Source: an uncultured delta proteobacterium (GTDB lineage Bacteria > Desulfobacterota > Desulfobacteria > Desulfobacterales > B30-G6). From it: DNA of 64,000 nucleotides. The stretch is taken from positions 178,833 to 242,832 of the forward strand of contig CAWJIL010000017.1 of assembly GCA_963842925.1 (NCBI GenBank). Reading direction: 5' to 3'. Under the pieces are notes generated by a model. It searched no databases. It was not told where the DNA came from and worked only from the letters and a program-made list of their open reading frames with translations. Shown in pieces: positions 1-64,000 of the stretch (position 1 is its first letter; the number at the start of each line of letters is the position of its first letter). The translations under genes were made by a program, and so were the position numbers.

Positions 1-134
1 AGCGCCTTCTGGATGGCACCCTGAATATCCTCTGTCGCTGTCAGGCTTGTGGAAAGACCCGGAGGGGCAGTTATTACATTGTCCGGAAGTACTACGGGGA
101 TGGTGCCTGTTCCAAAAACGATCTGTTCTTGCAT
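1..134 (-). CDS. N-terminal part of a protein running off the window; possibly LarA/DUF2088-like (lactate racemase family)
   Basis: Minus-strand ATG at 132-134 preceded by AAAGGAGG. Translation MQEQIVFGTGTIPVVLPDNVITAPPGL..AIQKAL resembles LarA-family N termini from memory only. Confidence 0.35.
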   Translation of the reverse strand, partial: MQEQIVFGTGTIPVVLPDNVITAPPGLSTSLTATEDIQGAIQKA

Positions 135-302
135 AAGACGCCTCCTTTAATATAGGGTTCGAGGGTCCGAGGGGGATACAAGGGTTCGAGGGTAGCCGAC
201 GGCTATCAGCGGACAGCAGCATCCCAGCTTCCAAGCATCCAAGCATCCAAGCATAATCAACGTATTATCAGAATCCAAAACGAATGAAAATGGTGAATAC
301 AA

Positions 303-1298
303 TCATTGTGATTGAACCCTGTATATTCTGATGGGTTTATCAACGCCTTTGACCAATACAGGCTCGAGCGGGCAGGCATGGATTTTGTCCGGCAAGCGCG
401 CCAGTGTATCTTCCGTAATCAATACCTCGCCTTCCCGGGCCAGCCCCTGCAGTCGGGCAGCGATGTTGACCGCCATACCAATGGAGGTAAACTCTTTTTT
501 TCGCACAGATCCCAAAACACCCGAAAAAACCTTGCCGGTGGAAATACCGATTCCCAGCCTCAGTCGAAATCCATTTTTTTGACTGAGACCCTCATTTATC
601 TCCCGTGCCTTTGCCTGCATAGCCACGGCGGATCTGATGGCCATGGCCGGGTCATCCTTGCGGGAAACCGGGACGCCGTAAACCACCATCATGCTGTCAC
701 CGATGTGTTTGTCCACCGTCCCGTGATAGGTGTGGGCAATCTCGCCCATGGGGGTAAAAAAGTAATCATTCAGATAATGGGCCAGCATCTCCGGTTGAAT
801 ATCCCGGGACATCCGCGTGAAACCGCGGATATCTGAAAAGAGTATCGAGACTTCGTGATACCTCGGCTTCAATATGCCGGCCGAACTGTTCATCTCCTGA
901 AATACCGACTCGGGAACAAACTGACGAAGATATTTTCGGACCGATATATCGTGAATCTTGGCTCTGAGTTCCATGTTGTCAAAAGGCTTGGTCAAGAATC
1001 CATCAATGCCCTGATTGGTTGCCTCGATGGCTGTCTCCACCGATGCATAGCCTGTCAGGATTATACGGGTGATCTCCGGATTCAGTTTGTATACAGCCAT
1101 CAGGGTCTGCAGCCCATCGATTCCCGGCATGCGAAAATCCGATATAACTGTGCTGATGCATGCCACATGTTTTTTCAGCATGTTAATGCCACTGTTTCCG
1201 TCACCAGCAGTAAACACCTCGTAAGACTCCTTGCCCAAGGCTCTGACAATGGATCGACGGATCCCCTCTTCGTCATCGATAAACAGTAGTCCATTCAT
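303..1298 (-). CDS. Response regulator receiver domain fused to class III adenylate/guanylate cyclase domain
   Basis: ORF 303..1361. Likely start is the ATG at 1298 (MNGLLFIDDEEG..) with AAGGAG 8 nt upstream. N-terminal CheY-like receiver (FIDDE..DFRMPGIDG..TKPF). C-terminal cyclase motifs ILFSDIRGFT, HGTVDKHIGDSMM, IGISTG. Confidence 0.9.
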   Translation of the reverse strand: MNGLLFIDDEEGIRRSIVRALGKESYEVFTAGDGNSGINMLKKHVACISTVISDFRMPGIDGLQTLMAVYKLNPEITRIILTGYASVETAIEATNQGIDGFLTKPFDNMELRAKIHDISVRKYLRQFVPESVFQEMNSSAGILKPRYHEVSILFSDIRGFTRMSRDIQPEMLAHYLNDYFFTPMGEIAHTYHGTVDKHIGDSMMVVYGVPVSRKDDPAMAIRSAVAMQAKAREINEGLSQKNGFRLRLGIGISTGKVFSGVLGSVRKKEFTSIGMAVNIAARLQGLAREGEVLITEDTLARLPDKIHACPLEPVLVKGVDKPIRIYRVQSQ

Positions 1299-1370
1299 GA
1301 CAGATCTCCTTAGCCCGGATATTGCATGATGCCACATGACGTCGTGGATGATCTCCAGCATGTCACAAAT

Positions 1371-1589
1371 TCAATTGATTTCAATACGGGATATATATGT
1401 ATTCACTACGGAGTAAAGTTGAGTAGTGCTGACACCTTCACCTTTATCGAACGCGAAAAGGGTCAGGCTGAGTGACGGGTTCTGGGCAAAGGTCCGGTTG
1501 ACAACCCGGCCTTCCTCGTATTCCACCAATTCATCCAGCTTCTGGGGTTCCGAAAACGCTATATTCTTGATAAATACTTGTTTGTCCAT
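1371..1589 (-). pseudogene. Truncated cupin-domain protein
   Basis: 72-aa ORF. Its first ~55 aa (..VEYEEGRVVNRTFAQNPSLSLTLFAFDKGEG) look like the N-terminal half of small cupin_2 proteins. The metal-binding half is missing and the ORF ends in unrelated residues. Confidence 0.45.
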
Positions 1590-1835
1590 TTTATCTCCCT
1601 CGAATTTAATTGTGTCTGTGCTATACGTAAAGCCTTTGTGAAACTGTTCGTAAGGGCGACCTGATGGAATGCTTTCAATCGATCAAAATGCATAAAAAAT
1701 CCTTATAATATTTATTATATATTATAATTTGATCTTATAATAAAAATGATTTATTTTATCAAGGCATGCCTGCCGATTCTTTGAAATGAATCTTTATTGA
1801 CCTGTTAAAATGACCTCACAAATCAGGAGTATTGC

Positions 1836-2438
1836 ATGGACAAGATTATACCTAGATATGAATTTCGTACTTTTGCTCAGAATTTTGGACTGGTAGAAAC
1901 CAAAATGAGAAAACAGTCCCTATGTTCAATGATCCGTGAAAGCCAGGAGATATACATTGTTTCCGCCGCTAACAACGAAAACAATACTAAGATTCGCGAC
2001 ATTAAAATGGATATCAAGGAACTGGTGGAAAAAAAACAGGGTCTGGAACGATGGAATCCACACATGAAGGGTGAGTTTCCCATGCAAACCGAAGTCATTA
2101 AGACTAAAGTTTTCCCGGCATTTGCGGTCAAAAAACCTGCGTTTAAAAGAGACGCCTATACACTGGATCAATATCTGGAAGAACTTATTCTTCCACATCC
2201 CGAGTTGTCTGCCGTGAATGTCTTCAAACGGCGGTTCGCCTTTACAATCAATGGTTGTATCACTGAAATCGCCCAGTTATTAATCAATGGGGCCGCCATA
2301 CAGACCGTCGCAGTGGAGTTGGAAGATATTGATGCCATTCAAAAAGCCAAGGAACTGCTCGGCCTGACCGAATACGAAAATATCAATTACCTGCTGGCCA
2401 TCAAGCGGGTAATCGGTATGGAACCGCTATCCGTGTAG
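1836..2438 (+). CDS. Hypothetical protein, possibly CYTH-like
   Basis: 200-aa ORF with GGAG before the ATG. Alternating beta-strand-like pattern (YEFRTF, EIYIVS, TKIRD, MDIKEL, AFTINGCITE, TVAVELE). Sits next to a clear CYTH gene. Family assignment is weak. Confidence 0.55.
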   Translation: MDKIIPRYEFRTFAQNFGLVETKMRKQSLCSMIRESQEIYIVSAANNENNTKIRDIKMDIKELVEKKQGLERWNPHMKGEFPMQTEVIKTKVFPAFAVKKPAFKRDAYTLDQYLEELILPHPELSAVNVFKRRFAFTINGCITEIAQLLINGAAIQTVAVELEDIDAIQKAKELLGLTEYENINYLLAIKRVIGMEPLSV

Positions 2439-2599
2439 AGCATTCAGCTTCGCACACTACCGCCAAGACAGGACCAAGCCCGGTTCAGTCAAGTGGCCAC
2501 GGGGTTGGCCCGAACATGTCATGTATCTTGACGAAATGTTATTATTTACATTTTTATATAATTTAAGCAGTCAGCAATGCAATGATAGGAGAGCATAGA

Positions 2600-3064
2600 A
2601 TGGGAATTGAAATTGAAAGAAAATTTCTTCTAAAAAATGATGCGTGGCGATCTTTAGCCGGGGGGACCAAATACAGACAAGGGTATTTGAACAGCACCAA
2701 AGAACGTACCGTACGGGTTCGCACCATTGACGACAGCGGCTTTTTAACCATTAAAGGTCCCAACAAAGGGGCCACCCGGGTCGAATATGAATATGACATT
2801 CCTAAAAATGATGCGAAGACCCTGTTGGATGATCTTTGCGAGAAACCTATCATCGAAAAGAATCGGTATAAAATTGATTTTGCCGGACGTGTATGGGAAG
2901 TTGATGAGTTTTTCGGTGAAAACACGGGATTGATTGTGGCCGAAGTAGAACTGGAAAGTGAAGACCAGCATTTTGAAAAGCCAGACTGGGTTGGTGATGA
3001 GGTGACGGGTGATCCCAAATATTATAACGCCAATCTTGTGATTCATCCATACATTAAATGGTGA
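2600..3064 (+). CDS. CYTH domain protein (CyaB/thiamine-triphosphatase-like)
   Basis: MGIEIERKFLL.. carries the ExExK signature at the N terminus. AGGAGAG lies upstream of the ATG at 2600 (track ORF starts at 2582). Confidence 0.8.
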   Translation: MGIEIERKFLLKNDAWRSLAGGTKYRQGYLNSTKERTVRVRTIDDSGFLTIKGPNKGATRVEYEYDIPKNDAKTLLDDLCEKPIIEKNRYKIDFAGRVWEVDEFFGENTGLIVAEVELESEDQHFEKPDWVGDEVTGDPKYYNANLVIHPYIKW

Positions 3065-3094
3065 GGGTTTGGGCCCGGAAGGGGTGATGGTTCA

Positions 3095-4186
3095 ATGGAC
3101 TATATCGAGGTAAAAGGTCTGACTAAAATCTTCGGCAAGAATATTGTCGCTGTTGACAATGCGAATTTCAGTTTGAAAAACGGGGAGTTTATCAGCTTAC
3201 TGGGTCCGTCCGGCTGTGGGAAATCGACAATTCTGAATATGATATCGGGTCTGATCGAACCCACTGAGGCGGAAATATTTGTGGATGAAAAATGTTTTTA
3301 TTCACATATCAAGCAGATAAACGTACCCGCCGAGAAGCGGAAAATGGGGATGGTCTTTCAAGATTTTGCCCTCTGGCCCCATCTGAATGTCTTTGAAAAT
3401 GTGGCTTTTGGTCTGCGCTTGCGGAAAGTGCCCTCGAAAGAGATCCAAAAAAAAGTGCTGGAATCTCTGGAAATGGTACAGTTGCCCGGTTTTGAAAAAA
3501 GGCTTCCCAGGGAATTGTCCGGGGGGCAGCAACAACGGGTTGCATTTGCGAGAGCCATTGTCATTTCTCCCAAGGTGTTACTGTTGGATGAGCCGCTCAG
3601 CGCTCTGGATGCAAAATTACGTGAGGAGATGAGAGAGGAGATAACAAATCTGGTGCGTGAACTCAACATCACCACTATCTATGTGACTCACGATCAGGTT
3701 GAGGCCCTTACCATGTCCGATCGAATGTTCGTCATGAATCAGGGGGAAATATTACGGGAAGGGACACCTTTGGCTATCTATGAAGATCCTCGGGTTTCTT
3801 TTGTGGCGGCCTTTATTGGAAAATCCAACTTCATAAATGGGACTTATCAAAAAAATGCTGAAGGCGTGTCGATAAAAGTGAATGAAAACCTGATCATCAA
3901 AAGCATTACCCCCAAGGGCGACATTGAAGACGGACAAACGGTTTCGGCAGTCTTGAGACCGGAAAAAATCAAGATTGCCGAATCGGTTGAAAATGTGAAT
4001 CGCACCGGGATGAATATCCTGGAAGGCAAATTGCTGCGCTCCGTCTTTCTGGGGGATATCTTTGAAACCCAATTTCAGATTGATGACGATGTTGTGTTCA
4101 AGGTTCCGCTTGAAAAAGAATACCCGGCAGACAAGACTTTTTATCTGATATTCAATAAGGCAGAGGTAAAGATTCTGATAAAATAA
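3095..4186 (+). CDS. ABC transporter ATP-binding protein (Fe3+/polyamine importer type)
   Basis: Walker A GPSGCGKST, signature LSGGQQQRVA, Walker B LLLDEPLSALD, plus a C-terminal TOBE-like extension. Confidence 0.9.
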   Translation: MDYIEVKGLTKIFGKNIVAVDNANFSLKNGEFISLLGPSGCGKSTILNMISGLIEPTEAEIFVDEKCFYSHIKQINVPAEKRKMGMVFQDFALWPHLNVFENVAFGLRLRKVPSKEIQKKVLESLEMVQLPGFEKRLPRELSGGQQQRVAFARAIVISPKVLLLDEPLSALDAKLREEMREEITNLVRELNITTIYVTHDQVEALTMSDRMFVMNQGEILREGTPLAIYEDPRVSFVAAFIGKSNFINGTYQKNAEGVSIKVNENLIIKSITPKGDIEDGQTVSAVLRPEKIKIAESVENVNRTGMNILEGKLLRSVFLGDIFETQFQIDDDVVFKVPLEKEYPADKTFYLIFNKAEVKILIK

Positions 4187-4287
4187 GCTCGGGTAAATAT
4201 CCAGGGCGGCTTGCCGGAGCTGACACGTCGAATGGCAGTCAGTGACTTTACCGTCCATAACCCTTTATCTATGAAAAGGAGACAAAC

Positions 4288-5271
4288 ATGAAAAAGAGAA
4301 TATTTCCGATCATATTTCTGGTCTCGTTGTTTTATGTGTTTGCAATTGGTTCCGTGTTAGCTGCCGATCTTGTGGTTTATTCTGCCGGCCCTAAAAGTCT
4401 TTCCACGGAGGTTGTGGCAAAGTTTCAGGAAAAGACGGGTTTAAAGGTGCAGCTGTATCCTGCCTCAACCGGCAAGGTGCTCGCCAAACTGGAGGCGGAA
4501 AAATATAATCCAGTAGCGGATGTGGTGGTATTGGCCAGCTGGGCTGCCGGGCTGGGTCTGAAAAATCAGAATGTCCTTGCACCGATTAAAACCGAACACA
4601 GCCAATTTCTACGCGATGAATGGGTTGATGATTACCTCATTGCAACGGGAGCTTCTGCCATGGGAATCGCTTACAACACCAAGCTGGTGACAGATCCTCC
4701 CAAAGACTGGTGGGACATGGCCTCGCCCGAATGGCAGAAACAGGTAAACATGCCATCTCCGACCAAGTCAGGGTCTTGCTCTGATTTTGTCACGGCTTTT
4801 ATCGGGCTATACGGGGATAAGGCCTGGGATTTTTTTGCAAAACTGCGTGATAACGGTGCCAATATTGCCGGCCCCAACAATCAGGCGCTTACCCCGGTCT
4901 TGACCGGAGCACGAAAGACGGTTTTTGCTGCCGTGGATTACATCATTTATAAGCAACTTCAAAAGGGAGAGAATATCAATATTGCTTACCCGGCGAGTGG
5001 TACCGTGGTTAATCCACGTCCCATAGTTGTTTTGAAGTCATCAACCCATAAGGAAAATGCCCAAAAGTTTGTGGACTATTACCTGTCAAAAGAAGGACAA
5101 GCCCTTGTTGTAAATACGATCCTCATTCCTGCAAGAACCGATCTGAAGGTCCTCCCTCTCAGGGTTGGTATGGATCAGATCAAGACCATCCCTGTAGATT
5201 GGGACTGGCTGGGAAAAAATCAGCAAGAGATAGTCGGCAGATTTTATAAAAAGATAGAGACCGGTATGTAG
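4288..5271 (+). CDS. ABC transporter periplasmic substrate-binding protein (family 1, Fe3+-type)
   Basis: Signal peptide MKKRIFPIIFLVSLFYVFAIGSVLA. Size and position between the ATPase and permease genes fit. Confidence 0.8.
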   Translation: MKKRIFPIIFLVSLFYVFAIGSVLAADLVVYSAGPKSLSTEVVAKFQEKTGLKVQLYPASTGKVLAKLEAEKYNPVADVVVLASWAAGLGLKNQNVLAPIKTEHSQFLRDEWVDDYLIATGASAMGIAYNTKLVTDPPKDWWDMASPEWQKQVNMPSPTKSGSCSDFVTAFIGLYGDKAWDFFAKLRDNGANIAGPNNQALTPVLTGARKTVFAAVDYIIYKQLQKGENINIAYPASGTVVNPRPIVVLKSSTHKENAQKFVDYYLSKEGQALVVNTILIPARTDLKVLPLRVGMDQIKTIPVDWDWLGKNQQEIVGRFYKKIETGM

Positions 5272-5340
5272 ACCTAATAATACCTATAATGAGCGTTTCA
5301 ACTTAGGTATTACCTATACAACCGGGAACGAGGAGAAGAG

Positions 5341-7056
5341 ATGATCAACTTCAAGGAACGCAGATGGTATCAGAGAATAATGAATTCCGCCATGCTGTAT
5401 ATCGTCTTGCTTATCATGCTCATCATGATTCTTTATCCCTTGGCGATGGTATTTCTCCAGAGTCTGTTTCCGGATATATTAGGCGGCAGTCTGCGGGGCT
5501 TTCTCTCTCCCTTTATGCAAGTACTTAAGAGTGAAGGCCTCATCCAGGTTGTTGTAAACACTATCCTGTGGGGTATCGCCGTTACCTTTGGATGTGTGAT
5601 CGTAGGCGTTCCCTGCGGGTTTATTCTGGCCAAGACGGATATGCCCGGAAAGGGTCTCATTCGTATAATCTATGCGATCCCCTACATGAGCCCGCCTTAT
5701 GTAGGGGCTCTGGCCTGGATTCTATTCATACAGGAAAAGGGTTTTCTGGAGAAAATGCTGGCCGGGCATTTGCCCGCAGTTGTCCAAGAGCTCTTTTTTT
5801 CCTTCTGGGGCCTTACTTTTATCATGGTTCTTTTTCTCTATCCGTTTACGGCTTTGGGCGTCGAGGCCGGATTGAGAGCACTCCCCTCGAATTTCGAGAA
5901 CTCTGCGCGGGTGCTGGGAGCCGATCGCAAGGCACTGCTGCGGAGAATTGTCGTCCCCTTGTTGATGCCCGTTATTTTGAATACAGGCCTACTTGTTTTT
6001 TTACAGACTGTTTCTAACTTTGGTGTTCCGGCGACGTTGGGATCAAGGGCTCGATATCCGATTATTACTGCGGAAATATATAACCTCATCTCAAGCTGGC
6101 CCATCAACTTTCCAGTGTCTACTGCGCTGTCCTGTATCCTGGTGGTTATGGCCCTGACAATTATGTATTTTTCGGAACGTGTTCTGAAAAAAAGAGATTA
6201 CGGTGTTATTTCCGGACGGGGGATCTACCAGGTTTACTCATTGAGCAGACGCCAAAAGCTGCTGGCTGCCGGTTTTATTTTTATACTTTTTATTTGCTCG
6301 GTCGCCATACCCTTTGGAACCATGATTCTGGCTTCCCTTGTCAAGCTCTGGGGCGGGGGTTTTTTCAACCTGAGCAACTATACGTTGAAAAATTATTATG
6401 AGGTATTCGGACTGCATTCTCCGGGGCTGCAGGCGCTAGGAATCAGTTTTTCGTTGGGATTAATAGCCCCCACGATAATTTTGCTGGGTGCGGCGTTCAT
6501 TTCTTACGTACTGGCCCACTACAAAGGAGGACTGGCTTTTGCTCTTAATTTCATCGGTTTTCTCCCCAGATCTCTTCCAAAGGTGGTCGTTGTTGTGGGA
6601 TTAATTTTAGCCTGGAACGCGCCCTGGATCGGAATACGGATATATAACACCTATTTTATGCTGCTCCTGGCGTATGTGGTCCTGTATTTACCGGATGCGC
6701 TTCGCTACGGGGATTCGGGAATGCGAAATATCACAAAAAATCTTGAAAACAGCGCTTTGGTGATGGGGGCATCAAAGTGGCGGGTTTTCACAAAAATTAT
6801 TTTTCCGCTCCTGCGACCTTACCTTATTGCATCCTGGATTTTAAGCTTTATCATTTCCGTGCGGGAACTGGTGGCTTCGATTCTCCTTCTTCCTCCGGGG
6901 CTTGAGACAACCGCCACTTATATCTTTAGCCAATTCGAGCAGGGCAGCATATCAGAAGCGATGTGCATGGCAACAGTAACGATCACACTCACGGTAGTGG
7001 CTTTGCTGTTATTCAACCTGAAGTACGGCGGCGGTCCGGTCCAATCACGAACCTAA
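5341..7056 (+). CDS. ABC transporter permease, duplicated (two-domain) Fe3+-type
   Basis: 571-aa polytopic membrane protein. Two repeated permease halves, each with an EAA-like loop (NSARVLGADRKALLRRIVVPL and NSALVMGASKWRVFTKIIFPL). Confidence 0.85.
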   Translation: MINFKERRWYQRIMNSAMLYIVLLIMLIMILYPLAMVFLQSLFPDILGGSLRGFLSPFMQVLKSEGLIQVVVNTILWGIAVTFGCVIVGVPCGFILAKTDMPGKGLIRIIYAIPYMSPPYVGALAWILFIQEKGFLEKMLAGHLPAVVQELFFSFWGLTFIMVLFLYPFTALGVEAGLRALPSNFENSARVLGADRKALLRRIVVPLLMPVILNTGLLVFLQTVSNFGVPATLGSRARYPIITAEIYNLISSWPINFPVSTALSCILVVMALTIMYFSERVLKKRDYGVISGRGIYQVYSLSRRQKLLAAGFIFILFICSVAIPFGTMILASLVKLWGGGFFNLSNYTLKNYYEVFGLHSPGLQALGISFSLGLIAPTIILLGAAFISYVLAHYKGGLAFALNFIGFLPRSLPKVVVVVGLILAWNAPWIGIRIYNTYFMLLLAYVVLYLPDALRYGDSGMRNITKNLENSALVMGASKWRVFTKIIFPLLRPYLIASWILSFIISVRELVASILLLPPGLETTATYIFSQFEQGSISEAMCMATVTITLTVVALLLFNLKYGGGPVQSRT

Positions 7057-7065
7057 TTATCTAAT

Positions 7066-8862
7066 ATGCCTTCAATTTATAACATTCTTGTCATCAGCGG
7101 TGCCACATCCGATAAAATTTCATGGGGTTTCATGGTCATCGGGTTGTGTGGTGGTTTAGCCCTCTTTCTTTACGGGATGGAAAAGATGAGCGAGGGTATG
7201 AAAAAGTCTGCCGGCAACAAGATGCGCTCGATTTTATCCGCACTTACCAATAATCGTATCATCGGAGCTGCTGTGGGCGCGTTCGTTACGACAGTGATTC
7301 AGTCCAGCAGCGCAACCACTGTGATGCTTGTGAGCTTTGTCCAAGCTGGATTGATGAGTTTTACTCAGTCATTGGGTGTGATTCTCGGCGCAGATATTGG
7401 CACCACCATTACAGCACAATTAATTGCCTTTAAATTGACCGACTATGCACTACTGTTGATCGCTATTGGATTTGTCATGCGAACCTTCGGTAAGGGTGAC
7501 AATATTAAGAACATCGGCGAGGTAATCTTGGGCTTTGGTGTGCTTTTTTTCGGTATGAAGCTGATGAGTGACGCAATGAAACCACTGCGAACATATGCTG
7601 AATTTATCAACCTGATGAAAGGCTTGGAAAACCCGCTTTTAGGTTTATTGGTCGGTACTATTTTTACTGCCCTGATTCAGAGCAGCAGTGCGTTTACCGG
7701 GATTATCATTGTAATGGCACAGCAAGGATTGATCACCCTCGATGCTGGAATTCCGCTTGTGTTCGGAGCGAACATCGGTACTTGCATTACAGCCGGTCTT
7801 GCCAGTATCGGTACTTCACGAGAGGCCAAGCGTGTTGCTTTGGCGCACGTACTGTTCAAAGTATGCGGCGTCATCTTGTTTGTCTTCTGGATTCCGGCTT
7901 TTGTGAATCTTATCCATGCTATCGCTATCAGATTCGGATCTGACACCGCCCGCCAGATCGCCAACGCCCATACAATTTTTAACGTCAGTATAGCACTGAT
8001 CTTTCTCCCGTTCACAACAGTATTTGCTCGATTGCTATTGAAAATTATGCCACAGGAAGAAGAGCTAAAGGGCATTATTCCCGTCACCTGGCACCTGGAC
8101 GAAAGCATGATATCAACTCCGGATTTTTCCATCGGTCTAGCGCGAACGGAAATCACACGCATGGCAAAAATCCTGGGACGCATGCTGAAGGCTATCATCA
8201 TTCCTTTTATGTCTAATGCCAAATTTATCAGCCGCGAAGTAAAGGGAAAAGATGAAGTCGATCTTCTATTAAAAGAGATACCAACACAGGATGAGATATT
8301 TCCGGAACTGACACTTCTGGATGGAATAGATATGCGAGAAGAGAAAATTGATTTTCTCGATGAAAAAATCGTCGCCTATCTAATTAAAGTTGCCAGGCAA
8401 GAGATATCAAACAAACAAGCCAGTGAAGTGTTCGGAATGATTTCTATTGCAAATGACATGGAAAGCATAGGAGATATTATCCACCGCAATATGATGCCGC
8501 TGATTGTAAAAGTGCAAGATCTAGCTTCGGATTTTTCTGAAGAGGGAAAGGAAGAACTGATGATCTACCACGTCAAGGTGTGTAAACAGATCAGCAGATT
8601 AAGGGAAGCATTTTATGAGCATAACCTGGAAACAGCCCGAAAAATAATGGAAAAAGAAGGAAAGTATTTAGACCTTGAAACAAAATACCGGCTCCGGCAT
8701 CTAAAACGGCTTCAACAGGATCATAAAAAAACGATTGAGACGCATGAGGTTCACATGGAGTTGCTGGATCTACTTAAACAGATTAATGTGTATACTGCCA
8801 ATATAGCTAAAACATTTCTCAATACATCCAACATCGATCGCTCAAAACTGAAAAAACTATAA
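7066..8862 (+). CDS. Na/Pi cotransporter family protein with C-terminal PhoU-like domain
   Basis: Duplicated QSSSATT / QSSSAFTG motifs typical of Na/Pi-cotransporter II-related proteins. Long helical C-terminal region. Confidence 0.85.
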   Translation: MPSIYNILVISGATSDKISWGFMVIGLCGGLALFLYGMEKMSEGMKKSAGNKMRSILSALTNNRIIGAAVGAFVTTVIQSSSATTVMLVSFVQAGLMSFTQSLGVILGADIGTTITAQLIAFKLTDYALLLIAIGFVMRTFGKGDNIKNIGEVILGFGVLFFGMKLMSDAMKPLRTYAEFINLMKGLENPLLGLLVGTIFTALIQSSSAFTGIIIVMAQQGLITLDAGIPLVFGANIGTCITAGLASIGTSREAKRVALAHVLFKVCGVILFVFWIPAFVNLIHAIAIRFGSDTARQIANAHTIFNVSIALIFLPFTTVFARLLLKIMPQEEELKGIIPVTWHLDESMISTPDFSIGLARTEITRMAKILGRMLKAIIIPFMSNAKFISREVKGKDEVDLLLKEIPTQDEIFPELTLLDGIDMREEKIDFLDEKIVAYLIKVARQEISNKQASEVFGMISIANDMESIGDIIHRNMMPLIVKVQDLASDFSEEGKEELMIYHVKVCKQISRLREAFYEHNLETARKIMEKEGKYLDLETKYRLRHLKRLQQDHKKTIETHEVHMELLDLLKQINVYTANIAKTFLNTSNIDRSKLKKL

Positions 8863-8905
8863 ATCTTCAGAAAACAATTGCGACCGTGAGGTTAAAATTT
8901 CTTAA

Positions 8906-8929
8906 ATCATATCAATTAATTGATATGAT
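8906..8929. repeat. 24-bp perfect palindrome ATCATATCAATTAATTGATATGAT
   Basis: Read directly from the sequence. Lies between convergent genes (7066..8862 plus strand and 9016..9399 minus strand). Confidence 0.9.
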
Positions 8930-9015
8930 AGATAATCCAACCTTCTATTATAAAATCAATACGCGTAGGGATCGCTGAATTTGATCAAGTCTTCAGTTGA
9001 TGATCAAATCAGTTC

Positions 9016-9399
9016 TCATAGATTACCTTTGGTAGCCTTTGTTTCAACAGTTTGCCATATTTCCACACGGTGTCTTTCCGGATCAAAAAGATAGAACACT
9101 AAAGCATCCCAAGGATGTTTTTTGACTGTTGTTGGATTCAAACCTGCTTTGTCGGCATGTCGCCATGCATCGTCTATGTTTGGCACTTCCAAGGACAGGG
9201 TTACTCCTTTTTCCTTGCAGCTTTTTATACTGGCTCGTTTTTCATCGGCAACACTTAACCGGGATGTTGGCCCCACACAAAACTCAACAAACCAGTCTGT
9301 TGAAAAATTTACCGCCAAATTGAGGGAATCCCGATAAAATCGGACCGTTTCCTCCCATTTCCGGCAATATAAAATTGTGTTGGCGGTCTTGATGTCCAT
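9016..9399 (-). CDS. VOC (glyoxalase/bleomycin-resistance) family protein
   Basis: 127-aa ORF with the size and beta-alpha-beta pattern typical of VOC proteins. Assignment from recollection of the family. Confidence 0.6.
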   Translation of the reverse strand: MDIKTANTILYCRKWEETVRFYRDSLNLAVNFSTDWFVEFCVGPTSRLSVADEKRASIKSCKEKGVTLSLEVPNIDDAWRHADKAGLNPTTVKKHPWDALVFYLFDPERHRVEIWQTVETKATKGNL

Positions 9400-9429
9400 A
9401 CCACGCCCTCATGCCAATCCAGGAAACGT

Positions 9430-9747
9430 TCAGTTCAAGTCGTATTTAGTACGAAGTAGGCTGGAAAGTTTTTGCACAATTGAAAAAGCCTTTTCCACGG
9501 TTTTTTCCTTGTCAGGATTAACAAGGCAGCAGGTCGCCGGTGAAAGCATACTTCTGTCTATCAAGTGGTCTATATCGATGCCTTTTTGGGATAGAATCTG
9601 CCACACATTCTCTAATTGGGCTGTTAAAGAGTTCATATTCTCTTTTTCAAACGCTTCAAAACCGGTAGGGACGATTCCCCAGACAATAACGCCATTGTTA
9701 TCGAGAAATCGCTTTATTGAAGGGGCATACTCTTGCCAAAACAGCAT
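9430..9747 (-). pseudogene. C-terminal fragment of a MetE-C-terminal-like (methionine synthase II / URO-D-like) protein
   Basis: The 105-aa ORF matches only the C-terminal third of ~340-aa proteins of this type (..IVWGIVPT..SPATCCL..). No upstream coding continuation. Confidence 0.5.
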
Positions 9748-9924
9748 AGATGTCCATGATATCTGAGCCTACAATATTCCTTGACTATTCAGGGCCTTGT
9801 TTTATTTTGTGTAAACATTTTCGATTGCTGATGCGTCGTTATGTTCGTCATAAGCCATAAATCTGCTTGCAGATTGGGGCGGGGTTATCCAAATAAATTT
9901 TTAAAACAGCATGTTAGAGTAAAA

Positions 9925-11379
9925 ATGATAAAATTTACCACCGTACTGGCCATCTGTATCCTGCTGTGTGGTTGTGCGGCTTTCGATCCACAATCACGAA
10001 CCGGGCCACCCCTTGAGATGCCCCGCACATACACACTTTTTGGGGAAGGTGTCTCTGATATGGGCATGTGGTGGCAGGCATTTGAGAGTCCTGAGCTGAA
10101 TGATCTTGTAACAGAAGCCTTAAAGGGCAATTTTGATATCCAGACAGCCTGGGCACGTCTCCGGCAAGCTGAGGCTGTGGCACGCCAGGTGGGGGCCGCC
10201 AGTTTGCCGAGCGCCAACTATGACTTGGGTGCCAGCAAGAGTCGTATTCAAACAAAGCCCTCTGAAAACGCATTCACCCAGACAACCGTGCAGAAATCCT
10301 ATCGTGCAGGGCTGGCCGCATCCTACGAGGTGGATTTATGGGGCAGGGTACGGGCGGAACAAGAGGCAGAAGTCATTTTTGCCGCAGCTGTCCGGGAGGA
10401 CCTGGATGCCGCGGCGGTAACCATAGCCGGCGAGGTAGTGAAAACCTGGCTCAATATTATTGCCACTCGCAGGGAAATGGCCATTCTTCGTGAGCAGATT
10501 CAGACCAATGAAACCCTGTTGAAACTCCAGGAAATCCGGTTTGCCAACGGTCTGGCCCAAGGCCTCGATGTTTCCCAGCAACGGGCAGCACTGGCGGGAG
10601 CCAGGTCAGGCTTGCCCCTGCTTGTGCTGGCTGAGCGCCAGTTGTTCAACAGTCTGGCATTGCTCCTGGGCCGGTCATCATCACAGGCATTACAGGTCGA
10701 TCAGGGTACCCTGCCTGGTCTGATACCTGTTCCGGCAACCGGTGTTCCCGTCGATCTCCTGGCCTCCCGTCCGGATGTCCGGTCTGCCGGTTTAAGGCTT
10801 CATTCTGCAGATTGGGAGGTGTCGGCCGCCAGAGCCAACCGTCTGCCCTCCCTGAGTCTTTCGGCAAGCGCCACATTCTCGAGTGGCAGCGTGGATCTGT
10901 TTTTTGACAATTGGATAGCCACTCTTGCTGCAAGCATTACCGGCCCTTTGTTTGATGGCGGCCGCAGAAAAGAAGAGGTGACGCGTACCCGTGCCGTGGC
11001 AGAAGAACGCTTGGCCAATTATGCAAAAACCGTTGCCGAGGCCATCAAGGAGGTGGAGGACAATCTTGTTGCAGAGCAACTGCAGGGGGAATATCTAAGC
11101 TTGTTGAAGGACCAGTTAAAGGCCACGCGATTGACCTTGAAGAATGCCGGTCTGCAATACCAGAACGGACAAAGCGACTACTTGTCTTATCTTGCTGCCT
11201 GGAGCAGTATTCAGAACCTGGAACGTCAGATCGTGGTTGAAGAAGCGACTCTGATCAAGAACCGTGTGGCGCTGTACCGGGCCATCGGTGGGGAGTGGAC
11301 CCGTGGGCTGGCACTCGAAGCCAAAGACGATCGCCTTACATGGCATGAAAAAAAACCCATAGAGGTGATGGAGAATTAA
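9925..11379 (+). CDS. RND efflux outer-membrane lipoprotein (NodT/OMF family)
   Basis: Lipobox LLCGCAAF after the ATG at 9925. Duplicated OEP repeats. First gene of the OMF-MFP-RND operon. Confidence 0.9.
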   Translation: MIKFTTVLAICILLCGCAAFDPQSRTGPPLEMPRTYTLFGEGVSDMGMWWQAFESPELNDLVTEALKGNFDIQTAWARLRQAEAVARQVGAASLPSANYDLGASKSRIQTKPSENAFTQTTVQKSYRAGLAASYEVDLWGRVRAEQEAEVIFAAAVREDLDAAAVTIAGEVVKTWLNIIATRREMAILREQIQTNETLLKLQEIRFANGLAQGLDVSQQRAALAGARSGLPLLVLAERQLFNSLALLLGRSSSQALQVDQGTLPGLIPVPATGVPVDLLASRPDVRSAGLRLHSADWEVSAARANRLPSLSLSASATFSSGSVDLFFDNWIATLAASITGPLFDGGRRKEEVTRTRAVAEERLANYAKTVAEAIKEVEDNLVAEQLQGEYLSLLKDQLKATRLTLKNAGLQYQNGQSDYLSYLAAWSSIQNLERQIVVEEATLIKNRVALYRAIGGEWTRGLALEAKDDRLTWHEKKPIEVMEN

Positions 11380-11381
11380 AT

Positions 11382-12605
11382 ATGACACCTGACAACAACA
11401 AAACCTCGGTCCCGAGGAAAATCATCACGATACTTATACCTGTCCTTTTGATTGCCGCCGGTGGGGTTGCCTGGGCATATTTACAGTCTACAGCACCCAA
11501 GGTCAAACGCAAGCCGGCTGCCAGACCGGCAACCATGGTGGATGTTTTGACCGTAGAATTGAGCGACATGCAGCCCGTCATTACGGCCATGGGTACGGTG
11601 GTGCCTTCGCGGGAGATTGTTCTCAGATCCAGGGCTTCCGGTGAGATCCAACATCTGGCACCTGAGTTCATTCCCGGCGGACACATCGCCAGGGGCGAGG
11701 TAATTTTGCAGTTGGATGCCGAGGACTACCAGGTGGAGATCCAAAAAGCTGAAAGCGCTCTGGCAAAGGCCAGGGGGAACCTGGCTTTGGAAGCGGGCAA
11801 CCAGACCATTGCCCGCGAAGAGATACAAATGTTGTTGGAGGCATCCGGAGAAGCAATCCCGGTAACAGATCTTGCCATGCGCAAACCCCAGCTTATGCAG
11901 GCCCAGGCCGATATTGCCAGCGCCGAGGCAGACCTGCTTAAAGCCCGTCTCAATTTGAGTCGAACGGAAATTCGGGCACCTTTTAACTGTCTGGTGGTGA
12001 CACGCAATGTGGATCTGGGATCGCACGTGAATTCCCAGGACAGTCTGGCCACGCTGGTAAGTGTGGACGAGTACTGGGTGGAGGCGGCTGTTCCCATGGA
12101 TCGCCTATCTCTCCTGGATCTGACACGCAAAGGCGGATACCCGGCCCTTGTTCGTTCCCAGGCCGGTGGTGGCCAATGGCGTGGGCAGACCTTGAAAACA
12201 ACCGGTCGGCTCAATGAGGTCAGCCGCATGGCCACCCTGATGGTCCAGGTAAAAGATCCCCTTGGCATGCGATCCAAAAAACCCTCTCCCCAGATGATGT
12301 TGAACGACTATGTATCTGTGCAGATAACGGGACCGACCATTCCCTCGGTGGTGGGTCTAATCAGGGATGTCGTACGGGACAATCAAACCGTCTGGATAAA
12401 CAACCAGGGCACACTGGAAATCAGAAAGGTTGATATTCTCTGGAAGCAGGGAGACAAGGTGTTTGTGGGCAAAGGCTTGATGCCGGGTGAGCAGGTTGTT
12501 GTCTCGAATTTATCCACAGTTGTCGAGGGCATGCGTATTATTGCAAGTGAGAATGGTTCTCCTGCAAGATCTCAGGAAGGAATGGGGTCTGCCCATGAAA
12601 GCTGA
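11382..12605 (+). CDS. RND efflux periplasmic adaptor (membrane fusion protein)
   Basis: N-terminal membrane anchor, coiled-coil hairpin region, HlyD-like barrel. Starts 2 nt after the OMF stop. Confidence 0.9.
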   Translation: MTPDNNKTSVPRKIITILIPVLLIAAGGVAWAYLQSTAPKVKRKPAARPATMVDVLTVELSDMQPVITAMGTVVPSREIVLRSRASGEIQHLAPEFIPGGHIARGEVILQLDAEDYQVEIQKAESALAKARGNLALEAGNQTIAREEIQMLLEASGEAIPVTDLAMRKPQLMQAQADIASAEADLLKARLNLSRTEIRAPFNCLVVTRNVDLGSHVNSQDSLATLVSVDEYWVEAAVPMDRLSLLDLTRKGGYPALVRSQAGGGQWRGQTLKTTGRLNEVSRMATLMVQVKDPLGMRSKKPSPQMMLNDYVSVQITGPTIPSVVGLIRDVVRDNQTVWINNQGTLEIRKVDILWKQGDKVFVGKGLMPGEQVVVSNLSTVVEGMRIIASENGSPARSQEGMGSAHES

Positions 12606-15600
12606 AGAAAACACACACAGTCAACAAGCCAAGGGCCCCATTGCCTGGATGGCAGGCAACTCGGTTGCCTCCAACCTGGTCATGCTGGTGCTGCTGGTGG
12701 GAGGGCTCCTGGTGGGGTCTCAGATCAAGCAGGAAGTTTTCCCCGAATTTGCCTTGGACATGGTCAATATCTCGGTGGGGTATCCCGGTGCCAGTCCTGA
12801 AGAGGTGGAGAACGGGATTGTCTTGGCTGTGGAAGAGGCGGTTCAGGGCCTGGAAGGTGTCCAGGAAATTCGATCCACCGCCAGGGAGGGATCGGCCTCT
12901 GTGACCCTGGAAGCCATTGAAGGCACCGACATCACACGTCTGTGGCAGGAGGCCAAGAGCGAGGTCGATCGTGTCAATACATTCCCAGATGAAGCCAACG
13001 AGCCCCAGGTAAGCATCGCGGCCCGTCAGCGTGAGGTGTTGAATATCGGTCTCTACGGTCAGGCGGACGAAGCAACCCTCAGGGAAGCGGCCGAGCAGGT
13101 GCGGGATGAGTTGTTGTTGGACCCCAATATTACCCAGGTGTTTCTGGACGGCGTTCGGGATTTTGAAATCCAGATTGAAGTTTCCCAGCAAAACCTGCGG
13201 CGATACAATCTGACACTTCAGGAGGTGGCCAGTAGCGTGGCGCGGGCTTCGGTGGAACTCGGCGGCGGCAGTCTCAAAACCTCGGGTGGTGATATATTGG
13301 TTCGTGTCAAAGACCGGCGGGAGCGTGCCCGGGAATATGCCCGCCTGCCGGTGATTAGTCAGGCGGATGGCTCCCAGGTCCTGTTGGAAGATATTGCCAC
13401 GGTCAGGGAAGGCTTTGAAGACACCAATGCCTGGGCTTCATACAATGGTCTGCCGGCCGTGAGAATCGAAGTCTATCGAATTGGTGATCAGACACCCACA
13501 CAGGTGGCGGAAGCTGCCAGGGCGGTCCTGGAACAGGCTGTCGACAATCTGCCGGATGGACTTGATCTTGCCATACTCAATGACCGGTCGGTGGTATTTA
13601 ACGACCGGGCGGAGCTTCTGCTCAAGAATGCCTTTATCGGTCTGCTGCTGGTTTTTCTGTTTCTGGCTATCTTTCTGGATATTCGCCTGGCTTTCTGGGT
13701 GAGCCTGGGAATCCCCATATCCATCCTGGGGTCGTTTTTGTTCCTGGAGCCCCTATCCTTCTCTATCAACATGATCACCATGTTCGCATTTATCGTGACT
13801 CTGGGCATTGTGGTGGATGACGCCGTTGTGGTGGGGGAAAATGTTTACTACTACCGGCGCCAGGGAATGCCGTTATTAAAGGCGGCTATCACAGGGACGC
13901 GTGAAGTCGCCCTGCCGGTGGTGTTCAGTGTGCTGACAAATATTGTTGCTTTCCTGCCACTCTTTTTCGTACCCGGCATCATGGGCAAGGTTTTCAAGGC
14001 TATTCCCGTTGTGGTGATCTGTGTGTTCAGCGTGTCCCTTATCGAAAGCCTGTTTATTCTCCCGGCGCACCTGAGTCATGGTCGCCAACGCCAGGCTTTC
14101 TGGCCCCTCAACCACCTGGAGCGATGGCAACAAGGACTGAGCCAGGCCATAGAGCGATTTATCCAGCGGCGTTACGGTAACTTTCTGCAGGTGGTCTTGA
14201 GGCAACGCTATGCGGTGGTGGCCCTGGGTCTGGCCCTGTTGATGGCTACTGCCGGCTATATCAAATCGGGTCGCATGGGTATGGTGCTTTTCCCCAAAGT
14301 GGAATCGGACTATGCCTACTGTGAAGCGCTTCTGCCCTATGGTACGTCGCAGGAGCGCATGGCTGCCGTGGAGACGCGGCTGGTGGATGCTGCCGAACGC
14401 GTGGCAAGTGAAAATGGTCAGGCGCAGCTTTCAAAGGGTATTCTTGCACGCGTCAGTGAAAACAGGATTACCGTCCGGTTTTATTTGACAAATGCCAAGA
14501 CACGGCCCCTGGGCACATCCCAGGTGACGTCCTTGTGGCGGGATCAGGTGGGCGTTTTGTCAGGCCTGGAGTCGATCACCTTTGAATCAGATCGTGGAGG
14601 ACCCGGATCCGGAAAGGGTTTGACTGTCCAGTTGAGCCACCGCAACAAAGCTGTTCTGGATGAAGCGGGTATGGCCCTGGCCGTTAAATTGGCGGAGTTT
14701 CCCATCGTACATGACATCAATGACGGCTCGGCCAATGGCAAACGTCAGTTCGACATTCAAATCCGCCCGGCCGGTGTCCGCATGGGGCTGACATCCAAGG
14801 AAGTGGCCAGCCAGATTCGTTATGCCTTCCAGGGCGTGGAAGCAGTCAAGCAGCAGCGAGGTCGCAACGAGGTCACTGTTCGGGTGCGGCTGCCTGAAAC
14901 CGAAAGAATACAGGAGACCACCCTCGAAAACCTGGTGCTTCAAGCGCCCGGGGGCGAAATTCAACTTCGTGATGCCGTGGATATGATTTCAGGCCGCGCT
15001 TACACCGCCATCGAGCGAACCAACGGCAGGCGGGTCATTTCTGTTACGGCCAATGTCCGTCCGCAGTCGAAATCGGAAAACGTCAAGAATGCGTTGAATT
15101 CAGAGATTTTACCTGTCCTGGCAGACGTGTATACTGGCCTCGGCTACAGCTTTAAAGGCCGGCAGGCAGATATACAGGAGAGTGTGTCCGCGTTGATCAC
15201 GGGGCTTGGTTTTGCCCTGCTGGGTATTTACGCCATGCTGGCGATTCCCTTTAAGAGTTATTTTCAGCCCATGATCATCATGTTCTGCATTCCCTTTGGC
15301 ATGATCGGGGCTGTTGTGGGGCATCTGGTGATGGGTTATTCCCTTTCGGTCATGAGTCTGTTCGGTATCGTGGCCCTGTCGGGTGTCGTGGTAAACGATT
15401 CACTGATTCTGATTGATTTTGCCAACCGCAGACAACGCTCGGGCACAGACATCATGACGGCTATCCAGGAAGCCTCGATCCAGCGATTTCGTCCCATTCT
15501 GCTCACCACCCTGACAACCTTCGGCGGTCTGGCGCCCATGATCATGGAGACCTCGCGTCAGGCAAGGTTCATGATACCCATGGCCATCTCCCTGGGTTTT

Positions 15601-15738
15601 GGCATCCTCTTTGCCACATTTATCACCCTGATCCTGGTGCCCTCGCTTTACCTCATCCTGGAGGACATCAAGGGTATGTTTATTCGTGAAGATTCAGGGA
15701 TAGTGGGGGAGGAAATGGAAACAGGGTCCGGGGGGTAA
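12595..15738 (+). CDS. RND efflux transporter permease (AcrB/HAE family)
   Basis: ~1047 aa from the ATG at 12595 (MKAEENTH..), overlapping the MFP stop by 11 nt. 12-TM AcrB-like architecture with two large periplasmic loops. Confidence 0.9.
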   Translation: MKAEENTHSQQAKGPIAWMAGNSVASNLVMLVLLVGGLLVGSQIKQEVFPEFALDMVNISVGYPGASPEEVENGIVLAVEEAVQGLEGVQEIRSTAREGSASVTLEAIEGTDITRLWQEAKSEVDRVNTFPDEANEPQVSIAARQREVLNIGLYGQADEATLREAAEQVRDELLLDPNITQVFLDGVRDFEIQIEVSQQNLRRYNLTLQEVASSVARASVELGGGSLKTSGGDILVRVKDRRERAREYARLPVISQADGSQVLLEDIATVREGFEDTNAWASYNGLPAVRIEVYRIGDQTPTQVAEAARAVLEQAVDNLPDGLDLAILNDRSVVFNDRAELLLKNAFIGLLLVFLFLAIFLDIRLAFWVSLGIPISILGSFLFLEPLSFSINMITMFAFIVTLGIVVDDAVVVGENVYYYRRQGMPLLKAAITGTREVALPVVFSVLTNIVAFLPLFFVPGIMGKVFKAIPVVVICVFSVSLIESLFILPAHLSHGRQRQAFWPLNHLERWQQGLSQAIERFIQRRYGNFLQVVLRQRYAVVALGLALLMATAGYIKSGRMGMVLFPKVESDYAYCEALLPYGTSQERMAAVETRLVDAAERVASENGQAQLSKGILARVSENRITVRFYLTNAKTRPLGTSQVTSLWRDQVGVLSGLESITFESDRGGPGSGKGLTVQLSHRNKAVLDEAGMALAVKLAEFPIVHDINDGSANGKRQFDIQIRPAGVRMGLTSKEVASQIRYAFQGVEAVKQQRGRNEVTVRVRLPETERIQETTLENLVLQAPGGEIQLRDAVDMISGRAYTAIERTNGRRVISVTANVRPQSKSENVKNALNSEILPVLADVYTGLGYSFKGRQADIQESVSALITGLGFALLGIYAMLAIPFKSYFQPMIIMFCIPFGMIGAVVGHLVMGYSLSVMSLFGIVALSGVVVNDSLILIDFANRRQRSGTDIMTAIQEASIQRFRPILLTTLTTFGGLAPMIMETSRQARFMIPMAISLGFGILFATFITLILVPSLYLILEDIKGMFIREDSGIVGEEMETGSGG

Positions 15739-15820
15739 TCGTATCCGGCCTTGTCAACTCCGCCTTTACGACCTCATTCAACTGTAAATCTTTCTCTTTA
15801 ATCTATATGGTGTTCACCTG

Positions 15821-16051
15821 GTGATCTCTCTGGTAAAAAGACTCATAAAGGGAACTTATCAAGGACGATTTGAACCGAAGTATTTTCAAAATTATCTTGA
15901 TGAATATGTGTTCCGTTTCAATCGCAGAAAGTCAAAGAGCATCGACAAAAAGTTTATGCGTATGGTTCAGCAAGTGGTTAAATCTGTCAAAGTTACCTAT
16001 AGAGACATCAACTGGGATATTGACCCAATCTCTGAATTTTACGCAACTTAA
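15821..16051 (+). pseudogene. C-terminal remnant of an IS1595-family (ISXO2-like) transposase
   Basis: The 76-aa ORF contains ..FQNYLDEYVFRFNRRKS.., typical of the extreme C terminus of IS1595-family transposases. The DDE core is absent. Confidence 0.65.
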
Positions 16052-16128
16052 GCTTTATAGAGAACCGCGTTCATTAATTTTATGCTTTGCTGAGAGATCA
16101 AAGGAATAAGCGGATCCTATTGAACCGA

Positions 16129-16172
16129 TACTGATCAATAGGAATGAACCTCCCCGGGGCAAGCTCCGGGGT
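16129..16172. repeat. Short repeat: TACTGATCAATAG followed by a GC hairpin (CCCCGG..CCGGGG), copy 1
   Basis: Shares the 13-nt box and a CCCCGGG-type hairpin with 28564-28598. Confidence 0.6.
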
Positions 16173-16224
16173 ATCAATCTATCATTTTAGATTTTTTTTG
16201 CGGCAAGCCGCGGGGAATTAAACC

Positions 16225-16509
16225 CTAATCGATATTAACTGTTTTGTCATCAATCATTTTCACCGTTGCCCGCTCCTTCCAGTTTTTCAGCGCATACCAG
16301 ATACCGATTTGCCTACCGTCAGGGGTGACTATCTCTGAGCCATTTTGATTCAGGGTAAAACCATTTCTCGAAGCGTTTAGAATATCAAACCATCTTTTCA
16401 GTAAAGTTTGTGTAAGATCAACGGGTTTCCAAAGTTTTGATTCGAGATGATACTCATTTCGAATCCCGATCACGGTTCTCGGTAATCCATTTTTATGTGC
16501 TTTCGACAA
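16225..16509 (-). CDS. Hypothetical protein
   Basis: 94-aa ORF overlapping the stop of the upstream GNAT gene by 17 nt (possible coupling). No recognisable motif. Confidence 0.45.
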   Translation of the reverse strand: MSKAHKNGLPRTVIGIRNEYHLESKLWKPVDLTQTLLKRWFDILNASRNGFTLNQNGSEIVTPDGRQIGIWYALKNWKERATVKMIDDKTVNID

Positions 16510-16999
16510 GACTGCGACTAAACTGCAATTGTGTCAGCTCGATCCCATGTCGAAAAATCTTTCTCTCAATATCCACTTGTTTAAACTTTACAGCTTTATA
16601 AAATTCAATTGCTCTTTGATTCTCCCGAACAACCCAGATTCGTACCTTTCTAAATTCCAAAGCCGCTAATTCGTCAAACGCTGATTTGATCAGTGTTTTT
16701 CCTACACCACGACCAGTGCTATGAGGGTCTATATATAAAGATGAAATTTCGGAAATCTTAGTGCTAACATCAATCTGGCTGAACGAGATAAAACCAATAA
16801 TCTGGTTTTCATGTTCAGCAACTAAATGTCTATGGCTTTCATTATTTAGATTTTTCTTCCAGATATTCTGAAAATGAATTTCTGATAAATTTTCTATGAT
16901 TTTATCTGGAATAAAGGGCTTATACGCCAGAATCCATGACCAACGATGAATTTGTGCAATTTGCGGAATATCATTTTTAGTAAATGGCCTTATTTTCAT
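16493..16999 (-). CDS. GNAT family N-acetyltransferase
   Basis: Acetyl-CoA binding motif HSTGRGVGKTL and a typical ~165-aa GNAT length. Confidence 0.85.
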   Translation of the reverse strand: MKIRPFTKNDIPQIAQIHRWSWILAYKPFIPDKIIENLSEIHFQNIWKKNLNNESHRHLVAEHENQIIGFISFSQIDVSTKISEISSLYIDPHSTGRGVGKTLIKSAFDELAALEFRKVRIWVVRENQRAIEFYKAVKFKQVDIERKIFRHGIELTQLQFSRSLVEST

Positions 17000-17003
17000 A
17001 AAT

Positions 17004-17029
17004 CTTTTCAGTTCGAGGCATATTACCGA
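17004..17029 (-). repeat. Fragment of the ~165-bp repeat (right-arm segment only)
   Basis: Minus-strand TCGGTAATATGCCTCGAACTGAAAAG aligns with the right-arm consensus TCGGTAATATTGCCGTTGAACTTGATAAC. It directly follows the 3' end of the ORF-less intron. Confidence 0.55.
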
Positions 17030-17526
17030 GTCGAGTAGCCCAGGGGAATTTCACCCCCAGGCCCTCTCAGAACGGTACGTGACGATCTCCCGTCATACCG
17101 CTCCTGCCAGCCATTCTCTTGAAACCTCACAGTCTCAAGTCTACGCAGAAAGAAATTCGGTTCCTCCCAGTTTCCTGGTTGACCTTCACTTACTACGAGC
17201 TGGCTCATCCCCTTCGCTCCGGTCCCATTACAGGACCTTCAACACTAATACGGGATGATCCGCCCCCGTGCTTCGCATCGGTACTCTAACGCTCATGGGT
17301 CCTCCACTTGCGTTTCTCCCTTAACATCGAAGCGACAGGTTCCCAAGTTCCACGCAAAAGCCTAACTCAGATTCATGCCACCTTTACGCCGGAGGCCACT
17401 TAGGCAATACACAGGCTCCCCCTAAGCTCATCCTGAACCCCATATAAAAGCTCAGTTTTGACCTCGTCCATTATCTTTCGACGCTTCATCGAATGGTTCG
17501 CTTACGCTCATCTCTCTGAGTCACAC
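17030..17526 (-). mobile_element. ORF-less group II intron-like element (type B, ~497 nt)
   Basis: Minus strand starts GUGUGAC (GUGYG consensus). Canonical domain V at 17070-17103: GAGCGGUAUGACGGGAGAUCGUCACGUACCGUUC, with AGC triad, GAGA loop and AC bulge. Domain VI has a bulged A and ends ..GGGCUACUCGAC at 17030. No ORF. Confidence 0.65.
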
Positions 17527-17553
17527 CTGCCACGATCCTATGCCGTGACTTTT

Positions 17554-19743
17554 GTCGAGTAGACCGGGGTCTTCCATGGCTATAGGTTGTAGTTTGTTTT
17601 CTCTGTTTGCCGCCTGGTTTCCCGGCGGTGCCACATCATCACAGCCTTACCTTCGGTTGTTCCCCGGTCCCTCCACAGAAACGGACAAGCGGATTTCCCA
17701 TACATCCGGCTCTTCGGTCACTCGTTCAGATAGCCTCTAAACTACGAAATGGATTCAGGTCTTTGCGAATACTCACCTTGGGCCACCCGACCCTCTTGAG
17801 TGCCTGTCGGTAGCCTGGCCATGTGTAAGAATTTCGTTGGCTCTTACGATTGAGCCACTTAAACAGTATTCCCTTCACATGATAGAGATAGGTTGCACAC
17901 CTATCCGAGTTATCCGTTATGGCGTAATAGCTCAGATGCCCCACCACGCGCACCTTGGCCTGGCGAAGCATCTCACCTTTCCTCAGAACAGCCCTACTTT
18001 TGCGCGCCCATTCCGTGAACTTACGTAGGCTTTGTGCAAGTTTCTTGCGACTGGTCCGTCGCTTCACCTTGAAGTGCCCATCCCGAGTTTTCCCACAATA
18101 GTGTGTAAACCCCAGGAAAGTGAACTCCTTCGGCTTTTGCCCTCGCCTTTGTGCATCCCTACGCGCAAAACGCCCAAATTCAATGCAGTGTGTCTTCTCT
18201 TCGGCTACTTCCAGGCTAAAAGCTTCAAGCCTGTCTTTTAACCGATTCTCGAAGTGCCTTGCATCTGCTTTGTACCGGAAGCAGGCCAGGAAATCATCGG
18301 CAAAACGGAAATAATAAGCCTCTCCCCGGCACTGCCTCCTGACCCTATGGCTGAACCACAGATCCAGCACATAGTGCAGGTAAATGTTCGACAGCAGTGG
18401 TGACAGGATTGAGCCCTGGGGAGTACCCCTTTCAATGGCTCTAACCAGCCCGTCCTCCATTATTCCGCCCTTTAGCATACGACTGATCAACCTTAGTATG
18501 CGAGGGTCACCAATGCGGTGTTCCAGAAACTTCATCATCCATCTGTGAGAAACTTCATCGAAAAATGCTCTGATGTCTGACTCCACCAGATAGCTAACTC
18601 GCTTCTGCTGGATGGTTCGTCCCAGCCTGCCCAAACACAAATGCTGGCTCCGCTCGGGTCGATACCCATAGCTGCTGTCTTCGAAGATCTCCTCGTAGAC
18701 CCGTTCCAGAGTCTGCTTCACCGCCAGTTCAACTATCTTATCTTCAAAACAGCTGATTCCTAACGGCCGCCCCTTTTCACTGCCCGACTTCGGTATATAG
18801 CTCCGGCGGCTGGGCTGTGGGCGGTATCCCATACGCTTCAGCCGGTCAGTCAAGCTTTCAAGGTTCTCTTCGAGGTTTTCCCCATACTGTTCTTTGGTTA
18901 CGCCATCCACACCGACGGCTTTGTCGTCGTCCAGTGCTTCGTAGCAGTCCCGCAGGTTGTCCAAATCTGTCACATGATGATACAGCGATGTGAACACCAG
19001 ATCCGGCTCCTTGCGAGCCCTCTCTCCTATCCGTGTCAGGTCAGTGCTCATCAATTCTCACTCTTTGCATAGTGTCGATGTTTCCCCTTTCACGGGCAAT
19101 TGACCGTGGAGACCTTCGCTCAGCGGGGATTAGCCGCTTCATCGCTAAACCATTGCGGTTATACTGGTCTCCATCCCTCGCATCGGCGTCTTTTGGTCGC
19201 CTCCTTTTACGTTGGTCGACCATACTCGGTTACTATCCCAACGACCTGGGATGCTTTCACCAAGAACCTTTGGGTGCCTTTTCCGATGCTTGCCTGGTTA
19301 CTCCATCGTCGTTGTCATGCTCGATGCTGTCTGAGACCCCGGGGTGTCGGTTGGTACTCGTCCATAACGCACCTTCCGTTTCGCCTGCGCCCTTTAGGAA
19401 AAGATAGGCACGATCCCAAAATCAGTGTTTCTCGGGGCTATGGGTCAGATTCAGGGCTCACACCCTTCACCTCGCTAGACTCGCGGATTTCCTTATACAG
19501 CTGGGAAATACACTACCGGGCGGCTGACTAGACCTTACCCGGGAGGGCTTATGCTTTCGCATTCCCTCGCGACGCTGAACCAGCGCCAGGTTCGAACCCT
19601 AAACGCTCACAACCCTGGCTCTTTACCAACGCAGCTTTAGGTGGTTTGAAGCCTGCTCCTGCAAGCCGGCTCCGAGGGGCCAAACAACCCTCATCTTTTG
19701 TGCAGTTACGCACACTTTATAGTAAAGTGCGCTCGTGGCGCAC
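17554..19743 (-). mobile_element. Group II intron (type A) encoding an RT/maturase
   Basis: 5' end GUGCGCC at 19743. RT ORF in the domain IV position. Domain V-like segment at 17678-17712, 13 nt after the RT stop. 3' end ..GGUCUACUCGAC at 17554, the same terminal 9-mer as type B. Confidence 0.8.
17726..19054 (-). CDS. Group II intron reverse transcriptase/maturase (no endonuclease domain)
   Basis: RT motifs RPLGISCFEDKIV, GTPQGSILSPLLSNIYL and FRFADDFLACF (YADD variant). C-terminal X/maturase region. 442 aa. Confidence 0.9.
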   Translation of the reverse strand: MMSTDLTRIGERARKEPDLVFTSLYHHVTDLDNLRDCYEALDDDKAVGVDGVTKEQYGENLEENLESLTDRLKRMGYRPQPSRRSYIPKSGSEKGRPLGISCFEDKIVELAVKQTLERVYEEIFEDSSYGYRPERSQHLCLGRLGRTIQQKRVSYLVESDIRAFFDEVSHRWMMKFLEHRIGDPRILRLISRMLKGGIMEDGLVRAIERGTPQGSILSPLLSNIYLHYVLDLWFSHRVRRQCRGEAYYFRFADDFLACFRYKADARHFENRLKDRLEAFSLEVAEEKTHCIEFGRFARRDAQRRGQKPKEFTFLGFTHYCGKTRDGHFKVKRRTSRKKLAQSLRKFTEWARKSRAVLRKGEMLRQAKVRVVGHLSYYAITDNSDRCATYLYHVKGILFKWLNRKSQRNSYTWPGYRQALKRVGWPKVSIRKDLNPFRSLEAI

Positions 19744-19912
19744 TATATGGAGACAAGTCCAATTATCAAGTTTGATGAAATTATTGCCGATACCATATGG
19801 TTATGAGCAGCGTACCATGGAGGGACCTATGAATACAAGATTTGGTCGGTTGTGATTATGATCGCACACCGGTAAAATTTTAGGGGTCTGATATCTACCG
19901 TTTTGTTGGTGG
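19744..19912 (-). repeat. ~165-bp repeat, full copy R1 (gene-direction orientation on minus strand)
   Basis: Aligns end to end with the copies at 29581, 34262, 40641 and 49638. Its right end (..GGACTTGTCTCCATATA) abuts the intron 5' end at 19743. Confidence 0.85.
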
Positions 19913-19999
19913 TATCGGCAATTTTGATATTTAAGGATGGCCGCTTTCATTAACTTTACAAGTTCTCATAAGCACGATTTTGAAACCGTGCTAAACGGG

Positions 20000-20989
20000 T
20001 CATCCTTTCAGCAATGTAATCAATGTAACTTCACTCACGGTATTAAATCGGATGGGGAGGCCTACTGTACCACAACCCTGGCTAGTATAGCCTGTCATCT
20101 TCCTGTATCGCCACAAGCCTCGGTAATATTTTCTGCCATGTTTCAAATGGAGGATGATAGGATACCCTCCGGGTAGGCAAATTTGACCTCCATGTGTATG
20201 GCCACACAGATAAAGTCGATATCCGCTTTCTGCAGCGATATCATATAATGACGGCGTATGTACCAGGGCTATTTTAAATTCATCCGCTGTTTCCTCCAAG
20301 GCAGTAAGTGCTTGGTCTGTATAATAATAATAAGGGTCGTCGATTCCTGTAATCTGTATCCTATTATTGTCTCGGTTGAGAAATGTAGATTCATTGGCCA
20401 AAACTGTAAATCCCATGTTTTCTAATGGGACTGCCATTTGGTAAGTATCATGATTTCCCAGAGTAACGAAAATCCCGTCCTTTGCCCTAATCGTGGAAAT
20501 AATTTTTTCCATTGCTTCAAGCGGGCCTTTAATGCTTCCTCTGGTTTTTGCCCGATAATCTCCAGTCATGACACAGGCGTCATAGTGTAGGTTTTTAATA
20601 CTCTCGCAAATGATACTTACGTATCCTGATAAAAAATCCGCATGAAGATCGGATAAATGTAAAAATGTGTATCCGTGAAAAGCAGAAGGCAAATCGCTGA
20701 ATTGAATACTTTCCCTATTAATAACGATCCGAGTCGCATTATTAAAACCTGACTTATACAATCCGATGGTTTTTAAAAACACCCCGAAATATTTGATTAA
20801 TAATTCGAAAAGTGACCAATGACGCCTTCGTTTCTCACCATACCGCCGATATTTATAGATATCCGCTTCGAGAAGGGACCTTGTCAACAGCCATAATAGG
20901 CGCCTGTCGGTCTCAGCCTTAAGCCGCTGTATATTTCTGTCCGGCAGCGGAATTGAACATAAAGTTTTCTTCAAAATGGATTTTGGCAA
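20000..20989 (-). CDS. Metallophosphoesterase (calcineurin-like)
   Basis: Motifs LHLSDLHAD, GDY, GNHD, GHTHGGQ. TTG start per the track. Begins ~30 nt downstream of repeat R2. Confidence 0.85.
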   Translation of the reverse strand: MPKSILKKTLCSIPLPDRNIQRLKAETDRRLLWLLTRSLLEADIYKYRRYGEKRRRHWSLFELLIKYFGVFLKTIGLYKSGFNNATRIVINRESIQFSDLPSAFHGYTFLHLSDLHADFLSGYVSIICESIKNLHYDACVMTGDYRAKTRGSIKGPLEAMEKIISTIRAKDGIFVTLGNHDTYQMAVPLENMGFTVLANESTFLNRDNNRIQITGIDDPYYYYTDQALTALEETADEFKIALVHTPSLYDIAAESGYRLYLCGHTHGGQICLPGGYPIILHLKHGRKYYRGLWRYRKMTGYTSQGCGTVGLPIRFNTVSEVTLITLLKG

Positions 20990-21020
20990 GTTCTTCGCTC
21001 CCCAGCAGGAATAGTGCCAC

Positions 21021-21142
21021 TATGCGATAACAATGCCCACGGTAGCATGGCAGATGCGATGAATGCAAGATTTAGCCTGTTGTGATTATTTTCGCACACC
21101 GGTAATATTTTAGGGGTCTGATAACTGTGTTTTTGTTGGAGG
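21021..21142 (-). repeat. ~165-bp repeat, partial copy R2 (lacks outer right arm; centre variant 2)
   Basis: ..CCCACGGTAGCATGG..GAATGCAAGATTTAGCC..TTCGCACACCGGTAATATTTTAGGGGTCTGATAAC..GTTGGAGG aligns with R1 and R12. Confidence 0.75.
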
Positions 21143-21159
21143 TATTGCAGGCCAAAGAT

Positions 21160-21199
21160 TGGAAGAAAAAGGCAGGATTATATTGTAACATCCTGCCTT
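21160..21199 (-). terminator. Rho-independent terminator after the collagen-like gene
   Basis: 10-bp stem AAGGCAGGAT/ATCCTGCCTT with an 11-nt loop, followed on the minus strand by TTTTTCTTCC. Confidence 0.7.
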
Positions 21200-21324
21200 A
21201 ATCACTAGTTTCATCAAATTCATGCAATGAATCTTAAATTCTTATATTGTTTCAGTGGCACAATCCTTCAAACAGTCATCCAAATTAAAATTCTCATTTT
21301 GGGATTACTTATTTCCTGACTATA

Positions 21325-22191
21325 CTATTTGGTACAATCATCAGGACAGTTCAACTCTGTTTCACCACCCCAAGGTTCGCAATAGGCGTCGCCGCAAACG
21401 GTTGGTTGATCGACACATATGACGAAAAATTCTACTTGTAACTGATGGACAGTGCTCTCGCAATTAAACCGAAATGCCCATGATCGGTCCAGAACACCAT
21501 CGTCCCTGCCCGGCCATGGGTATGATCCTACCTCTATGCATGGATCGTTGTCTTCCCAAGATACTGTTTTCCAACCACCGCTAATCGCCAGATCGGCACC
21601 GTAACACGATACAATCTCTTCATAATTGGCAACTCCGGGAGCAATAGCTCTCCATAAATACTTGAAGTAGTATGCGCCAACTGCGTCCTGGCCAGGTGGT
21701 CCTTCCGGCCCCTCTGGCCCCGGCTCACCCTGCGGGCCTTGTTCACCTTGAGGGCCCGTGTCACCGGTATCACCTTTTAGACCAGGCTCACCAGGATCCC
21801 CCTTGTCACCTTTAGGACCGGCGTCACCCTGTAGTCCTTGAAGACCTTGTGGCCCCGTGTCCCCGGTATTGCCCTTATCACCTTGTGGCCCTTGCTCGCC
21901 TTGCGGCCCCGGCTCACCCTGAGGTCCTTGGCCACCCTGAGGTCCTACTGGACCTACTGGGCCAACTGGTCCTTCCGGACCAGGTAATAGCTGAATATTA
22001 TTAATAGCATCCCATACAGCGGGCAAACCACCCTGCATATTTGCAATCGCCGCTGCGTTCTTATCTGCCTTTGATTTGGTGCTTGAAACATCTGTCTGTA
22101 GCTCCTGAATGTCAGTATCATCAACAGCCCATACATTGCCGCATAAAAGGATAGACAATACCACAGCAATTAAAATGAATCCTATCTTCAT
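21325..22191 (-). CDS. Secreted collagen-like triple-helix repeat protein with Cys-rich C-terminal domain
   Basis: ATG at 22191 preceded by GGAGGAGGAG. Signal peptide [22 protein letters not shown]. About 33 uninterrupted G-X-Y triplets ([16 protein letters not shown]...GPPGQ), then a ~125-aa domain with 8 Cys. Confidence 0.85.
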
Positions 22192-22869
22192 ACTCCTCCT
22201 CCTTTTCTGTTGAATGAATAACAAAATAGGTAAAGCATGCGTTGGGAGCTATCATAACTGCATGAAATATCAGCATCAGATCAGCAGGTGTCGGCCAGGT
22301 TCAGGTGGTACAGAATAGCTTTATCTTTAAATAGCACGCAAGAATCATGCGGAAATGTCGGATGCAAAAAAAAGTTATTATTATAGATAGTTAGACTTTA
22401 TAGTTGACTTGTAAGAAGGTAAAATGAGAAGTCAATGTTATAATTATTGGGTAGATAAGGTTAGAATCTCTGTGCTTTATCGCCAGAACCTTTGATGTAT
22501 GATTAGAGTTTTATCCATTGTCCGAGATTTGGCAATGATAATGTTAAAAAGATTTTGACTATTTTACAACGGGATTTTCAAGATAGGGTATGCAGGAAGG
22601 ATAATTGATAAAGCTCATATGTACGAAGCCGTGTAGCAACGGTATTGCACGATAGATCTATATGGGTATTGTATTTCAATCTGGTATGATGGAACCTGGA
22701 CAAATTGCCAGTTCGGGATATTTCAAAGGCATGATCTGTGCTGAGCCAGAACGCACATTGTGCCATATTAACCTCAAAGCCTTCTACTATGCCGCCATCT
22801 ATGGATTCTGTACTGAACCAGGGCGTACCTCTCCTATTGTTTTGTAGCTTCAGATATCGATTTGTCCGG

Positions 22870-24084
22870 TCAACCCAATAAACAAGCAAGTTGGGTCTGT
22901 GGTCCTGCCCGGCCTTTTGGGATGTCGGCAAAAAACTGCATTTTCCCTTCGGTACAGCAAGGACAAACAGTGATATCTGTCCCCGTCAGCTGAAGCATTA
23001 TTTCCTCAAGGGTAGCTGCTTCATTCTCATCGAGAGAAGACACTCCCATCAATTGCCTGATGGTGTTTAAGTTATCATTTCGATTGCGGTTGGCTAAAAA
23101 GCCGTAATGCCGGATTCTGACAAAGCCGTTTGGGAGACTGTGTAAAAGGAACCTTCGGATAAACTCCATCGCTGTGATGGTGATTATTTCCGTTATTTTT
23201 TTCTTTCGGTTCTTGGCGGTAAAGGAGACCATACCGTTTTCAAGTCTTTTAATGCGGCTGTTGGCAATGGCCACCCGATGGGTATAACGTGCCAGGTATT
23301 CAAGCACATGTTCCGGGCGTTTGACTGGTTCACGCACGCTGACCACCCAGTTTTTGGCATACAGCTTGTTTTTGAAGTCGCCAAAGGATCTGCCGGCAAA
23401 TTTGAGCGAGCCGGTTTTACGGGCATGCTTAATACGTTCCATAAACTTGCCGCGAAAGACCTGTGATAATGCCTCTTCGTTGAAGAGATAATCGTTTTTT
23501 ACCGGAAGCCACTCCTTTTTGTTCCCGAGCAGAACACCACCGGCTACCAAACAATGCAAATGAAAATGAGCTTTGAGCTTTTGATCCCAGGTGTGTAAAA
23601 CAGCCAAAAATCCTAATTTGCCGTTGAGTTCGTTGTTGCCAAAGGTCAGAAGGGTTCTGGATGCAGCAGCAAAAAGGATGTTGAACATCACCTTTTTGTT
23701 GTTTAAGATGACGGTGTTCAACTCATGCGGCACGGTAAAAACCACATGGAAGTAACTGACCGGCAAGATCTCGTTTTTTCGTTTTTCCAACCATCTTTCG
23801 CGTGGCATATGCTGGCATTTGGGGCAGTGGCGATTACGGCAGGAATGATACGTGATGCGCACAGCTCCACAATTGTCACAGCGTTCGATATGGCCACCCA
23901 GACGGGCGGTGCGGCAGTTCAAAAGGTCGGTTGCGATTTTACGATGTTCCGGCCATAAAGGATATTCGGCTTTATAGTCATTAAGATGATGACGCAGAAT
24001 GTCGGCGACCTCCGGGGTTTTATGATCAGGTTTTATGATTTGGGTCATCGTTTCTGTCCTCCTTTCCTGCATGTTTTTGGTCAA
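22870..24084 (-). CDS. IS91 family transposase (Zn-binding N-terminal domain + Y2 HUH domain)
   Basis: CRTARLGGHIERCDNCG..HSCRNRHCPKCQ zinc-binding domain. HFHLHCLV (HUH-like). C-terminal RYTHRVAIANSR and CPCC. Confidence 0.85.
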   Translation of the reverse strand: MTKNMQERRTETMTQIIKPDHKTPEVADILRHHLNDYKAEYPLWPEHRKIATDLLNCRTARLGGHIERCDNCGAVRITYHSCRNRHCPKCQHMPRERWLEKRKNEILPVSYFHVVFTVPHELNTVILNNKKVMFNILFAAASRTLLTFGNNELNGKLGFLAVLHTWDQKLKAHFHLHCLVAGGVLLGNKKEWLPVKNDYLFNEEALSQVFRGKFMERIKHARKTGSLKFAGRSFGDFKNKLYAKNWVVSVREPVKRPEHVLEYLARYTHRVAIANSRIKRLENGMVSFTAKNRKKKITEIITITAMEFIRRFLLHSLPNGFVRIRHYGFLANRNRNDNLNTIRQLMGVSSLDENEAATLEEIMLQLTGTDITVCPCCTEGKMQFFADIPKGRAGPQTQLACLLG

Positions 24085-24916
24085 TGAGATCCAAAGGACT
24101 TGGGATCGTTGACAGAGTTTGGCGGCTCACATGCAGATAAATCATGGTGGTGGTCAGTCTCGTATGGCCCATTAAAACCTGTATTTTCCGGATGTCGTAT
24201 CCAGCCTCCAGGAGGTGTGTGGCGAAGCTGTGACGCAATGTGTGGACACCCGAGCCCCTTTTTACTCCTGCCTTCATTCTGGCCTCTTCGTATACCGAAC
24301 GGATAGACTCGTATGACAAGGGTTTATCTTTCTTTTTTCCGAATGAAGATGGGAACAGGTAGGTGTCGGGACGATATTTACGATAATAGATTCTCAGTTC
24401 GCCAAGCAGTCTTTTTGAGAGCAGTGTATAGCGATCCTTTTTGCCTTTACCATCTTCGACTTTGATCAGCATGGCCTTGCTGTCGATGTTTTCTGATTTG
24501 AGTTTAAGGGTTTCGCTGGCCCTGAGTCCTGCCGAGTAAGTGGTCATCAGAATCATTTTGTGTTTGAGGTTGTTGGTAGCGTGGATGATATCCCAGATAT
24601 CTTCCATGGGCAGGACTTGTGGGAGTTTTCTCGGCTTTCTCGTGAGGCTGTAGGTTATGGATATCTCCTTTTCAGCAACATTTTTGTAAAAGAATCGAAG
24701 TCCGCTAAGAACTGCGCAGCAGCTGTTGGGAGCATTACCCTTGTCAAGCTTGAGATAGAGAAGGTAATCCTCGATTTTTTCTTTGGTGAGGTTATCCGGT
24801 GCCTGGTTATAGAACTTGGCAATCCCTTTGACAGCGGCGAGATAGGACCTCTTTGTGTGCTTGGAAAGATTTTTAAGTTCCATAATCCTGATCATTTTTT
24901 GACGTAGTTCTGCCAT
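24026..24916 (-). CDS. Tyrosine site-specific recombinase (phage integrase family)
   Basis: Catalytic-type residues in LRASE, HTLRHSFATHLL and GHTRLTTTMIYLH. Overlaps the transposase start by 59 nt. Confidence 0.85.
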   Translation of the reverse strand: MAELRQKMIRIMELKNLSKHTKRSYLAAVKGIAKFYNQAPDNLTKEKIEDYLLYLKLDKGNAPNSCCAVLSGLRFFYKNVAEKEISITYSLTRKPRKLPQVLPMEDIWDIIHATNNLKHKMILMTTYSAGLRASETLKLKSENIDSKAMLIKVEDGKGKKDRYTLLSKRLLGELRIYYRKYRPDTYLFPSSFGKKKDKPLSYESIRSVYEEARMKAGVKRGSGVHTLRHSFATHLLEAGYDIRKIQVLMGHTRLTTTMIYLHVSRQTLSTIPSPLDLIDQKHAGKEDRNDDPNHKT

Positions 24917-25057
24917 GTCATACCTCCTTTGTTGTGGGTTATTAACGTCTCGGAGGTATTTTATACGATCAGGAGAAAAGAAACGATCGATAACGTAGGT
25001 AGGGTTTATTGATTAAAACCTTGGGGTGGGAAAGCTACCGCGGAGCGGTTTCGTACG

Positions 25058-25100
25058 TATGGAGATAATCACTGTCTTGATCGAATTACAGATACCATAA
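25058..25100 (-). repeat. ~165-bp repeat, right-arm-only fragment R3
   Basis: TATGGAGATAATCACTGTCTTGATCGAATTACAGATACCATAA aligns with the start (plus-strand reading) of R7 and R1. Lies ~140 nt upstream of the recombinase start. Confidence 0.5.
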
Positions 25101-25180
25101 TTTGTGACTGTCGAATCAAGTAAATCTTTTGTTGAGGGTTTGAAAAGTCATCTTCATCTTTTGACAGTTCCTAAAACAAT

Positions 25181-25501
25181 CTACGAACCATCAAGGAAAT
25201 CCAGTATCTCCTGTTCGTTTATATTCAATTTCTTCTGCTTAGCCCGATACTCTCTGCCGTCTGCAGTTCGATCCAAATACCCCCGATCAAACAGCTCCCG
25301 CCTTATTAGGGCGAAATCCCCGAATTCGATCATACTGTCGATGGCTTCGCTAATTTCTTTACTGGTATAGGTACGGTCCTGATCAAGCTTGCTCCAGATG
25401 TAGATAAGAGCCATTTGTTTCAGCAGAGATTTACTTGGCCACTGCTTTATGGTTCTGTTCTCAGATATAACGTTTTTAAACCGTTTCATGTCTTTAGTCA
25501 T
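25181..25501 (-). CDS. DUF2087-like protein
   Basis: From the ATG at 25501 (MTKDMKRF..). ..IKQWPSK..YTSKEISEAI..FALIRRELFDRGYLDR..DGREY matches my recollection of DUF2087. The upstream part of track ORF 25181..25564 reads through repeat R4. Confidence 0.55.
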   Translation of the reverse strand: MTKDMKRFKNVISENRTIKQWPSKSLLKQMALIYIWSKLDQDRTYTSKEISEAIDSMIEFGDFALIRRELFDRGYLDRTADGREYRAKQKKLNINEQEILDFLDGS

Positions 25502-25510
25502 TTCCACGGC

Positions 25511-25608
25511 ACCATGGAGAGGTTTATAGATGCAAGATTTCGCCTGTGGTAATAATTTTCGCATACCGATAGTTTTTCAGGAACCTGATATCTACCGTTT
25601 TGTTGGAT
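25511..25608 (-). repeat. ~165-bp repeat, partial copy R4 (left and centre parts)
   Basis: ACCATGGAGAGGTTTATAGATGCAAGATTTCGCC..CTGATATCTACCGTTTTGTTGGAT aligns with R1. Confidence 0.7.
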
Positions 25609-25677
25609 ATGTCATCACATCAATAGCGCCTTTTTTCAGAGGTCTCAGGAGTCATACGTAAAACGTTGAAACTATAT

Positions 25678-26766
25678 TTACCAGGTGAAATGGAAAAAAT
25701 CTCTTGTTGGATAAGAAGGTCCATATCCAAGAGCCCTATCTAATTCTAAGATAGTACTGTATGGCCCACTCATATTATTTGAATCTCTCATATTTACGGC
25801 TAATAAATATGACCCCTCATCAAGTTTTAGACCAAGGCCAATATGACATGTATTACCACGTTCAACAATGCGACCAAAAACTTCATATCCGGCTTTGGAT
25901 AGAACTATTCGACCAAAATTAGCAAGGTCATCGCAATCCCCATAACCTTCCTTAATGATACTACGACCAGATCTATGGTATGTAGGAATTCTATGATAAT
26001 ACTTGATATTATGGTTAATGTAAAAATCTAACAATTTCGGATCGTTAAGTCTTTCAACTATTTCATTATAGTTACTCCACCTTGTTGGATGTTTTTGTGG
26101 TGTTAAAAGATTCTCTTCTATTATTTTTTCTGCTTTTTTTGAGAATGATAATCTTTTAATCCTTTTGCTTCTTTCGTAATTTGCTGCCAAGCTTGCTTGT
26201 ATATGGTGAAAAGCAATTCCTTTTTCGATATCATCTAAAAACAATTTTTTGATATCTTCATTTTCAATTCCATCTATAACTTCCCTTATTTGAGTATCAG
26301 ATAAGAGCCTTTGCGCAAAAGGGCCAGTATTCCAAGCTTTCTTAAGCAGCTTTCTTAGAGAGTAATCTGATAATAAATTATCAGAAATATTTATTTCGTT
26401 GTCTTCAGCCAACCAATACAATGCCTGTAAAGGTGAACAGTATTTCCTATATTCAGGTAATCCAACCTTGTACATCTCATTAAATACATTCACAAAATTA
26501 GCTGGATCACTTTTATACAGTTCAACGATATCGCTAAGGGCAGACATTTCTGATTCTGATACACCATCTTGAAGTTCTGGTAGCTTCCCCAATTCGTTAA
26601 CAAGTAATGGGTTTGTCTGTGCTAATTCGTTTAATACGGCTGGGTATGTGTTGCCTGTATAAGGGTCATTCGGTTTGGTTGGACCAACAGCACATCCTGA
26701 AATATTTAATGGAAGAATTAACAAAATGATAAACCTTAAGAGGTGCCAAAAACTTGCTGTGTTCAA
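25678..26766 (-). CDS. Lipoprotein, hypothetical; C-terminal transglutaminase-like Cys motif
   Basis: Lipobox LNISGC. ..GYGDCDDLANFGRIVLSKAGY.. resembles the Cys core of transglutaminase-like peptidases. TTG start per the track. Confidence 0.6.
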   Translation of the reverse strand: MNTASFWHLLRFIILLILPLNISGCAVGPTKPNDPYTGNTYPAVLNELAQTNPLLVNELGKLPELQDGVSESEMSALSDIVELYKSDPANFVNVFNEMYKVGLPEYRKYCSPLQALYWLAEDNEINISDNLLSDYSLRKLLKKAWNTGPFAQRLLSDTQIREVIDGIENEDIKKLFLDDIEKGIAFHHIQASLAANYERSKRIKRLSFSKKAEKIIEENLLTPQKHPTRWSNYNEIVERLNDPKLLDFYINHNIKYYHRIPTYHRSGRSIIKEGYGDCDDLANFGRIVLSKAGYEVFGRIVERGNTCHIGLGLKLDEGSYLLAVNMRDSNNMSGPYSTILELDRALGYGPSYPTRDFFHFTW

Positions 26767-26822
26767 CCCGCTTTCTCCTATGAATTAAATCCTTCCATTT
26801 CAGCATAATCAGGTATTATTGA

Positions 26823-27320
26823 ATACCGGGTAGCCGGGGGCCATTGCTGGCCCCAAGCCCCCTAAGGTAGGGTCGAGAACTGGCGCGGTGCCTTATGGGT
26901 CCGTTTCCAGTTCCCGCCTCGTCAAACGCAGCATGCGGATTTCCCGCACTACGCTTACTCTGTTAACTTAATCTGAGGAGTTATGTGGCCTATCAAACTG
27001 GCAGCGCTTTCGACCCTATTCGAGCCTACTCCACCTGTTCCAACCGAATCAGTCTTCACCTTCAGGTATATCTTCCTTCTCAGGTCTTGCAGAATGATGG
27101 ACGATTTTATCATTTCGTCCCCGCCTCCCAGTGTTGTCGGAAGATTGTTAACAGCAGGGTCGCACAGGCGAACTTCAGCGCATTGTCAGGAAGGCTTCAT
27201 ACCCGTCAAGGATGCACCTTGAGCGCATGCTTCCATAGGATTGCAGCGACGGGACACTGAGTTCAGACAAAGGCGAACTGCCTTCGCTGAACAGTCAAAA
27301 TACGCGACTTCGTGTCGCAA
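26823..27320 (-). mobile_element. ORF-less group II intron-like element (type C, ~498 nt)
   Basis: Minus strand begins UUGCGACACGAAGUCGCG (terminal hairpin as in type A). Domain V at 26924-26956: AAGCGUAGUGCGGGAAAUCCGCAUGCUGCGUUU, with AGC triad and a 2-nt bulge. Domain VI GGGGGCUUGGGGCC..GGCCCCCGGCUACCCGGUAU has a bulged A. The ORFs the track places here are not coding. Ends uncertain by ~10 nt. Confidence 0.65.
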
Positions 27321-27328
27321 CTGTGATG

Positions 27329-27420
27329 TATGGAGACAATGTCAGGTTTCAGGCCCATCAAAAAACCTGCGATACCATGAAAATCAACGGTCTTTCCCGC
27401 CACGATCACCATTACCGATA
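27329..27420 (-). repeat. ~165-bp repeat, diverged partial copy R5 (right part)
   Basis: Right end ..GACATTGTCTCCATA plus 8 nt (CATCACAG) abuts the 5' end of the ORF-less intron, the same junction as at 49805/49814. Confidence 0.55.
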
Positions 27421-27583
27421 TCCTATTTCTTACAAAAATGCAAAAAAGGGAAATCAATGAATATGATACCCCTATGATTAACAGAATCTTTCACAACTTG
27501 TAATTGGTTCTGTTTACATTTTGATTTCACCTTGCTTGTTTATTTTGATTTTGAGATTGCAATCTATTCATTATCACAGCCTT

Positions 27584-28408
27584 TTAGAAACCGACGAAGG
27601 CATAAAACAGCGGTCCTGGAAGGTCAACGTCGTACGTTTCCTTCTTATGACCGGGTTCATACTCTATATCTGCTGTGATATACCTGTATCCTGCCCCGAG
27701 TCCAGCGTATCGAAACGGCCAGTATTCAACTACGGCCGTATAAAAGAACAATGATCCACTCCAGTCACCGTAATTCAAGCTCATCCCCCCGGCTTCACCT
27801 CTTACGATAAGCCTATCCGTGAAAGAATAGGCACCCATTACATAAAGATTTGGAAGCGGTGCCAACAGATCTGCTTCGCCGGTCCCCAGATCTGCTTTTA
27901 AGGGACCCGCGTAGGCCTGACCGGAGACTTCTATGTCGAGATCGGCGGCATGTACTCCAACTCCCACTCCCAGTTTGACTCGTTCGGTGCGAATAAATTT
28001 GTAGGACAGATTGGCTACATATATATCTATGTCAATATTGGATTTAATACTAGCACCGGCAGAAAATTTGATATCATCGAAGTAGAATTCATAATCTGCC
28101 GTCGACTTAGCATTGTCGTGGTACCCAAAATAATCAAAACGCAGGGTCCATCTTCTTCCAAAATTAATAACCGCTCCTATGACGGGGCTAGCCGCATTTT
28201 CATCAAGCCCAAGATCATTCAGGCCAACCGTAATATCTGGGTATTCATCCTTGACATAACCGAACTCACCATCGGCCTGGTAAACTTGGATTCCACCATA
28301 AAAAATAATGCTTTTGTCCAGCACGTTTTTGGAAGCTTTCTCATCTGCCCATGCGCTCGTAAAGCACAGCCAGAGAACAATTATCATGGCAATGCCGATT
28401 GCTTTCAT
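27584..28408 (-). CDS. Outer-membrane beta-barrel protein, family unknown
   Basis: Signal peptide MKAIGIAMIIVLWLCFTSAWA. Alternating aromatic/Gly beta-strand pattern. C-terminal ..FYAFVGF. Confidence 0.75.
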   Translation of the reverse strand: MKAIGIAMIIVLWLCFTSAWADEKASKNVLDKSIIFYGGIQVYQADGEFGYVKDEYPDITVGLNDLGLDENAASPVIGAVINFGRRWTLRFDYFGYHDNAKSTADYEFYFDDIKFSAGASIKSNIDIDIYVANLSYKFIRTERVKLGVGVGVHAADLDIEVSGQAYAGPLKADLGTGEADLLAPLPNLYVMGAYSFTDRLIVRGEAGGMSLNYGDWSGSLFFYTAVVEYWPFRYAGLGAGYRYITADIEYEPGHKKETYDVDLPGPLFYAFVGF

Positions 28409-28563
28409 TCCGCTGGCCTCCAAACCGGCAATATTCTGCCGTATGTTTTGTTAATAGAAGCAATTAGAGCGTGATTATATGAAAATATGCTCGTAAAAAG
28501 TTGGAACACCATTTATCTGCCATATCAGCGTATGATATTTGGCTTCACACTCCGAAACAATCT

Positions 28564-28598
28564 TACTGATCAATAGATACCCCCGGGAATGCCCGGGG
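28564..28598. repeat. Short repeat: TACTGATCAATAG followed by a GC hairpin, copy 2
   Basis: TACTGATCAATAGATACCCCCGGGAATGCCCGGGG. Compare 16129-16172. Confidence 0.6.
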
Positions 28599-28679
28599 TC
28601 TTAAACATATTACAACTTCAGTTGAAGCTGACCTAAATCCTGGCGCCCTTGATGTTCAACGCAATTCTTTATCGTTTCT

Positions 28680-28778
28680 TCATCGACGTCTACGCTGCTC
28701 ACAAAGTAACCCGGCGGCCAGACTAAGTGCTTCAAAAGCAGATCTTATTTTCATTTTTGCTGTGAACGCAACAATCAT
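28680..28778 (-). CDS. Possible 32-aa small protein
   Basis: AAAGGAGGA sits 4 nt upstream of the ATG. Translation MIVAFTAKMKIRSAFEALSLAAGLLCEQRRRR. Too short for the ORF track. No other support. Confidence 0.25.
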   Translation of the reverse strand: MIVAFTAKMKIRSAFEALSLAAGLLCEQRRRR

Positions 28779-28950
28779 TTTGTCCTCCTTTCGCAGGGTT
28801 TGTAAGTGGGCAAATGGATAACTTTCCGCAACTTGATATTTAGCGAAGGTTATACGTCTTTGAAAAGTAATAGCAGATTGTAATTCAGTTCAGATCAGAT
28901 ACAGCCATTGAGATTTAGCTTCAAATCAATTGTGATTTAGATGTAACATT

Positions 28951-29060
28951 AGGTACATACAAGATTTGGTAGGAAGGGTCAAGGTGAGGTCGTCTTTGCA
29001 GTACCGATATATGGAGAATATGGACGGTTTCGCGGACCTGAAAAAACCGTTGATAACACC
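28951..29060. repeat. Degenerate composite of ~165-bp repeat pieces (R6)
   Basis: GGTACATACAAGATTTGGTAGG matches the repeat centre. ACCGATATATGGAGAATATGGAC matches the right-end variant. GGACCTGAAAAAACCGTTGATAAC looks like an inverted left arm. Confidence 0.4.
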
Positions 29061-29209
29061 ACATTCCGCTCAGGTAATTGCCTCGTTCTCTATTGCAGAT
29101 ACCCTATTTCTAACAAATTTTAATAAAAGGTAAAATCAGACGAATCGATCCTTCCTCATGTAAACCAAAGCCACAATAATGGTTACAATTGTTTAGAATG
29201 AAAGCACGA

Positions 29210-29473
29210 TCAGTTTTTATTTAAAATATTCAGGATCTCTTGGGTTGGACCAACACACTCATTTTTTGTTAGATACAGGTCAAATGCTTGATTTAGAACT
29301 TCCATAAGCAAATTTTCAGCATTCGCTTTGCTTTTGTTAATCTTTAAATTGAATATTATGTCGATAGCTTCAGTTCTGTAGCCATCGAGATCCTTAATTC
29401 TTTTTGCATCATCACCCAAAGGATTCCACTTAGTGAGTATTTTAGCCACTTTTTCAATTTCGTAATCTTCCAT
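29210..29473 (-). CDS. Small hypothetical protein (DUF1871-like?)
   Basis: 87-aa ORF. ..KWNPLGDDA..DLDGYRTEA.. resembles DUF1871-type proteins from memory. Confidence 0.5.
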   Translation of the reverse strand: MEDYEIEKVAKILTKWNPLGDDAKRIKDLDGYRTEAIDIIFNLKINKSKANAENLLMEVLNQAFDLYLTKNECVGPTQEILNILNKN

Positions 29474-29580
29474 TTGTAGCTCCCGCGATTAATTTTATAA
29501 ATTCTGAATTTAGAATGCTGTACATTCATCATAATTGAGGAACTAATACCATTTTTCACAATTAACCTTTGTTGTGATTG

Positions 29581-29746
29581 ATGGAGGCAAGTGCAACTAT
29601 CTGAAAATCTGAAAAAATGTCAGATACCATCTGGTCATCACCACGGTATCACGGAAACCATTATCATAGCAAACTTTGGCCTTTTGTGATTATATTCACA
29701 CACCGGTAAAACTTTATGGGTTTGATAACCTTGTTTTTGTTGGAGA
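29581..29746 (-). repeat. ~165-bp repeat, full copy R7
   Basis: Aligns with R1, R9, R11 and R13. Its right arm is a variant (..CAGATTTTCAGATAGTTGCACTTGCCTCCAT on the minus strand). Confidence 0.8.
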
Positions 29747-29846
29747 TTTCAGTATTCTTAATGGTGAGTTTAAGTTGACTATAAAAGAAATATGGTTTTT
29801 GGCGTCAACTTGAAACGTTGATTATACCTATGAATACGATCCAATA

Positions 29847-31229
29847 TTATTTCATTAGCCGACGAATAGTTTTAATTTTCCCTTGATAAGGAGGATATAT
29901 TAGTGACAAATCAAACCAAGTCGCTGCTTTTAAAATGCTTTTCTTATGTGAAAAACGCTCAAATCCGCTAAATCCATGATAGCTTCCAATTCCACTTTCT
30001 CCTATACCTCCAAATGGTAGATTGGGGTTGACCAAATGCTGCATACAGTGATTAACACATCCACCGCCAAACTGAATTCTTGAAATCAGTTCATTTTGCA
30101 CGGTTTCACTTTCACTAAAAATATAGCAAGCAAGAGGATGTTGGGGAAGCTTCGCAATCGTATCGACTATTTCATCAAAATTATTATATTCCATCACTGG
30201 TAGAATAGGTCCGAAAATTTCTTCAGCCATAATGTTATCGGTCAATGTCACATTTTTCATAACTGTTGGAGCAATATATCTGTCGGCTTTGTTGAACTGT
30301 CCTCCAACAATAACTTTATTTTGAACAAGAAGACTTATAATTCGACTATGATGCTGCTCATTTACTATTCGTCCAAAATCAAAAGATAACGAAGCATCAT
30401 CGCCATATACATTAATGATACGTTGCTTTATCTTTTCAAGAAATTCCTCCTTTATACTTTGATGAACCATTACGTAGTCAGGAGCGACACATGTTTGACC
30501 AGCATTCATAAATTTTCCATAAACTATGCGGTTAACGGCAATTTTCATGTTGGCGTCAGAATGGACAATACACGGACTCTTACCACCTAATTCCAATGTG
30601 ACAGGGGTTAAATGTTTGGCTGCGGCTTCCATAACGATAGAGCCAATTCTCGGACTACCAGTGAAGAAAATGTGATCAAATTTTTGCTTTAATAATAGTG
30701 TGGTCTCCGGAATTTTACCTGGAATATATGCAACATATGCGGGATCAAATATTTCGTCGATAAGCTTTTGGATCTCCATGCTACAGCTTGGAGTTAATTC
30801 AGATGTTTTAACTACAACAGTATTTCCTGCTGCAATGGCTGCGATTAATGGGGCAAAAGTCAGGCTAATCGGGTAATTGAATGGAGAGACAATTAAATTT
30901 ACACCAAGAGGTGTAAATTGTATTTGGCTTGATGCCGGTTGACAAAGTAACGGGGTTTTAATCCTTTTCGGCTTCATCCATTTTTTTAAATATTTTATAG
31001 TGTTGCTCAAATCATGTAAGACGAACCCTGTTTCCGTGGAGTATGATTCGAATTCAGATTTTCCCAAATCATTTTTAAGAGCAGTTCTAAATTGACTCTC
31101 AAACTTTTTTATCCCCATTTTAAGTTTTTGTAATTCGTTAATTCTGAAGTCATAAGGATGGGTAACTGACGAATTAAAGAACATATGTTGTTTAGTGACA
31201 ATTTCTATTATTTCTTGTTCATTTTTCAT
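29847..31229 (-). CDS. NAD(P)-dependent aldehyde dehydrogenase (ALDH3-like)
   Basis: ELGGKSP, catalytic Cys in GQTCVAPDY, EEIFGPILP. Likely start is the ATG at 31229 (MKNEQEII..). Confidence 0.9.
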   Translation of the reverse strand: MKNEQEIIEIVTKQHMFFNSSVTHPYDFRINELQKLKMGIKKFESQFRTALKNDLGKSEFESYSTETGFVLHDLSNTIKYLKKWMKPKRIKTPLLCQPASSQIQFTPLGVNLIVSPFNYPISLTFAPLIAAIAAGNTVVVKTSELTPSCSMEIQKLIDEIFDPAYVAYIPGKIPETTLLLKQKFDHIFFTGSPRIGSIVMEAAAKHLTPVTLELGGKSPCIVHSDANMKIAVNRIVYGKFMNAGQTCVAPDYVMVHQSIKEEFLEKIKQRIINVYGDDASLSFDFGRIVNEQHHSRIISLLVQNKVIVGGQFNKADRYIAPTVMKNVTLTDNIMAEEIFGPILPVMEYNNFDEIVDTIAKLPQHPLACYIFSESETVQNELISRIQFGGGCVNHCMQHLVNPNLPFGGIGESGIGSYHGFSGFERFSHKKSILKAATWFDLSLIYPPYQGKIKTIRRLMK

Positions 31230-31457
31230 AATATTGCCTACATTTTTAAGTATAACATTGATATTCAATTGACGTTTCGATTATGTCCCATTTTGACTGT
31301 TATATTGCACCTTGTTAACTCATTAATAGGATAATAATCCTTGAACGTCATCGCTCAGAAAACTGCCATTTCTGGTGACTCATTTTTTCAATTTGTTGCG
31401 AAGAGCCGACTACCATATTGTGGTTGGATAAATATCCATTGTATTCCAGATACAATG

Positions 31458-31694
31458 CTATCTCAAAATTTGAGTTGGGGTCAGCCCGTCACTGAAGATG
31501 GCACGGTAGTCCGGAAGGGCGACATGCACGTCGGCCCCCTGTTCAAACAGGGCCGTGATCAGGGCAGCTGAAACGTCGGCAAGGCCCCCTGCTTTGGCTG
31601 TAAAAAAGGAAGCCAGATCTCCCATGCGATCCGGTAAATAGGTGACCTCCGGCTTAACGATTAGAATGCGTGGATTTTTGGATTGGTCTTGCAT
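31458..31694 (-). pseudogene. glgA: N-terminal fragment of glycogen/starch synthase
   Basis: ..ILIVKPEVTYLPDRMGDLASFFTAKAGGLADVSAALITAL..GADVHVALPDY is the KxGGL N-terminal region of GlgA. The ORF stops after ~78 aa, against ~480 aa expected. Confidence 0.65.
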
Positions 31695-31780
31695 TTCTGT
31701 GGGTGTCTTTTTTATAATACCTTTATGGCTCTCACCTGAAAAACGTCCGCATACCCCACAATACGCCAATGATAGTTCTA

Positions 31781-32203
31781 CTATACGAGCTTAGCTTCCA
31801 TTATGATCTTCGCATTCAACAGCCGTGATATTGGACATCCTGCCTTGGCGTTGTTTGTTGCCTTATCAAAGGCAATCGGATCTGCGTCAGGAACTGCTGC
31901 GGCGACATATAGTTGTACTTCAGTAATGGTGAATCCTTTATCGGTCTTCTCAAGAGTAACAGTTGCAATAGTGTTAATGCTCATTGCTTTTAGACCCTCT
32001 TTTTCCAATTGACCAGAAAGGGCCATCGAGAAACAGCCAGCATGAGCGGCAGCTATTAATTCTTCAGGATTAGTGCCCTTGCCTTCCTCAAATCGTGTGC
32101 TGAAAGAGTACTGACTGTCGGAAAGAACGCCGCTATCTGTTGAGATGGTTCCTTTTCCATCTTTTAGACCACCCTTCCATATAGCTGAAGCCTTACGTTT
32201 CAT
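31781..32203 (-). CDS. osmC: OsmC family peroxiredoxin
   Basis: 140 aa. ..NPEELIAAAHAGCFSMAL.. and C-terminal ..AKAGCPISR carry the two conserved OsmC cysteines. Confidence 0.85.
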   Translation of the reverse strand: MKRKASAIWKGGLKDGKGTISTDSGVLSDSQYSFSTRFEEGKGTNPEELIAAAHAGCFSMALSGQLEKEGLKAMSINTIATVTLEKTDKGFTITEVQLYVAAAVPDADPIAFDKATNNAKAGCPISRLLNAKIIMEAKLV

Positions 32204-32426
32204 AATTTCCTCCTTTGCTCATATTCTTACCTTTTTGCTACAGTGGAGTCATCTAACAGTGAATATACGGATCCGTATAAGACGCTGTATGCCTGATTTA
32301 TTATAAAAACACAAGATCAGGAAATTATACAAACCATAAAATGTTGTTATTTCAAATCCGGTGTAAAAAAATGTGATATATTCTAAAAAGTTAGCAGGAA
32401 ACCAAATATCCGAGGAATTCAGATAA

Positions 32427-32491
32427 ATGGAGACAAGTGCTACTATCTGAAAATCTGAAAAAATATCAGGGGCCTGATATCTACCGTTTTG
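32427..32491 (-). repeat. ~165-bp repeat, internally deleted mini copy R8
   Basis: The right arm (ATGGAGACAAGTGCTACTATCTGAAAATCTGAAAAAATATCAG) is joined directly to the left arm (GGGCCTGATATCTACCGTTTTG). Its left end abuts an intron 3' end at 32492. Confidence 0.65.
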
Positions 32492-32595
32492 GTCGAGTAG
32501 CCCGGGGGAATTTAACCCCCAGGGCCTCACAGGTAGGTACGTGACAGTCTCCCGTCATACCGCTCCTGCCAGCCTTCCTCTTGAGCCCTCATGTG
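32492..32595 (-). mobile_element. 5'-truncated fragment of the type B group II intron (domains V-VI)
   Basis: Aligns with 17030-17135, including CUACUCGAC and domain V GAGCGGUAUGACGGGAGACUGUCACGUACCUAC. Confidence 0.75.
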
Positions 32596-32675
32596 ACAGG
32601 CCCATGATCCGCGTGCTTTATCGGGAGACGGTGTCTTTAAGATGGAAAATCATCGAGAAGGAAACCTGGGGAAGG

Positions 32676-32885
32676 TCATTTCCGGCGCCCCCCCTTTCCG
32701 CCACCGCCACGACCGCGACCTCCTCCTGTTCCATCCCTTCGACCTTTACCACCACCTCGCCCTAAACCCCTTCCAGCATTTTTTCCTCCGGAGTTGTTTT
32801 CATTATCAATCTTATTTCGCCCACTGCTTTCGGAGCCGTCATGATTCGTTTCCTTGTCTGTCTCTTTTTGCATGATACTCTCCAT
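32676..32885 (-). CDS. Small Gly/Arg-rich protein (DUF5320-like?)
   Basis: 69-aa ORF. The alternative ATG at 32873 has GGAGAG upstream. C-terminal half is GRGLGRGGGKGRRDGTGGGRGRGGGGKGGRRK. Confidence 0.4.
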   Translation of the reverse strand: MESIMQKETDKETNHDGSESSGRNKIDNENNSGGKNAGRGLGRGGGKGRRDGTGGGRGRGGGGKGGRRK

Positions 32886-33577
32886 TCCTTGGGTTTCTTA
32901 ATTTAACAGCCTGCCAGATGGCAATTCTCTTTTTTAAGGCTATCGATGGTTGTCTTGTTTTTTCTGGAAACTGATTTTGATTTTTTTAATAATTCAACGC
33001 AATCGGAAATGTGTTTCAAACGCAATTCGTTCTTGATTAACTTGCTAATTTCTTAGTAATTTCCCATTCGTTTCATCCTCTTGTTGAATTTAGATGTTCT
33101 GAAAATTCGTTTTTGAAACACTCATGGTTTGACCGTTGTAAATAAGTTTCCTTTCTCTCGTTCATTTAAGAGTAGCTTGTGCTACCGAACCTTGTCAAAC
33201 ATTCGAATAAATAACTGTTGGACAAAAGGATATGTTATGAACGGCCAGGTAAGTATGTTCTGGCTATCTCACGAAAACGGTCACCCCTGTAGCTTGTGTT
33301 AGCTTGTCAAAAACTTGGATTGAGGTTAATTCTGAATATATCTATCGCACTATAAATTAGATTTTTCGTAGTTCCCCCAAACAAGCCCAATTTCGACCAT
33401 TTTAGCCCCTAATTTTTTTTCAGATATATAGCAGAAAGCAAAATTTCGATTTTTGCTATTCGTATGCTGATTAATTTAAAAACTTCTTTGCTTCTATCAC
33501 TGATATCCTTTTCCCATTTTTAAAAGCAACAACAAACGCTCCACTGAATCCCTTCCGCCCCCACGCTTCCCACACAT

Positions 33578-33832
33578 TCGTACGTGACAGTCTCCAGTCA
33601 TACGGCCCCTGACAGCCATAAGCAGGCAACCTCGCAGTCCCAAGCTGACACATAAAGAAATTCGGTTCCTTTCAGTTTCCTGATTGATCATCATTTGCTG
33701 TGATCTGGCTCATCCCCTTCGCTCCAACCCCATTACAGAGCCTTCAACACGACGACTCGATGATCCACCCCCGTGTCCCGCATTGATACCCTCACGCTTG
33801 TGGGGTCTGAACTTGCGTTTCTCATTCCCTGG
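33578..33832 (-). mobile_element. 5'-truncated, diverged fragment of the type B group II intron
   Basis: Aligns with 17078-17340 (..GGCTCATCCCCTTCGCTCC..CATTACAG..CCTTCAACAC..TTGCGTTTCTC). The domain VI region is degenerate. Confidence 0.7.
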
Positions 33833-34039
33833 GGTTATTGTGTCTTTACTTCTTATCTTCCCATTGACCCCTTTTATTGTAAGTTCACCTCCACCTTGAA
33901 TTTTTAGAAACCATCTGGCTGAGTCGATAGCGTCTTTTTGTGTTCGATGCAGACTTGTCGCTCGGTTGGAATCATTTCTTTTATTTACCCAGCTCCCATC
34001 GTCACGTTTATAAATGGTGCGATCTCTATTCTTTTTCAT
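33710..34039 (-). CDS. DUF2188-like protein with C terminus replaced by intron-fragment sequence
   Basis: The first ~70 aa (MKKNRDRTIYKRDDGSWVNKRN..TQKDAIDSARWFLKIQGGGELTIKGVNGKIRSKDTI) match my recollection of DUF2188. The reading frame then runs into 33578-33832. Confidence 0.6.
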   Translation of the reverse strand: MKKNRDRTIYKRDDGSWVNKRNDSNRATSLHRTQKDAIDSARWFLKIQGGGELTIKGVNGKIRSKDTITPGNEKRKFRPHKREGINAGHGGGSSSRRVEGSVMGLERRG

Positions 34040-34261
34040 TTTACACCTCCTTTTTTACATTCAGTTTTCTAACTATTTGAAAGTAGTCTTGTTCGGTTGA
34101 CTTGCCACGCGTGTATGCCTCGCGGCCTCAACAAACGATCTAAACGAGCCCACCTATCATTTTGCTATGATATGATGCCCATCGAGTTATGATACCGTCA
34201 AATCGTGGAGAATGTGTGAGCCTGCGATACTGATACCATATCCAAGTTTTGGCGGCTTCAG

Positions 34262-34438
34262 CAGTACAGATATTTGGAGAGAAATGCAGCTATCAAGATT
34301 GATGTAAATTTTGCCGATACCATCTGGCTATGTCCAGCATAGCACGAAGGGACCTATGGATGCAAGATTTGGCTGGTTGCGATTAGTTTCGCATATCAAT
34401 ATAATTTTAAGGGTCTGATATCTAACGTTTTGTTGAAG
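34262..34438 (-). repeat. ~165-bp repeat, full copy R9
   Basis: Aligns with R1, R7, R11 and R13. Right-end variant ..CTCTCCAAATATCTGTACTGC. Confidence 0.8.
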
Positions 34439-34465
34439 ACATCCACGAAAAAACAGGCCCAATTT

Positions 34466-35398
34466 TTACCCTGCTTTCAATTTTTCCCTTGCATGCCCCC
34501 GGATTCTAAGGGGTGATGCGACGCGTGAGCCCGGCAAAGGTGAATCCACATAGATCAAATCGCTCTTGCAGTTTCCTTGTGGAAATACCTGAACAAGCTG
34601 CGAAGCGAAAAACGACGCCTCGTATTCCGCCCCGAAGCCGTCGGGAGTGGGCCCGGCGGTCTTTCCGGCAAGAGTCATGAATAGCGGTGTGCACGGTATT
34701 AAACCGGGGAGTGCTTTTCGATAGGTTGCCATAACTTCATTTAACGCCGGCGAATTTCCCGAAAGCCAAAGTTCTCTCGCCTGAGAACAGGGTAAAAACG
34801 ATCGTACTTCGTGACCGATGGTTACCCAACCGTCAAGAACCTCTTCTCCCTCAGTAAGGGGGGTTATCTCTTTTAACATATTACGATCAAGAACCAAATA
34901 TTTTGATGTGCCGACAGAGGGTGGCACCGCCATTGGCTCGCCCAGAGTACGCTTGGCATAATTCACAACGATCACACCGTTGCGAACGCTGATATTTTTC
35001 GGCGCCACTCTGTCTCCGAGAAAAATTGCACGGGTACCAAGAATAATGCCGTTCACGTCGAGGGCGGCTGCGACATAATAAAAGGTTCCGCTGCCACCGG
35101 GATCGTAGGTTAAAATAAGCGCAGCGTCTACATCCCCCTCGCCATCGATGTTTCCATAGACCGGCTTACCGAAAACGGAGGTGATGGTTTTGCTTGCCGA
35201 ACCGGGCGCAGATTCTGTTTCACAACGGCCATCGATCAATCGTATTTCTTGACTCTCGACGATGTAAGTGGCGTTCAGGGGGTCAGTTGTCGTGGCGCCC
35301 ACAATCCGGGCATCATGCGTTTTGGCGCCACCAAATGAGATGACGCAGCCGATGACGATAAGACAGGCCAACATCTCTATGAGTATATTCTTTTTCAT
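34466..35398 (-). CDS. Secreted/lipoprotein, hypothetical; C-terminal Gmad2-like Ig domain appears cut short
   Basis: Signal MKKNILIEMLACLIVIGC. Ends ..DSPLPGSRVASPLRIRGHAR, then 6 unrelated residues just before repeat R9. Confidence 0.65.
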   Translation of the reverse strand: MKKNILIEMLACLIVIGCVISFGGAKTHDARIVGATTTDPLNATYIVESQEIRLIDGRCETESAPGSASKTITSVFGKPVYGNIDGEGDVDAALILTYDPGGSGTFYYVAAALDVNGIILGTRAIFLGDRVAPKNISVRNGVIVVNYAKRTLGEPMAVPPSVGTSKYLVLDRNMLKEITPLTEGEEVLDGWVTIGHEVRSFLPCSQARELWLSGNSPALNEVMATYRKALPGLIPCTPLFMTLAGKTAGPTPDGFGAEYEASFFASQLVQVFPQGNCKSDLIYVDSPLPGSRVASPLRIRGHAREKLKAG

Positions 35399-35654
35399 GG
35401 AACGCATCGCTATCTAATTGTCTGGTGATACAGGAATCCGCTGGTTTCCAGCCTGAATGTACATCACTCCTGAACGCGGCATCACTACCATGGCCATTGC
35501 GGCTTTTTTTTCAATCGGCAACGCCGACCGGATCTCTATTGAGAGGACCTCGATGACACCATCCTTGAGGGTGATCTTGAAAGTTGAATATCAATAAATA
35601 GTCTGGCCATATTAGACCCTGTTCACGATCTTTGATAAACGAATACATTCGTTA

Positions 35655-35797
35655 GTGTCCGTCCAGAAATAGGGATTTTCGCGTTCTGACAAGGCGGGCG
35701 TCAGATTTAACCCGGAGGAATAGCGCACTATTTTGAGGCGTTAAATCATGGCGCCCAACACCGGTAGGGCGTGAAAAGACCATTTGTGGATGGACAC
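35655..35797. repeat. 143-bp element bounded by imperfect ~20-bp inverted repeats (MITE-like)
   Basis: GTGTCCGTCCAGAAATAGGG at the left versus the reverse complement of the right end, GTGTCCATCCACAAATGGTC (16/20 by eye). Single copy in this window. Confidence 0.45.
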
Positions 35798-36258
35798 TAG
35801 TTAACGAGCATATTAACCCTAAATGTACTGCTCATATTGTTTTCCTTATCTTCTATTTGAAAGTGATACCTATAGCTGCCACTTGGTATCTGTATTTGTC
35901 TTGCGTTAATATATTCATCCCAATCAGACACGGAGCTCTGAATAGTTAGGTCACTCACATCAGGGCCGTCATATACAATGTATTCTCCATCTTCCCAAAC
36001 GTATATGGTCACGTGAACGTATCGTATGTCAAGGTCAGGATCCCTATATTCAATTCTACGATAATAGTAGTCATCATCATTAAAAGAAATTGACATTTGA
36101 GGATTGTTTTTTCCAGAATCGTCACACTTATAAAAAACTACATCTGAGATAGTTGGAGCCGTACCAGGATCTGAATCATCAGAACTATCTGTATCACAAC
36201 CGATAAGTATCGTCGAAAAAAACAATAGTGATAGGATGACTTTAGGATAGCGTTTCAT
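35797..36258 (-). CDS. Lipoprotein, hypothetical
   Basis: Lipobox ILIGCDTD. 153 aa. Confidence 0.7.
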   Translation of the reverse strand: MKRYPKVILSLLFFSTILIGCDTDSSDDSDPGTAPTISDVVFYKCDDSGKNNPQMSISFNDDDYYYRRIEYRDPDLDIRYVHVTIYVWEDGEYIVYDGPDVSDLTIQSSVSDWDEYINARQIQIPSGSYRYHFQIEDKENNMSSTFRVNMLVN

Positions 36259-36504
36259 AATAACCTCACCTATGTTCGAAGTTTATATAGAGCTTTATTT
36301 CGGCTTTATCGGTTATGGTATTGAAATTGTATGGGCAGATTTAGCAACCTGGCAAAGGCAGGCGTCAATTCAGAGATCCAGCATTAAATCAAGCAAGAAT
36401 TAACCGTACAACAAACTGATATAAAAACTGTCAGAATTAGTCAAGGAATTGTCAATTTAGAAGGTCGTTGATTTGGGATATCTTGTTTGAAAACCAAATA
36501 TCAT

Positions 36505-36540
36505 CGCAATACAGATACATGGAGAGATCATGGACATCGC
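36505..36540 (-). repeat. Possible right-end fragment of the ~165-bp repeat (R10)
   Basis: GCAATACAGATACATGGAGAGATCATGGAC resembles the R9 and R6 right-end variant. Confidence 0.35.
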
Positions 36541-36767
36541 AAGTTGTTATGTAGGAAGCGCTAAGTGATTTATTACCTATTTTCCATACCAGCATTTAGG
36601 AGTCTGTCTTTTACTTCATAGCTTATGTGATTAAAAAGGCTTTTTAGATTGGTAACTATCTGAAATACATTGGTAATAAATTTTAAATGCTTTCTTGCAT
36701 GAATATTGCAGATACAAATAGTGAACGTGAGTAAACTCAGAATAAAAATATCCATAGAGGCTTTCGT

Positions 36768-36992
36768 ATGAAAAAATATTTATTAGTGAGTTTAAGCTAT
36801 TTATTCCTATCATTTGTAATTACACCTGTTTCAGAGGCCATTGATACGGGTTTTTCCCAAGCTGTTGATCCAACCGCAATGATCCTTTTGGCAACTGGCG
36901 TTGTCGGTCTTTTTGCTTTCTCAAGAAGTAGCTTAAACAGGAGTACTCATGACACTAACAAAAGCACAACTCATCGAACGGATTCGGTCTAA
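36768..36992 (+). CDS. Small secreted protein with PEP-CTERM-like anchor
   Basis: Signal peptide, then ..VDPTAMILLATGVVGLFAFSRSS (PEP-CTERM-like: motif, TM helix, basic tail). The 3' end overlaps the IHF gene start. Confidence 0.4.
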   Translation: MKKYLLVSLSYLFLSFVITPVSEAIDTGFSQAVDPTAMILLATGVVGLFAFSRSSLNRSTHDTNKSTTHRTDSV

Positions 36993-37233
36993 CAATGCCC
37001 TGACTAAGAAACAGAACACCGACGTTGTTGAAACCACCATCGATATCATAAAAAACACCCTTGCATCTGGTGAAGATGTTCTGATCTGCGGTTTCGGTAA
37101 ATTTAGTGTTAAAGATAAAGCTGAACGCAAAGGCAGGAATCCCGCTACTGGTGAAGATAAGATGATTTCAGCAAGACGCGTGGTTACGTTTAAGTGTTCT
37201 GGCAAACTTAGGGGTAAGATCAATGGAACGTGA
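36949..37233 (+). CDS. HU/IHF family DNA-binding protein (IHF-like)
   Basis: 94 aa. ..GFGKFSVKDKAERKGRNPATGEDKMISARRVVTFKCSGKL.. is the canonical DNA-binding arm. Confidence 0.9.
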   Translation: MTLTKAQLIERIRSNNALTKKQNTDVVETTIDIIKNTLASGEDVLICGFGKFSVKDKAERKGRNPATGEDKMISARRVVTFKCSGKLRGKINGT

Positions 37234-37483
37234 TAGGATCATCTGTATATTCTGTGGCAGAATTGCAAAGATCATGGAACAAGATGATCTGGGAATTGTA
37301 CCCATGCAAAAGCTATAGGACATTACAGAAGGTGGCGAAGCTCCCCCCATCGCCATGGGGCTGCTGCCAGCCTTAAGAATATTAAACTTGACGGCGTTGA
37401 CCACTGGCTCGATTTGCAGAAAAAGCGTTGGTCATGCCCCGATTGCGGCACGTCTTTATTATGTCTAAAAAAAGCTGGACCAT

Positions 37484-37912
37484 ATGGAAAGCAAAATTTC
37501 TGATACAGAAGCCTTAAGCGCATGCATGCAGGCAGCATATAAGGCTTACTTATCACGGCTTGGTGGTGTTACCTTACCACCAATGACTGTAGATTATGAG
37601 GAGGAGATTAGATCATATCCAGTTTGGATTGCAGAATCTGACAAATCACTGGTTGGTGGTCTCATTCTAATGCCTGAAGATGAATGTATGACGATTGCAA
37701 ATATAGCTGTTCATCCAGATTTCCAGGGAAATGGGCTTGGACGTGGTCTCATGGAGTTTGGAGAGACACAGGCAAAACAAAAAGGCTATTCCGAATTACG
37801 TCTTGCAACACATATCCTGCTTACAGAGAACCTATCTTTATATTCTCATCTTGGGTGGTCAGAGATTGGTCGGGATAAATCCCGTATATTTATGATAAAA
37901 AATATTTCGTAA
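37484..37912 (+). CDS. GNAT family N-acetyltransferase
   Basis: IAVHPDFQGNGLGRGLM acetyl-CoA motif. 142 aa. Confidence 0.85.
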   Translation: MESKISDTEALSACMQAAYKAYLSRLGGVTLPPMTVDYEEEIRSYPVWIAESDKSLVGGLILMPEDECMTIANIAVHPDFQGNGLGRGLMEFGETQAKQKGYSELRLATHILLTENLSLYSHLGWSEIGRDKSRIFMIKNIS

Positions 37913-38174
37913 CGGCCGATGATAGCTGAATCAAATACTAAGAAATCAAGGATCACCAATCCTGTAGGTGTTGCAGTGGCGATAACACAAAGTGTATCGG
38001 CAATATTTCTATAATTGCCAAAATGTAAGGTACTCTCCATGTTTCGATTCCAGGACACCGCTTTTTTCCTGTTATATGTCTGCTTGTTTTCGGTGTTGCG
38101 GCGTCATTAATTATTTTTTGGCTCGTTCACAATTGGGAAAAGACAAAGCAGCGCAGTGAATTTGATACCAGGGC

Positions 38175-38562
38175 AACCGCATAAGCGAAAAGACAATTCT
38201 TAACGCATTTGATAAAGCTGTATCTGATAAAAGATATAAAAATGGGATGGGCAGATTATGGGATTTCAGAGAGGCTAATCTATCTACTCTTGGATCTAAT
38301 ACTGTCTATGAGATGGCGCAATATTCCTTAAGATTCCCTCCAGGGATAAATGATGTCAAAGTGGTTTTTTTTTGTAAGCAGTGACTTTGAGTATGGGCTA
38401 ACCCGGATGTTTGAGATGTCATCAAGAGGTATGACACAAATCAATGTTTTTAGGAAGATGGACGAAGCTGTAAAGTATTTGATGGAGCAAGCGACCCAGG
38501 GCATACAATATATTAATGGGCCCTGCCGTGGTAGGGATAGAATAATATATGGAGATAAATAA
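38175..38562 (+). pseudogene. 5'-truncated and frameshifted paralogue of 53550..53969 (small domain of unknown function)
   Basis: Two frames joined at a T9 run (38365-38373) give ..INDVKVVFF/VSSDFEYGLTRMFE..VFRKMDEAVKYL. This parallels INPKMRIAILVNSDLAFGLSRVWE..VFRNRNELIDWI in 53550..53969. Confidence 0.55.
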
Positions 38563-39022
38563 ACTTCAAAAAATATTTGGTGTAGGCCCTATGGGAGCGG
38601 TAATTAGCCTTTTATTATTGGCTCTGTTCGCGTGGGCAGATTCAATGATGAAACTCCCGGTTATGGTGGCTTATACCGGTTTAATGAAAAGTATCGGCGT
38701 AGCCCTAATCATTCTTGGTTTAGGGCTACATTTTTGGTCTTTTTCTACACTGCGTAATTGGTGGGCAGATAACAAACTTTGCACAAAGGGTCCTTTTAAG
38801 CATTTCCGTCACCCAATGTACGCTGCCTGGATTACTTTTGTATGCCCAGGGGCGGCCTTGTATTTGAATTCTTGGCTTTATTTGTTTTGGTTATTGCTTT
38901 TGCAAATAATTTGGCACAAGTTTGTAAAGAAAGAAGAAATCATAATGATCGATACGTTCGGAGAAGACTATATAGATTATGCACGACAAACGGGTCGGTT
39001 TTTTCCTAAGATGTTGAACTGA
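38549..39022 (+). CDS. Isoprenylcysteine carboxyl methyltransferase (ICMT/PEMT)-family membrane methyltransferase
   Basis: 4-TM protein with ..GPFKHFRHPMYAAW.. and ..E..M...FG.DY..Y...TGRF.P. Confidence 0.75.
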   Translation: MEINKLQKIFGVGPMGAVISLLLLALFAWADSMMKLPVMVAYTGLMKSIGVALIILGLGLHFWSFSTLRNWWADNKLCTKGPFKHFRHPMYAAWITFVCPGAALYLNSWLYLFWLLLLQIIWHKFVKKEEIIMIDTFGEDYIDYARQTGRFFPKMLN

Positions 39023-39583
39023 GACATTTATGATTAAATTTCCCATATCTTGTGGTTTTTAAACGTCTCTGATATCGTAGTCCAATTATGAATCACCCTG
39101 CAATTATTTGACCAACAAACTCTCCTCGATTTACCGGATTCATAATTAATTCTATTTTTTTTTGTACAATTCACAATAACTTTACTATTCTTGAGTTATA
39201 CGTAACTAAACAATAATGTAAGAATAGTTACATCCCCCTGAATAACAATTTGTACTATTAACTTGTGTTTCTCTATATCGGTCTTATTATAATAGTATGA
39301 CTTCAGACCTCCCCTGTGGATAGGGGGGAGGCAATTCACTTCAAATACCTTCTAAAACCATCATATCAGATATTACCCCAAGGTGACGCTATGCGGCAAG
39401 GTCATTGGATGCGCGGCTGGTTATGTGAATGGAAACGCTAAAACAAGAAGATATCTAAGGATGTTACTTTTAAAAAAATACTCAAATGATGCATGCGTTG
39501 CTTCTAATAGAATTAATGTGATCTGTCGTGAGCTTCAGGTGCCATTTGGTTCACATACATAATAAAATAAAAGGAGATATCAA

Positions 39584-39934
39584 ATGAAACCAGAAACTGC
39601 AGGGAAATTCAAATACGGAGGTTGGGGGATCGTTTGTGGAGCAATTATCGCCATGATCGTCGGTTTTGGGTGGGGTGGCTGGTCAACCGCCGCCACGACG
39701 CAAAAGATGAGCGAAGAATCGCTTTTGGCAAGTCAGGCAGCGATCTGCGTCGCCCAATTTATGAAGCAACCGGCCAATGAAGAGAAACTTAAAGAATTAG
39801 GGGAAATAGATTCATGGAAGAGAGCTGACTTCATTGAAAAAGGGGGCTGGGATAAAATGCCCGGGCAAGAAACAGCTGACTATTCTGTAGCCAGAGCATG
39901 TTCCGATGGGCTTGAACTTCTTATCAAAAAATGA
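39584..39934 (+). CDS. Hypothetical membrane-anchored protein
   Basis: AAGGAG RBS. One Gly-rich TM segment (GGWGIVCGAIIAMIVGFGWGGW). Confidence 0.55.
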   Translation: MKPETAGKFKYGGWGIVCGAIIAMIVGFGWGGWSTAATTQKMSEESLLASQAAICVAQFMKQPANEEKLKELGEIDSWKRADFIEKGGWDKMPGQETADYSVARACSDGLELLIKK

Positions 39935-40267
39935 GATAAATAAAATAAATATTGAAGGTGATTCACAATTTATTTTATGTGGGTCACCTTTTTTTTCTGA
40001 TGATCTTATTTCAGAGATTTGCATTATACAATATACCGCTCTAACGGGATCCACATCGGCTCAACTTAGTCTTACCACACTTTTACTCGCCAATTTTTGG
40101 GGATCCTCATAGCTCCAATCAACACCAGTTCCTGTCTGTTTAAGCGCTTTTGAAAATGTCAGGATAGGTACTTTTTCGTAAACAACAGTTTTAATACGCA
40201 TTCGATTATAATGCTGAATATCGGATAGTCATCTGATAATGAAACTTAACACCCTGGAGGTGACACA

Positions 40268-40585
40268 ATGATTGACAATCAATCGACAGAAGAACTTTGG
40301 CTAACTGCTCGGCTAAATAAATTCCATAACCAGGAGAGAGATGGGGGTGCCAGTGAATTTGATGCACATAATATGCTTGAATGGCTTAGAGAAAACTATA
40401 TAGATGATTTGATGGCATACCAAGAATCAACAACCATCGCAGATGTTAAGGTTCTGAATCGTAGGGTAGCAAAAATGATGGACGAACTTGTCCATCGGAA
40501 AAATTATTTCATCAAGAGTAAGGATAAGGCGAAAAGTATGAATATTAATGGCGTGGCATCACCCAATACAATTTGGAAGAAATAA
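40268..40585 (+). CDS. Hypothetical protein
   Basis: 105-aa ORF with GGAGG upstream. No motif recognised. Confidence 0.5.
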   Translation: MIDNQSTEELWLTARLNKFHNQERDGGASEFDAHNMLEWLRENYIDDLMAYQESTTIADVKVLNRRVAKMMDELVHRKNYFIKSKDKAKSMNINGVASPNTIWKK

Positions 40586-40640
40586 AAGAAGATGAACGAA
40601 ATCGAAAAAAAGATGTCGTTACATAAGTCTTTCCGTGGTA

Positions 40641-40805
40641 CTCTCCAACAAAAACAAGGTTATCAGACCCCTGAAATATTACCGGTGTGTGATTATAATC
40701 ACAACTGACGAAAGCTTGTATTCATAGGCCTTCCGTGATATCTTGGCGATGACCAGATGGTATCGGTTAAATTTACATCAAACTTGATAACTGGACTTCT
40801 CTCAT
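40641..40805 (+). repeat. ~165-bp repeat, full copy R11
   Basis: CTCTCCAACAAAAACAAGGTTATCAGACCCCTGAAATATTACCGGTGTGTGATTATAATCACAAC..CCAGATGGTATCGGTTAAAT..CTTGATAACTGGACTTCTCTCA. Ends 49 nt before the ATG at 40855. Confidence 0.85.
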
Positions 40806-40854
40806 TCAATCATCAGATCAGGCCGAATAAGCGGTCCTATGCTTTGAATGTAGT

Positions 40855-41574
40855 ATGAAAATATTAATCCTATCGGACATACACGGGAATCTGCAGGCAC
40901 TTGAGTGCGTGTTGAAGCGTACGCCCCACGATCTTGTCATCTGCTGCGGCGATCTGGTGGTGGGATACCCATTTGCCGAACAGTGTATCGGAGTGTTTAG
41001 ACGTATCGGAGCTCGGGTCTGTATGGGCAACCACGACTTTGTTATTGCCCACGACCGGAAAGTCTCTCCACAGTTGTATAGCAAATATGCCCATCTGGCA
41101 GCAGAGCTTGACCGATCGACGGACCTAACCCGGGAGTGCATCGGGGAAAGCAGCAAAGCCTACCTTAAAAACCTTCCCAGGGAACAACATGTTAAAGTGA
41201 AAAGCACAACATTTTACATGAATCACACCATCCCGGGACATTCGCTGCATCATTATATCCCACCCGACACATCGGAACAGGAAATGATTGATTACTACGA
41301 CGGCGTACAGGCCGATATTCTAATAACCGGACACACTCACGTTCAGTACATCAAAAAAATAGGGCATCGACTTCTTATTAACCCAGGAAGTGTCGGTGAA
41401 CCAAGGGACGGAGACCCAAGGGCCTGTTTTGCCGTATTTGACACCAGTACCGGTCAGGTTCAATTAAACCGATTGGTTTATGATGCCTCTGAAACGCTTA
41501 GAGCTTTATCGGAATTGGAGTATCCAAATTACTTGGCATATTGTCTAACATACGGCTCACTGCCAAAATCTTAA
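40855..41574 (+). CDS. Metallophosphoesterase (YfcE/MJ0936-like)
   Basis: MKILILSDIHGN, GDLV, GNHD, GHTH, PGSVG. Confidence 0.85.
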   Translation: MKILILSDIHGNLQALECVLKRTPHDLVICCGDLVVGYPFAEQCIGVFRRIGARVCMGNHDFVIAHDRKVSPQLYSKYAHLAAELDRSTDLTRECIGESSKAYLKNLPREQHVKVKSTTFYMNHTIPGHSLHHYIPPDTSEQEMIDYYDGVQADILITGHTHVQYIKKIGHRLLINPGSVGEPRDGDPRACFAVFDTSTGQVQLNRLVYDASETLRALSELEYPNYLAYCLTYGSLPKS

Positions 41575-41801
41575 CCAATTTATATGTATCAGAAGAATAA
41601 AACCACTAAAAACAGTGTATATCTCCAAATGATCAGTACGATTTTCCCAATCGAAAAAGCTGTGATATTTATAACATCTGTAATTTGGATGAAGTAGTGA
41701 TTCCATCAATCACAACTTTGCCGATAAATAGTTTTACATTTTATTGTACTTGAAGTTAATTACAAGAATCTAAAGTGTTACCCTTGGAAAGGAGTATCTA
41801 C

Positions 41802-42788
41802 ATGAAACCTAAGAAACTTGTAATTTTATTTTTTTGTGCCGTTCTTTTCTTCATCTCCTTAATAACTATTTCTTACGCAAAAACTGAGAAAATTAAATAC
41901 CAAGTTCCCAAAACAATCGATTTAACCGACATTATAAGGGGTAACACAGAAGGCTTAGGGGAAAAAACAATTTATGGTGAACTACGGATGCCATCTTCTG
42001 TTGAAGGCAAAATTCCAGCAGTTGTAATTATGCATGCTTCTGGCGGTGTGTTTGATTTTCGTGAAAAAGCGATGGCACAACTCTTGAATAAAAATGGAAT
42101 AGCCGCATTTATTCCGTATAGTTTTAAAGCAAGGGGCATTACCAATACAAAGAAAACAGCAGGGACTGGCGTTACCTTTGGGATGCGCCTAACTGATGCA
42201 TATGGTGCTTTGCGTTTATTAAGCTCTCACCCAAATATTGACACGGATAAAATTGCAATAATGGGGTATTCAAGTGGCGGCATTGTCTCTCTTTTAAGCT
42301 CCGACGAAAAAATTCGAAAGAGCTTAGCAAGGGGTACACTGAAATTTGCTGCGCATATAAATGTATACGCTGGTACAATTTTTATTTTTAAAAATGCTGA
42401 ACCAACCCAAGCGCCGATCCTATTTCTAACAGGAGAAAAGGACAATACATGTCCGATAGAGAAAGTAATGGCATATGCTCAACGGTTGAAAGATGCCGGA
42501 GGTAATATAACAACAATCGTATACCCGGGCGCACATCATGTTTTTGACGCTAAAATGTCCACGAAGACAATATCGACAACAAATGATGGAAATTGTCAAT
42601 TTGAAATTCTGGACGATGGAAACTTAGTAGATAGTGCCACCGGGGAATTATTTCCTGAAAAAGATTACCCGGGAGATCACATAAAGCCATGTTCAGTGAA
42701 AAAAGCGACTTTTGGCAGAAATATGTCTGCTGCCAAGAAATATAAAAAAGATGCAATTGATTTTATACTGAATGCACTTATGCCGTGA
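41802..42788 (+). CDS. Secreted alpha/beta hydrolase (dienelactone hydrolase-like)
   Basis: ATG at 41802 after GGAAAGGAG. Signal peptide. Nucleophile elbow GYSSGG. Late ..GAHHVFD. Confidence 0.8.
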   Translation: MKPKKLVILFFCAVLFFISLITISYAKTEKIKYQVPKTIDLTDIIRGNTEGLGEKTIYGELRMPSSVEGKIPAVVIMHASGGVFDFREKAMAQLLNKNGIAAFIPYSFKARGITNTKKTAGTGVTFGMRLTDAYGALRLLSSHPNIDTDKIAIMGYSSGGIVSLLSSDEKIRKSLARGTLKFAAHINVYAGTIFIFKNAEPTQAPILFLTGEKDNTCPIEKVMAYAQRLKDAGGNITTIVYPGAHHVFDAKMSTKTISTTNDGNCQFEILDDGNLVDSATGELFPEKDYPGDHIKPCSVKKATFGRNMSAAKKYKKDAIDFILNALMP

Positions 42789-42968
42789 ATTGTTTTGCGC
42801 TTTTATTGCTTTTTTCGGAGTGTGGAAATATAAAGGTCCAACACATAGGTATAATTTGTCCAGTCCAAAGATAACTGTAATATATAGCATATCTGTAAAA
42901 TTGTTTGGACGAATAAGTTGTGGTATTGATGGTTCCCAATATATTGCTTTCTGAAATATCCTTTTAAT

Positions 42969-43538
42969 TTGTGCGGTGATGTCGTGAAGTATCAAATTGT
43001 GGAAAACGTAAAACTAATATCAGCATTTGTTCTGATTGTGTTGATTTTGTCGAATGGTTGTGCTGATAAAGATTGGCGTACCGCCACTCGCGAATCTGCC
43101 GGGATTGCACCTGACCCTTCCACCACAAGTGAGGCAATCCTTTATGTCTATGGTGCCGATGCTTGGGGTTGGCGCGGCTGGTTTGCAATTCATACCTGGA
43201 TCGCCGCCAAGCGTACCGGAGAAACTTCTTATACTGTGTACGATGTGGTTGGTTGGCGTGGCAATCGTGGCCAGCCGGTTATTAGGATTACCCAGGACGT
43301 ACCCGACCGCTACTGGTACGGCGAGAAGCCCCGGGTCCTAAAAGAGCATAGAGGAAAGGGGGTCGACGAACTGATTTCTGCCATAGAAAAGGCAGCCTAT
43401 GCTTACCCATGGAAAACAACCTACAAAGCCTTTCCAGGGCCCAACAGCAATACCTTTATCGCTTGGATCGCCAAACAGGTACCGGAACTTGACCTGGATC
43501 TCCCCTTTTCTGCTATTGGTAGCGGTTACGTGGAATAA
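42969..43538 (+). CDS. DUF3750-like lipoprotein
   Basis: Lipobox LSNGC. ..AWGWRGWFAIHTWIAAKR..YTVYDVVGWR..FPGPNSNTFIAWIAKQVPELDLDLP matches my recollection of DUF3750. Confidence 0.7.
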   Translation: MCGDVVKYQIVENVKLISAFVLIVLILSNGCADKDWRTATRESAGIAPDPSTTSEAILYVYGADAWGWRGWFAIHTWIAAKRTGETSYTVYDVVGWRGNRGQPVIRITQDVPDRYWYGEKPRVLKEHRGKGVDELISAIEKAAYAYPWKTTYKAFPGPNSNTFIAWIAKQVPELDLDLPFSAIGSGYVE

Positions 43539-43794
43539 TGGGGACACATAGAAATCAACTCTTCACTTGATAAGATACCAACAAAGGTTTTAACTTGGTT
43601 ATACGTCTGCACCGGGACTATGGATAAAACACCTAATAGATATCTGCAGATCGGCCTAATCGGGAATTCCATGTATCACTACCTTTAAAATTCTAATCGC
43701 AATATTTTATTTAGAGGCTCTACCATGTCCAACCCAGAATCCACCTAAACATTATCATTATACACAATGCTCATCATGGAATTAGGTTAACCAA

Positions 43795-44115
43795 ATGAAA
43801 TTCAAAATAATAACCTTCCTTTTTATAATCATTTTTATTGTTTTAAGTTACATGCCAGCATTTGCATTAAACGACAGCGTTCATTTTGACTCTGATGGCA
43901 ATATCATTGATAAAATTCACTATCTAATAATCGTTTCGGAGTGGGAAAAAGCTCTAAAGTTGAAACTTAGAAATGGCTACAATTCAGAATTTAATGTGTG
44001 GAAAGATCCTATAAAATTAAGAAATAAAAGAATTATTCAATGGCGAATTATGAGATCTCTTTATAACCCTGATTCCTTGCCTAAAAATATTGAAAACTTC
44101 TCCACCAAAAATTAA
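43795..44115 (+). CDS. Hypothetical secreted protein
   Basis: Signal-like N terminus MKFKIITFLFIIIFIVLSYMPAFA. 106 aa. Confidence 0.5.
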   Translation: MKFKIITFLFIIIFIVLSYMPAFALNDSVHFDSDGNIIDKIHYLIIVSEWEKALKLKLRNGYNSEFNVWKDPIKLRNKRIIQWRIMRSLYNPDSLPKNIENFSTKN

Positions 44116-44398
44116 GATTAGATACATGCGGATTTGTACATTACCATCGATGACCTGAAATGTGGAAAGGGCATTATCATTACTTTGATAGGGGTGTGAA
44201 TACTCTCTATGTATCGGTACTTGGGTGATATTTGGCTTTTGCCAGGGGATATCTGCAAAATTAACTTTGGTTCCAGACTACAAAATATTGTACACTTTGT
44301 AAATTGACACAAAGTTATATTTACGATATTTCAATTCTACCATCCTACGTTATGTCGACATCATTCAAACTGCATAACCATTAATGGAGGGCACAAAA

Positions 44399-47300
44399 AT
44401 GCAATGCCCGAAGTGTCAGTTTGAGAATCCCGAGGAAATTAAATTTTGTGGTGAATGCGGTGCTAAGTTAGAAAGACTTTGTCCAAGCTGTAATTCGCCA
44501 AGCCCGCCAAACTTTAAATTTTGCGGCGAATGCGGGCATTCCCTCCCGAAGCCCATCTCTCCGCGTCCAAAGACTTCTCCTTTGACGAGAAGATTGCCAA
44601 GATTAAAAAATACCTTCCCCAAGGCATCACCGAGAAGATCCTCTCCCAGCGCGACAAGATCGAAGGGGAACGGAAACAGGTCACTGTCATGTTCTGCGAC
44701 ATGATGGGATTTACGCCGCTTTCCGAGAATCTTGACCCCGAGACCATGTATACAATGATGGACCAGGTCTACGAGATTCTCATCCACAAAGTCCATGACT
44801 ATGAAGGAACAGTGAATGAGATGACGGGTGACGGGATCATGGCTTTGTTCGGTGCTCCTATTGCACTGGAAGATGCCCCTCAGAGGACGTTGGATGCGGC
44901 CATGTCCATTCACCGGGAGATGATAAGGTTCAATGAAAAGATAAAACAGGAAAAGGGGGGCCTTCCCCCAATCCAGATGCGTATCGGCATTCATACTGGC
45001 CTCGTCGTAGTTGGCAGCTCTGGGGAATGATCTCCGGGTGGAATTTAAGGCGGTAGGGGATACGGTGAACCTGGCTGCCCGAATGGAACAGTTGGCGGAA
45101 CCTGGCACTACCTATGTGACTGAAGATACCTTCAAACTCACGGAAGGGTACTTCCGGTTTGAGGCTTTAGGTGACAAAGAAATCAAGGGCAAGGAGAAAT
45201 CCCTTCGTGTTTACCGGGTTATTGCACCCAGTAGAAGGAGGACACGCTTTGATGTCAGTACCGAAAGGGGATTGACCCCCTTGGTTGGGAGGCAGCGGGA
45301 GCTTGAACTTGTTCTCGACGGTTATGAACGCTCCAAGGAGGGGAGAGGCCAGGCCATCTCCATCATCTCCGAGGCAGGGATCGGAAAATCAAGGATTCTC
45401 TATGAGTTCCGAAAAGCTGTAACGAATGAGGATGTCACTTTCCTGGAGGGGAGGTGCCTCTCCTACAGCAGGAATGTTGCCTATTATCCTATCGTAGACC
45501 TACTTAAAGCCAACTTTGACATCCAGGATACCGATACGGGTCAGGAGACCAGAGAAAAGGTTACCAAAGGCCTCCAGTCTATGAAGGTCAATGAAGCCTC
45601 AGCATTACCCTATCTATTAGAACTCCTTTCCGTGAAAGAGAGTGGTATCGACCAGATTCCCTTGAGTCCGGAAGCCAGGAAAGAGAGAACCATTGAGGCC
45701 ATAAAGAAGATTGTCCTCAGAGGCTCAGAAATCAGACCTCTCATCATGGCCACAGAAGACCTTCACTGGATGGACAGCAGTTCTGAGGATGTCATGAAGG
45801 AACTTTTAGAGAGCATAGCGGGAACAAGGGTATTTTTGATCTTTACCTACCGACCGGAATTTGTTCATACGTGGGGGAGCAGATCCTACCATAGCCAGGT
45901 GACGTTGAACCGTCTATCCAACCGTGAAACGTTGACCATGGCAACCAACATCCTTGACGTTCCATATATTGAGAGAAGCCTGGAAGACCTGATCCTGCAA
46001 AAAACGGAGGGGATTCCTTTCTTCATCGAGGAATTCATCAAATCTCTCAAAGACTTGAGGATCATCGAAAGGAAGGACAAGACATACCAGCTATCCAGAA
46101 ACATCAAGAAACTCTCCATCCCTTCTACAATTCAGAGTGTCATTATGGCCCGGGTGGATGCTCTGACGGAAGGAACAAAGGAAGTTCTTCGCACCGGTTC
46201 TGTGATCGAAAGAGAGTTCAGCTATGATCTAATCAAGAGCGTAACCGGCCTGCCTGAACAAGAGCTCCTTTCCCATCTCTCCACCCTAAAGGATTCAGAG
46301 CTTCTCTATGAAAGGGGCATCTATCCTAAATCCACCTATATCTTCAGGCACGCCCTCACCCGGGAGGTGGTCTATGATTCCATCCTTATCAAAAAGAAAA
46401 AGCAACTCCACGAAAAGATAGCAGGTATCATGGAAGAGATCTACAAAGAAGATATCTGCTACCATTATGGTGTTCTGGCCGGTCATTGCATTGCCAGTGA
46501 GAAATACGAGAAGGGGGCGGAGTATGCAAGGCTCGAAGCAAAAAGATACCAGAAGGCGGGATCGTTCAAGGATGCCATTGAGTATGCGAAGAAGAGCGTG
46601 AACAGTTGGGAAAAGTTGCCCCAGACGGAAGCGAACCAGAAAAAACTCATTGATGCCCGGACAACACTCGCAAATTATTATTTGGCTATGAATTTCTATC
46701 CTCCTGCGCGAGAGGCCGTTGAACCGATTCTTGATTTGGCCATAGCGTTAAATTACCGAATAAAGCTTACTACAATATACAAATCAATTGGGCTCCATTA
46801 TATTTGGGTTGAAGAGGACATCCATAAAGGGCTTGAGTTTATTGACAAAGCAACGGCAATTGCCGAGGAAGTAGGAGACTATCTTTCATTGTGGATTGTA
46901 CTCTATCAATCAGGTAGTTTCCAGCCCTTGATTTCGGAATTTAAGGAGGCCCATGACCGACTTCAACAATGTCTCGATTTCAGTCTACAGGCAAAGGATC
47001 CAGAGGCGATATCATTTTCAAAAGGCTCTATTTCTTTTTGCTATCTACTTGAGGGCAAGGTGAACCTTGCTTATGAATTTGCCCAAGAAGCATTGATGTT
47101 GGCACAAGAAACAGGTGATATCTATATCAAAGGGATGGCTTGCTCCGTTTATGGTTCGGCATGTTATCATAAAGGGTTATTTGATGAGGCGAAAACCTAT
47201 CTTTTAGAAGGGGTTTCTTCCTATGAAAAATCGACTCCCATTTCCTGGATCGCATGGGCTTATGCATACTTGGGATTAATGCAAGTTGATTTGGGCGAAT

Positions 47301-47764
47301 ATGATGATGCTGTGAATTATTATAAAAAAGTGATTTCAGTATTGGAAAACGCTAATTATATGCCTTCCATAATTAAATATTTTCAGTCATGTATGATGAG
47401 AGCTAAAGTGTTAAGGCATGATCAGGATGTCGTATTAAGTGAATTAGTTGCATGTTATCAAAACTATAAATTAACGCTGTGTAAAGGCTGGACAGCCAGA
47501 AATATAGGAGATGTCATGCTGAATATAGACGATGATCACATCTCGGATGCAGCAGTCTGGTTTCAGAAGGCCATCGAAGTAGACACGAGAAACGGATTTA
47601 GGTTTCAGTTGGCGCAGGATCATGCTCTATATGCCGACTGGTTCAAGAGGAAGGGAGATATTAAGGGAGCCAAGGAGCAACTCACCAAGGCCGTCGACAT
47701 CTTCAGGGAATGCGGTGCCGATAGATGGGTGGAAAAGTATGAGAAACAATTGGCTGAACTCTAA
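44399..47764 (+). pseudogene. Double zinc-ribbon + class III adenylate/guanylate cyclase + AAA ATPase + TPR protein, interrupted by two frameshifts
   Basis: Three track ORFs (44384.., 44521.., 45011..) together read as one protein: CPKCQ..CGECG x2, then KQVTVMFCDMMGF..GDGIMALFG..RIGIHTG, then LGNDLRVEFKAVGDTVNLAARM, then GIGKSR (P-loop) and TPRs. Frame changes lie near 44565-44572 and 45013-45017. Confidence 0.8.
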
Positions 47765-47874
47765 AACAAATATCCTTTTAATTGCTTCTGCCATATATTG
47801 TGGTTTCGCTGATAACTGCGAGCTGACAGATATCTGGTGATATCTGCATCTAAAAGCATTTTCAAATTTCCTTA

Positions 47875-48010
47875 TACCAACGATTCGGTAGATATCAGAC
47901 CCCTGAAATTTTACCGGTGTGCGAAAATAATCACAACCGACCCTTTCTTGCATTGATACTGGTTCCCATGCTACCGTGGGCATTACCATATGGTATCGGT
48001 AATATTGCCT
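47875..48010 (+). repeat. ~165-bp repeat, near-full copy R12 (centre variant 2)
   Basis: ..CCAACGATTCGGTAGATATCAGACCCCTGAAATTTTACCGGTGTGCGAAAATAATCACAAC..CCATGCTACCGTGGGCATTACCATATGGTATCGGTAATATTGCC. Ends ~70 nt before the ATG at 48084. Confidence 0.8.
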
Positions 48011-48083
48011 GAAATTTTGAAATGTCAGGTGTGAGTGATTTTTTCCGAGGATAAGATATGCAAAATTTCATGGAAGATACATT

Positions 48084-49442
48084 ATGACAGCACCAAAATG
48101 GCTTGCCGATCTGGATTGGGAGAGTGTAGCCACCGAGGCGCTTGAAATATTCCAGACGCTCCTTAGAATCGACACGCAGAACCCTCCTGGGAATGAGAAG
48201 GAGGCCTGTGATGCCATCTCAAAGATACTTGATGGCGAAGGTATTCCCTTTGAGGTATTTGATGTGGCCCCTGGGCGGGCTAACCTTGTCGCTCGCATTC
48301 CTGGCACCGGTGAGTCCGAGCCGGTTCTCATCTCCAGCCATCTTGATGTGGTGCCTGCTGCCGCAGAAGAGTGGACCCACCCACCTTTCGGCGCCGAGAT
48401 CGCTGACGGTTATGTCTGGGGGCGTGGTGCCATTGATATGAAGAACATGACGGCCATGGAGCTATCGTGTTTTCTGGTGGCGTCACGCCACGGAAACGGC
48501 CAACATAAAAGCGATCTGATTTTGGCGGCGGTTGCTGATGAAGAGGCAGGATGCGAACTGGGCTCACTGTGGCTGGCTAAGAACCACCCAGAGAAGGTGA
48601 AGGCCCGTTACGCAATTGGGGAATTCGGCGGATTTACGCTGCACGTTGGTAAGGCGCGGATTTGTCCTGTACAAATCGCTGAAAAAGGCGTCTGCTGGCT
48701 GCGGGTTACGGCTCGTGGCGAGGAGGGGCACGGCGGGCTTCCAGGCAAGGATCATGCGGTGGCTCGAATTGGTAAAGCGGCGAGTCGGCTGGTAGACACA
48801 TCGACGCCGCTTCATGTGACACCGGTGATGGCGCAGAATATCGGGACCATTGCTGACACACAGCCTTTCCCAAACTCTTTTTTGTTCCGGCAGGTTCTCA
48901 ACCCACTCATGAGCGATCTTGTGATAGAGAAGGTGCTTCCAGACAAAAACGTCGCCCGCACTCTCTTCGCTCTTCTCCACAATACGGCTAATCCTACTAT
49001 CATTCGTGCTGGTTCCATCATCAATGCGGTTCCGGCATCGGCTGTTATGGAAGTGGACGGTAGGACGCTCCCCGGACAAACTCCCGAGGATCTGATCCGC
49101 GAGGTAAAAAATATCATCGGGCCGGATTTCGAGATCGACATCATTCGGTCCATGCCGCCAGTAGAGGGAAACCCAAACGATCCGATCTTAGACATCATCC
49201 GAGCGGTTCTCAAGAAGCTGGATCCTGCTCTGGTAATGGTCCCAAATCTGGTCTGGGGCTTCACTGATGCCAAGGCGTGGTCTTCACTGGGCGCTACCTG
49301 CGTTGGATTTTCTCCGGTGATTTTGGGCCCAGAAACACCGTTTAATACCTTGATGCATCGGGTTGACGAACGCGTTCCAGTTGAAGGTTTTAAGAAGGGT
49401 GTCCGAACACTTATTGAGGTCGTTTCCCGTATCATAGCGTAG
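48084..49442 (+). CDS. M20 family metallopeptidase (ArgE/DapE/ACY1/CPG2 type)
   Basis: SHLDVVPA, GRGAIDMKN and ADEEAG metal-ligand motifs. 452 aa. Confidence 0.85.
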   Translation: MTAPKWLADLDWESVATEALEIFQTLLRIDTQNPPGNEKEACDAISKILDGEGIPFEVFDVAPGRANLVARIPGTGESEPVLISSHLDVVPAAAEEWTHPPFGAEIADGYVWGRGAIDMKNMTAMELSCFLVASRHGNGQHKSDLILAAVADEEAGCELGSLWLAKNHPEKVKARYAIGEFGGFTLHVGKARICPVQIAEKGVCWLRVTARGEEGHGGLPGKDHAVARIGKAASRLVDTSTPLHVTPVMAQNIGTIADTQPFPNSFLFRQVLNPLMSDLVIEKVLPDKNVARTLFALLHNTANPTIIRAGSIINAVPASAVMEVDGRTLPGQTPEDLIREVKNIIGPDFEIDIIRSMPPVEGNPNDPILDIIRAVLKKLDPALVMVPNLVWGFTDAKAWSSLGATCVGFSPVILGPETPFNTLMHRVDERVPVEGFKKGVRTLIEVVSRIIA

Positions 49443-49637
49443 AAGCCGCAGCCATTTTCGACAGATATGTTCGATAAACATTCGCCGAAAACAAGGACCC
49501 GAATCGGCATGTATCTGCCATAAATATCCGTAAAAAATTAATCCTCTACAAAAGACAGATAGTTACACTTATCTTTGGGCAATCATCTGTGGAAGAATCG
49601 TCAAAAATAATCGAAATAAATCGTCCACCAGCAGTGG

Positions 49638-49805
49638 ATATCCAACAAAAACAAGGTTATCAGACACCTAAAATTCTACCGGTGTGCGAAAATTATCGCA
49701 ACAGACGAAATCTTGTATTCATAATCCTTGCCGTGATACCTTGGTGATGACCAGATGGTATCGGTAATATTGCCGTTGAACTTGATAACTGGACTTATCT
49801 CCATA
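49638..49805 (+). repeat. ~165-bp repeat, full copy R13
   Basis: Roughly 85% identical by eye to R11 over the whole length. Its right end ..GGACTTATCTCCATA is followed, after CATCACCA, by the intron 5' end. Confidence 0.85.
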
Positions 49806-49813
49806 CATCACCA

Positions 49814-50045
49814 TTGCGACACGAAGTCGCGTATTTTGACTGTTCAGCGGAGGTATTTAGCCTTTGTCTGAACCCAGTGTCCCGTCGCTGCGATCCTATG
49901 GAAGCATGCGCCCAAGGTGCATCCTTGACGGGTATGAAGCCTTCCTGACAATGCGCCGAAGTTCACTTGTGTGAACGGTGTGGAAGCCGTGAGGTGGAAG
50001 CGCTCCTGGAAGCTCCATCCGGGTGAGGGGTTAGGATAGGATACT
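49814..50045 (+). mobile_element. 3'-truncated copy of the type C ORF-less group II intron (5' ~230 nt only)
   Basis: Near-identical by eye to the first ~190 nt of 27320..26823 (minus). It then diverges, and no domain V or VI is present. Confidence 0.7.
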
Positions 50046-50798
50046 GTCACAAAAAGCAATTGGGCATATTACGTTTTTTATCAGAAAGGAGATCCTGATA
50101 AAGCCTATGAGATTAGTAGAGAGGCGATTGCGTTAGCAGAGGAAAGTGGAGATATCTTTTCAAAAGCTTGGGCATATGTAGCTTATGGAGCCTCTTGCTT
50201 TGCTAAAGGCTTTTTAGATGAGGCCCTCGATTATAATTCAAAAGGTGCTGACTGTTGTGATAGGATCGATGCTCTGAATGCTAATTCCCTGGCACAACAA
50301 AATATGGCCCTGATTCATTTTGCAAAAGGAGAGTACAAGGAGTCCGAATACCGTTTCAGTCAATTAATCTCATTCATGGAACAATTTGGAGCATTACCTG
50401 AATGGATCAACGTTAGTCGTATTGGTTTAGTAATGTCCAGGATTATGAATAATGACAAAGATATAGATCTGGAATTATTAAGGGATTACGCTCATGGTAT
50501 AAAGGCAGAGGTTGGCAAAGCTCGGGCATTCAGATATATGGCACATATTATGTTGAACCTCGATAATGATTGCTTGACCGAAGCGGAATATTGGATCAGA
50601 AATGCTATTGAAACAGATAGAAAGAATTGTCTGATGTTCTATTTGGGGGAAGATTATGCGCTTTACGCCGATTTTTACAAACGTAAAGGCGATCAAATAA
50701 AAGCAAAAGAAAATCTGAACAAAGCAATAGGAATCTTCAAGAAATGCGGAGCTGATGGATGGGTTGAGAAATATGAGAAAGAACTGACCACGCCTTAA
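50046..50798 (+). pseudogene. 5'-truncated paralogue of the TPR C-terminal region of 44399..47764
   Basis: An in-frame reading from ~50046 parallels the last ~250 aa of the cyclase-ATPase-TPR protein (..YALYADFYKRKGDQIKAKENLNKAIGIFKKCGADGWVEKYEKEL versus ..HALYADWFKRKGDIKGAKEQLTKAVDIFRECGADRWVEKYEKQL). It abuts the intron fragment. Confidence 0.75.
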
Positions 50799-50923
50799 TA
50801 AATTCAAATAAATTTAAAAATCCATTTTCAACATCTTGTGGTTCTGCCAATTATGGCGAATTGCTGATACTGTTGTAGATCAAAGGTTTTTTCAGGATTG
50901 AAATATCTGTACTATCTCCAACA

Positions 50924-51030
50924 AAACGTTAGAGATCAGACTCTTAAAATATTACTGGTGTGCGAATATAATCACAACAGGCAAAATCTTGCATTTATAA
51001 GCCTTACCGTGATAGCCTGGTGATAACCAG
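50924..51030 (+). repeat. ~165-bp repeat, partial copy R14 (right arm missing)
   Basis: ATCTCCAACAAAACGTTAGAGATCAGACTCTTAAAATATTACTGGTGTGCGAATATAATCACAAC..CCGTGATAGCCTGGTGATAACCAGA. Lies ~70 nt before the ATG at 51100. Confidence 0.75.
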
Positions 51031-51099
51031 AGAGCAAGATGTTTTCAGCAAGGAATGTTGTGACATTCAAATGCCCTGTGAAACTCAGAGAGTGGATCA

Positions 51100-51795
51100 A
51101 TGTTTAATAATATTTCTGATCAAGCAAAAACGAAGGATTATAGCAAGTCTCTCCAGCAAGTTGAGAATGCAAGACTAATAACGATCTTAGCTCTTGCCAA
51201 ACTGGCTGAATATCGTGATGATGAAACCGGCTTTCACCTCGAACGAATCAGAGAGTACACAAAAATCATTGCCGAAGAGATGGCAACTATGCCAAAGTAT
51301 GTTGGCTATATCACACCTGATTATATCGAGGATTTATTTCAGTCATCCATTTTACACGATATTGGAAAAGTTGGTATTCCAGACGCTATTTTACTAAAGC
51401 CCGGTAAGCTCACACCTGAAGAATTTGAAAAAATAAAAGAACATTCTATGCTTGGTGGGGATGTTCTTACTGATATTGAAGCCCAGATCAATACTCGGAC
51501 ATTTCTGACCCTTGGTAAAGAAATAGCGTACTATCATCATGAAAAATGGAATGGAAAAGGATACCCGAAAGGACTTAAGGGAGATGACATACCGCTTTCA
51601 GCCAGGATAGTTTCTTTAGCAGATGTGTATGACGCACTTACCTCCAAAAGAATCTATAAGGAAGCGATGCCGCATAACAAAGCAAAAGAGATAATCGTCC
51701 TTGAAAAAAAGCGTAGCTTTGATGCTGATGTAGTGGATTCCTTCTTGGCTCGTGAATCTGATTTCAGAGATCTTCTAAATGTTGGCAGAAGATAA
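51100..51795 (+). CDS. HD-GYP domain protein (c-di-GMP phosphodiesterase type)
   Basis: HDIGKVGIPD, HHEKWNGKGYPKGL, ADVYDALTSKRIYK. Confidence 0.9.
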   Translation: MFNNISDQAKTKDYSKSLQQVENARLITILALAKLAEYRDDETGFHLERIREYTKIIAEEMATMPKYVGYITPDYIEDLFQSSILHDIGKVGIPDAILLKPGKLTPEEFEKIKEHSMLGGDVLTDIEAQINTRTFLTLGKEIAYYHHEKWNGKGYPKGLKGDDIPLSARIVSLADVYDALTSKRIYKEAMPHNKAKEIIVLEKKRSFDADVVDSFLARESDFRDLLNVGRR

Positions 51796-51848
51796 TACTA
51801 TCGCTATAGGATCTCAGTTTTTTTAAATCTTCGATACCACTAAAAAAA

Positions 51849-53414
51849 ATGATTGATACAATAAAACAATTCTTTTGGAATATCGTCTCTAGCAATCTAC
51901 CGACTGATTATGATCTTGAGGCCCTTCGGAAAATATTCTTACTGAACATGTTAGCGATCCTTGGTATCTTTTTTTTGGCGCTTTTAGGGACAATAACCAT
52001 AATTCAGATGGATTATTTTTTGGGTGCAGTAGATTTTACAATCCTTGGGTTTATAATTGTCCTGTTTTTGTACCTGAGAAAGACAAAAAAAAATGAATTG
52101 GTCGGGGTGCTCGGCACAATAACGGTAGGTATTTTTTATTTCTATCTCGTCGCCTACGGCGGCATCAGTAACACAGCTTACGTTTGGGCTTTCACATACC
52201 CCTTAATATCGCTTTTTTTGCTTGGAACAAAACTGGGCTCATTAACGTCATTGTTATTATTAGGCATGATTTGTATTGTTTTCATGTTTGGGACGAAAGT
52301 TGCCTTTTTTACGACCTATAGCACCGATCTTTCAATCCGATATATATCAGCCTATATCATAATACATCTGTTTTCCTACATAATGGAAAAAGTTCGTTCC
52401 ATCGTCCAAAACCGTCTCGAGACTGCAAATATTAAAATTAAAAAAACCCTTAAAAAAGTTCAGGTTAAATCTATCCAACTTGCTGAATCCAATGAGGGCT
52501 TGCAGATAGAGATTTCCGAGCGTAGGAAGGTTGAGAAAGCCTTGAAGGAGAGCGAAAAACGATTTCGCTCATTGTTCGAAGAATCCAAGGACGCAATTGT
52601 CAATACTGATAAGAAAGGTAACTTGCTTCTGGTCAATCCGGCAGGCATGGCGCTGTTTGGGCTGACAAATGCTGAATTAGCGTCTATCAATTTCCAGGAG
52701 CTGTACGTAGATCCTGAAATGGTCCGAAGATTTACAACTGCCATACGCGAAAAGGGTCATATTCGCGATTTCGGCGTTCAGTTGCGTGGAAAAGACGAAA
52801 AAATCATGGACTGTTTGATGACAGTCATCACCAAGCAATCGGACGATAGTGCTTTGATGGGGTATGAAGGAATTATTCGGGATGTAACACCATACAAAAA
52901 AATGGAGGAAGAACTCCGACGATTGGCCACTATCGATTCTCTCACCGGCATCAACAATCGGCGTAACTTTTTGGATCTGGCACAAAGGGAAATTAGCCGT
53001 TCCAGCCGATATGACCGTCCTTTTTCTATGGTTATGCTTGACATAGACTACTTTAAAAAGGTCAACGACACTTACGGTCACTCTGTCGGGGATAAAGTGC
53101 TGATTGAATTCTGCGCAGTCTGCCTGAAACAACTTCGTGAGAACGATATCATGGGCCGATTGGGAGGTGAGGAGTTTGCCATTGCCTTGGTGGAATGTGA
53201 TCCAGAAATGGCGGCGATCTTTGCCGAGCGCATCAGGCAGGCCGTGGCTTCGCACGCGGTGCCCATCGGCAGTGAGGAAATACGCTTCACAGTTAGCCTG
53301 GGAGTGACCAGTATGCGGCAGGGGTGCGATCTGGATTCAATTCTTGAACGCGCTGACAACGCTTTGTACAGGGCCAAGGAAAATGGGAGGAATCAGGTAC
53401 AATCCATTGAATAA
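51849..53414 (+). CDS. Membrane sensor diguanylate cyclase (multi-TM + PAS + GGDEF)
   Basis: About 6 N-terminal TM segments. PAS-like region (SEKRFRSLFEESKDAIVNTD..). GGDEF domain with GGEEF active site and RxxD-like upstream site. Confidence 0.9.
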   Translation: MIDTIKQFFWNIVSSNLPTDYDLEALRKIFLLNMLAILGIFFLALLGTITIIQMDYFLGAVDFTILGFIIVLFLYLRKTKKNELVGVLGTITVGIFYFYLVAYGGISNTAYVWAFTYPLISLFLLGTKLGSLTSLLLLGMICIVFMFGTKVAFFTTYSTDLSIRYISAYIIIHLFSYIMEKVRSIVQNRLETANIKIKKTLKKVQVKSIQLAESNEGLQIEISERRKVEKALKESEKRFRSLFEESKDAIVNTDKKGNLLLVNPAGMALFGLTNAELASINFQELYVDPEMVRRFTTAIREKGHIRDFGVQLRGKDEKIMDCLMTVITKQSDDSALMGYEGIIRDVTPYKKMEEELRRLATIDSLTGINNRRNFLDLAQREISRSSRYDRPFSMVMLDIDYFKKVNDTYGHSVGDKVLIEFCAVCLKQLRENDIMGRLGGEEFAIALVECDPEMAAIFAERIRQAVASHAVPIGSEEIRFTVSLGVTSMRQGCDLDSILERADNALYRAKENGRNQVQSIE

Positions 53415-53467
53415 TATTATATACGTTCCTGTTTGATAGTAATCATAAAAAAACTCTATCTCCTATT

Positions 53468-53510
53468 CCATGCTACCGTGGACATTACCATATGGTATCG
53501 GTAATATTGT
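53468..53510 (+). repeat. ~165-bp repeat, partial copy R15 (centre variant 2 + start of right arm)
   Basis: CCATGCTACCGTGGACATTACCATATGGTATCGGTAATATTG is almost identical to the same part of R12. Lies ~40 nt before the ATG at 53550. Confidence 0.7.
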
Positions 53511-53549
53511 CTTAAATTCTAATATTCTCGTAAGAGCGAGAGATTAATA

Positions 53550-53969
53550 ATGGCTATAAAAAAAACATACTATGAAGATGGTGGAATTGAATACGACATC
53601 TCAGGCGTATTCACAGATAACGTTCTATCTGAATTAAATAAGGAGCTTTACCAGGATGAGGAACAAATAAAGCAGATCTCCTACCAGATATTGAATGTTT
53701 CAAACATAGAGGGGATCGAAATCACGGATGAACAGATCTTACGAAACGCTGAAGAAGATAAGAGGGCATTTAGCATTAATCCTAAAATGCGGATCGCTAT
53801 TTTGGTCAACTCAGATTTAGCATTCGGGCTTAGCAGGGTATGGGAGGCGAATGCATACAATATGTTTGCCCAAAATGACAATTGCGGCGTCTTTCGAAAC
53901 AGAAATGAGCTTATTGATTGGATCAAATCTGAAGGGAACTCTTTCTGCATCCATTTATCAAACGCATAA
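53550..53969 (+). CDS. Hypothetical small-domain protein (paralogue of the 38175..38562 pseudogene)
   Basis: 139-aa ORF. The last ~10 codons read through the antisense RT remnant and are probably not native. Confidence 0.6.
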   Translation: MAIKKTYYEDGGIEYDISGVFTDNVLSELNKELYQDEEQIKQISYQILNVSNIEGIEITDEQILRNAEEDKRAFSINPKMRIAILVNSDLAFGLSRVWEANAYNMFAQNDNCGVFRNRNELIDWIKSEGNSFCIHLSNA

Positions 53970-54001
53970 TGAAGAAAAAGATTGGCCAGCAGCGGGCTAA
54001 T
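53933..54001 (-). pseudogene. Reverse-transcriptase remnant, distal piece
   Basis: Minus-strand translation (I)SPLLANLFLHYAFDKWMQKEFP is the RT motif 4 region. RT similarity stops at ~53933. Confidence 0.7.
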
Positions 54002-55637
54002 GACTCCTTGAACGCAAAAGATAACTTGGAATATTTGTCCCGATATTTGATTTTTCTGTTATGGTTGAGTTCGGCAAAGGGATCGAATGTTTGATTGTAA
54101 CGGTTTTATCATCAATCAAAATCTCTTTCACAATTAGACGCAGAACCTTTTGTCTCTCTTCCACTCTCAGCGTATCTGCCGCACTTTTCAGTTGATCCAA
54201 AAAAGACTCGATATCAGTTGCTAATCGAAAGACGGCTTTTTGGTCCGACAATGCACATTCTATACTTGCCAACTCCGATTGCAATGCTTTCTGCCGTTTC
54301 CTTAGCTGGGGCATTCTGTCACGAATCTCTTCAATTTTTATAAGATCTTCTTGGTACGCATCCAATAGCCGTTGAATGCTGTTTCCTAATCGCAACAACT
54401 CTTTTTCTATTGATTCTTTTCTTCGCTTAGTTGGATTGGAAGATTGTATTTCTTCAACTCGACGATTGATCTCAGCTTTCACTAAATCGGGGTTGCTCAA
54501 TAGTTCAACAACTTTTTGCCAAATAATTCCATCCAGGTGGTCTTGGCGGATTGGCCGGTTCTGACATACTCGTCCTTTGGGAAAGCGGTAGTTGTCTGAA
54601 CCCAAGCAACGGTAATAATACAGTTTTCGTTTGGATGTACGCGTCGAAGTTCGGTAATATGCATAGCCACAGCTTTTACACACAATCATTCCTTGTGACA
54701 AGGTCGGTTCAATGGTACGTCGAAGGGAATGCTTCTTGTTGTGTTGCAAGCGTTCCTGAGCAAGTTGGAAAATAGCTTTACCGATAATTGCAGGCACGGG
54801 GATCTCGATCCAGTCCTCTCTTGGGCACTCCTGATTGGCACTGCAGCGAGGTGAAAATCCTCCTCGCTGACGCAAAGGTCTGGTTATTTTATTTCTTTCT
54901 ACCGATCTTGTTTTTCCAAAACAAGCTGTTCCCTGGTATGCTGGATTACGCAACATTGCCCATATAGTTGATCTTTCCCACAATGATATTCTCTTGCGTG
55001 TGGGTATCTGGTGATCATTTAGCCACCGTGCGATAGCATTAATGCTGAGTCCGTCTTCTACATACAATCTGTAAACAGTCCTAACAATCTCAGCTTCTTC
55101 TACGATAACCTTATAGAATGCCGATGAAGTATCAGTTTTTTTAATATACTGATACCCGTAGGGCGCACCACAAAGCACATTGATCAGTCCTGATTTGGCC
55201 TTGTATCTTTTTCCACGCCTTGTCCGCTCAGCAATCTGGGCACGCTCATATTCAGCAATCATACCCTGAAATTGTAATAGTAAATGATCTTCAGGCGTTT
55301 CCGCCCGGGGTGATTTGATAAAGACTACTTCGGCTCCATTACGGGAAAATTCTTCACTCAACAAAACTTGATACGCATATTTACGACTCAACCGATCTGG
55401 TGCGTGTATAAGTATTTTTTCGATTTGTCCTTCACAAACCAGATCTCGCAGACGCTCCAAACCAGGACGTACCAATGTGGCACCACTATATCCCTCATCC
55501 CGAAAAACCCACTGATCTGGAACAGTGAACCCTTCGCTGTTTGCCCGTTCAGTTAAGACCGAAAGTTGGCTACCGATGGTATGCTCTTCTTTTTGATGCT
55601 CCGAGGAAACTCTCGCATAAATTGCTGCCATCGTCAT
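53997..55637 (-). CDS. Large serine recombinase
   Basis: N-terminal resolvase catalytic domain (AAIYARVSSEHQ.., catalytic Ser region). Recombinase and zinc-ribbon regions (CKSCGYAYY..YYYRC). C-terminal coiled coil. 546 aa. The last codons lie inside the left inverted repeat. Confidence 0.9.
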   Translation of the reverse strand: MTMAAIYARVSSEHQKEEHTIGSQLSVLTERANSEGFTVPDQWVFRDEGYSGATLVRPGLERLRDLVCEGQIEKILIHAPDRLSRKYAYQVLLSEEFSRNGAEVVFIKSPRAETPEDHLLLQFQGMIAEYERAQIAERTRRGKRYKAKSGLINVLCGAPYGYQYIKKTDTSSAFYKVIVEEAEIVRTVYRLYVEDGLSINAIARWLNDHQIPTRKRISLWERSTIWAMLRNPAYQGTACFGKTRSVERNKITRPLRQRGGFSPRCSANQECPREDWIEIPVPAIIGKAIFQLAQERLQHNKKHSLRRTIEPTLSQGMIVCKSCGYAYYRTSTRTSKRKLYYYRCLGSDNYRFPKGRVCQNRPIRQDHLDGIIWQKVVELLSNPDLVKAEINRRVEEIQSSNPTKRRKESIEKELLRLGNSIQRLLDAYQEDLIKIEEIRDRMPQLRKRQKALQSELASIECALSDQKAVFRLATDIESFLDQLKSAADTLRVEERQKVLRLIVKEILIDDKTVTIKHSIPLPNSTITEKSNIGTNIPSYLLRSRSH

Positions 55638-56218
55638 TGGCGATACCTCTGTCCGGCGTTTGTATCATTCGCCCCACCGTCCATGATTTATTTGGTACTA
55701 AAAGTCTATATGCCAAAGCAATCTTTTTGGCTGATAAACGATCAAAACAAAAATCCAACTCAATTTGTTTTTGAGATCTTTTAGCCACGCCTCCGGCCTC
55801 TGTAGAGAAATTTTTCTAAGGCCTTGGTAACGATTTCGCCTAAATTCTGTCCTGATACTTTTGCATGGTCTCGTATTGCTTGAATCAGATTCGGAGATAA
55901 CTTGACGGTAAAGGCTATCTTGGGTTCGGGAATTGGAATGCTGGTTCCTACCCTTTGGGCTTCTTGAATATACCGGTATGCCTGTCGCCTGGAAATCTCG
56001 TATAGATCTGTCATCACGACAACCGCTTCGGCAACAGTGTCGTGGTTCTTTATCAGGGAAAGGGCTGCATTGATCCGCATCGCTCGTTCTGTGTTTGAGG
56101 ATTTGACCATGTGTCGTATTTATATAACCGTATATGACATTTGTCAACATTTTTTATTGCCCCTATAATTGTTGATCTCACGGTTAAACTCGAAGTTGCC
56201 TTTTGCGTTCAAGGAGTC
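54002..56218 (-). mobile_element. 2.2-kb integrative element: large serine recombinase + small DNA-binding protein, bounded by 19-bp perfect inverted repeats
   Basis: GACTCCTTGAACGCAAAAG at 54002-54020 and its exact reverse complement at 56200-56218 (weaker match extends ~7 nt inward). Flanks share CTAA. The element interrupts an RT reading frame. Confidence 0.8.
55781..56110 (-). CDS. Small putative DNA-binding protein (HTH + RHH-like); candidate regulator or directionality factor
   Basis: 109 aa. ..YEISRRQAYRYIQEA (HTH-like) and ..FTVKLSPNLIQAIRDHAKVSGQNLGEIVTKALEKFL (CopG/RHH-like). Function is inferred. Confidence 0.55.
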   Translation of the reverse strand: MVKSSNTERAMRINAALSLIKNHDTVAEAVVVMTDLYEISRRQAYRYIQEAQRVGTSIPIPEPKIAFTVKLSPNLIQAIRDHAKVSGQNLGEIVTKALEKFLYRGRRRG

Positions 56219-56352
56219 CTAACTCCTCCCTGCGGCGTTCCTTTATCCCGTTCTACCAAGCAACCATCAGGTAACTGAACCGGTGCTGTTAACCACCGTT
56301 GAACGTAGAGTAGTACCCATTTGCAATCGATATGCTTCTTCACCGCCTGCTC
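56219..56352 (-). pseudogene. Reverse-transcriptase remnant, proximal piece
   Basis: Minus-strand translation EQAVKKHIDCKWVLLYVQRWLTAPVQLPDGCLVERDKGTPQGGV ends exactly at the element boundary. It is preceded by an in-frame TAA, so the N-terminal part of the RT is absent. Confidence 0.7.
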
Positions 56353-56374
56353 TTATGTTGTCTTTTAATACAAT

Positions 56375-57685
56375 TTAAGCCAGATTCTGCTGGATTTGAA
56401 CGTTACCGCATTTCCGAATGGGTTTTAGTAACAGAATGAAACCTAATCCCAGGAGTGCAATAAAAGTGCTGAGCCAGAAAGCAGGACTGTAGCTACCGGT
56501 GACATCGAAGATATGTCCCGCCAAAATAGGACCGACAGATCCACCAAAACACCCACTAAAAACAATAGCGCCAAAAAGAACACCATGGGCACTGATACCG
56601 AAGTATTCAGCCACAATAGGTGAAATAGCGGTAAAGAATCCGCCATGAGCGATACCGTAGCAGGCTGCGAACAGATAAATCATCCAGAGCTCATCAGCAA
56701 TCTGCAACCACAAGAGCGTGGAAATTAGCAGCACAAAGCAAAATATCATGGCCAACCGACTGTTAAACCGATCTATAAAAAGACCTGTAGCAAATCGCCC
56801 AAACATGCTAACACCACCGATGGTGGAGAGCACCCCTGCTGCTTTAGTTGCTGATACGCCTAAATCTCTGGTAAAGGGAACAATGTGCACCAGGACGATC
56901 AAAAAGCAATAAACCACTGTGAAATTAACAATAAATAATAACCAGAACTGATGGGTGCGTATGGCCTGGCCAAAAGAAAGATCTATGCCCTTAAACACCT
57001 TAGGATCGATTTTTGAACTTGTTTTTTCTTTGGGGGGTCGTCTCATCTCTTCAGGATCCCGGCGAAGAAGTCGGCTGATCAGTATCAGCAATATCATCCC
57101 GGAAATGCCGATGACCACAAAAGAGGTTCGCCAGCCAAAACCGGTGATAAGCAGACTGGCTGTTAGGGGTATAACTAGTTGCCCTGCGCCGGTTCCCACT
57201 TTGACCAGTCCGGTGACAATTCCTCTTCTTTTTACAAACCAGCGAGCCGTGGTGGATAATGCTATTACATCAATGGAACTCATACCGATCCCAACTAAAA
57301 CGCCATAAAACAGATATAATTGCCAGATGGATTGGGTTTTGGAAGTCAGAAAAAAACCTAACCCGATAAAACAGCTGGTGACAAGCATCACCTTTCTGGG
57401 GCCTATTTTGTCGTTCAACCGTCCAACAAAAATTCCTAAAAGCCCCATAAGAAAGAACCCTAGAGAGGAGGCTCCCGAAATAGCGGCACGGGACCAGCCG
57501 AATTCTTCGATCAGGGGATTAATAGATACACCATAGCTGACGAAAAGACCGACACCTACAGCCTGAGTTCCAAAACAGGCTGCAGCGATTATATATTTGT
57601 AGGAAATATTGGTAGGTTGCATTTGATTTCCATTAGAAGCTCCAACCCGTTTTTTACATTTAGAACGTTCTTTCTGACCGATCAC
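56375..57685 (-). CDS. MFS transporter (oxalate/formate antiporter-like)
   Basis: 12-TM protein. The true start may be the ATG at 57622 (MQPTNISYKYII..). Confidence 0.8.
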   Translation of the reverse strand: MIGQKERSKCKKRVGASNGNQMQPTNISYKYIIAAACFGTQAVGVGLFVSYGVSINPLIEEFGWSRAAISGASSLGFFLMGLLGIFVGRLNDKIGPRKVMLVTSCFIGLGFFLTSKTQSIWQLYLFYGVLVGIGMSSIDVIALSTTARWFVKRRGIVTGLVKVGTGAGQLVIPLTASLLITGFGWRTSFVVIGISGMILLILISRLLRRDPEEMRRPPKEKTSSKIDPKVFKGIDLSFGQAIRTHQFWLLFIVNFTVVYCFLIVLVHIVPFTRDLGVSATKAAGVLSTIGGVSMFGRFATGLFIDRFNSRLAMIFCFVLLISTLLWLQIADELWMIYLFAACYGIAHGGFFTAISPIVAEYFGISAHGVLFGAIVFSGCFGGSVGPILAGHIFDVTGSYSPAFWLSTFIALLGLGFILLLKPIRKCGNVQIQQNLA

Positions 57686-58091
57686 CTATGTTTCATGATT
57701 TGGCTTTCCATTCAACAAGTTTATAGCCTGCCAACTTTAACCGGTACGCCGAAAAAAACAGCATTGGCATTTGCATTCTGTTACATAATAGTATCAGGAA
57801 GACCATATGATTATACATCAGAGAGAAATTGGTTAGGGGAAAATTACCCGGTGTTCTTCGAGGCGCTTGTCAAGGCCAAAGCATATCTGGAAAAAAATAT
57901 CCTGAAATTTCCTTGGAGCTTATGTACAATTTAAGTTGGTGCGCATACCTTTTTTAACTGTTGCCACCCATATGGACGTTGATAGTGTCACCGTCTATGA
58001 CACCGATTACCTTGCCATCCCATGTGAATAGAATGGCTGGAAAGATCAGCATAAAAACAAAATCCGACAATAAGGCTCTCAAGTGATGGAT

Positions 58092-58125
58092 CCACGCGGG
58101 GACTGCGCACGCTTTTGCGGTTCAT
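58092..58125 (+). repeat. ~33-nt direct repeat, copy 1
   Basis: CCACGCGGGGACTGCGCACGCTTTTGCGGTTCAT. Compare 59461-59492. Confidence 0.7.
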
Positions 58126-58784
58126 TTGCCCCTGTATTCCAAGCTACTTTCTATATATGATGCTATTATGTCACGAGCATCCTTTTGTATTTCAATGAAA
58201 CCAATGCCCAATGCAAGATCATTTTCAAATGCGACCTTCTTTATCTTTCCTTTGAACTCTCTAATCCCATCCAGTCCCAGCACAGGAAATTTCAAGGTAA
58301 CATCACCCTCCTTTTTTATTAATAGATTCTCCAACTGATCAATAGAATCTGTTCTGAATTTACATCCAGCAACACTAATATCAGAGATGATACCTTTTAC
58401 CTCAATGTTTTTAAATAAAAGGGATGCAGGGATATAACTGCTAACTCTTGGAGAGTCCCGATACTCTATTTTGTCAACCACATCAGGAAATGACAAATAC
58501 GTCACCTTAAAGGGTTCTTTGTTCTCTCCCAGAATGGATGTATTGAATTTGTAAATATCGCCTAAGTGGGTATAGCGTACCATTAAAGAGCTTCCTTTTG
58601 ATAAAAGATCCTCGTTGCTAATGATTGTGGGTGTTTTGATAATTAGGAAGACATCAGGTTTCATGCCAATAAGGTAACTTGGAAAAATACCCTTGATACC
58701 TTTGATAGTTAGAAACAGGTCAGAAGAAATATCTATATATAGGTGAGTACTTTGATTCTTTTTCAGTTTCTTCTTTCGTGGCAT
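58122..58784 (-). CDS. PilZ domain protein (YcgR-like two-domain)
   Basis: RDSPRV (RxxxR) and DISVAGCKF (DxSxxG) c-di-GMP binding motifs in the C-terminal half. Confidence 0.85.
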   Translation of the reverse strand: MPRKKKLKKNQSTHLYIDISSDLFLTIKGIKGIFPSYLIGMKPDVFLIIKTPTIISNEDLLSKGSSLMVRYTHLGDIYKFNTSILGENKEPFKVTYLSFPDVVDKIEYRDSPRVSSYIPASLLFKNIEVKGIISDISVAGCKFRTDSIDQLENLLIKKEGDVTLKFPVLGLDGIREFKGKIKKVAFENDLALGIGFIEIQKDARDIIASYIESSLEYRGK

Positions 58785-58889
58785 AAAATCCCTCCTTTTT
58801 ATATCAACATGCGCCTGTGTTCCAGCCCTGATATCTGGTGAACGCTAATCCCTCAGTGAATGCTTGGTTGGGCATTGATAGGATCTCCG

Positions 58890-59087
58890 TCAAATCATTT
58901 GGTACGAATCACATTGGGAACATGTATCATTCAGTTCCCGGACCTTCTGGTCGTCAATTGCAAAATTGGCTGGATCGCTGAATAGGGACAATATTTCTTC
59001 TGGCGTTTTTGTGTATTGGCACTGATCAGTATTAAGGTTGATGCATTGGGTGAACAGTAGTGTGTTATTTGCTGCATACTTAGGCAT
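58890..59087 (-). CDS. Small Cys-containing hypothetical protein
   Basis: ATG at 59087 preceded by AAGGAGG. 65 aa with 4 Cys (C..C and CSQC). Confidence 0.45.
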   Translation of the reverse strand: MPKYAANNTLLFTQCINLNTDQCQYTKTPEEILSLFSDPANFAIDDQKVRELNDTCSQCDSYQMI

Positions 59088-59460
59088 GGTAAAACCTCCT
59101 TGGTAGAGGTTAGGTGCTGTTGAGATAGTGCCAGAATGGATGAAGATGATCAAGACAGAAAATTTGGGACTGAATACGGAGGGAAAATGGGTGTTGCTGG
59201 TGTTTAAAGGACGAAAATGGTATGATCTTAGATAGTGTAGAGAGTCGATTTCAACTGGTTTCCACTAGAAGCTATCTCAAAAAAGTTTTTTGTCCCAATT
59301 TCTGTGTTGGTCCCTTGCTCCAACTCCTCGGAATACTACAGTATGCCTGCGGGTTGAAGTTCGGGCCCGCCTTGAACTTGAACCAAAACCCTTTTTTTGA
59401 GATAACTTCCAACAGATCAACCATCGACTGGATTGAAGACCCGCTTTGCAAGGGCAGAAC

Positions 59461-59492
59461 CCACGGGGGATGTGCTCGCTTTTCCGGTTCAT
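59461..59492 (+). repeat. ~33-nt direct repeat, copy 2
   Basis: CCACGGGGGATGTGCTCGCTTTTCCGGTTCAT, ~80% identical by eye to copy 1. Lies 28 nt upstream of the ATG at 59520. Confidence 0.7.
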
Positions 59493-59519
59493 GCAAACGT
59501 TAACAAAAATGGAGACATC

Positions 59520-60536
59520 ATGAAACAAATCGTAATTACAAAATATGGCGATACCGATGTATTAAACGTACAAGAAAACAAAGATCCCTTACCTTCTGCT
59601 GGAGAGGTCCTCATAAAAGTAAAAGCGATTGGAATCAATTTTGCAGATATTCTCGCAAGAAAGGGACTGTACCCTGATGCCCCAAAGCCGCCCTGTGTTG
59701 TGGGCTATGAAGTATCTGGAATTATAGAAGCCATTGGTCAAGATGTCGATTCTTCAGTCGTTGGCAAATCTGTATTGGCCTTAACTCGATTCAACGGATA
59801 TTCAGATAAGGTTTGTGTTCCAGAAGATGCCGTTTTCACCATTCCAGAAACGCTTGGTTATGAAAGAGCAGCCGCTATACCGGTCAATTATCTGACAGCA
59901 TATCAGTTGATATGTGTTATGGGGGGTCTGAAAAAGGGGGAATCGGTGCTCATTCACAATGCAGGCGGTGGTGTCGGTTTGGCCGCATTAGATATCGCAT
60001 TGCATCTTGGAGCCGTGACATATGGTACTTCCAGTGCTGGAAAACATTCATTTTTAATGGAAAGGGGGTTAAGTCATCCCATTGATTATCGCAACCAAGA
60101 TTTCCTGTCCAATATCATGAGTCTCACTGGCGGAAAAGGTGTAGAGATGGTTATTGATCCGATAGGCGGAAAGAATTGGAAAAAGAACTATAGAGCGTTA
60201 CGATCGACAGGACGTTTGGGTATGTTTGGTGTTTCAACAGTTACTGAATCAACCATGGGGCGATTATTTCAGTTTAGTAAGCTATTAGCACAGATGCCCT
60301 GGTACAATCCATTGGGATTGATGAATGCCAATAAATGTGTATTTGGGGTAAATCTTGGTCATATGTGGAACGAAAGAAACAAAATAAGTGCATGGATGCA
60401 AACAATTCTCAAAGGCGTTGAGGACGGGTGGGTTCGACCTCATATAGACAAAACCTTTCCATTTGAACAGGCAGGGGAAGCACATGCCTATGTAGAAGCA
60501 CGAAAAAACATCGGAAAAATTGTTTTAGTTCGTTGA
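59520..60536 (+). CDS. Zinc-type alcohol dehydrogenase / quinone oxidoreductase (MDR superfamily)
   Basis: MKQIVITKYGDTDVL.., GYEVSG, nucleotide-binding NAGGGVGLAA. The upstream part of track ORF 59433.. is probably not translated. Confidence 0.85.
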   Translation: MKQIVITKYGDTDVLNVQENKDPLPSAGEVLIKVKAIGINFADILARKGLYPDAPKPPCVVGYEVSGIIEAIGQDVDSSVVGKSVLALTRFNGYSDKVCVPEDAVFTIPETLGYERAAAIPVNYLTAYQLICVMGGLKKGESVLIHNAGGGVGLAALDIALHLGAVTYGTSSAGKHSFLMERGLSHPIDYRNQDFLSNIMSLTGGKGVEMVIDPIGGKNWKKNYRALRSTGRLGMFGVSTVTESTMGRLFQFSKLLAQMPWYNPLGLMNANKCVFGVNLGHMWNERNKISAWMQTILKGVEDGWVRPHIDKTFPFEQAGEAHAYVEARKNIGKIVLVR

Positions 60537-60773
60537 TACTGACCAAGAATTCAACATCAAGCAGGTTCGCCCATAACCTAATCAGAGTCCGATATATACA
60601 TGGGAAAAACTTCCAAAAGTCATGAAGATCTTTTTGGAAAGGGATCAGGCTGTAAGGGTATCACAAAATCTTACAAACATTAATTAAGTATATCTTCTTG
60701 ACATTATTAATTATATTTGTCATTTTTTCCATACGATTTCATTATTAATAGTTTCCTTTTTCAGGAACACTAA

Positions 60774-60902
60774 GAGACACGAACAAAAGTAGACCGGAAA
60801 GGCAGGACGCCTGCTACATGGGGCGATCAGATAATACCGCCAAAGAAGGTGGTCACGTTTAAATACAGTGGCAAATTTAGAGAAAAGATCAATGGAGGCT
60901 AA
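60774..60902 (+). pseudogene. C-terminal remnant of an HU/IHF-family gene
   Basis: ..DRKGRTPATWGDQIIPPKKVVTFKYSGKFREKINGG* parallels [36 protein letters not shown] of 36949..37233. An in-frame stop lies at 60771-60773 and there is no N-terminal half. Confidence 0.6.
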
Positions 60903-60903
60903 T

Positions 60904-61578
60904 ATGTGCGGCAGGTTTGTTGGGTTCACTACCCTGGAAATGCTATTGGCGCACTTTCCCATCGATGTGGCTGACGCCCAAGTCAAACCCAACTACAATG
61001 TTGCCCCCACCCAAGAGATACTCGCCATCGCCCGATATGAAGAAAAAAATCACCTAAAAAACTTTCACTGGGGGTTAGTCCCTTTCTGGGCAAAAGAGTT
61101 ATCCATCGGAAGCCGGTTAATCAACGCACGATCAGAGACAGCTGCAATCAAACCCAGTTTTCGCACTGCCCTTAAAGAACGAAGATGCCTCATCCCTTCC
61201 AATGGTTTCTATGAATGGAAAGGGTCTAAAGGACAAAAACAACCCATGTTCTTGACTCTGCCGGATGGTAAGCCATTTGCCTTTGCAGGTCTGTGGGAAA
61301 CCTGGGATAATAAAGGCAAAGAAGAATCCCCCTATCTTTCCTGCTCGATACTGACCAGAGCGGCCAGTGACTCTGTTAGACCCATACATCACAGGATGCC
61401 GGTTATCCTGAAACCGGATGCCTTTGACACTTGGCTCGATCCAAACAACCGGGATATCAATTCGCTCTTGGAAATTATCCAGAATCGGATCCATACGGAA
61501 CTCATCAGCATTCCCGTGTCCAAGCAGGTTAATTCGGTAAAGAACAATGGCCCTAATAATATACAGGCGATAGAATAG
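60904..61578 (+). CDS. SOS response-associated peptidase (SRAP/YedK family)
   Basis: Starts MCGRF (catalytic Cys2). ..NARSET.. and ..RCLIP.NGFYEW.. motifs. Confidence 0.9.
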   Translation: MCGRFVGFTTLEMLLAHFPIDVADAQVKPNYNVAPTQEILAIARYEEKNHLKNFHWGLVPFWAKELSIGSRLINARSETAAIKPSFRTALKERRCLIPSNGFYEWKGSKGQKQPMFLTLPDGKPFAFAGLWETWDNKGKEESPYLSCSILTRAASDSVRPIHHRMPVILKPDAFDTWLDPNNRDINSLLEIIQNRIHTELISIPVSKQVNSVKNNGPNNIQAIE

Positions 61579-61628
61579 GTACTTTTAGAAGCAAACAGAA
61601 AGAAAGAACAGAGGAGTCTTCCTATCCC

Positions 61629-62636
61629 ATGAAACGATCTATTATAAAAAGCACTGGCAGATATGTGCCAGAAAATCGCGTGGCGAATGAAGCGTTGAGC
61701 GAATTGATGGAAACATCAAATGAATGGATTGTGCAACGCACAGGCATCGAGGCAAGGTATTGGGTCAGCGAAGGCAAGGATGTGGGAACATCGGACCTTG
61801 CGTATGAGGCTGCAATCATCGCATTGGAAAGAGCGGGCTGGAGTCCCGAGAATTTAGATTTAATTGTATTTGCAACCATGACACCCGATGTGAACATACC
61901 TGGTTCTGGGGCATTCTTGCAAAATAGACTGGGTGCGAAAAACGTGCCTGCCCTTGATATCCGCCAGCAGTGCACTGGATTTCTGCATGGACTGGAAATC
62001 TGTGATGCATATATCAGGAGCGAAAAAGCGCAGAAGATTCTTCTGATTGGTGCTGAATATCAAAGTCGATACTTAGAGCTCACAACCGAAAACCGTGATA
62101 CTGCGGTGATATTTGCTGATGGTGCCGGCGCTGTTTGTATTGAGGCAGTTGAAACCAGCGACAACATTGGAATCATAACATCAATTCTCCATGCTGACGG
62201 AAAATATTCTGCTGCATTGCGAGCAGGGATGCCTGCTCGAAAATCTGGTAAGGCAATCAGTCCAACCGTCATAAAAAATAAGGAACATTTTCCTTATATG
62301 GATGGGAAAACAGTGTTCAAATTAGCTGTGACCCTCCTGCCAAAAGTAACAGGGGAATTGTTGAAAAAAGCAAACATGCGTATCGAAGATGTAGATATGT
62401 TTATTCCCCATCAGGCAAATTTGAGAATTAACGAAGCTTTCAGGGAACGGATGAAAATTCCCGAAGAAAAAATATACAACAATATTCAACGATATGGAAA
62501 TACAACTGCGGCAACCATTCCCATCGCACTTGACGAACTTATTGAAAAAAACATGCTGAAACCAGGGGACACAGTCATGTTCATTGGCTTGGGTGCAGGG
62601 CTGACATGGGGTGGTGTGATTTATACTTTGCAATAA
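61629..62636 (+). CDS. fabH: 3-oxoacyl-ACP synthase III (FabH family)
   Basis: ..TSNEWIVQRTGI.., active-site Cys in QQCTGF, HQANLRI, GNTTAATIP. Confidence 0.85.
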   Translation: MKRSIIKSTGRYVPENRVANEALSELMETSNEWIVQRTGIEARYWVSEGKDVGTSDLAYEAAIIALERAGWSPENLDLIVFATMTPDVNIPGSGAFLQNRLGAKNVPALDIRQQCTGFLHGLEICDAYIRSEKAQKILLIGAEYQSRYLELTTENRDTAVIFADGAGAVCIEAVETSDNIGIITSILHADGKYSAALRAGMPARKSGKAISPTVIKNKEHFPYMDGKTVFKLAVTLLPKVTGELLKKANMRIEDVDMFIPHQANLRINEAFRERMKIPEEKIYNNIQRYGNTTAATIPIALDELIEKNMLKPGDTVMFIGLGAGLTWGGVIYTLQ

Positions 62637-62655
62637 AGGTGTATCCGGAAAAAAC

Positions 62656-62692
62656 AAGGGGCTTCAATTCCGCAGAAGCCCCTTATTTTTTT
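62656..62692 (+). terminator. Rho-independent terminator downstream of fabH
   Basis: AAGGGGCTTC-9 nt loop-GAAGCCCCTT, followed by ATTTTTTT. Confidence 0.85.
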
Positions 62693-62760
62693 CAATTTTG
62701 TCTGATCGACAGCTGTTAAATATAATAACTGCCGCCATCATATGCATTGGCGTTCAGATG

Positions 62761-63522
62761 TTAGAATTTGTACACAGCCATAATTGCGGTAGAAAGCTGG
62801 CCTTCACTTCCCTCATCCACCACAGGACTGTCATCGCTCGCATCGCCAAGTAATTTGGTAAAACTCACCGCACCCATGGCGCTCCAGTTTTGGTTAATAA
62901 CCCAGTTCGCACCCAGATCGATACCGATATCTTTAATACCTGCATCCGCATCGTAGCGATCCAGACCGCTGCGCCGTCTATCCTTGGCACTGACGCCAAA
63001 ATAGGTCTGCATGTAGTCATCGTCGGCATAGGTGGCGGAGGCTCCGATCGAAAGGACCCAGCTTTCATCTATGACCCAGTTGTAACCGCCCTTCAGCTTT
63101 GAATACCACCCATCATGAGCATCGCCCATATCGTTCAAAAGCTCCACAGAAGCAAACCATTTTTGGTACACAAAACCTCCAAAAACACCCAGTTCACTGG
63201 TACCGTCCACACTTTTCATATCGTCTACGGCATTGTTTTCCACATCCTTGCGCTCCCCACGATAATTGTACACCGGACCCAGCTGCCACATGCTGTTGGG
63301 AAGCAGGTTGGCTCTGAGATTCAAGCCAACTAATTTCACAAACATCCCGTTTTCGAATTTGACATTGGCTACGGGGACCGGAACTGCTTTGTAATCCTCT
63401 GAACCTTCATAATCAGGGACGAAACCAATGCCGCCACCGACCGATACATCTGCAGCCTGTACTGCAGGCGCTAGTAAGCATATGGCCGCCACCAGCACCA
63501 AAAGTTGTTTTCCAAATTTCAT
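62761..63522 (-). CDS. mipA: MipA/OmpV family outer-membrane protein
   Basis: Signal peptide ..APAVQA. ..GGGIGFVPDYEGSEDYK..P.. and C-terminal ..AVYKF, typical of MipA. Confidence 0.8.
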   Translation of the reverse strand: MKFGKQLLVLVAAICLLAPAVQAADVSVGGGIGFVPDYEGSEDYKAVPVPVANVKFENGMFVKLVGLNLRANLLPNSMWQLGPVYNYRGERKDVENNAVDDMKSVDGTSELGVFGGFVYQKWFASVELLNDMGDAHDGWYSKLKGGYNWVIDESWVLSIGASATYADDDYMQTYFGVSAKDRRRSGLDRYDADAGIKDIGIDLGANWVINQNWSAMGAVSFTKLLGDASDDSPVVDEGSEGQLSTAIMAVYKF

Positions 63523-63607
63523 CTGTACTCCCCCTCTTTGTCATTATTTATTGCTTGTATTTTTTCTATTATACGAATAATTTAATGTTTGTCAATATAG
63601 CTGTCCT

Positions 63608-63760
63608 TTGATCAGCATTCCAATGACAAACACCTCCGTAAACCCGCCACGGAGTACCGGTGTCGCAGTTTTTGCGAGCGGATGGACAATTGAACAGTTG
63701 TGGCTGTTCTGGGTGGCGCCCATTGTCGGTGCTGTACCCGGCGCAACAATCTATCGCTAG
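63608..63760 (+). pseudogene. C-terminal fragment of an aquaporin (AqpZ-like)
   Basis: ..[49 protein letters not shown] contains the second NPA-type box (here NPP) and the conserved C terminus. A stop lies at 63578-63580 and nothing precedes it. Confidence 0.7.
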
Positions 63761-64000
63761 ATTGGCAGATCCGACGCCTGAACCGAAACAGCGAGCGCAT
63801 TCCCCGTAGGTTCTGCTGTTCGTCATAATTGAAGGAGCACGCATTAAAACAAAACCACAGCAAAACGGTTCTCCATACAATGGATCTTCTGCGACCACAG
63901 GGAGTCACCGGAACAGTATCAGACGCGTTCTCGTCTGGATCTTGAATGCCGTCCTGCTCACGGGACTTGTGGTCTTCACCGTGCTGCTTGTCTGGGCATT

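Follow-up and report, generated by a model that had tools for sequence, protein, structure and literature searches.

Why does a short intergenic repeat recur beside unrelated genes, always in their orientation, in the window, i.e., the whole 64,000 nt stretch of DNA that was analyzed? To address this, the repeats and their neighbouring genes were compared with those of related Desulfobacterales/Thermodesulfobacteriota MAGs (contigs labelled L0xx). An nhmmer search gives 128 matches in 45 sequences. These include 86 near-full copies, more than 80 of which are from the related MAGs.

Ends and inverted repeats

The short repeat is approximately 170–172 bp. Its left end is CTCCA, with every position 90–100% conserved, and every element begins with CTCCAAC. 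CTCCA is also present at the right end in 70 of 74 copies; the pentamer originally noticed at the left flank and right terminus is strongly conserved at both. Most copies end with an inverted repeat, termed site R, with the consensus GATAACTGGA-CTTGTC-TCCATnTATC. It consists of two 10-bp inverted arms and a 6-bp spacer, a 10-6-10 architecture that appears dif/lox-like. Complementarity of the arms across the family is 6.5/10, compared with 1.4–3.4 in shifted registers, and in 49 of 74 copies the arms are complementary at 7 or more of their 10 positions around a 6-nt spacer. About a third of the copies carry right-arm variants that lack a good palindrome. Of the sites with this motif, 69 are in or at repeats, and the only 4 found elsewhere are weak. 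A second, central inverted repeat (site C) has an 8-bp spacer and a complementarity of 5.8/10 versus 1.4–2.4 in other registers. The left-end site is weak: its flank agrees with the arm of site R at 3.3/10 positions, where the background is about 2.5.

The internal inverted repeats are 79% paired versus 25–46% in slid registers. They had been interpreted as internal hairpins; they are conserved as inverted repeats, but show no covariation (score 0.063 versus 0.066 in shuffles) and no compensatory change. Conservation of palindromes without covariation is as expected for protein-binding DNA. The TTGATA of a proposed promoter proves to form the outer portion of an inverted repeat of recombinase type, and the -10-like hexamer is not conserved in the short form. 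The short repeat is non-coding, as proposed: an antisense ORF of 42 codons has many stops, no 3-base periodicity and no coding signal.

Copies in the window

In the window the nhmmer search recovers five full short-form copies, four long partial ones and about six short pieces. A degenerate core pattern of 25 nt is present there 7 times, compared with 0 in 100 shuffles. Both confirm the repeat family at the positions of the original prediction, except that the partial copy at 28951 is detected weakly (E about 2). The full copies are 63–82% identical pairwise (mean 73%), lower than the 80–90% estimated by eye. Repeats up to 36.5 kb are all on the minus strand and those from 37.9 kb on are all on the plus strand. 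Each matches the strand of its adjoining genes, in agreement with the prediction for every copy.

The full copy at 49639..49815 (plus strand, model positions 4–180, E=3e-53, and alignments) has a left arm, centre and right arm. The 10-6-10 inverted repeat at its right end, read from the sequence as GATAACTGGA-CTTATC-TCCATACATC (49784..49809, plus), is a candidate crossover site. A group II intron 5' fragment of about 230 nt comes after this copy. The second full plus-strand copy, at 40642..40815 (model positions 4–178, E=9e-49), has a site R with a degenerate right arm, TCATTCAATC, at 40786–40811 (plus). On the minus strand, the copy at 34263..34441 (model positions 2–180, E=3e-42, and alignment) has the site R GATAGCTGCA-TTTCTC-TCCAAATATC at about 34269–34294, and that at 29572..29747 (model positions 3–178, repeat family D10) has GATAGTTGCA-CTTGCC-TCCATCAATC at 29576–29601. 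The fifth full copy, 19744..19914 (minus, model positions 2–172), has a site R that runs from 19767 and is interrupted after TCCATATA by a group II intron at 17030..19743 (minus) with a reverse-transcriptase ORF (17726–19054). The intron is identified by Rfam RF01999, RF02005 and RF00029, Pfam RVT_1 and its junction sequences. The rest of the site (TC GGTAATAT...) resumes at 17029, at a weak nhmmer piece (17004–17029, minus).

Two copies are split by cargo genes. The left part of the first (50913..51032, plus, model positions 2–121, nhmmer and sequence) is followed by HD-GYP (51100–51795) and PAS-GGDEF (51849–53414) genes, assigned by Pfam, and by a closing right part that contains site C (53466..53524, plus, model positions 94–152, E=4e-11). 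In the second, the left part (25495..25609, minus, model positions 4–118, nhmmer) and the closing right-arm remnant ...ATGGTATCTGTAAT...GATTATCTCCAT (25058..25098, minus, seen in the sequence and as a weak nhmmer match) enclose a DUF2087 gene (25181–25501, Pfam DUF2087). An IS91-like element begins immediately after this remnant, and window positions 22872–25054 are 84.6% identical to L028. The breakpoints of the split copies are at several internal positions, which a simple two-end model does not explain.

Among the partial copies, 21032..21144 (minus, model positions 2–114, E=3e-33) is truncated and lies immediately upstream of a metallophosphoesterase gene (20000–20989, Pfam), and 47876..48025 (plus, model positions 6–155, E=5e-41) lacks the right terminus and is upstream of an M20 peptidase gene (48084–49442, Pfam). 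The copy at 32417..32497 (minus, nhmmer and sequence, repeat families D8 and D10) has an internal deletion that joins model positions 5–42 to 128–179; its site R is at 32422–32447 (minus). This copy immediately follows the 3' end of a group II intron. A right-arm piece at 27319..27378 (minus, model positions 120–180, E=2e-5) is followed by an intron-like 5' fragment (27160–27320, flank BLAST), with an Rfam RF02012 match at 27118–27261. Another right-arm piece, 37967..38047 (plus, model positions 97–176, E=2e-7), comes after a GNAT gene (37484–37912) and opens the plus-strand array. At the inner edge of the minus-strand array is an isolated right half-site, GATCTC-TCCATGTATC (36508..36528, minus, a weak match). 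At the orthologous place in MAG contig L026, a repeat right arm is found upstream of the same TCTCCATGTATC (window 36450–36640 compared with L026 7880–8000).

A long form with a recombinase gene

Related genomes have a long form of approximately 1.07 kb, which is absent from the window and has the same left and right arms as the short repeat. Between these arms, on six independent contigs (L011, L012, L044, L045, L051 and L052), is the gene of a 278-aa Xer-like tyrosine recombinase; this is a candidate for the autonomous element with the same ends that the original prediction had suggested looking for. The gene is on the strand opposite to that of the neighbouring genes. A terminator-like hairpin adjoins it inside the long form, and an outward promoter-like site between gene and right arm is directed at that arm. 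In Pfam, the protein matches Phage_integrase at 1e-17; among NCBIfam models an XerA-like one matches best, and in the PDB the best matches are XerA and XerD. Its reading frame requires a frame change at a conserved A-run (A9 or A6GAA). The homologues number 3669 and are mostly on contigs of about 1–2 kb. Close relatives (at least 89% identity) all lack a called N-terminus, which fits the conserved frame-change site. The 64-kb window contains no copy of this recombinase; the sole tyrosine recombinase there is that of the IS91-like element, with 23% identity to the long-form protein.

We consider it probable (roughly 0.6) that the repeat of about 172 bp is the miniature non-autonomous form, and also the recombination site, of a small tyrosine-recombinase mobile element. 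A strand-specific PATE of the IS200/IS605 family, mobilized by a Y1 HUH transposase, was proposed earlier in view of the shared pentamer at left flank and right end, the subterminal inverted repeats and the uniform orientation. It is very improbable: no Y1 HUH transposase or TnpB gene is present among 342 ORFs of the repeat-bearing loci (about 400 kb), the element with matching ends encodes an integrase-fold tyrosine recombinase instead, and the subterminal inverted repeats behave as double-strand palindromes.

A rarer alt-centre form of about 235 bp has kept both the hairpin and the promoter-like TTGACA site that the long form carries. In both, the terminator-like hairpin is followed by TTGACA-N17/18-TAnnnT in the sense direction. 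The long, alt-centre and short forms, in that order, fit a putative deletion series. A mobile promoter or leader, as once suggested, is supported for the alt-centre and long forms only; the short form has no conserved promoter or RNA fold. These signals, together with the strict co-orientation with genes and an antisense strand that folds better than shuffled sequence (z about -3), could also indicate a functional RNA or a regulatory element, such as a 5' leader, small RNA, promoter or 3' UTR, maintained for its control of the neighbouring genes. This is unlikely in that RNAalifold finds no consensus structure for the sense strand and, on both strands, nothing beyond short local hairpins, covariation is absent, the short form lacks a conserved -10 element and the downstream genes are unrelated in function. 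Also, no Rfam family matches the repeat even at E<=1, which bears out, with respect to Rfam, the view that it belongs to no known family.

Arrays and neighbouring genes

Orientation is uniform among all matches of a sequence, the exceptions being the window and L036. The median spacing of repeats is 1665 bp, and contiguous arrays reach 36 kb with 18 copies and 21 kb with 11 copies. The arrays of related MAGs have about one gene per repeat, and single dispersed copies are found on many contigs. In the window the right end is 25–100 nt ahead of the next start codon, which corrects the distances of the original prediction. In 84 near-full copies from 41 sequences, the left end keeps at least as close a relation to the preceding stop codon: the median distance is about 60 nt between stop and repeat and about 200 nt between repeat and the following ATG (crude, ATG-only ORF calls).

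The recurrent gene families among the 342 ORFs are cyclase-TPR proteins, group II reverse transcriptases, an IS91 pair, an IS1182-like DDE transposase and the tyrosine recombinase. A 30-member adenylate/guanylate-cyclase-TPR family is the most frequent neighbour, and the conserved leader of its genes adjoins the right end of the repeat. The repeat might then be a passive intergenic module that was copied with these expanding paralogues and spread by duplication and homologous recombination without a dedicated recombinase. We regard this as doubtful, as many unrelated genes, assigned by Pfam, are likewise bordered by repeats (metallophosphoesterases, M20 peptidase, aldehyde dehydrogenase, OsmC, GNAT and a methyltransferase), in agreement with the original view that the downstream genes are unrelated. 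In addition, both edges are sharp and conserved, copies have a recombinase-type core site, and long forms carry the recombinase between the same arms in six contexts.

Breakpoints and shared units

Contigs L044 and L045 are 87.7% identical over 1.93 kb, exactly from right arm to left arm, and have unrelated flanks; this arm-bounded unit includes a nitroreductase cargo gene. The element is 92.8% identical between L011 and L012, where the right flanks differ. L014:2983–4095 and L027:5574–6686 represent a duplicated [leader + gene + repeat] unit with 99.6% identity, which begins inside the TCTCCATGTATCGG of the upstream repeat and ends right after the TCTCCATGTATC of the downstream repeat. There are four further right-end breakpoints (L015/L040, L033/L039, L002/L014 and L002/L012) and two homology breakpoints at the left-end CTCCAAC. 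Three species-level MAGs share an O-methyltransferase + repeat unit at 99% identity, although its upstream partners differ. The sequences compared yielded no orthologous filled/empty pair; in the sole candidate, window 36514 versus L026, the alignment runs into the end of the locus. Neither a local search nor a metagenome scan revealed a head-to-tail junction (circle or tandem). As neither an empty site nor an excised circle was found, mobility is something we infer.

The exact unit between two right-end sites, the O-methyltransferase unit and the co-oriented arrays with about one gene per repeat are also properties of a strict integron-like system, in which the repeat would be an attC-like site at the 3' end of a cassette, immobile alone and acted on by an Xer-like integrase. 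The recombinase gene is divergent from the outward promoter, a layout like that of intI and Pc in integrons, and the sites are homing targets of introns and IS elements, which is also the case in integrons. This alternative is possible although less likely. The recombinase is within a repeat and not beside an array with an attI site, the repeat sites lack attC architecture and the GTTRRRY core, the protein reaches 38.8 bits with the integron-integrase model, whose cutoff is 265, and dispersed single copies are present on many contigs. Arm-bounded units also differ in sequence on both sides, so that the left end is a boundary as well.

Proposed mechanism

The proposal of a tyrosine-recombinase element is based on the arms common to long and short forms, the architecture of the sites, the places where homology breaks off and the arm-bounded unit in different contexts. 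Of the earlier interpretations, a recombination site that delimits cassettes is the closest, given the candidate recombinase, the 10-6-10 site and the breakpoints at the ends. It is incomplete in that the repeat is also a discrete unit, which probably moves independently, whether or not it carries the recombinase; a cassette model on its own would not predict this. A classical MITE was rejected in favour of a derivative of a tyrosine-recombinase element. Plain transposition does not explain the co-orientation with genes and the occurrence of one repeat per gene.

In the proposed mechanism, a few long copies would supply the recombinase in trans. The recombinase would act on these sites by binding them and exchanging strands in or beside the spacer and CTCCA, the presumed cleavage points, and whole elements would be inserted and excised. 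Recombination between the right ends of different copies would duplicate, move and swap [leader + gene + repeat] units. Such exchange may be the cause of gene co-orientation, resulting in co-oriented arrays with one gene per repeat. The repeat is most likely a reduced form of a small mobile element, hitherto undescribed, with an Xer-like tyrosine recombinase, and its dif/lox-like sites appear to be where genes and repeats are rearranged into arrays that resemble cassettes.

Copies of the repeat in the window

The ~170 bp repeat probably belongs, at a rough probability of 0.6, to a new small element that has a tyrosine recombinase and builds cassette-like arrays; it would be both the miniature form of this element and its recombination site. 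Direct-repeat scanning and alignment of the five copies originally called full show a single family with sharp edges, and the initial observation is largely right. A 25 nt degenerate core pattern has 7 matches in the window and none in 100 shuffles. Profile search places the full copies at positions 19744–19914, 29572–29747 and 34263–34441 on the minus strand and 40642–40815 and 49639–49815 on the plus strand. Long partial copies are present at 21032–21144 and 25495–25609 (minus) and at 47876–48025 and 50913–51032 (plus), along with several short pieces. Pairwise identity among the full copies is 63–82% (mean 73%), and not the 80–90% estimated in the original prediction.

The reported co-orientation of copies and neighbouring genes is confirmed. 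Copies switch from the minus to the plus strand between 36.5 and 37.9 kb, without exception on either side, as do the genes. Distances from stop codon to repeat and from repeat to start codon are both 25–200 nt in the window. The placement of the right end just upstream of start codons therefore holds for the window, but it is not the defining relation, as the median distance in the family is ~200 nt. Parts of the window are 94–96% identical to MAG CAVUUM01, yet are rearranged relative to it.

Two copies are split. The left part at 50913–51032 (model positions 2–121) is followed by HD-GYP and GGDEF genes and then by positions 53466–53524 (model positions 94–152), as determined by profile search and Pfam. 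Similarly, the left part at 25495–25609 (model positions 4–118) is followed by a DUF2087 gene and a right-arm remnant at 25058–25098. Genes can thus sit between the left and right parts of a copy, as does a nitroreductase gene in locus L044 (L numbers denote loci or contigs from related MAGs or metagenomes). The internal junction positions of the split copies differ, which a simple two-end model does not explain.

Distribution and arrangement

A scan of species-representative genomes with the core pattern yields 40 blocks of 8 kb. The hosts are several "uncultured delta proteobacterium" MAGs together with Desulfobacterales and Thermodesulfobacteriota MAGs. These blocks and the loci added later have 128 matches, with 86 near-full copies in 45 sequences. 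All matches within a sequence have a single orientation, the exceptions being the window and L036. Some adjoining blocks make up longer arrays, one with 18 copies over 36 kb and one with 11 copies over 21 kb, and the median repeat spacing is 1665 bp. By crude ORF calls, co-orientation with the repeat is seen for 75 of 80 upstream genes and 64 of 76 downstream genes; the median distance is ~60 nt from the upstream stop codon to the left end of the repeat and ~200 nt from the right end to the next ATG. The upstream co-orientation and the spacing, together with an exact duplication of a leader, gene and repeat, describe a co-oriented array of single-gene cassettes, each ending in a repeat. The second interpretation in the original prediction, a recombination site that delimits cassettes, is close to this outcome.

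Secondary structure and coding potential

A search of the window with Rfam 15 at the gathering score finds group II intron pieces only, and at E ≤ 1 the sole match to one repeat copy is a chance RybB match of 15 bits. The absence of a curated Rfam 15 match for the repeat agrees with the earlier statement that it could be matched to no known repeat family. RNAalifold on 74 copies gives no sense-strand consensus, and Ribosum scoring yields only short local hairpins on both strands; a structured RNA was rejected. Three inverted repeats are 79% paired, compared with 25–46% in slid registers. Explicit pair counts in these inverted repeats show a covariation of 0.063 versus 0.066 in shuffles, with 437 of 500 shuffles at or above the observed value; the predicted hairpins thus show no compensatory change. 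As they are paired without covariation, the inverted repeats represent conserved palindromes, as expected for protein-binding DNA.

A derivation from IS200/IS605 elements (PATE) had also been proposed. This is not borne out: there is no compensatory change in the subterminal inverted repeats, and no Y1 HUH TnpA/TnpB is found among 342 clustered ORFs from the loci, where the recurrent clusters are other families. The consensus has an antisense ORF of 42 codons (METSPVIKF...AHR, then a stop), with stop codons in many copies and no 3-base periodicity. Its entropy by codon position is 0.72/0.67/0.78, and the ORF is incidental.

Pairing between the two ends, as in attC, was considered and rejected. 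The mutual information comes mostly from linked local modules, and the left and right variable modules are unlinked. No end-to-end pairing of the repeat is detected by RNAalifold on either strand. The repeat ends, CTCCAAC... and ...TCCATnTATC, are not the RYYYAAC/GTTRRRY cores of attC. With unpaired ends, different cores and independent left and right modules, the repeat is not an attC site.

Inverted repeats at the right end and centre

The last 26 bp of most copies consist of GATAACTGGA-CTTGTC-TCCATnTATC, i.e., 10 bp inverted arms with a variable 6 bp spacer (site R). At least 7 of the 10 positions are complementary in 49 of 74 copies, and the mean is 6.5 versus 1.4–3.4 in shifted registers. 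When two mismatches are allowed, the motif has 69 sites in or at repeats and 4 weak sites elsewhere. The nearly invariant ATC just beyond the originally predicted right end belongs to site R. A central inverted repeat, GGTACCGTGG-N8-AGATGGTATC (site C), has 5.8 of 10 complementary positions versus 1.4–2.4 in other registers. Sites R (10-6-10) and C (10-8-10) thus have the form of a recombination core site, with inverted arms of ~10–13 bp and a spacer of 6–8 bp. This layout, two inverted arms around a short spacer, is shared by dif, lox and FRT sites.

As an arm of site R, the left flank scores 3.3 of 10 against a background of ~2.5; by eye it is more like the left half of site C. The repeat ends share a direct CTCCA and have no inverted repeat, and the flanks are unduplicated.

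Long forms and their recombinase

Partial matches in other loci represent copies with a replaced centre. Copies with an alternative centre are ~235 bp (L011:1589–1825, L032:6105–6341 and two in L013). They have a terminator-like hairpin and T-run followed by TTGACA-N18-TAGACT, and both features were called on the sense strand by the scan. Six independent copies (L011, L012, L044, L045, L051 and L052) are ~1.07 kb long. In order from the left arm, these display a similar hairpin, then the gene for a tyrosine recombinase on the other strand, and finally TTGACA-N17/18-TAnnnT in front of the right arm and directed toward it. The six long forms and the alternative-centre intermediates show that short copies share their ends with a longer, enzyme-encoding copy, as a non-autonomous derivative does.

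The recombinase is 278 aa if a frame change is allowed at an A-run near codon 20, where deletion of one A joins both frames. The run is A9 in L045 (2292–2306), L051 (910–924) and L052 (5952–5966) and A6GAA in L011 and L012 (~870–880 in L012). A full-length enzyme requires an mRNA one A shorter or a +1 ribosomal shift. Relatives with ≤ 76% identity are intact and exactly 278 aa; in all relatives with ≥ 89% identity the N-terminus is uncalled. The A-run is kept across JGI, ENA, NCBI and Logan assemblies, which makes a sequencing error unlikely.

The protein matches Pfam Phage_integrase at 1e-17 and has a weak SAM-like N-terminal match. Its best matches are XerA, XerD and XerC, with XerA and XerD the closest solved relatives. 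The motifs RIGE, HDLRRH, LRHS and QIY can be read in it, and it is a two-domain enzyme with the catalytic R..HxxR..H/W..Y. With IntI-specific models it scores 38.8 bits (TIGR02249 of NCBIfam, cutoff 265) and 29.4 bits (PRK15417, cutoff 435). The 64 kb window has no IntI-like gene and no copy of the element's recombinase; the tyrosine recombinase of its IS91-like element shares only ~24% identity with the latter. At E ≤ 1e-10, the recombinase family comprises 3669 members, most of them from ~1–2 kb contigs, which is how multicopy elements appear in short-read assemblies. The gene is antisense to its neighbours in every context examined. A plasmid collection has no homologue at 1e-15.

Distant relatives of the recombinase (65–68% identity) have arms of their own, at L046:3125–3230 and L048:1476–1590 and in the upstream regions. 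These arms are conserved between L046 and L048, and the same hairpin type is found 3' of the stop codon (GGGTGAATCC…GGATTCACCC). The recombinase family seems to consist of sub-families with different arms.

Breakpoints

A comparison of L044 and L045, which are from different samples, shows 87.7% identity over 1.93 kb exactly from right arm to left arm, with unrelated flanks. The homologous stretch runs from CTCCAAC to TC(A/C)AT. This unit includes the recombinase and the nitroreductase gene, the latter driven by the outward promoter-like site. In L011 and L012 the element is 92.8% identical and the right flanks are different. Both comparisons place arm-bounded units in different contexts and are evidence that such units move. 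Within one genome, L014:2983–4095 and L027:5574–6686 are 99.6% identical, and their upstream repeats are different variants. The identity starts inside TCTCCATGTATCGG and stops directly after TCTCCATGTATC of the downstream repeat; the stretch is one exact unit of leader, gene and repeat between two right-end sites. A breakpoint coincides with the left-end CTCCAAC in L044/L045, and in L027/L005 one lies within 5 nt of it.

In L015/L040, L033/L039 and L002/L014 a shared downstream gene is preceded by different repeat variants, and in L002/L012 the preceding copy is short in one genome and long in the other. An O-methyltransferase gene with flanking repeat ends is 99% identical between L002:4963–5795 and L012:1024–1856, in MAGs of different species. 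A third MAG has this unit at L017:2457–3082, with 96–97% identity to L002:5175–5775 and L012:1044–1669. Upstream of the unit, L002 has a short repeat and L012 a long one with the recombinase. The sequence comparison suggests a recent exchange of this unit between lineages.

No orthologous pair of filled and empty sites is found among all loci, with one candidate cut by the end of its locus. The junction of an element circle would have the form GATAACTGGA-N6-TCCAACAAAA. No such head-to-tail junction is found locally, and a metagenome scan gave 42 matches, all to an unrelated sequence. This sequence, TTTTCAGTTGCCACGGCTGATCAATTAACTGGATAACTGGAGCAGAATCCAACAATTCC, is conserved in > 30 soil metagenome contigs (L054, L056, L057, L059, L061–L074, L076, L077, L079, L080, L082–L084 and L087–L094), where either of two sequences follows it. 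It probably represents the terminus of a different abundant element.

Introns, IS elements and other neighbours

A group II intron family is located right after CTCCATnTA inside the right-end site, or after CTCCAA. Members are at 17030–19743 of the window (minus strand, RT ORF 17726–19054), L031:3396, L025:~3360, L035:5369 and L019:~4811. Their 5' exons are TCTCCATATA|, TCTCCATGTA|, CTTCATGTA|, GCTCCAA| and CTTCCAA|. By analogy with group IIC-attC introns, which home to attC, these introns appear to home to the repeat ends. A unit of ~230 nt that starts with TTGCGACACGAAGTCGCG is a full-length match to Rfam group-II D1-D4-7 (RF02012, 80 bits). It is found at 49815–50045 (plus) and 27160–27320 (minus) in the window and at L004:366–598, L005:1918–2149, L023:2730–2962 and L038:1945–2177 and 5759–5991. 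The units are 86–96% identical and directly 3' of repeat copies, with a constant end point and no remaining intron. They could represent a truncated intron relic or a separate small element.

An IS91-family element (22872–25054, minus strand) has a Y2 transposase at 22870–24084 and an upstream tyrosine recombinase at 24026–24916. It is directly after a repeat right end (...GATTATCTCCAT|ACGTACG), and copies with 84–85% identity are present in L028 and L040. A third kind of mobile element in the arrays is a recurrent IS1182/IS5-like DDE transposase (DUF772 + DDE_Tnp_1_6), found at L037:3698–5203, L002:252–1118, L014:7300–7998, L024:20–805 and L031:6329–6673. A large serine recombinase (Resolvase, Recombinase, zinc-ribbon; 53997–55637, minus) borders the plus-strand array on its outer side and is encoded on the other strand.

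A 30-member paralogous family with adenylate/guanylate cyclase, AAA_16 and TPR domains dominates the genes adjacent to repeats. Members are at 303–1361, 44521–47764 and 50304–50798 in the window, with 26 further ORFs in the loci. The conserved leader of these genes (…TGATATTTGGTTTTC…) begins within ~10 nt of the repeat right end. The 1.4 kb zone between the divergent arrays (36.5–37.9 kb) has a gene for an HU/IHF-type DNA-binding protein (36949–37233, plus); proteins of this type are frequent helpers of site-specific recombination. A collagen-like Gly-X-Y gene (21325–22224, minus; Pfam Collagen, 1e-15) has a tandem repeat with an 18 nt period at 21696–21963.

Comparison with known systems

The repeat system works most like an integron or an Xer/dif module system and spreads like an IS with MITE-like derivatives, but it lacks defining features of integrons, classical MITEs, PATEs and pdif modules. 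Like integrons, it has co-oriented arrays with about one promoter-poor gene per repeat, a unit of gene plus 3' repeat that is exchanged at the repeat's far end, a tyrosine recombinase divergent from an outward promoter, and sites into which group II introns and IS elements appear to home. However, the recombinase is plain Xer-like, below the IntI model, and is inside the repeat and not beside an attI. The sites are ~172 bp with a double-strand-type 10-6-10 core, whereas attC is a folded R''-L''/L'-R' hairpin with a GTTRRRY core. The repeat is also a bounded unit that appears to move by itself, and its copies are scattered over many contigs besides the arrays. Homing of secondary elements into recombination sites of cassette arrays is also seen with group IIC-attC introns and IS1111-attC, but here the introns follow CTCCA(A) or CTCCATnTA and are oriented like the genes.

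Xer/dif systems (dif, IMEX and Acinetobacter pdif modules) share a simple two-domain tyrosine recombinase, a core of ~10–11 bp inverted arms with a 6 bp spacer, and discrete gene modules between such sites. Here the recombinase is element-encoded and multicopy and not the host chromosome-dimer resolvase, and the sites are direct and embedded in a conserved 172 bp module. The site sequence appears to be unlike that of E. coli dif. The pdif modules have oppositely oriented XerC/XerD sites and use host XerCD; the arrays here have one orientation each and an element-borne recombinase.

As in MITEs and other IS derivatives, many short copies share ends with a rare longer enzyme-coding copy, and there are deletion intermediates. 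Expression of the enzyme appears to depend on a frame change at an A-run, as it does for IS1, IS3 and IS630-type transposases. In contrast to classical MITEs, the element has direct CTCCA ends in place of terminal inverted repeats, and its target site is not duplicated. Its enzyme is a tyrosine recombinase with the integrase fold and not a DDE, DEDD, HUH or serine transposase; to our knowledge, curated IS families have these four enzyme types and none has tyrosine-recombinase chemistry. The REPIN/REP and RAYT (Y1 HUH) systems also have a high-copy intergenic repeat with one or a few associated enzyme genes flanked by the repeat. RAYT is nevertheless of a different enzyme class (HUH), and REPs are 20–40 bp hairpins whose orientation to genes is not fixed. 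The literature searched, including a classification of tyrosine recombinases (PMC8138268), does not describe any element of IS size that combines a simple tyrosine recombinase with miniature derivatives. Tyrosine is listed among transposase classes in general (PMC8147514).

Proposed mechanism and significance

The short repeat would be a non-autonomous derivative of the tyrosine-recombinase element. The few long copies may supply a low level of enzyme by means of the A-run frame change. This enzyme would act on site R, and probably also on site C and the left-end CTCCA, and would insert and excise elements. The sequences themselves show the shared arms, the site geometry, the breakpoints at the ends and the arm-bounded units in different contexts; which enzyme acts, and where it cuts, is inferred. 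Recombination between the right ends of different copies would duplicate units of gene plus repeat and shuffle them into arrays. The orientation with the genes may come from the direction of the terminator and promoter in the longer forms, or from arrays growing through insertion at existing sites.

A more far-reaching proposal, which we regard as speculative and rather unlikely, is that the arrays represent a second, independently evolved integron-like gene-capture system. A self-mobile dif-like module of ~170 bp would take the place of attC, and one such module would hold an IS-sized element that provides a Xer-like recombinase under frameshift control. Promoter-poor cassettes, many with signalling genes, would be assembled, duplicated and exchanged within and between Desulfobacterales genomes.

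Annotation pipelines list the recombinase as a truncated "XerD/integrase", and the repeats escape them entirely. We know of no IS-sized integrase-fold tyrosine-recombinase element with hundreds of miniature derivatives among the curated IS families. The element offers a compact recombinase with a defined 26 bp candidate site. If the proposed mechanism is true, it would be a new chemistry among small bacterial transposable elements and a new route to gene-cassette arrays outside integrons. It would also account for the MAG assembly breaks at such loci and for the expansion of the cyclase/TPR signalling family there.

Follow-up and report, generated by a model that had tools for sequence, protein, structure and literature searches.

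Group II introns and a twintron at recurrent insertion points of a repeat between accessory genes in an uncultured Desulfobacterota bacterium

Group II introns adjoin a repeat between accessory genes

Why do several group II introns of one genomic region border the same repeat, and does this reflect homing or another process? We addressed this question in a stretch of 64,000 nucleotides from an uncultured delta proteobacterium, referred to as the window. Its accessory genes form two arrays of opposite orientation, in which small, unrelated genes (GNAT, phosphoesterases, DUFs) are separated by one conserved repeat. The repeat is ~160-190 nt long, carries a direct TCTCCA motif at both ends and terminates some tens of bases ahead of the start codon that follows. 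Nine strong copies and several partial ones were identified in the window by nhmmer, and a metagenome scan revealed the repeat in 83 of 120 loci, often in arrays. The units that border introns are the following:

19744-19929, minus strand: R1, a cassette-junction repeat unit of ~170-190 nt (nhmmer E = 6.5e-57)
49621-49813, plus strand: repeat unit R13 with the right end ..TATCTCCATACATCACCA (nhmmer E = 2.6e-56)
27321-27378, minus strand: R5, a diverged right arm of the repeat ending ..TGTCTCCATACATCACAG (nhmmer E = 0.007)
32420-32491, minus strand: an internally deleted mini-repeat (left end of R8) made of the left 25 nt and the right 45 nt (sequence, nhmmer)

A preliminary description had reported four intron/repeat junctions, all of which are present in the sequence (the slash marks the boundary): GTCTCCATATA/GTGCGCC at 19744/19743, CTCCATACATCACCA/TTGCGAC at 49813/49814, CTCCATACATCACAG/TTGCGAC at 27321/27320 and GGGCTACTCGAC/CAAAACGGTAGATATCAG at 32492/32491. 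A chance origin is argued against by the pairing statistics, the divergence of the flanks and the recurrence in metagenomes given below. As described, every intron piece of the window lies on the strand of its repeat and genes, and the introns are located in 5' leaders. Their position "exactly" at the repeat ends has to be relaxed, since conserved sequence (..ATCNN..TGATATTTGG) extends beyond the insertion points in many repeat copies. The hairpin suspected near the site found no support, with z-scores of ~0 and no helix conserved in 38 copies. The proposal of a CTCCA(W)-type homing site stands insofar as the repeat is a genuine target and the EBS2/EBS1 pairing of intron A spans CTCCA; instead of one site, we find three fixed insertion points, i.e., CTCCAWAWA/ for intron A, CTCCATNNATCNNNN/ for intron C and CTCCAA/CAAAACGG for A-type introns at the left end.

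The same intron lineages occupy the same three positions in unrelated metagenome contigs. In L114 and L188, intron C is placed behind the right end with an identical offset, and intron A follows a variant right end in L203/L102. A point against homing is the low occupancy in the metagenomes, where ~3-4 out of 58 right ends and 2 out of 120 left ends hold an intron. Site-specific homing of group II introns, in sense orientation, into three fixed points of the repeat is in our view very probably the explanation of this pattern.

The element upstream of the GNAT gene is a twintron

The element at 19743-17030 (minus strand) had been read as a type A fragment next to a full type B intron ending at 17030. 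This typing is incorrect: over its 2714 nt, the element forms a twintron with an RT-encoding intron B inside an ORF-less intron A, and the supposed type A 5' end and type B 3' end are the two halves of one outer intron. Its parts and its 3' exon are:

19598-19743, minus strand: 5' segment of outer ORF-less intron A, 146 nt, with 5' GTGCGCC and the start of domain 1 (D1), ending GTTTAGG
17554-19597, minus strand: inner RT-encoding intron B, 5' end GTTCGAACC, 3' end GGTCTACTCGAC (placed by comparison with L002); RF02005 match
17726-19051, minus strand: RT/maturase ORF of B, 441 aa (Pfam RVT_1, 8e-32)
17030-17553, minus strand: 3' segment of outer intron A, with D5-D6 at 17105-17030 (RF00029, 57.1 bits) and the 3' end CTACTCGAC
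16493-17029, minus strand: 3' exon, i.e., the native 30-nt leader TCGGTAATATGCCTCGAACTGAAAAGATTT (17029-17000) and the GNAT acetyltransferase gene (16999-16493) (Pfam; intron-free orthologues)

The two segments of A (19743-19598 and 17553-17030) amount to 670 nt. Removal of 19597-17554 gives GAGCGTTTAGG-AAAAGTCACGG..CGTGGCAGG, and the rejoined junction GTTTAGG/AAAAGTCACGG..CGTGGCAGG agrees with the RF01999 consensus and with the uninterrupted copy in L203. In L203/L102, the A sequence runs continuously through the insertion point of B (RF01999, 72.5 bits). As read from the sequence, the element holds a complete inner intron, and its removal restores the structure of the outer one. The 5' end of B is set by its relatives: the 146 nt of A are common only to L001, and ~25 other relatives begin at the position of 19597 (GTTYGAACC) with unrelated 5' flanks. 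A delimitation of 19743-17556 as a single intron sharing a 29-nt 3' flank with L001 was dropped, as the relatives place the 5' end of the RT intron at 19597. L001 contains the same twintron at 96% identity, including the stub of A after B, preceded by ATTATCTCAATTTA/. An HMM search revealed no repeat near this copy, which suggests that the intron follows its IBS rather than being part of a co-duplicated unit. The repeat HMM likewise had no match in 81 genome loci carrying relatives of the RT.

The RT of B has 7981 homologs, the best of which (96% identity) is named a group II intron RT from Thermodesulfobacteriota/Desulfobacterales. Among solved structures, LtrA is its nearest match, and it shares 35-45% identity with a class E IEP; the classes of the B and C RTs are placed by similarity. 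No endonuclease domain was detected in the ORF. The EBS1 loop of B, CCTAAA at 19398-19393, faces the IBS1 GTTTAGG in intron A (19604-19598). In 14 loci, whose 5' ends align at GTTYGAACC, this loop covaries with the 5' exon over eight distinct targets, e.g. GATAAC with GTTATC, CGATGT with ACATCG, CAAAAT with ATTTTG, GAGCTT with AAGCTC, TATACG with CGTATA and CCTAAA with TTTAGG. Other EBS candidates chosen by eye (the GTATAAGG and UGUGAG loops) were rejected, the covarying loop being CCTAAA. The locus thereby adds a bacterial twintron in which retargeting of the inner intron is documented by covariation across eight targets. Alignment with L002 shows a C·U mismatch next to the catalytic triad in D5 of B and an enlarged D6, and D5-D6 of B yielded no Rfam match. 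Judging from these features, the splicing competence of B is uncertain.

Intron A pairs with the end of the repeat

Intron A carries an EBS2, AGATAA (AGAUAA; 17476-17471), and an EBS1, TATATGG (UAUAUGG; 17446-17440), which together pair with an unbroken run of 13 bases at the repeat end, UUGUCU-CCAUAUA/. These are the last 13 nt of R1 (TTGTCT-CCATATA, 19756-19744) and constitute IBS2-IBS1. EBS1 forms seven of seven Watson-Crick pairs that end exactly at the junction, and EBS2 forms six of six pairs (one G·U) directly upstream. The joint arrangement has a p of ~0.0023 against random 13-mers from the window, for an assignment that was made by eye, with each EBS in an 11-nt hairpin loop, in a single complete A copy and without covariation support; the MFE fold supports the EBS1 hairpin and extends its stem. 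EBS/IBS pairing with the flanks, which had been named as a check on homing, can therefore be drawn for A and B, and C shows no convincing EBS1-IBS1. Further hallmarks of group II introns are, in the outer intron, a D5 followed by a D6 whose bulged A is close to the 3' end (RF00029, 57.1 bits), and the RT/maturase encoded by B; the A and C copies of the window are ORF-less or deletion derivatives. Self-splicing and retromobility of the window introns are predicted from these features.

The twintron sits 30 nt upstream of the GNAT start codon. The intron-free GNAT cassettes of L118 and L086 (95-98% aa identity) read CTCCATGTA-TCGGTAATGTGCC..ATG without a break (also given as CTCCATGTA-TCGGTAATGTGCCTCCAACTGAAAAGATTTATG). 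As the leader is contiguous with the repeat end in these empty sites, the stretch 17029-17004, which had been taken for a right-arm segment of the repeat and does resemble one, is the GNAT gene's own leader.

We explain these observations by the following series of events. The ORF-less A (670 nt) would have homed after ..TTGTCTCCATATA/TCGG through EBS2 and EBS1 pairing, and B would then have homed into domain 1 of A at GUUUAGG/AAAAG through its own EBS1 (CCUAAA), creating the twintron. Type C would have inserted six bases further downstream in other repeat copies, and the left end (CTCCAA/CAAAACGG) would also have been used by A-type introns. For their RTs, the ORF-less A and C copies presumably rely on B-like or other introns. 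Sequential splicing, B then A, would be needed to restore the leader ..CUCCAUAUA-UCGGUAAUAUG, with CTCCATATA-TCGGTAATATG as the expected ligated R1-GNAT product. Being present in many copies, free of coding sequence and transcribed together with the gene that follows, the repeat may offer many harmless landing sites, and the introns could be removed from the 5' leaders. The locus would thus be a clean natural case of group II intron persistence in bacteria, by specialization on a target where insertion is harmless and sites are plentiful. With the EBS/IBS pairs and the empty sites, splicing and homing can be tested directly. Most of the window copies are probably dead fragments (C at 49814, the remnant at 27320-26825 and the pieces at 33.8 and 32.5 kb).

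Type C introns and the independence of the junctions

49814-50045, plus strand: 5' fragment of a type C intron, ~230 nt, with 5' TTGCGAC (RF02012, 80.5 bits; UHB.I2-like IIB1/CL1)
26825-27320, minus strand: decayed remnant of a second nested arrangement (sequence comparison), composed of the next three parts
27320-27161, minus strand: 5' 160 nt of the outer type C intron (sequence comparison)
27160-26867, minus strand: 3' part of a class-C-like inner intron with its ORF deleted, ending CCCTAC (similarity to L010)
26866-26825, minus strand: D6 of the outer type C intron, ending GGCTACCCGGT (matches L114 2073-2120)

Type C introns (TTGCGAC...CCCGGT) are inserted directly after the repeat end in 4/4 copies, behind CTCCATNNATCNNNN and six bases downstream of the A site. 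The fragment at 49814-50045 is 95% identical to L114 943-1174 with the same 3' boundary, and no D5/D6 follows it; D5/D6 reach 46.8 bits in L114, and in the window only D6 remains. The inner part of the remnant is 78% identical to the L010 copies, whose RT is closest to the GsI-IIC RT. An empty analogous site in L182 reads ATCACAG-GTTCAATGATATTTGG and matches both flanks of the window C remnant. Orthologs of the 362-aa protein encoded downstream led to no further empty site, their contigs being too short or not collinear.

No EBS1-IBS1 pairing fitted all four type C copies, in which the last 4-6 exon bases all differ (ACCA, ACAG, GGTA, TATA); the only pairing found was a 10-nt complementarity to exon positions -14..-5 in L114. 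Among other candidates, a CUGUG/CACAG pairing fits one copy but not L114, and the covariation of a GGAGGUA loop is explained by an internal hairpin. A class-C-style stem-loop ending at the C site (GGTGATG...CATCACC) occurs in the two occupied window copies and is neither energetically significant nor conserved.

The type C copies bear on whether the association might be a by-product of duplication, in which blocks of repeat and intron were copied together by cassette shuffling or gene conversion and the junctions are not independent. In line with this, a stretch of 14 nt (TCTCCATACATCAC) precedes the intron in both C copies of the window. The C fragment at 49814 also breaks off at the internal position where that of L114 stops, an odd coincidence if the two had decayed independently. 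Furthermore, L180 is merely an ortholog of window junction 4, and the L001 twintron is a close copy of that of the window down to the A stub. However, the C introns are 87-97% identical and their 5' flanks only 56-77% (56-76% beyond 20 nt); the two window copies share 93% over the first 100 nt and 56-63% in their 5' flanks. That the introns are far more alike than their flanks argues for separate insertions. Moreover, no two C copies agree in their last 4-6 exon bases, the same cassette is also found without an intron, L001 lacks a recognizable repeat upstream and the EBS loops of A match the target. We thus consider duplication a very unlikely origin of the association and retain homing.

Insertions at the left end of the repeat

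32492-32591, minus strand: 3' terminal 100 nt (D5-D6) of an A-type intron, 87% identical to 17129-17030 (RF00029, 29 bits)
33580-33823, minus strand: internal fragment of an A-type intron, truncated on both sides, homologous to 17318-17075 (78% identity)

The piece at 32591-32492 adjoins a left end of the repeat from which CTCCAA is removed. It had been described as a type B 3' end; its identity to 17129-17030 assigns it to the outer type, A. For the left-end site CTCCAA/CAAAACGG, both halves of the junction are seen, in different copies. The 3' end of A adjoins CAAAACGG in L184 and also in L180, the ortholog of the window copy, and the 5' junction is present as TTTCTCCAA/GTGCGCC in L195 and as a remnant, CCTCCAA/GTGCGCC.., in L101. 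As 49/120 left ends read CTCCAA before CAAAACG, the two halves reconstruct an intact target.

Junction 4 and the fragment boundaries could instead be scars of deletion or recombination that happen to end at the repeat. Both pieces (33823-33580 and 32591-32492) are truncated, with 990 nt of unrelated DNA between them and a 38-nt duplicated stretch, and the repeat adjoining junction 4 is itself internally deleted, the orthologous contig L180 having a full repeat in place of the mini-repeat at 32420-32491. Domain 1 is kept in none of the left-end copies. A scar would, however, have to coincide with the exact intron 3' end (CTACTCGAC / CTACCCGAC) meeting CAAAACGGTAGATATCAG in L184, i.e., in a different intron copy and repeat subfamily, with the complementary 5' junctions in L195 and L101 and with the frequency of CTCCAA at intact left ends. 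Hence, we judge scars to be an improbable explanation, and homing remains the preferred one for this site as well.

Relation of the repeat to attC sites

If the repeat were the attC of a chromosomal integron or a CALIN, the introns would be the known attC-associated group II introns, either IIC-attC or the IIB type of Sonbol & Siam 2021, and nothing new. The organization of the arrays, with small unrelated genes separated by one repeat, is what such a system would show. In metagenome contig L207, seven repeats in 9.3 kb start 10-76 nt past stop codons, the GNAT cassette has different neighbors in different contigs, and some repeat copies have inverted TCCAAC...GTTGGA ends. Type C further resembles UHB.I2, a sense intron right after a predicted attC, in its UUGCG..GU ends, a similar D5/D6 and an IEP N-terminus of 54% identity. 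Yet the paired inverted RYYYAAC and GTTRRRY cores and the imperfect hairpin of 57-141 nt that define attC are lacking: the complementarity of R'' and R' is not conserved, GTTRRRY is replaced by AACTGGAC in most copies, with GTTGGA in a minority, RNAalifold found no conserved helix in 38 full copies, and compensatory changes were absent, so that attC-like folding was rejected. The repeat measures ~160-190 nt, its conservation continues 25-50 nt past the would-be R', GNAT as the last minus-strand array gene has a repeat upstream and none downstream, and the introns are sense-oriented, unlike IIC-attC introns. No intI was found among the window ORFs scanned, which covered the inter-array ORFs (35.4-40.6 kb) in part; the sole tyrosine recombinase (24916-24026) belongs, together with an IS91-type Y2 transposase, to an IS91-like element. 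Integrase-less attC clusters (CALINs) are known, and the absence of intI is thus not decisive. Taken together, we regard an attC identity of the repeat as unlikely.

A distinct cassette system is a tentative alternative. The repeat might, with low confidence, be the junction element of a non-integron system, sequence-conserved, without an attC hairpin, bounded by direct TCTCCA cores and with promoter-like and operator-like blocks. Within the same reading, it is doubtful, though conceivable, that the TCTCCA cores are a shared hot spot for at least three group II intron lineages and an IS91-like element, and that the system is widespread in sediment Desulfobacterota. If true, a new kind of gene-cassette platform would have its points of recombination or its boundaries marked by the introns, which could help to define them. 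As a possible cassette-junction element, the repeat deserves separate study.

Comparison with known introns

The preliminary description had likened the logic to that of class C introns at attC sites, with a different repeat as target. The novelty is smaller than assumed there, since a sense IIB1/CL1 intron after an attC has been published: UHB.I2, from a cassette array of a soda-lake metagenome, lies directly after an attC (Sonbol & Siam 2021, PMC7923331). Type C likewise has 5'-UUGCG...GU-3' ends, cassette orientation and a position directly after the inter-cassette repeat; the starts (TTGCGACATGATG in UHB.I2, TTGCGACACGAAG in type C) and the D5/D6 ends are similar, and over 97 aa its IEP remnant in L114 shares 54% identity with the CL1 IEP of UHB.I2. 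In contrast, UHB.I2 targets a ~70-nt attC predicted by IntegronFinder (PMC7923331). The repeat targeted by type C measures 170-190 nt and does not pass as an attC by simple criteria, and the intron sits ~24 nt past the attC-like GTTGGAC motif. Also unlike UHB.I2, the type C copies are ORF-less or fragmentary, one with a nested second intron. To this single published report of sense IIB introns by cassette-array repeats, our data add a case from another phylum, with a different type of repeat and several lineages at neighboring positions.

IIC-attC introns, e.g. S.ma.I2, insert into the attC bottom strand, antisense to the cassettes, and recognize a stem-loop and a short IBS1 (Leon & Roy 2010, PMC3001079). 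They share with the present introns the specialization of a lineage on a repeated cassette-array junction element that leaves genes undisrupted. However, the window introns are all in sense, A uses a IIA/IIB-style 13-bp EBS2+EBS1 pairing, and the B and C RTs are not closest to class C; the only class-C-like intron is the decayed inner one at 27160-26867. Bacterial group II twintrons are known from Trichodesmium (PMC4649490) and Thermosynechococcus (PMC2882425), where one group II intron has likewise homed into another and sequential splicing would be required. The window twintron differs from these in that its outer intron is ORF-less and harbors B within domain 1, and in that the element occupies a 5' leader repeat and not a coding gene, with splicing being predicted. 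RmInt1 of Sinorhizobium meliloti, which has no endonuclease domain, homes into the multi-copy ISRm2011-2 through EBS1/EBS2 pairing. Its target is an IS transposase gene, whereas the present introns home into a non-coding repeat at the junctions of cassettes.

Group II introns border a cassette-junction repeat

The window carries two arrays of unrelated accessory genes, whose products include a GNAT acetyltransferase, metallophosphoesterases, an aldehyde dehydrogenase, an M20 peptidase, HD and GGDEF proteins and small ORFs:

~35.4 to 16.5 kb, minus strand, first accessory-gene array
~40.6 to 53.5 kb, plus strand, second accessory-gene array

Between the array genes, and in the same orientation, sits a repeat of ~170-190 nt. 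Employing a profile built from six copies, we found nine strong and several partial copies in the window. The repeat starts with ..TCTCCAACAAAACGGTAGATATCAG and ends with ..TTGATAACTGGACTTNTCTCCATNNATC. It holds a hairpin (CCGTGATACC..GGTATCGG) and a TGTGA-N6-TCACA palindrome overlapping a TATAAT-like hexamer, which a simple promoter scan picked up in three copies.

The preliminary description had placed group II introns directly at repeat ends, and all four of its junctions are present in the sequence (19744/19743, 49813/49814, 27321/27320 and 32492/32491). Rfam detects group II intron parts at each of these places:

19692-17030, RF01999, RF02005 and RF00029
49873-50030 and 27261-27118, RF02012
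26958-26867 and 32563-32492, weaker matches to RF00029

Introns occupy three of the ~9 right ends in the window; among the metagenome loci listed, about 3-4 of 58 right ends and 2 of 120 left ends are occupied. The only clear departure from sense orientation is a miniature A-type intron derivative of ~150 nt (locus L148, 5970-6110; also L100), in which 5' GTGCGCCACGAGG.. is joined to D5/D6 ..GGTCTACCCGAC. It adjoins a repeat left end in opposite orientation (..TTTTGTTGGAGATA/GTGCGCC; slashes mark junctions).

A twintron next to repeat copy R1

Using the intron-encoded reverse transcriptase (RT) as a query on a genome collection yielded 79 loci. About 25 relatives (RT identity 65-87%) resemble the window at the nucleotide level only from 19597 onwards, where every one of them reads GTTYGAACCTGGC, preceded by unrelated DNA. 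Only one copy, 96% identical and from another MAG (L001), shares the upstream 146 nt (19743-19598) and also the 29 nt past the first CTACTCGAC. In two metagenome contigs (L203 and L102), the type A sequence runs unbroken across the point 19597 (GAGCGTTTAG-AAAAAGTCACGG) and matches RF01999 in full; the window junction without 19597-17554 fits the RF01999 consensus. Together, these observations argue for two introns, one nested in the other; by these alignments, the element is a twintron:

19743-19598 and 17553-17030, minus strand, outer intron A, 670 nt, ORF-less, starts with GUGCGCC, good D5/D6 at 17105-17030
19597-17554, minus strand, inner intron B, starts with GUUCGAACC, encodes a 441-aa RT, ends with CUACUCGAC

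The earlier typing of A and B is therefore revised, A being the outer intron and B the one nested within it. A loop of B (19398-19393, CCTAAA) can pair with GTTTAGG, the stretch of A immediately 5' of B. This loop covaries with the 5' exon across 14 loci with eight different 5' exons, which supports a homing of B into A. If both introns were spliced out, the leader would be restored as CTCCATATA-TCGGTAATATG.

In a related MAG (L010, 4815-8343), a tandem of class-C-like introns (5' GTGTGTCCAGC, 3' CTCGACCCTAC), one copy full and two with the ORF deleted, immediately follows the D5 hairpin in a B-type intron. The RT of this family is closest to the GsI-IIC RT, and nesting of introns seems frequent in this lineage.

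Outer intron A pairs with the repeat end

Two loops of A pair with the 13 bases 5' of its junction. The first, CGUC[GAAAGAUAAUG]GACG, holds AGAUAA (17476-17471), which pairs with UUGUCU at exon positions -13 to -8 (6 bp, one G.U). The second, CUGAGC[UUUUAUAUGGG]GUUCAG, holds UAUAUGG (17446-17440), which pairs with CCAUAUA at -7 to -1 through seven Watson-Crick bp, the last of them at the splice site. Judging from 300,000 random 13-mers from the window, the chance of the EBS1 match in register is 2.9%, and that of both matches 0.23%. We infer from this predicted pairing that outer intron A recognises the repeat end. Other repeat ends in the window, compared by eye, are 1-3 positions off its target.

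Close GNAT homologs (82-98% identity) are found on short metagenome contigs. In L118, a full repeat is followed by ..GGACATCTCTCCATGTA-TCGGTAATGTGCCTCCAACTGAAAAGATTT-ATG without the intron, and L086 shows the same intron-free arrangement behind a diverged repeat. These empty sites fix both boundaries of outer intron A. They also identify the 3' flank (17029-17000), which had been taken for a right-arm segment of the repeat, as the GNAT gene's own leader. The upstream neighbours of the GNAT cassette differ between the window, L086 and L082.

Type C introns and the left end of the repeat

Type C introns always start 15 nt past the first C of CTCCAT, as seen in all four copies (two in the window, L114 and L188). 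The window copies are 92-93% identical over 160-175 nt, and their flanks are unrelated beyond ~20 nt. L114 carries a longer intron (943-2120), in which D5/D6 ends with GGCUACCCGGU and the RT is truncated. Each of the four copies has different final 4-6 exon bases before C. The proposed EBS/IBS pairing with the flanks can be drawn for A, with 13 bp to the repeat end; for type C, no EBS1-IBS1 pairing valid across the four copies compared was found. The L114 intron shows a 10-nt complementarity to exon -14 to -5.

The C 5' fragments at 49814-50045 and L114 943-1174, in different contexts, stop at the same internal base (..TTAGGATAGGATACT). Such a shared 3' end is not expected from random decay, nor from abortive reverse transcription, which shortens copies at the 5' end.

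The second C copy in the window is a remnant of three parts:

within 27320-26825, minus strand, first 160 nt of C
within 27320-26825, minus strand, 3' part of another intron, class-C-like, ORF deleted
within 27320-26825, minus strand, D6 of C

Its class-C-like part is 78% identical to the L010 copies nested after D5 of the B-type intron. This make-up points to a second, now decayed set of nested introns.

At the left end, where the insertion point reads CTCCAA/CAAAACGG, an A-type intron is represented in the window by its 3' end (32591-32492). A different A-type 3' end (CUACCCGAC) precedes CAAAACGGTAGATATCAG of another repeat subfamily in L184, L195 has the complementary junction TTTCTCCAA/GTGCGCC, and L101 keeps a comparable short remnant. 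Among the loci listed, CTCCAA precedes CAAAACG in 49 of 120 left ends. Taken together, these data suggest that the left end is a third insertion point. Hence, the idea of a CTCCA(W) motif as the homing site stands in so far as the introns lie at fixed points of the repeat, but these points are not one site.

An orthologous locus in a related population (L180) has a full repeat where the window has a deleted mini-repeat. This mini-repeat (32420-32491) is an internal deletion of the repeat kept at L180 1167-1351, and through the deletion a terminator-like hairpin has arisen, GATATCAGGCCCCTGATAT with a T run behind it.

An IS91-like element (22870-25098, minus strand), comprising a tyrosine recombinase (24916-24026) and a Y2/IS91 transposase (24084-22870), is inserted at the right-end motif of the repeat (..TATCTCCATAC/GTACGAAACCGCTCCGCGGTAGC). 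In L163 (~675-2943), the same element end (GTACGAAACCGCTTCGCGGTAGC) follows ..TTCTCAATAT of the repeat, and the proteins are 72% and 69% identical. The two insertions indicate a second kind of mobile element at the same hot spot.

Nature and spread of the repeat

A metagenome pattern scan returned at least 120 loci (L092-L211). The repeat is present in 83 of the 120 listed, often in several copies per contig (128 HMM matches). The family is widespread in sediment-type metagenomes and forms arrays, such as seven copies in 9.3 kb that are spaced by one or two small ORFs (L207, 4114-9341). Repeats of these arrays begin 10-76 nt past the preceding stop codon.

Judged from its sequence, the repeat is not a canonical attC. 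Terminal inverted TCCAAC/GTTGGA occurs only in a minority of copies, and no compensatory changes were seen. No consensus helix was found among 38 full copies, and conservation extends past the would-be core site. On the coding strand, G.T pairs are many and A.C pairs few in the internal hairpin, a pattern that weakly favours an RNA leader over bottom-strand folding. In a variant subfamily (L203, L118), the left part is followed by an intrinsic terminator, a TTGACA-type promoter and the right part. The repeat is here regarded as a cassette-junction element with putative terminator, promoter and leader functions.

Two repeats are split into left part and right arm, one by HD and GGDEF genes (50912-51031 with 53466-53524, plus strand), the other by a 127-aa ORF (25624-25495 with 25098-25055, minus strand). 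In both, the hairpin region is duplicated at either side, as if the cargo lay inside the repeat and not between repeats.

Relation to known intron-repeat systems

Class C group II introns specialise on terminators, IIC-attC introns on attC and RmInt1 on an IS. Group II introns on repeated non-coding targets are already known, and the intron-repeat association observed here is real. Sense-oriented IIB introns beside attC sites of cassette arrays have been described in one report, in which a predicted attC site is directly followed by UHB.I2 in the sense orientation (PMC7923331). Type C and UHB.I2 have the odd UUGCG..GU ends in common, resemble each other in D5/D6 and are 54% identical at the IEP N-terminus, features that place the former in the UHB.I2 lineage. 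The two systems thus have the same logic and one intron lineage in common. However, the target here is a different repeat, several intron lineages occupy adjacent fixed positions, a clear 13-bp EBS2/EBS1 match is found, and introns are nested, in one twintron and a second, decayed one.

Genomic setting

By the names of the closest relatives of its intron RT, the window appears to come from a Desulfobacterales/Thermodesulfobacteriota chromosome. The segment 9800-16000, which contains a 1083-aa ORF (12487-15738), has a G+C content of 53-55% compared to ~40-46% elsewhere and could be of foreign origin, adjoining the minus-strand array where it ends. A collagen triple-helix repeat protein (GXY repeats; 21325-22224, minus strand) lies among the cassettes, with 18-nt periodic DNA repeats at 21831-21963. 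A direct repeat pair of 111 nt (37117-37227 and 60786-60896, 70% identical) is unrelated to the cassette repeat. The ORF after the plus-strand C fragment (50304-50798) is a TPR-like piece with 69% DNA identity to 47609-47752, the C-terminal end of a 917-aa AAA/TPR/cyclase-domain ORF (45011-47764), and is probably a partial duplicate.

Follow-up and report, generated by a model that had tools for sequence, protein, structure and literature searches.

A probable bacterial twintron: an RT-coding group II intron within domain I of a small ORF-less group II intron

The DNA analysed here is a 64-kb stretch (64,000 nucleotides; the window) from an uncultured delta proteobacterium. Its region 17030-19743, on the minus strand, holds an RT/maturase gene and two sets of group II intron domains V and VI. 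It had been read earlier from the letters alone as an RT-coding intron followed, after a 27-nt hairpin spacer, by an ORF-less intron of 497 nt. The elements on which that reading was built are all present: the 9-mer CTACTCGAC at 17562-17554 and again at 17038-17030, the RT stop (TGA, 17728-17726), a domain V-like segment with a C.U mismatch (17712-17678, GAGCCGGAUGUAUGGGAAAUCCGCUUGUCCGUUUC), an insert of ~85 nt in the following domain VI, a 6-bp hairpin in 17553-17527 (AAAAGUCACGGCAUAGGAUCGUGGCAG), and GUGUGAC at 17526-17520. By our own estimate, a given 9-mer is expected ~0.01 times by chance in 2.7 kb (2714/4^9). Positions along the minus strand are also given as q, counted from 19743, so that q1-146 is 19743-19598, q147-2190 is 19597-17554, and q2191-2714 is 17553-17030. 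The features are listed below in the terms of the arrangement for which we argue.

19744-19909, minus strand: 5' exon, a copy of an intergenic repeat of ~170 nt; its 3' end bears the outer target …CUUGUCUCCAUAUA|UC
19598-19743, minus strand: 5' segment of the outer intron (q1-146), which opens with GUGCG at the 5' splice site, holds the first domain I hairpins and ends ...GUGAGCGUUUAGG
17554-19597, minus strand: inner intron, 2044 nt, from 5' GUUCGAACC (GUUCG) to CUACUCGAC 3'
19327-19551, minus strand: core of inner domain I (Rfam group-II-D1D4-6, 53.2 bits; gathering score 49)
19393-19398, minus strand: inner EBS1 (CCUAAA), paired with UUUAGG (19603-19598), the 6 nt immediately upstream of the inner 5' splice site
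17726-19051, minus strand: inner RT/maturase ORF, 441 aa from ATG or 442 aa from TTG at 19054, without an endonuclease domain
17678-17712, minus strand: inner domain V, in which a C.U mismatch replaces the C-G pair of the triad in the AGC stem
17554-17674, minus strand: inner domain VI, whose basal stem carries a bulged A (CUA*CUC) and whose upper stem, of 9 bp, is followed by a structured ~85-nt terminal extension
17030-17553, minus strand: 3' segment of the outer intron (q2191-2714), with the remainder of domain I and all of domains II to VI, of which domain IV is short and ORF-less
17527-17553, minus strand: the former "27-nt spacer", made up of the junction AAAA and the next outer domain I hairpin; 3' end of the Rfam D1D4-2 motif
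17440-17446, minus strand: outer EBS1 (UAUAUGG), paired with CCAUAUA (19750-19744), the final 7 nt of the 5' exon
17030-17105, minus strand: outer domains V and VI; the AGC triad is canonical, an A is bulged, and the 3' end reads ...CUACUCGAC

The intergenic repeat that forms the 5' exon has ten more matches elsewhere in the window, and the copies could be aligned. Pfam scans of the RT ORF and 10 others of the larger ORFs of the window found no second RT gene, and no class D RT among these 11. Two 5'-truncated intron fragments lie at 33823-33580 and 32591-32492.

The inner intron is complete, codes for an RT, and belongs to a lineage different from that of the outer intron. Its ORF is intact and matches Pfam RVT_1 (8e-32) and NCBIfam TIGR04416 (326.5 bits, cut-off 300). 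The protein has thousands of homologs, and the best 120 of these are 78-97% identical to it, nearly all of them 441 aa long. Exact-sequence look-ups with this RT and with an aldehyde dehydrogenase of the window gave no record; the RT relatives and contig L004 suggest a Desulfobacterales/Thermodesulfobacteriota origin. Stand-alone copies of the intron with exact ends are found in many Desulfobacterales-type contigs. They start at q146-147, end at q2190-2192 where the 3' end is preserved, and have unrelated flanks; both ends are identical in six copies and the 5' end only in six others. The 5' terminus is GUUCG, with GUUYG in all close relatives, and thus departs from GUGYG. Its position is fixed by the independent copies and by EBS1, and the alignment of the outer intron also fixes the boundaries. 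One stand-alone copy matches group-II-D1D4-6 with 55.8 bits. The EBS1 loop covaries with the 5' flank, being complementary to it in 17 copies with many compensatory changes; within twintrons, the IBS1/EBS1 pairs are UUUAGG/CCUAAA, UUGAGG/CCUUAA, and UUUGGG/CCCAAA. Published accounts of classes E, F, and g1-g4 offered no feature by which this intron could be assigned to a class.

The inner domain V is atypical in the window (GUCCGUUUC). With Rfam Intron_gpII (RF00029), the segment 17554-17714 scores only 18.8 bits (E 1.6), below the gathering score of 40, whereas outer domains V (17103-17070) and VI reach 57.1 bits, in agreement with the sequence-only reading, in which the first domain V was atypical and the second set canonical. 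The low score is attributable to the long insert in domain VI and to the C.U mismatch. Domain V of the family as a whole is canonical (C-G consensus GUCCGGUUC). Of the 16 aligned family members, 14 have C-G as the triad pair, whereas the window and contig L090 have C.U; the mismatch also occurs in L004 and L097. Judged from these aligned sequences, it is a derived change, carried by four copies in diverged hosts. Since the variant is common to copies in diverged hosts, the mismatch is no sign of decay, which had been suspected of the coding intron. The inner domain VI has its bulged A 7 nt from the end, and both its stem and its extension show covariation (pair 48/153, for example, is CG, AU, UA, or GC).

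The outer intron consists of 19743-19598 and 17553-17030, ~670 nt in all, and is ORF-less. Its 5' segment shares 80-82% identity with RmInt1-like introns at their 5' ends, and its 524-nt 3' segment is 66-73% identical over the full length to relatives from Methylomonas, Methylosinus, and S. meliloti. The RNAalifold consensus of the joined sequence and its relatives has six domains and 193 pairs, 78 of them with compensatory changes. This six-domain fold with a closed domain I is obtained only after 19597-17554 has been removed. The pairs of domains V and VI are kept in the relatives with compensatory changes, and the termini, GUGCG at 19743 and ...CGAC at 17030, agree with 5' GUGYG and 3' AY. 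The ribozyme appears to be RmInt1-like and of the class D type, an assignment made by ribozyme similarity to a class that is itself defined by its RT/maturase, with which an IIB-like ribozyme has co-evolved. No ORF, and thus no intron-encoded RT/maturase, was found in domain IV (~70 nt). The intron is an ORF-less derivative, and a stem and the motif GGAGGAACC are retained at the 5' edge of domain IV.

All seven positions of outer EBS1 pair with IBS1 in the window. EBS1 is likewise complementary to its own 5' exon in L090 (UAUGUAG/CUACGUA), L097 (UAGCAGAA/UUCUGCUA), and Methylomonas (UAGUGGC/GCUACUA), with a different sequence in each. For EBS2 and IBS2, candidates were found for some copies of both introns, the outer one tentatively being AGAUAA/UUGUCU; the register was inconsistent across copies, and no pairing was convincing.

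Without q147-2190, the sequence aligns in collinear order, through the junction, with ORF-less relatives that are uninterrupted and lie on plasmids of Methylomonas and Methylosinus. Alignment with three uninterrupted relatives places the interruption at a nucleotide-exact point, between ...UUUAGG and AAAAG... of outer domain I. A long hairpin ending ...GCGUUUAGG lies on one side of this site and the next domain I hairpin on the other. The flanking outer sequence is ...GUGAGCGUUUAGG on the 5' side and AAAAGUCACGG on the 3' side, and the uninterrupted junction pattern is GTGAGCGTTNNGGAAAAG. The Rfam motif group-II-D1D4-2 is contiguous in uninterrupted relatives (123.5 and 105 bits), whereas in the window it matches at 19692-19564 with 82.7 bits and a poorly aligned 3' part, which we count in favor of nesting. 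The outer intron is thus restored exactly once the inner one, a complete intron, is taken out, as defines a twintron. We conclude that 17030-19743 is very probably a bacterial twintron, in which an RT-coding group II intron lies within domain I of a small ORF-less group II intron. This arrangement is of a rare kind that is already known. The earlier recognition of two group II introns, one RT-coding and the other ORF-less, therefore stands, but their order is nested and not tandem. The domain order is normal in both introns, which rules out a circularly permuted intron (cf. PMC8637638).

A tandem arrangement would place an RT intron at 19743-17554, an exon-like spacer of 27 nt after it, and then a complete ORF-less intron of 497 nt beginning with GUGUGAC (17526). 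Such an order would explain why domain V/VI sets and CUACUCGAC ends each occur twice and why GUGUG stands just after a hairpin, but we regard it as extremely improbable. Homology with the uninterrupted relatives continues through the supposed spacer, from q2191-2207; the spacer is part of the D1D4-2 motif of the outer intron, and in the relatives the same hairpin directly follows ...GCGUUNNGG. The GUGUG taken for an intron 5' end is not conserved among relatives, which have GUAAG, GCACG, GUAGG, or GUGAG at this position. Nor does 17030-17526 form an intron by itself: ~146 nt, with the 5' splice site among them, are missing from the start of its domain I and are found at 19743-19598. Helices with compensatory changes (columns 6-10/368-372 and 53-63/355-365) join this unit to q1-146, and its homolog in each of the three uninterrupted relatives is directly preceded by the 146-nt 5' segment. 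Stand-alone copies of the RT intron start at q147 and not at q1, and its EBS1 pairs with q141-146 and not with the exon before 19743. The intron formerly delimited as 19743-17554 is hence a chimera of the outer 5' segment and the true inner intron.

The 497-nt unit might also be a 5'-truncated ORF-less fragment of a second intron, left for example by abortive retrohoming next to a complete intron at 19743-17554; the likeness of q1-146 to RmInt1-like introns would then be coincidental. Such fragments are common, and the window has two elsewhere, yet this origin is very unlikely here. The exactness of the break speaks against it, as does the distribution of RmInt1-like domain I-III similarity, which is present in q1-146 and q2191-2714 and absent from q147-690. 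The inner ends are moreover supported by independent copies and by EBS1 covariation, and the same arrangement recurs in nine other contigs. A single intron whose 3' region has been duplicated or expanded, already offered as an alternative in the sequence-only reading, would have parallels in bacteria, since alternative domain V/VI repeats (C.te.I1) and 3' extensions (B.c.I4) are known (review PMC4424553). We give it practically no credence: in a self-BLAST, the two sets of domains V and VI do not match each other, and the 524-nt 3' segment comprises most of domain I and domains II-IV of a different intron lineage. The outer and inner ribozymes have no detectable similarity except the CUACUCGAC end (a 20-nt match, E 0.5, at another copy).

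The same inner/outer junction occurs in eight metagenome contigs and in the genome contig L004, with differing 5' exons. Four of the 12 metagenome matches to the junction pattern were discarded as chance matches in unrelated sequence. A viral scan for the uninterrupted junction gave an ordinary RmInt1-like intron with an ORF and one chance match. When the window, L004, L090, and L097 are compared with one another, identity is 96-99% in the non-coding inner sequence and only 67-89% in the outer parts, and the relationships of the inner and outer parts disagree. Selection on the ORF as the reason for inner conservation is ruled out, as the non-coding parts are equally conserved. The difference between near-identical inner copies and diverged outer hosts suggests that the inner intron has homed repeatedly into a conserved site in domain I. 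In two other twintron copies, the inner and outer parts differ about equally.

For the twintron, a course of events can be proposed from sequence. The inner intron would have retrohomed into the DNA of outer domain I, recognizing UUUAGG through EBS1. The inner lineage may use this conserved domain I motif as a homing site that is present in many copies and is itself mobile, and would have invaded several outer copies that had already diverged. At the RNA level, the position of the insertion inside domain I suggests that the inner intron is spliced before the outer one. It would be excised first, aided by its own RT/maturase; the two halves of outer domain I would thereby be rejoined, and the outer intron could then fold and splice, either alone or with a maturase supplied from elsewhere. 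Both introns may be active at present. It is also conceivable, if unlikely, that the inner lineage is a specialized parasite of class-D-type ribozymes whose RT serves as surrogate IEP for its ORF-less host, the two ribozymes moving as one composite retroelement with the protein gene in domain I and not in domain IV. This reading is favored by the retargeting of ORF-less outer copies (each EBS1 fits its own exon), by the lack of a class D RT among the ORFs scanned nearby, and by the two copies with about equal inner and outer differences. The class-D-like 5' edge of domain IV kept in the outer intron suggests instead a class D maturase acting in trans.

The twintron leaves the current understanding of group II introns unchanged. 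It is a clean, recurrent example of an RT-coding intron homing into a conserved ribozyme motif of another intron family, and the natural EBS covariation in both introns, together with the range of host divergence, could be used to study intron-in-intron homing. The inner intron also offers a natural domain V variant, as copies with C.U at the catalytic-triad stem evidently kept spreading. For annotation the locus is a hazard: an RT ORF combined with the nearest GUGYG and a domain V/VI yields a chimeric "intron" and a phantom mini-intron.

Among known systems, the Euglena plastid twintrons (psbC mat1; cited in PMC2882425) are alike in having an ORF-less external intron and an internal intron that encodes the sole maturase-like protein. 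They differ in being organellar, with a degenerate group II/III intron that is not known to be mobile. In comparison with RmInt1 and its relatives in Sinorhizobium meliloti (class D / IIB3), the outer ribozyme is 73-80% identical over domains I-III to intron copies of that species, but has no IEP and ~70 nt in place of the ORF. These S. meliloti matches appear to be RmInt1-like and hence class D, under the class definition quoted in PMC3552965.

The literature describes twintrons, and likewise ORF-less introns, as rare in bacteria (PMC4424553, PMC4649490). In Thermosynechococcus elongatus, TeI3 introns lie inside TeI4 introns; the inner copies are near-identical and the outer ones diverged, which was read as recent independent insertions into previously dispersed introns (PMC2882425). 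There, as here, one intron lineage has a conserved site within another mobile intron as its homing target, with the same pattern of inner and outer divergence. However, the inner intron of T. elongatus has no ORF, is related to the outer one, and is inserted in domain IV where the outer ORF begins, whereas the RT here belongs to the inner intron and the outer one has no ORF, the insertion is in domain I, and the ribozymes show no detectable similarity beyond the CUACUCGAC end.

The twintron in Tery_4732 of Trichodesmium erythraeum, for which sequential splicing has been shown in vivo, also has its inner intron inside domain I of the host, distantly related introns, and an atypical inner domain V (PMC4649490). 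There, both introns have an IEP ORF, and a conserved protein gene is interrupted at a single locus; here the outer intron has no ORF, the twintron lies in an intergenic repeat, and several sites and hosts are involved. In the account that PMC4424553 gives of the nested introns of Methanosarcina acetivorans (Dai & Zimmerly 2003), introns home into the ORFs of related introns and form arrays up to five deep. As described in that review, the likeness lies in repeated, site-specific homing of intron into intron, with a perpetual homing site and no coding exons around it; compared with those arrays, the nesting here is single and is directed into a ribozyme motif of domain I.

The twintron lies on the minus strand at 19743-17030 and is numbered here as q = 19743 - position + 1 (q1 = 19743, q2714 = 17030). 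Direct checking of the minus-strand sequence located, as the sequence-only reading had described, the 9-mer CTACTCGAC twice (17562-17554 and 17038-17030), the TGA stop of the reverse transcriptase (RT) ORF at 17728-17726, a C.U mismatch in a domain V-like segment at 17712-17678, a canonical domain V at 17103-17070, and a 27-nt hairpin segment at 17553-17527 followed by GUGUGAC at 17526-17520. The first domain V/VI is matched by Rfam in a permissive search only (18.8 bits, E 1.6).

Rfam matches, gathering threshold search
19692-19564, minus strand: D1D4-2, 82.7 bits
19551-19327, minus strand: D1D4-6, 53.2 bits
17105-17030, minus strand: Intron_gpII, 57.1 bits

These elements had been read as two introns in tandem, separated by the 27-nt segment. 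Two introns are present, but related DNA shows that one is nested within the other. BLAST of q1-2714 against plasmids, with the separate pieces then resolved, found a homolog of q39-146 in a Methylomonas plasmid, followed after a 14 nt gap by a homolog of q2207-2714. Intron copies of S. meliloti have q31-142, an 18 nt gap and then q2207-2585, and a Methylosinus plasmid has a homolog of q2213-2712. In silico deletion of q147-2190 gives a collinear alignment with all three relatives over the junction ...GCGUUUAGG/AAAAGUCACGG. Two uninterrupted relatives score 123.5 and 105 bits with D1D4-2 (Rfam); in the window match, the 3′ part of the model has to be fitted to the start of the insert, at low posterior probability. 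The supposed spacer (17553-17527) is part of outer domain I, because the counterpart of its hairpin immediately follows ...GCGUUNNGG in the uninterrupted relatives. GUGUG is not conserved, the relatives having GUAAG, GCACG, GUAGG or GUGAG at this position.

The joined outer sequence was folded together with two uninterrupted relatives and with L090, a metagenome contig carrying a related twintron that was also joined in silico. The consensus has the standard six domains, with 193 pairs (78 with compensatory changes). In domain I, long-range helices (columns 6-10/368-372 and 53-63/355-365) connect q1-146 to the 497-nt unit (17526-17030) previously taken for a separate intron. This pairing and the six-domain fold therefore make the unit the 3′ four-fifths of a ~670-nt ORF-less intron, in agreement with the relatives. 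The outer intron has ~70 nt where RmInt1-like introns have an ORF. The 5′ edge of its domain IV still has the RmInt1-like stem together with GGAGGAACC, which hints that a class D maturase may serve it in trans. No second RT was found among the window ORFs scanned with Pfam. In the window, its exon-binding (EBS1) loop UAUAUGG (17446-17440) complements the 5′ exon; the equivalent loop/exon pairs are UAUGUAG/CUACGUA in L090, UAGCAGAA/UUCUGCUA in the metagenome contig L097 and UAGUGGC/GCUACUA in Methylomonas.

Judged against its relatives, the insert q147-2190 is a complete, independently mobile intron. Stand-alone copies begin at q146-147, in unrelated flanks, and stop at q2190-2192 where the 3′ end is preserved. 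Both ends are kept in contigs L006, L009, L010, L020, L021 and L026, and the 5′ end in six further copies. All close relatives have the termini 5′ GUUYGAACC and 3′ CUACUCGAC. The ORF at 19054-17726 (minus strand) is an RT (Pfam RVT_1) and exceeds the cut-off of the NCBIfam model for group II intron RT/maturases, TIGR04416 (326.5 bits against 300). Translation likely starts from the ATG at 19051, for a protein of 441 aa like the homologs. The latter number thousands, with Thermodesulfobacteriota and Desulfobacterales as named sources; the eight nearest clusters (P0001-P0006, P0008, P0037) are 95-97% identical and the next at most 86%.

The inner domain I loop CCUAAA (19398-19393) is complementary to UUUAGG, the last six bases ahead of the 5′ end. 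In 17 copies the homologous EBS1 loop complements the 5′ flank (GAUAAC/GUUAUC, CGAUGU/ACAUCG, CAAAAU/AUUUUG, GAGCUU/AAGCUC, UAUACG/CGUAUA; within twintrons CCUAAA/UUUAGG, CCUUAA/UUGAGG, CCCAAA/UUUGGG), which fixes the inner 5′ splice site between 19598 and 19597. This complementarity shows that exon recognition is maintained. The stand-alone relatives in L009, L010, L016 and L033 have repeats of the target on either side, as they lie within short arrays of tandem GAACATCG-like units. Distant relatives with RTs 70-75% identical (L018, L024, L031, L049, L064 and others) have the apparent start GGGUAACCUGGC or GGGCAACCUGGC and the apparent end CUACUCGAA. Judged from these ends, an entire clade may be without the canonical GUGYG 5′ end.

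The coding intron had been suspected of decay. Domain V is canonical across the inner-intron family (…GUCCGGUUC), and the G-to-U change that makes the C.U mismatch occurs only in the window, L090, L097 and the genome contig L004; the twintron copy L092 has C-G. In domain VI the base is GAG/CUC and the bulged A lies seven nucleotides before the 3′ end; the 9-bp upper stem shows several compensatory changes, and there is a structured extension of ~85 nt. This extension is conserved with covariation, so the length of domain VI is characteristic of the family and not damage. Since at least four diverged hosts carry the C.U variant, it has most likely spread since the mutation occurred, although gene conversion between twintrons is an alternative route into these hosts. 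With spread as the preferred reading, the inner intron with the C.U domain V is probably still active.

The RT-coding intron is inserted exactly between two hairpins of outer domain I, and each intron's exon-binding loop matches its own 5′ flank. Following established group II biology and twintron precedents (PMC4424553, PMC4649490), the inner intron would be excised first, rejoining outer domain I, and the outer intron would then fold and splice. In DNA, the homing site of the inner lineage would be the conserved outer-family motif GUGAGCGUUNRGG/AAAAG, which is multi-copy and itself mobile.

A 5′-junction pattern search matched 12 metagenome contigs, eight of which are true twintrons (L088, L090-L093, L095, L097, L098); the other four are chance hits. 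The same twintron is found in L004 (GCA_042573355.1, a Thermodesulfobacteriota MAG) at 2314-4526, 96% identical and truncated after q2219. There it runs into the 5′ portion of an epimerase/GDP-sugar gene, and the cut-off and fusion indicate that this outer intron is dead. L088 (Ga0102958_1048868) has lost the inner RT ORF (q724-1981 deleted), leaving an ORF-less intron within an ORF-less intron, and its 5′ exon no longer matches the outer EBS1. The twintron 5′ exons are different yet alike (..UUGUCUCCAUAUA, ..UUAUCUCAAUUUA, ..UACAUCUACGUA and ..AAUCUUCUGCUA, each ending at the junction). Comparison of the window, L004, L090 and L097 gives identities of 96-99% for the non-coding parts of the inner intron, 95-96% for its ORF and just 67-89% for the outer segments. 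The relationships conflict: by the outer 3′ segment L090 and L092 are the closest, by the inner intron the window, L090 and L097. On sequence divergence, the inner intron is younger than its outer hosts. The same pattern in T. elongatus was read by Mohr et al. as recent independent inner insertions into previously dispersed outer introns (PMC2882425).

The twintron is intergenic, with a metallophosphoesterase gene (20989-20000) on one side and a GNAT acetyltransferase gene (16999-16493) on the other. It lies within one copy of a ~170-nt intergenic repeat (CCAACAAAACGGTAGATATCAGACCCCTAAAAT ... CTTGATAACTGGACTTNTCTCCATANATC) that has the outer intron's target at its 3′ end. The repeat occurs at eleven places in the window (ten besides the twintron site), some partial, and has no match in Rfam.

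Copies of the ~170-nt repeat
19909-19744, minus strand: twintron site
34435-34265, minus strand
21145-21059, minus strand
29743-29581, minus strand
25606-25511, minus strand
32491-32460, minus strand
40645-40803, plus strand
49642-49809, plus strand
47876-48004, plus strand
50918-51029, plus strand
53467-53506, plus strand

The window also has remnants of a second outer-type intron, two decayed fragments ~1 kb apart and separated by AT-rich DNA with a small glycine-rich ORF.

Fragments of the second outer-type intron
33823-33580, minus strand: domains II to V, 78% identity; overlaps the 3′ part of a DUF2188 ORF (34039-33710)
32591-32492, minus strand: end of domain IV through domain VI, 87%; ends at the exact start of a 170-nt repeat copy

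The 5′-terminal ~200 nt of a further group II intron (UUGCGACACGAAGUCGCG...) occur as 92% identical copies at 49813-50030 (plus strand) and 27305-27118 (minus strand), which Rfam D1D4-7 scores at 80.5 and 45.9 bits. Each comes after ...TCTCCATACATCAC, a few bases 3′ of a twintron-type target, and both are truncated, without domain V/VI or RT. The ORF at 21325-22224 (minus strand), which has collagen triple-helix repeats (Pfam PF01391), is located in a 55-62% G+C island of a ~40% G+C region.

Bacterial twintrons are rare and already described (PMC4424553); our literature search found no description of this particular family. The Trichodesmium twintron (PMC4649490) likewise has its inner intron in host domain I, but both its introns carry ORFs, whereas the outer intron here is ORF-less. 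Methanosarcina introns home into related intron ORFs (PMC4424553). The T. elongatus twintrons (PMC2882425) share the population pattern, but in them the inner intron is the one without an ORF and it sits in domain IV; here the outer intron is ORF-less and the site is in domain I. The noteworthy features are an outer intron without an ORF, an inner intron from another lineage that carries the RT, a GUUYG 5′ end and a tolerated C.U in domain V.
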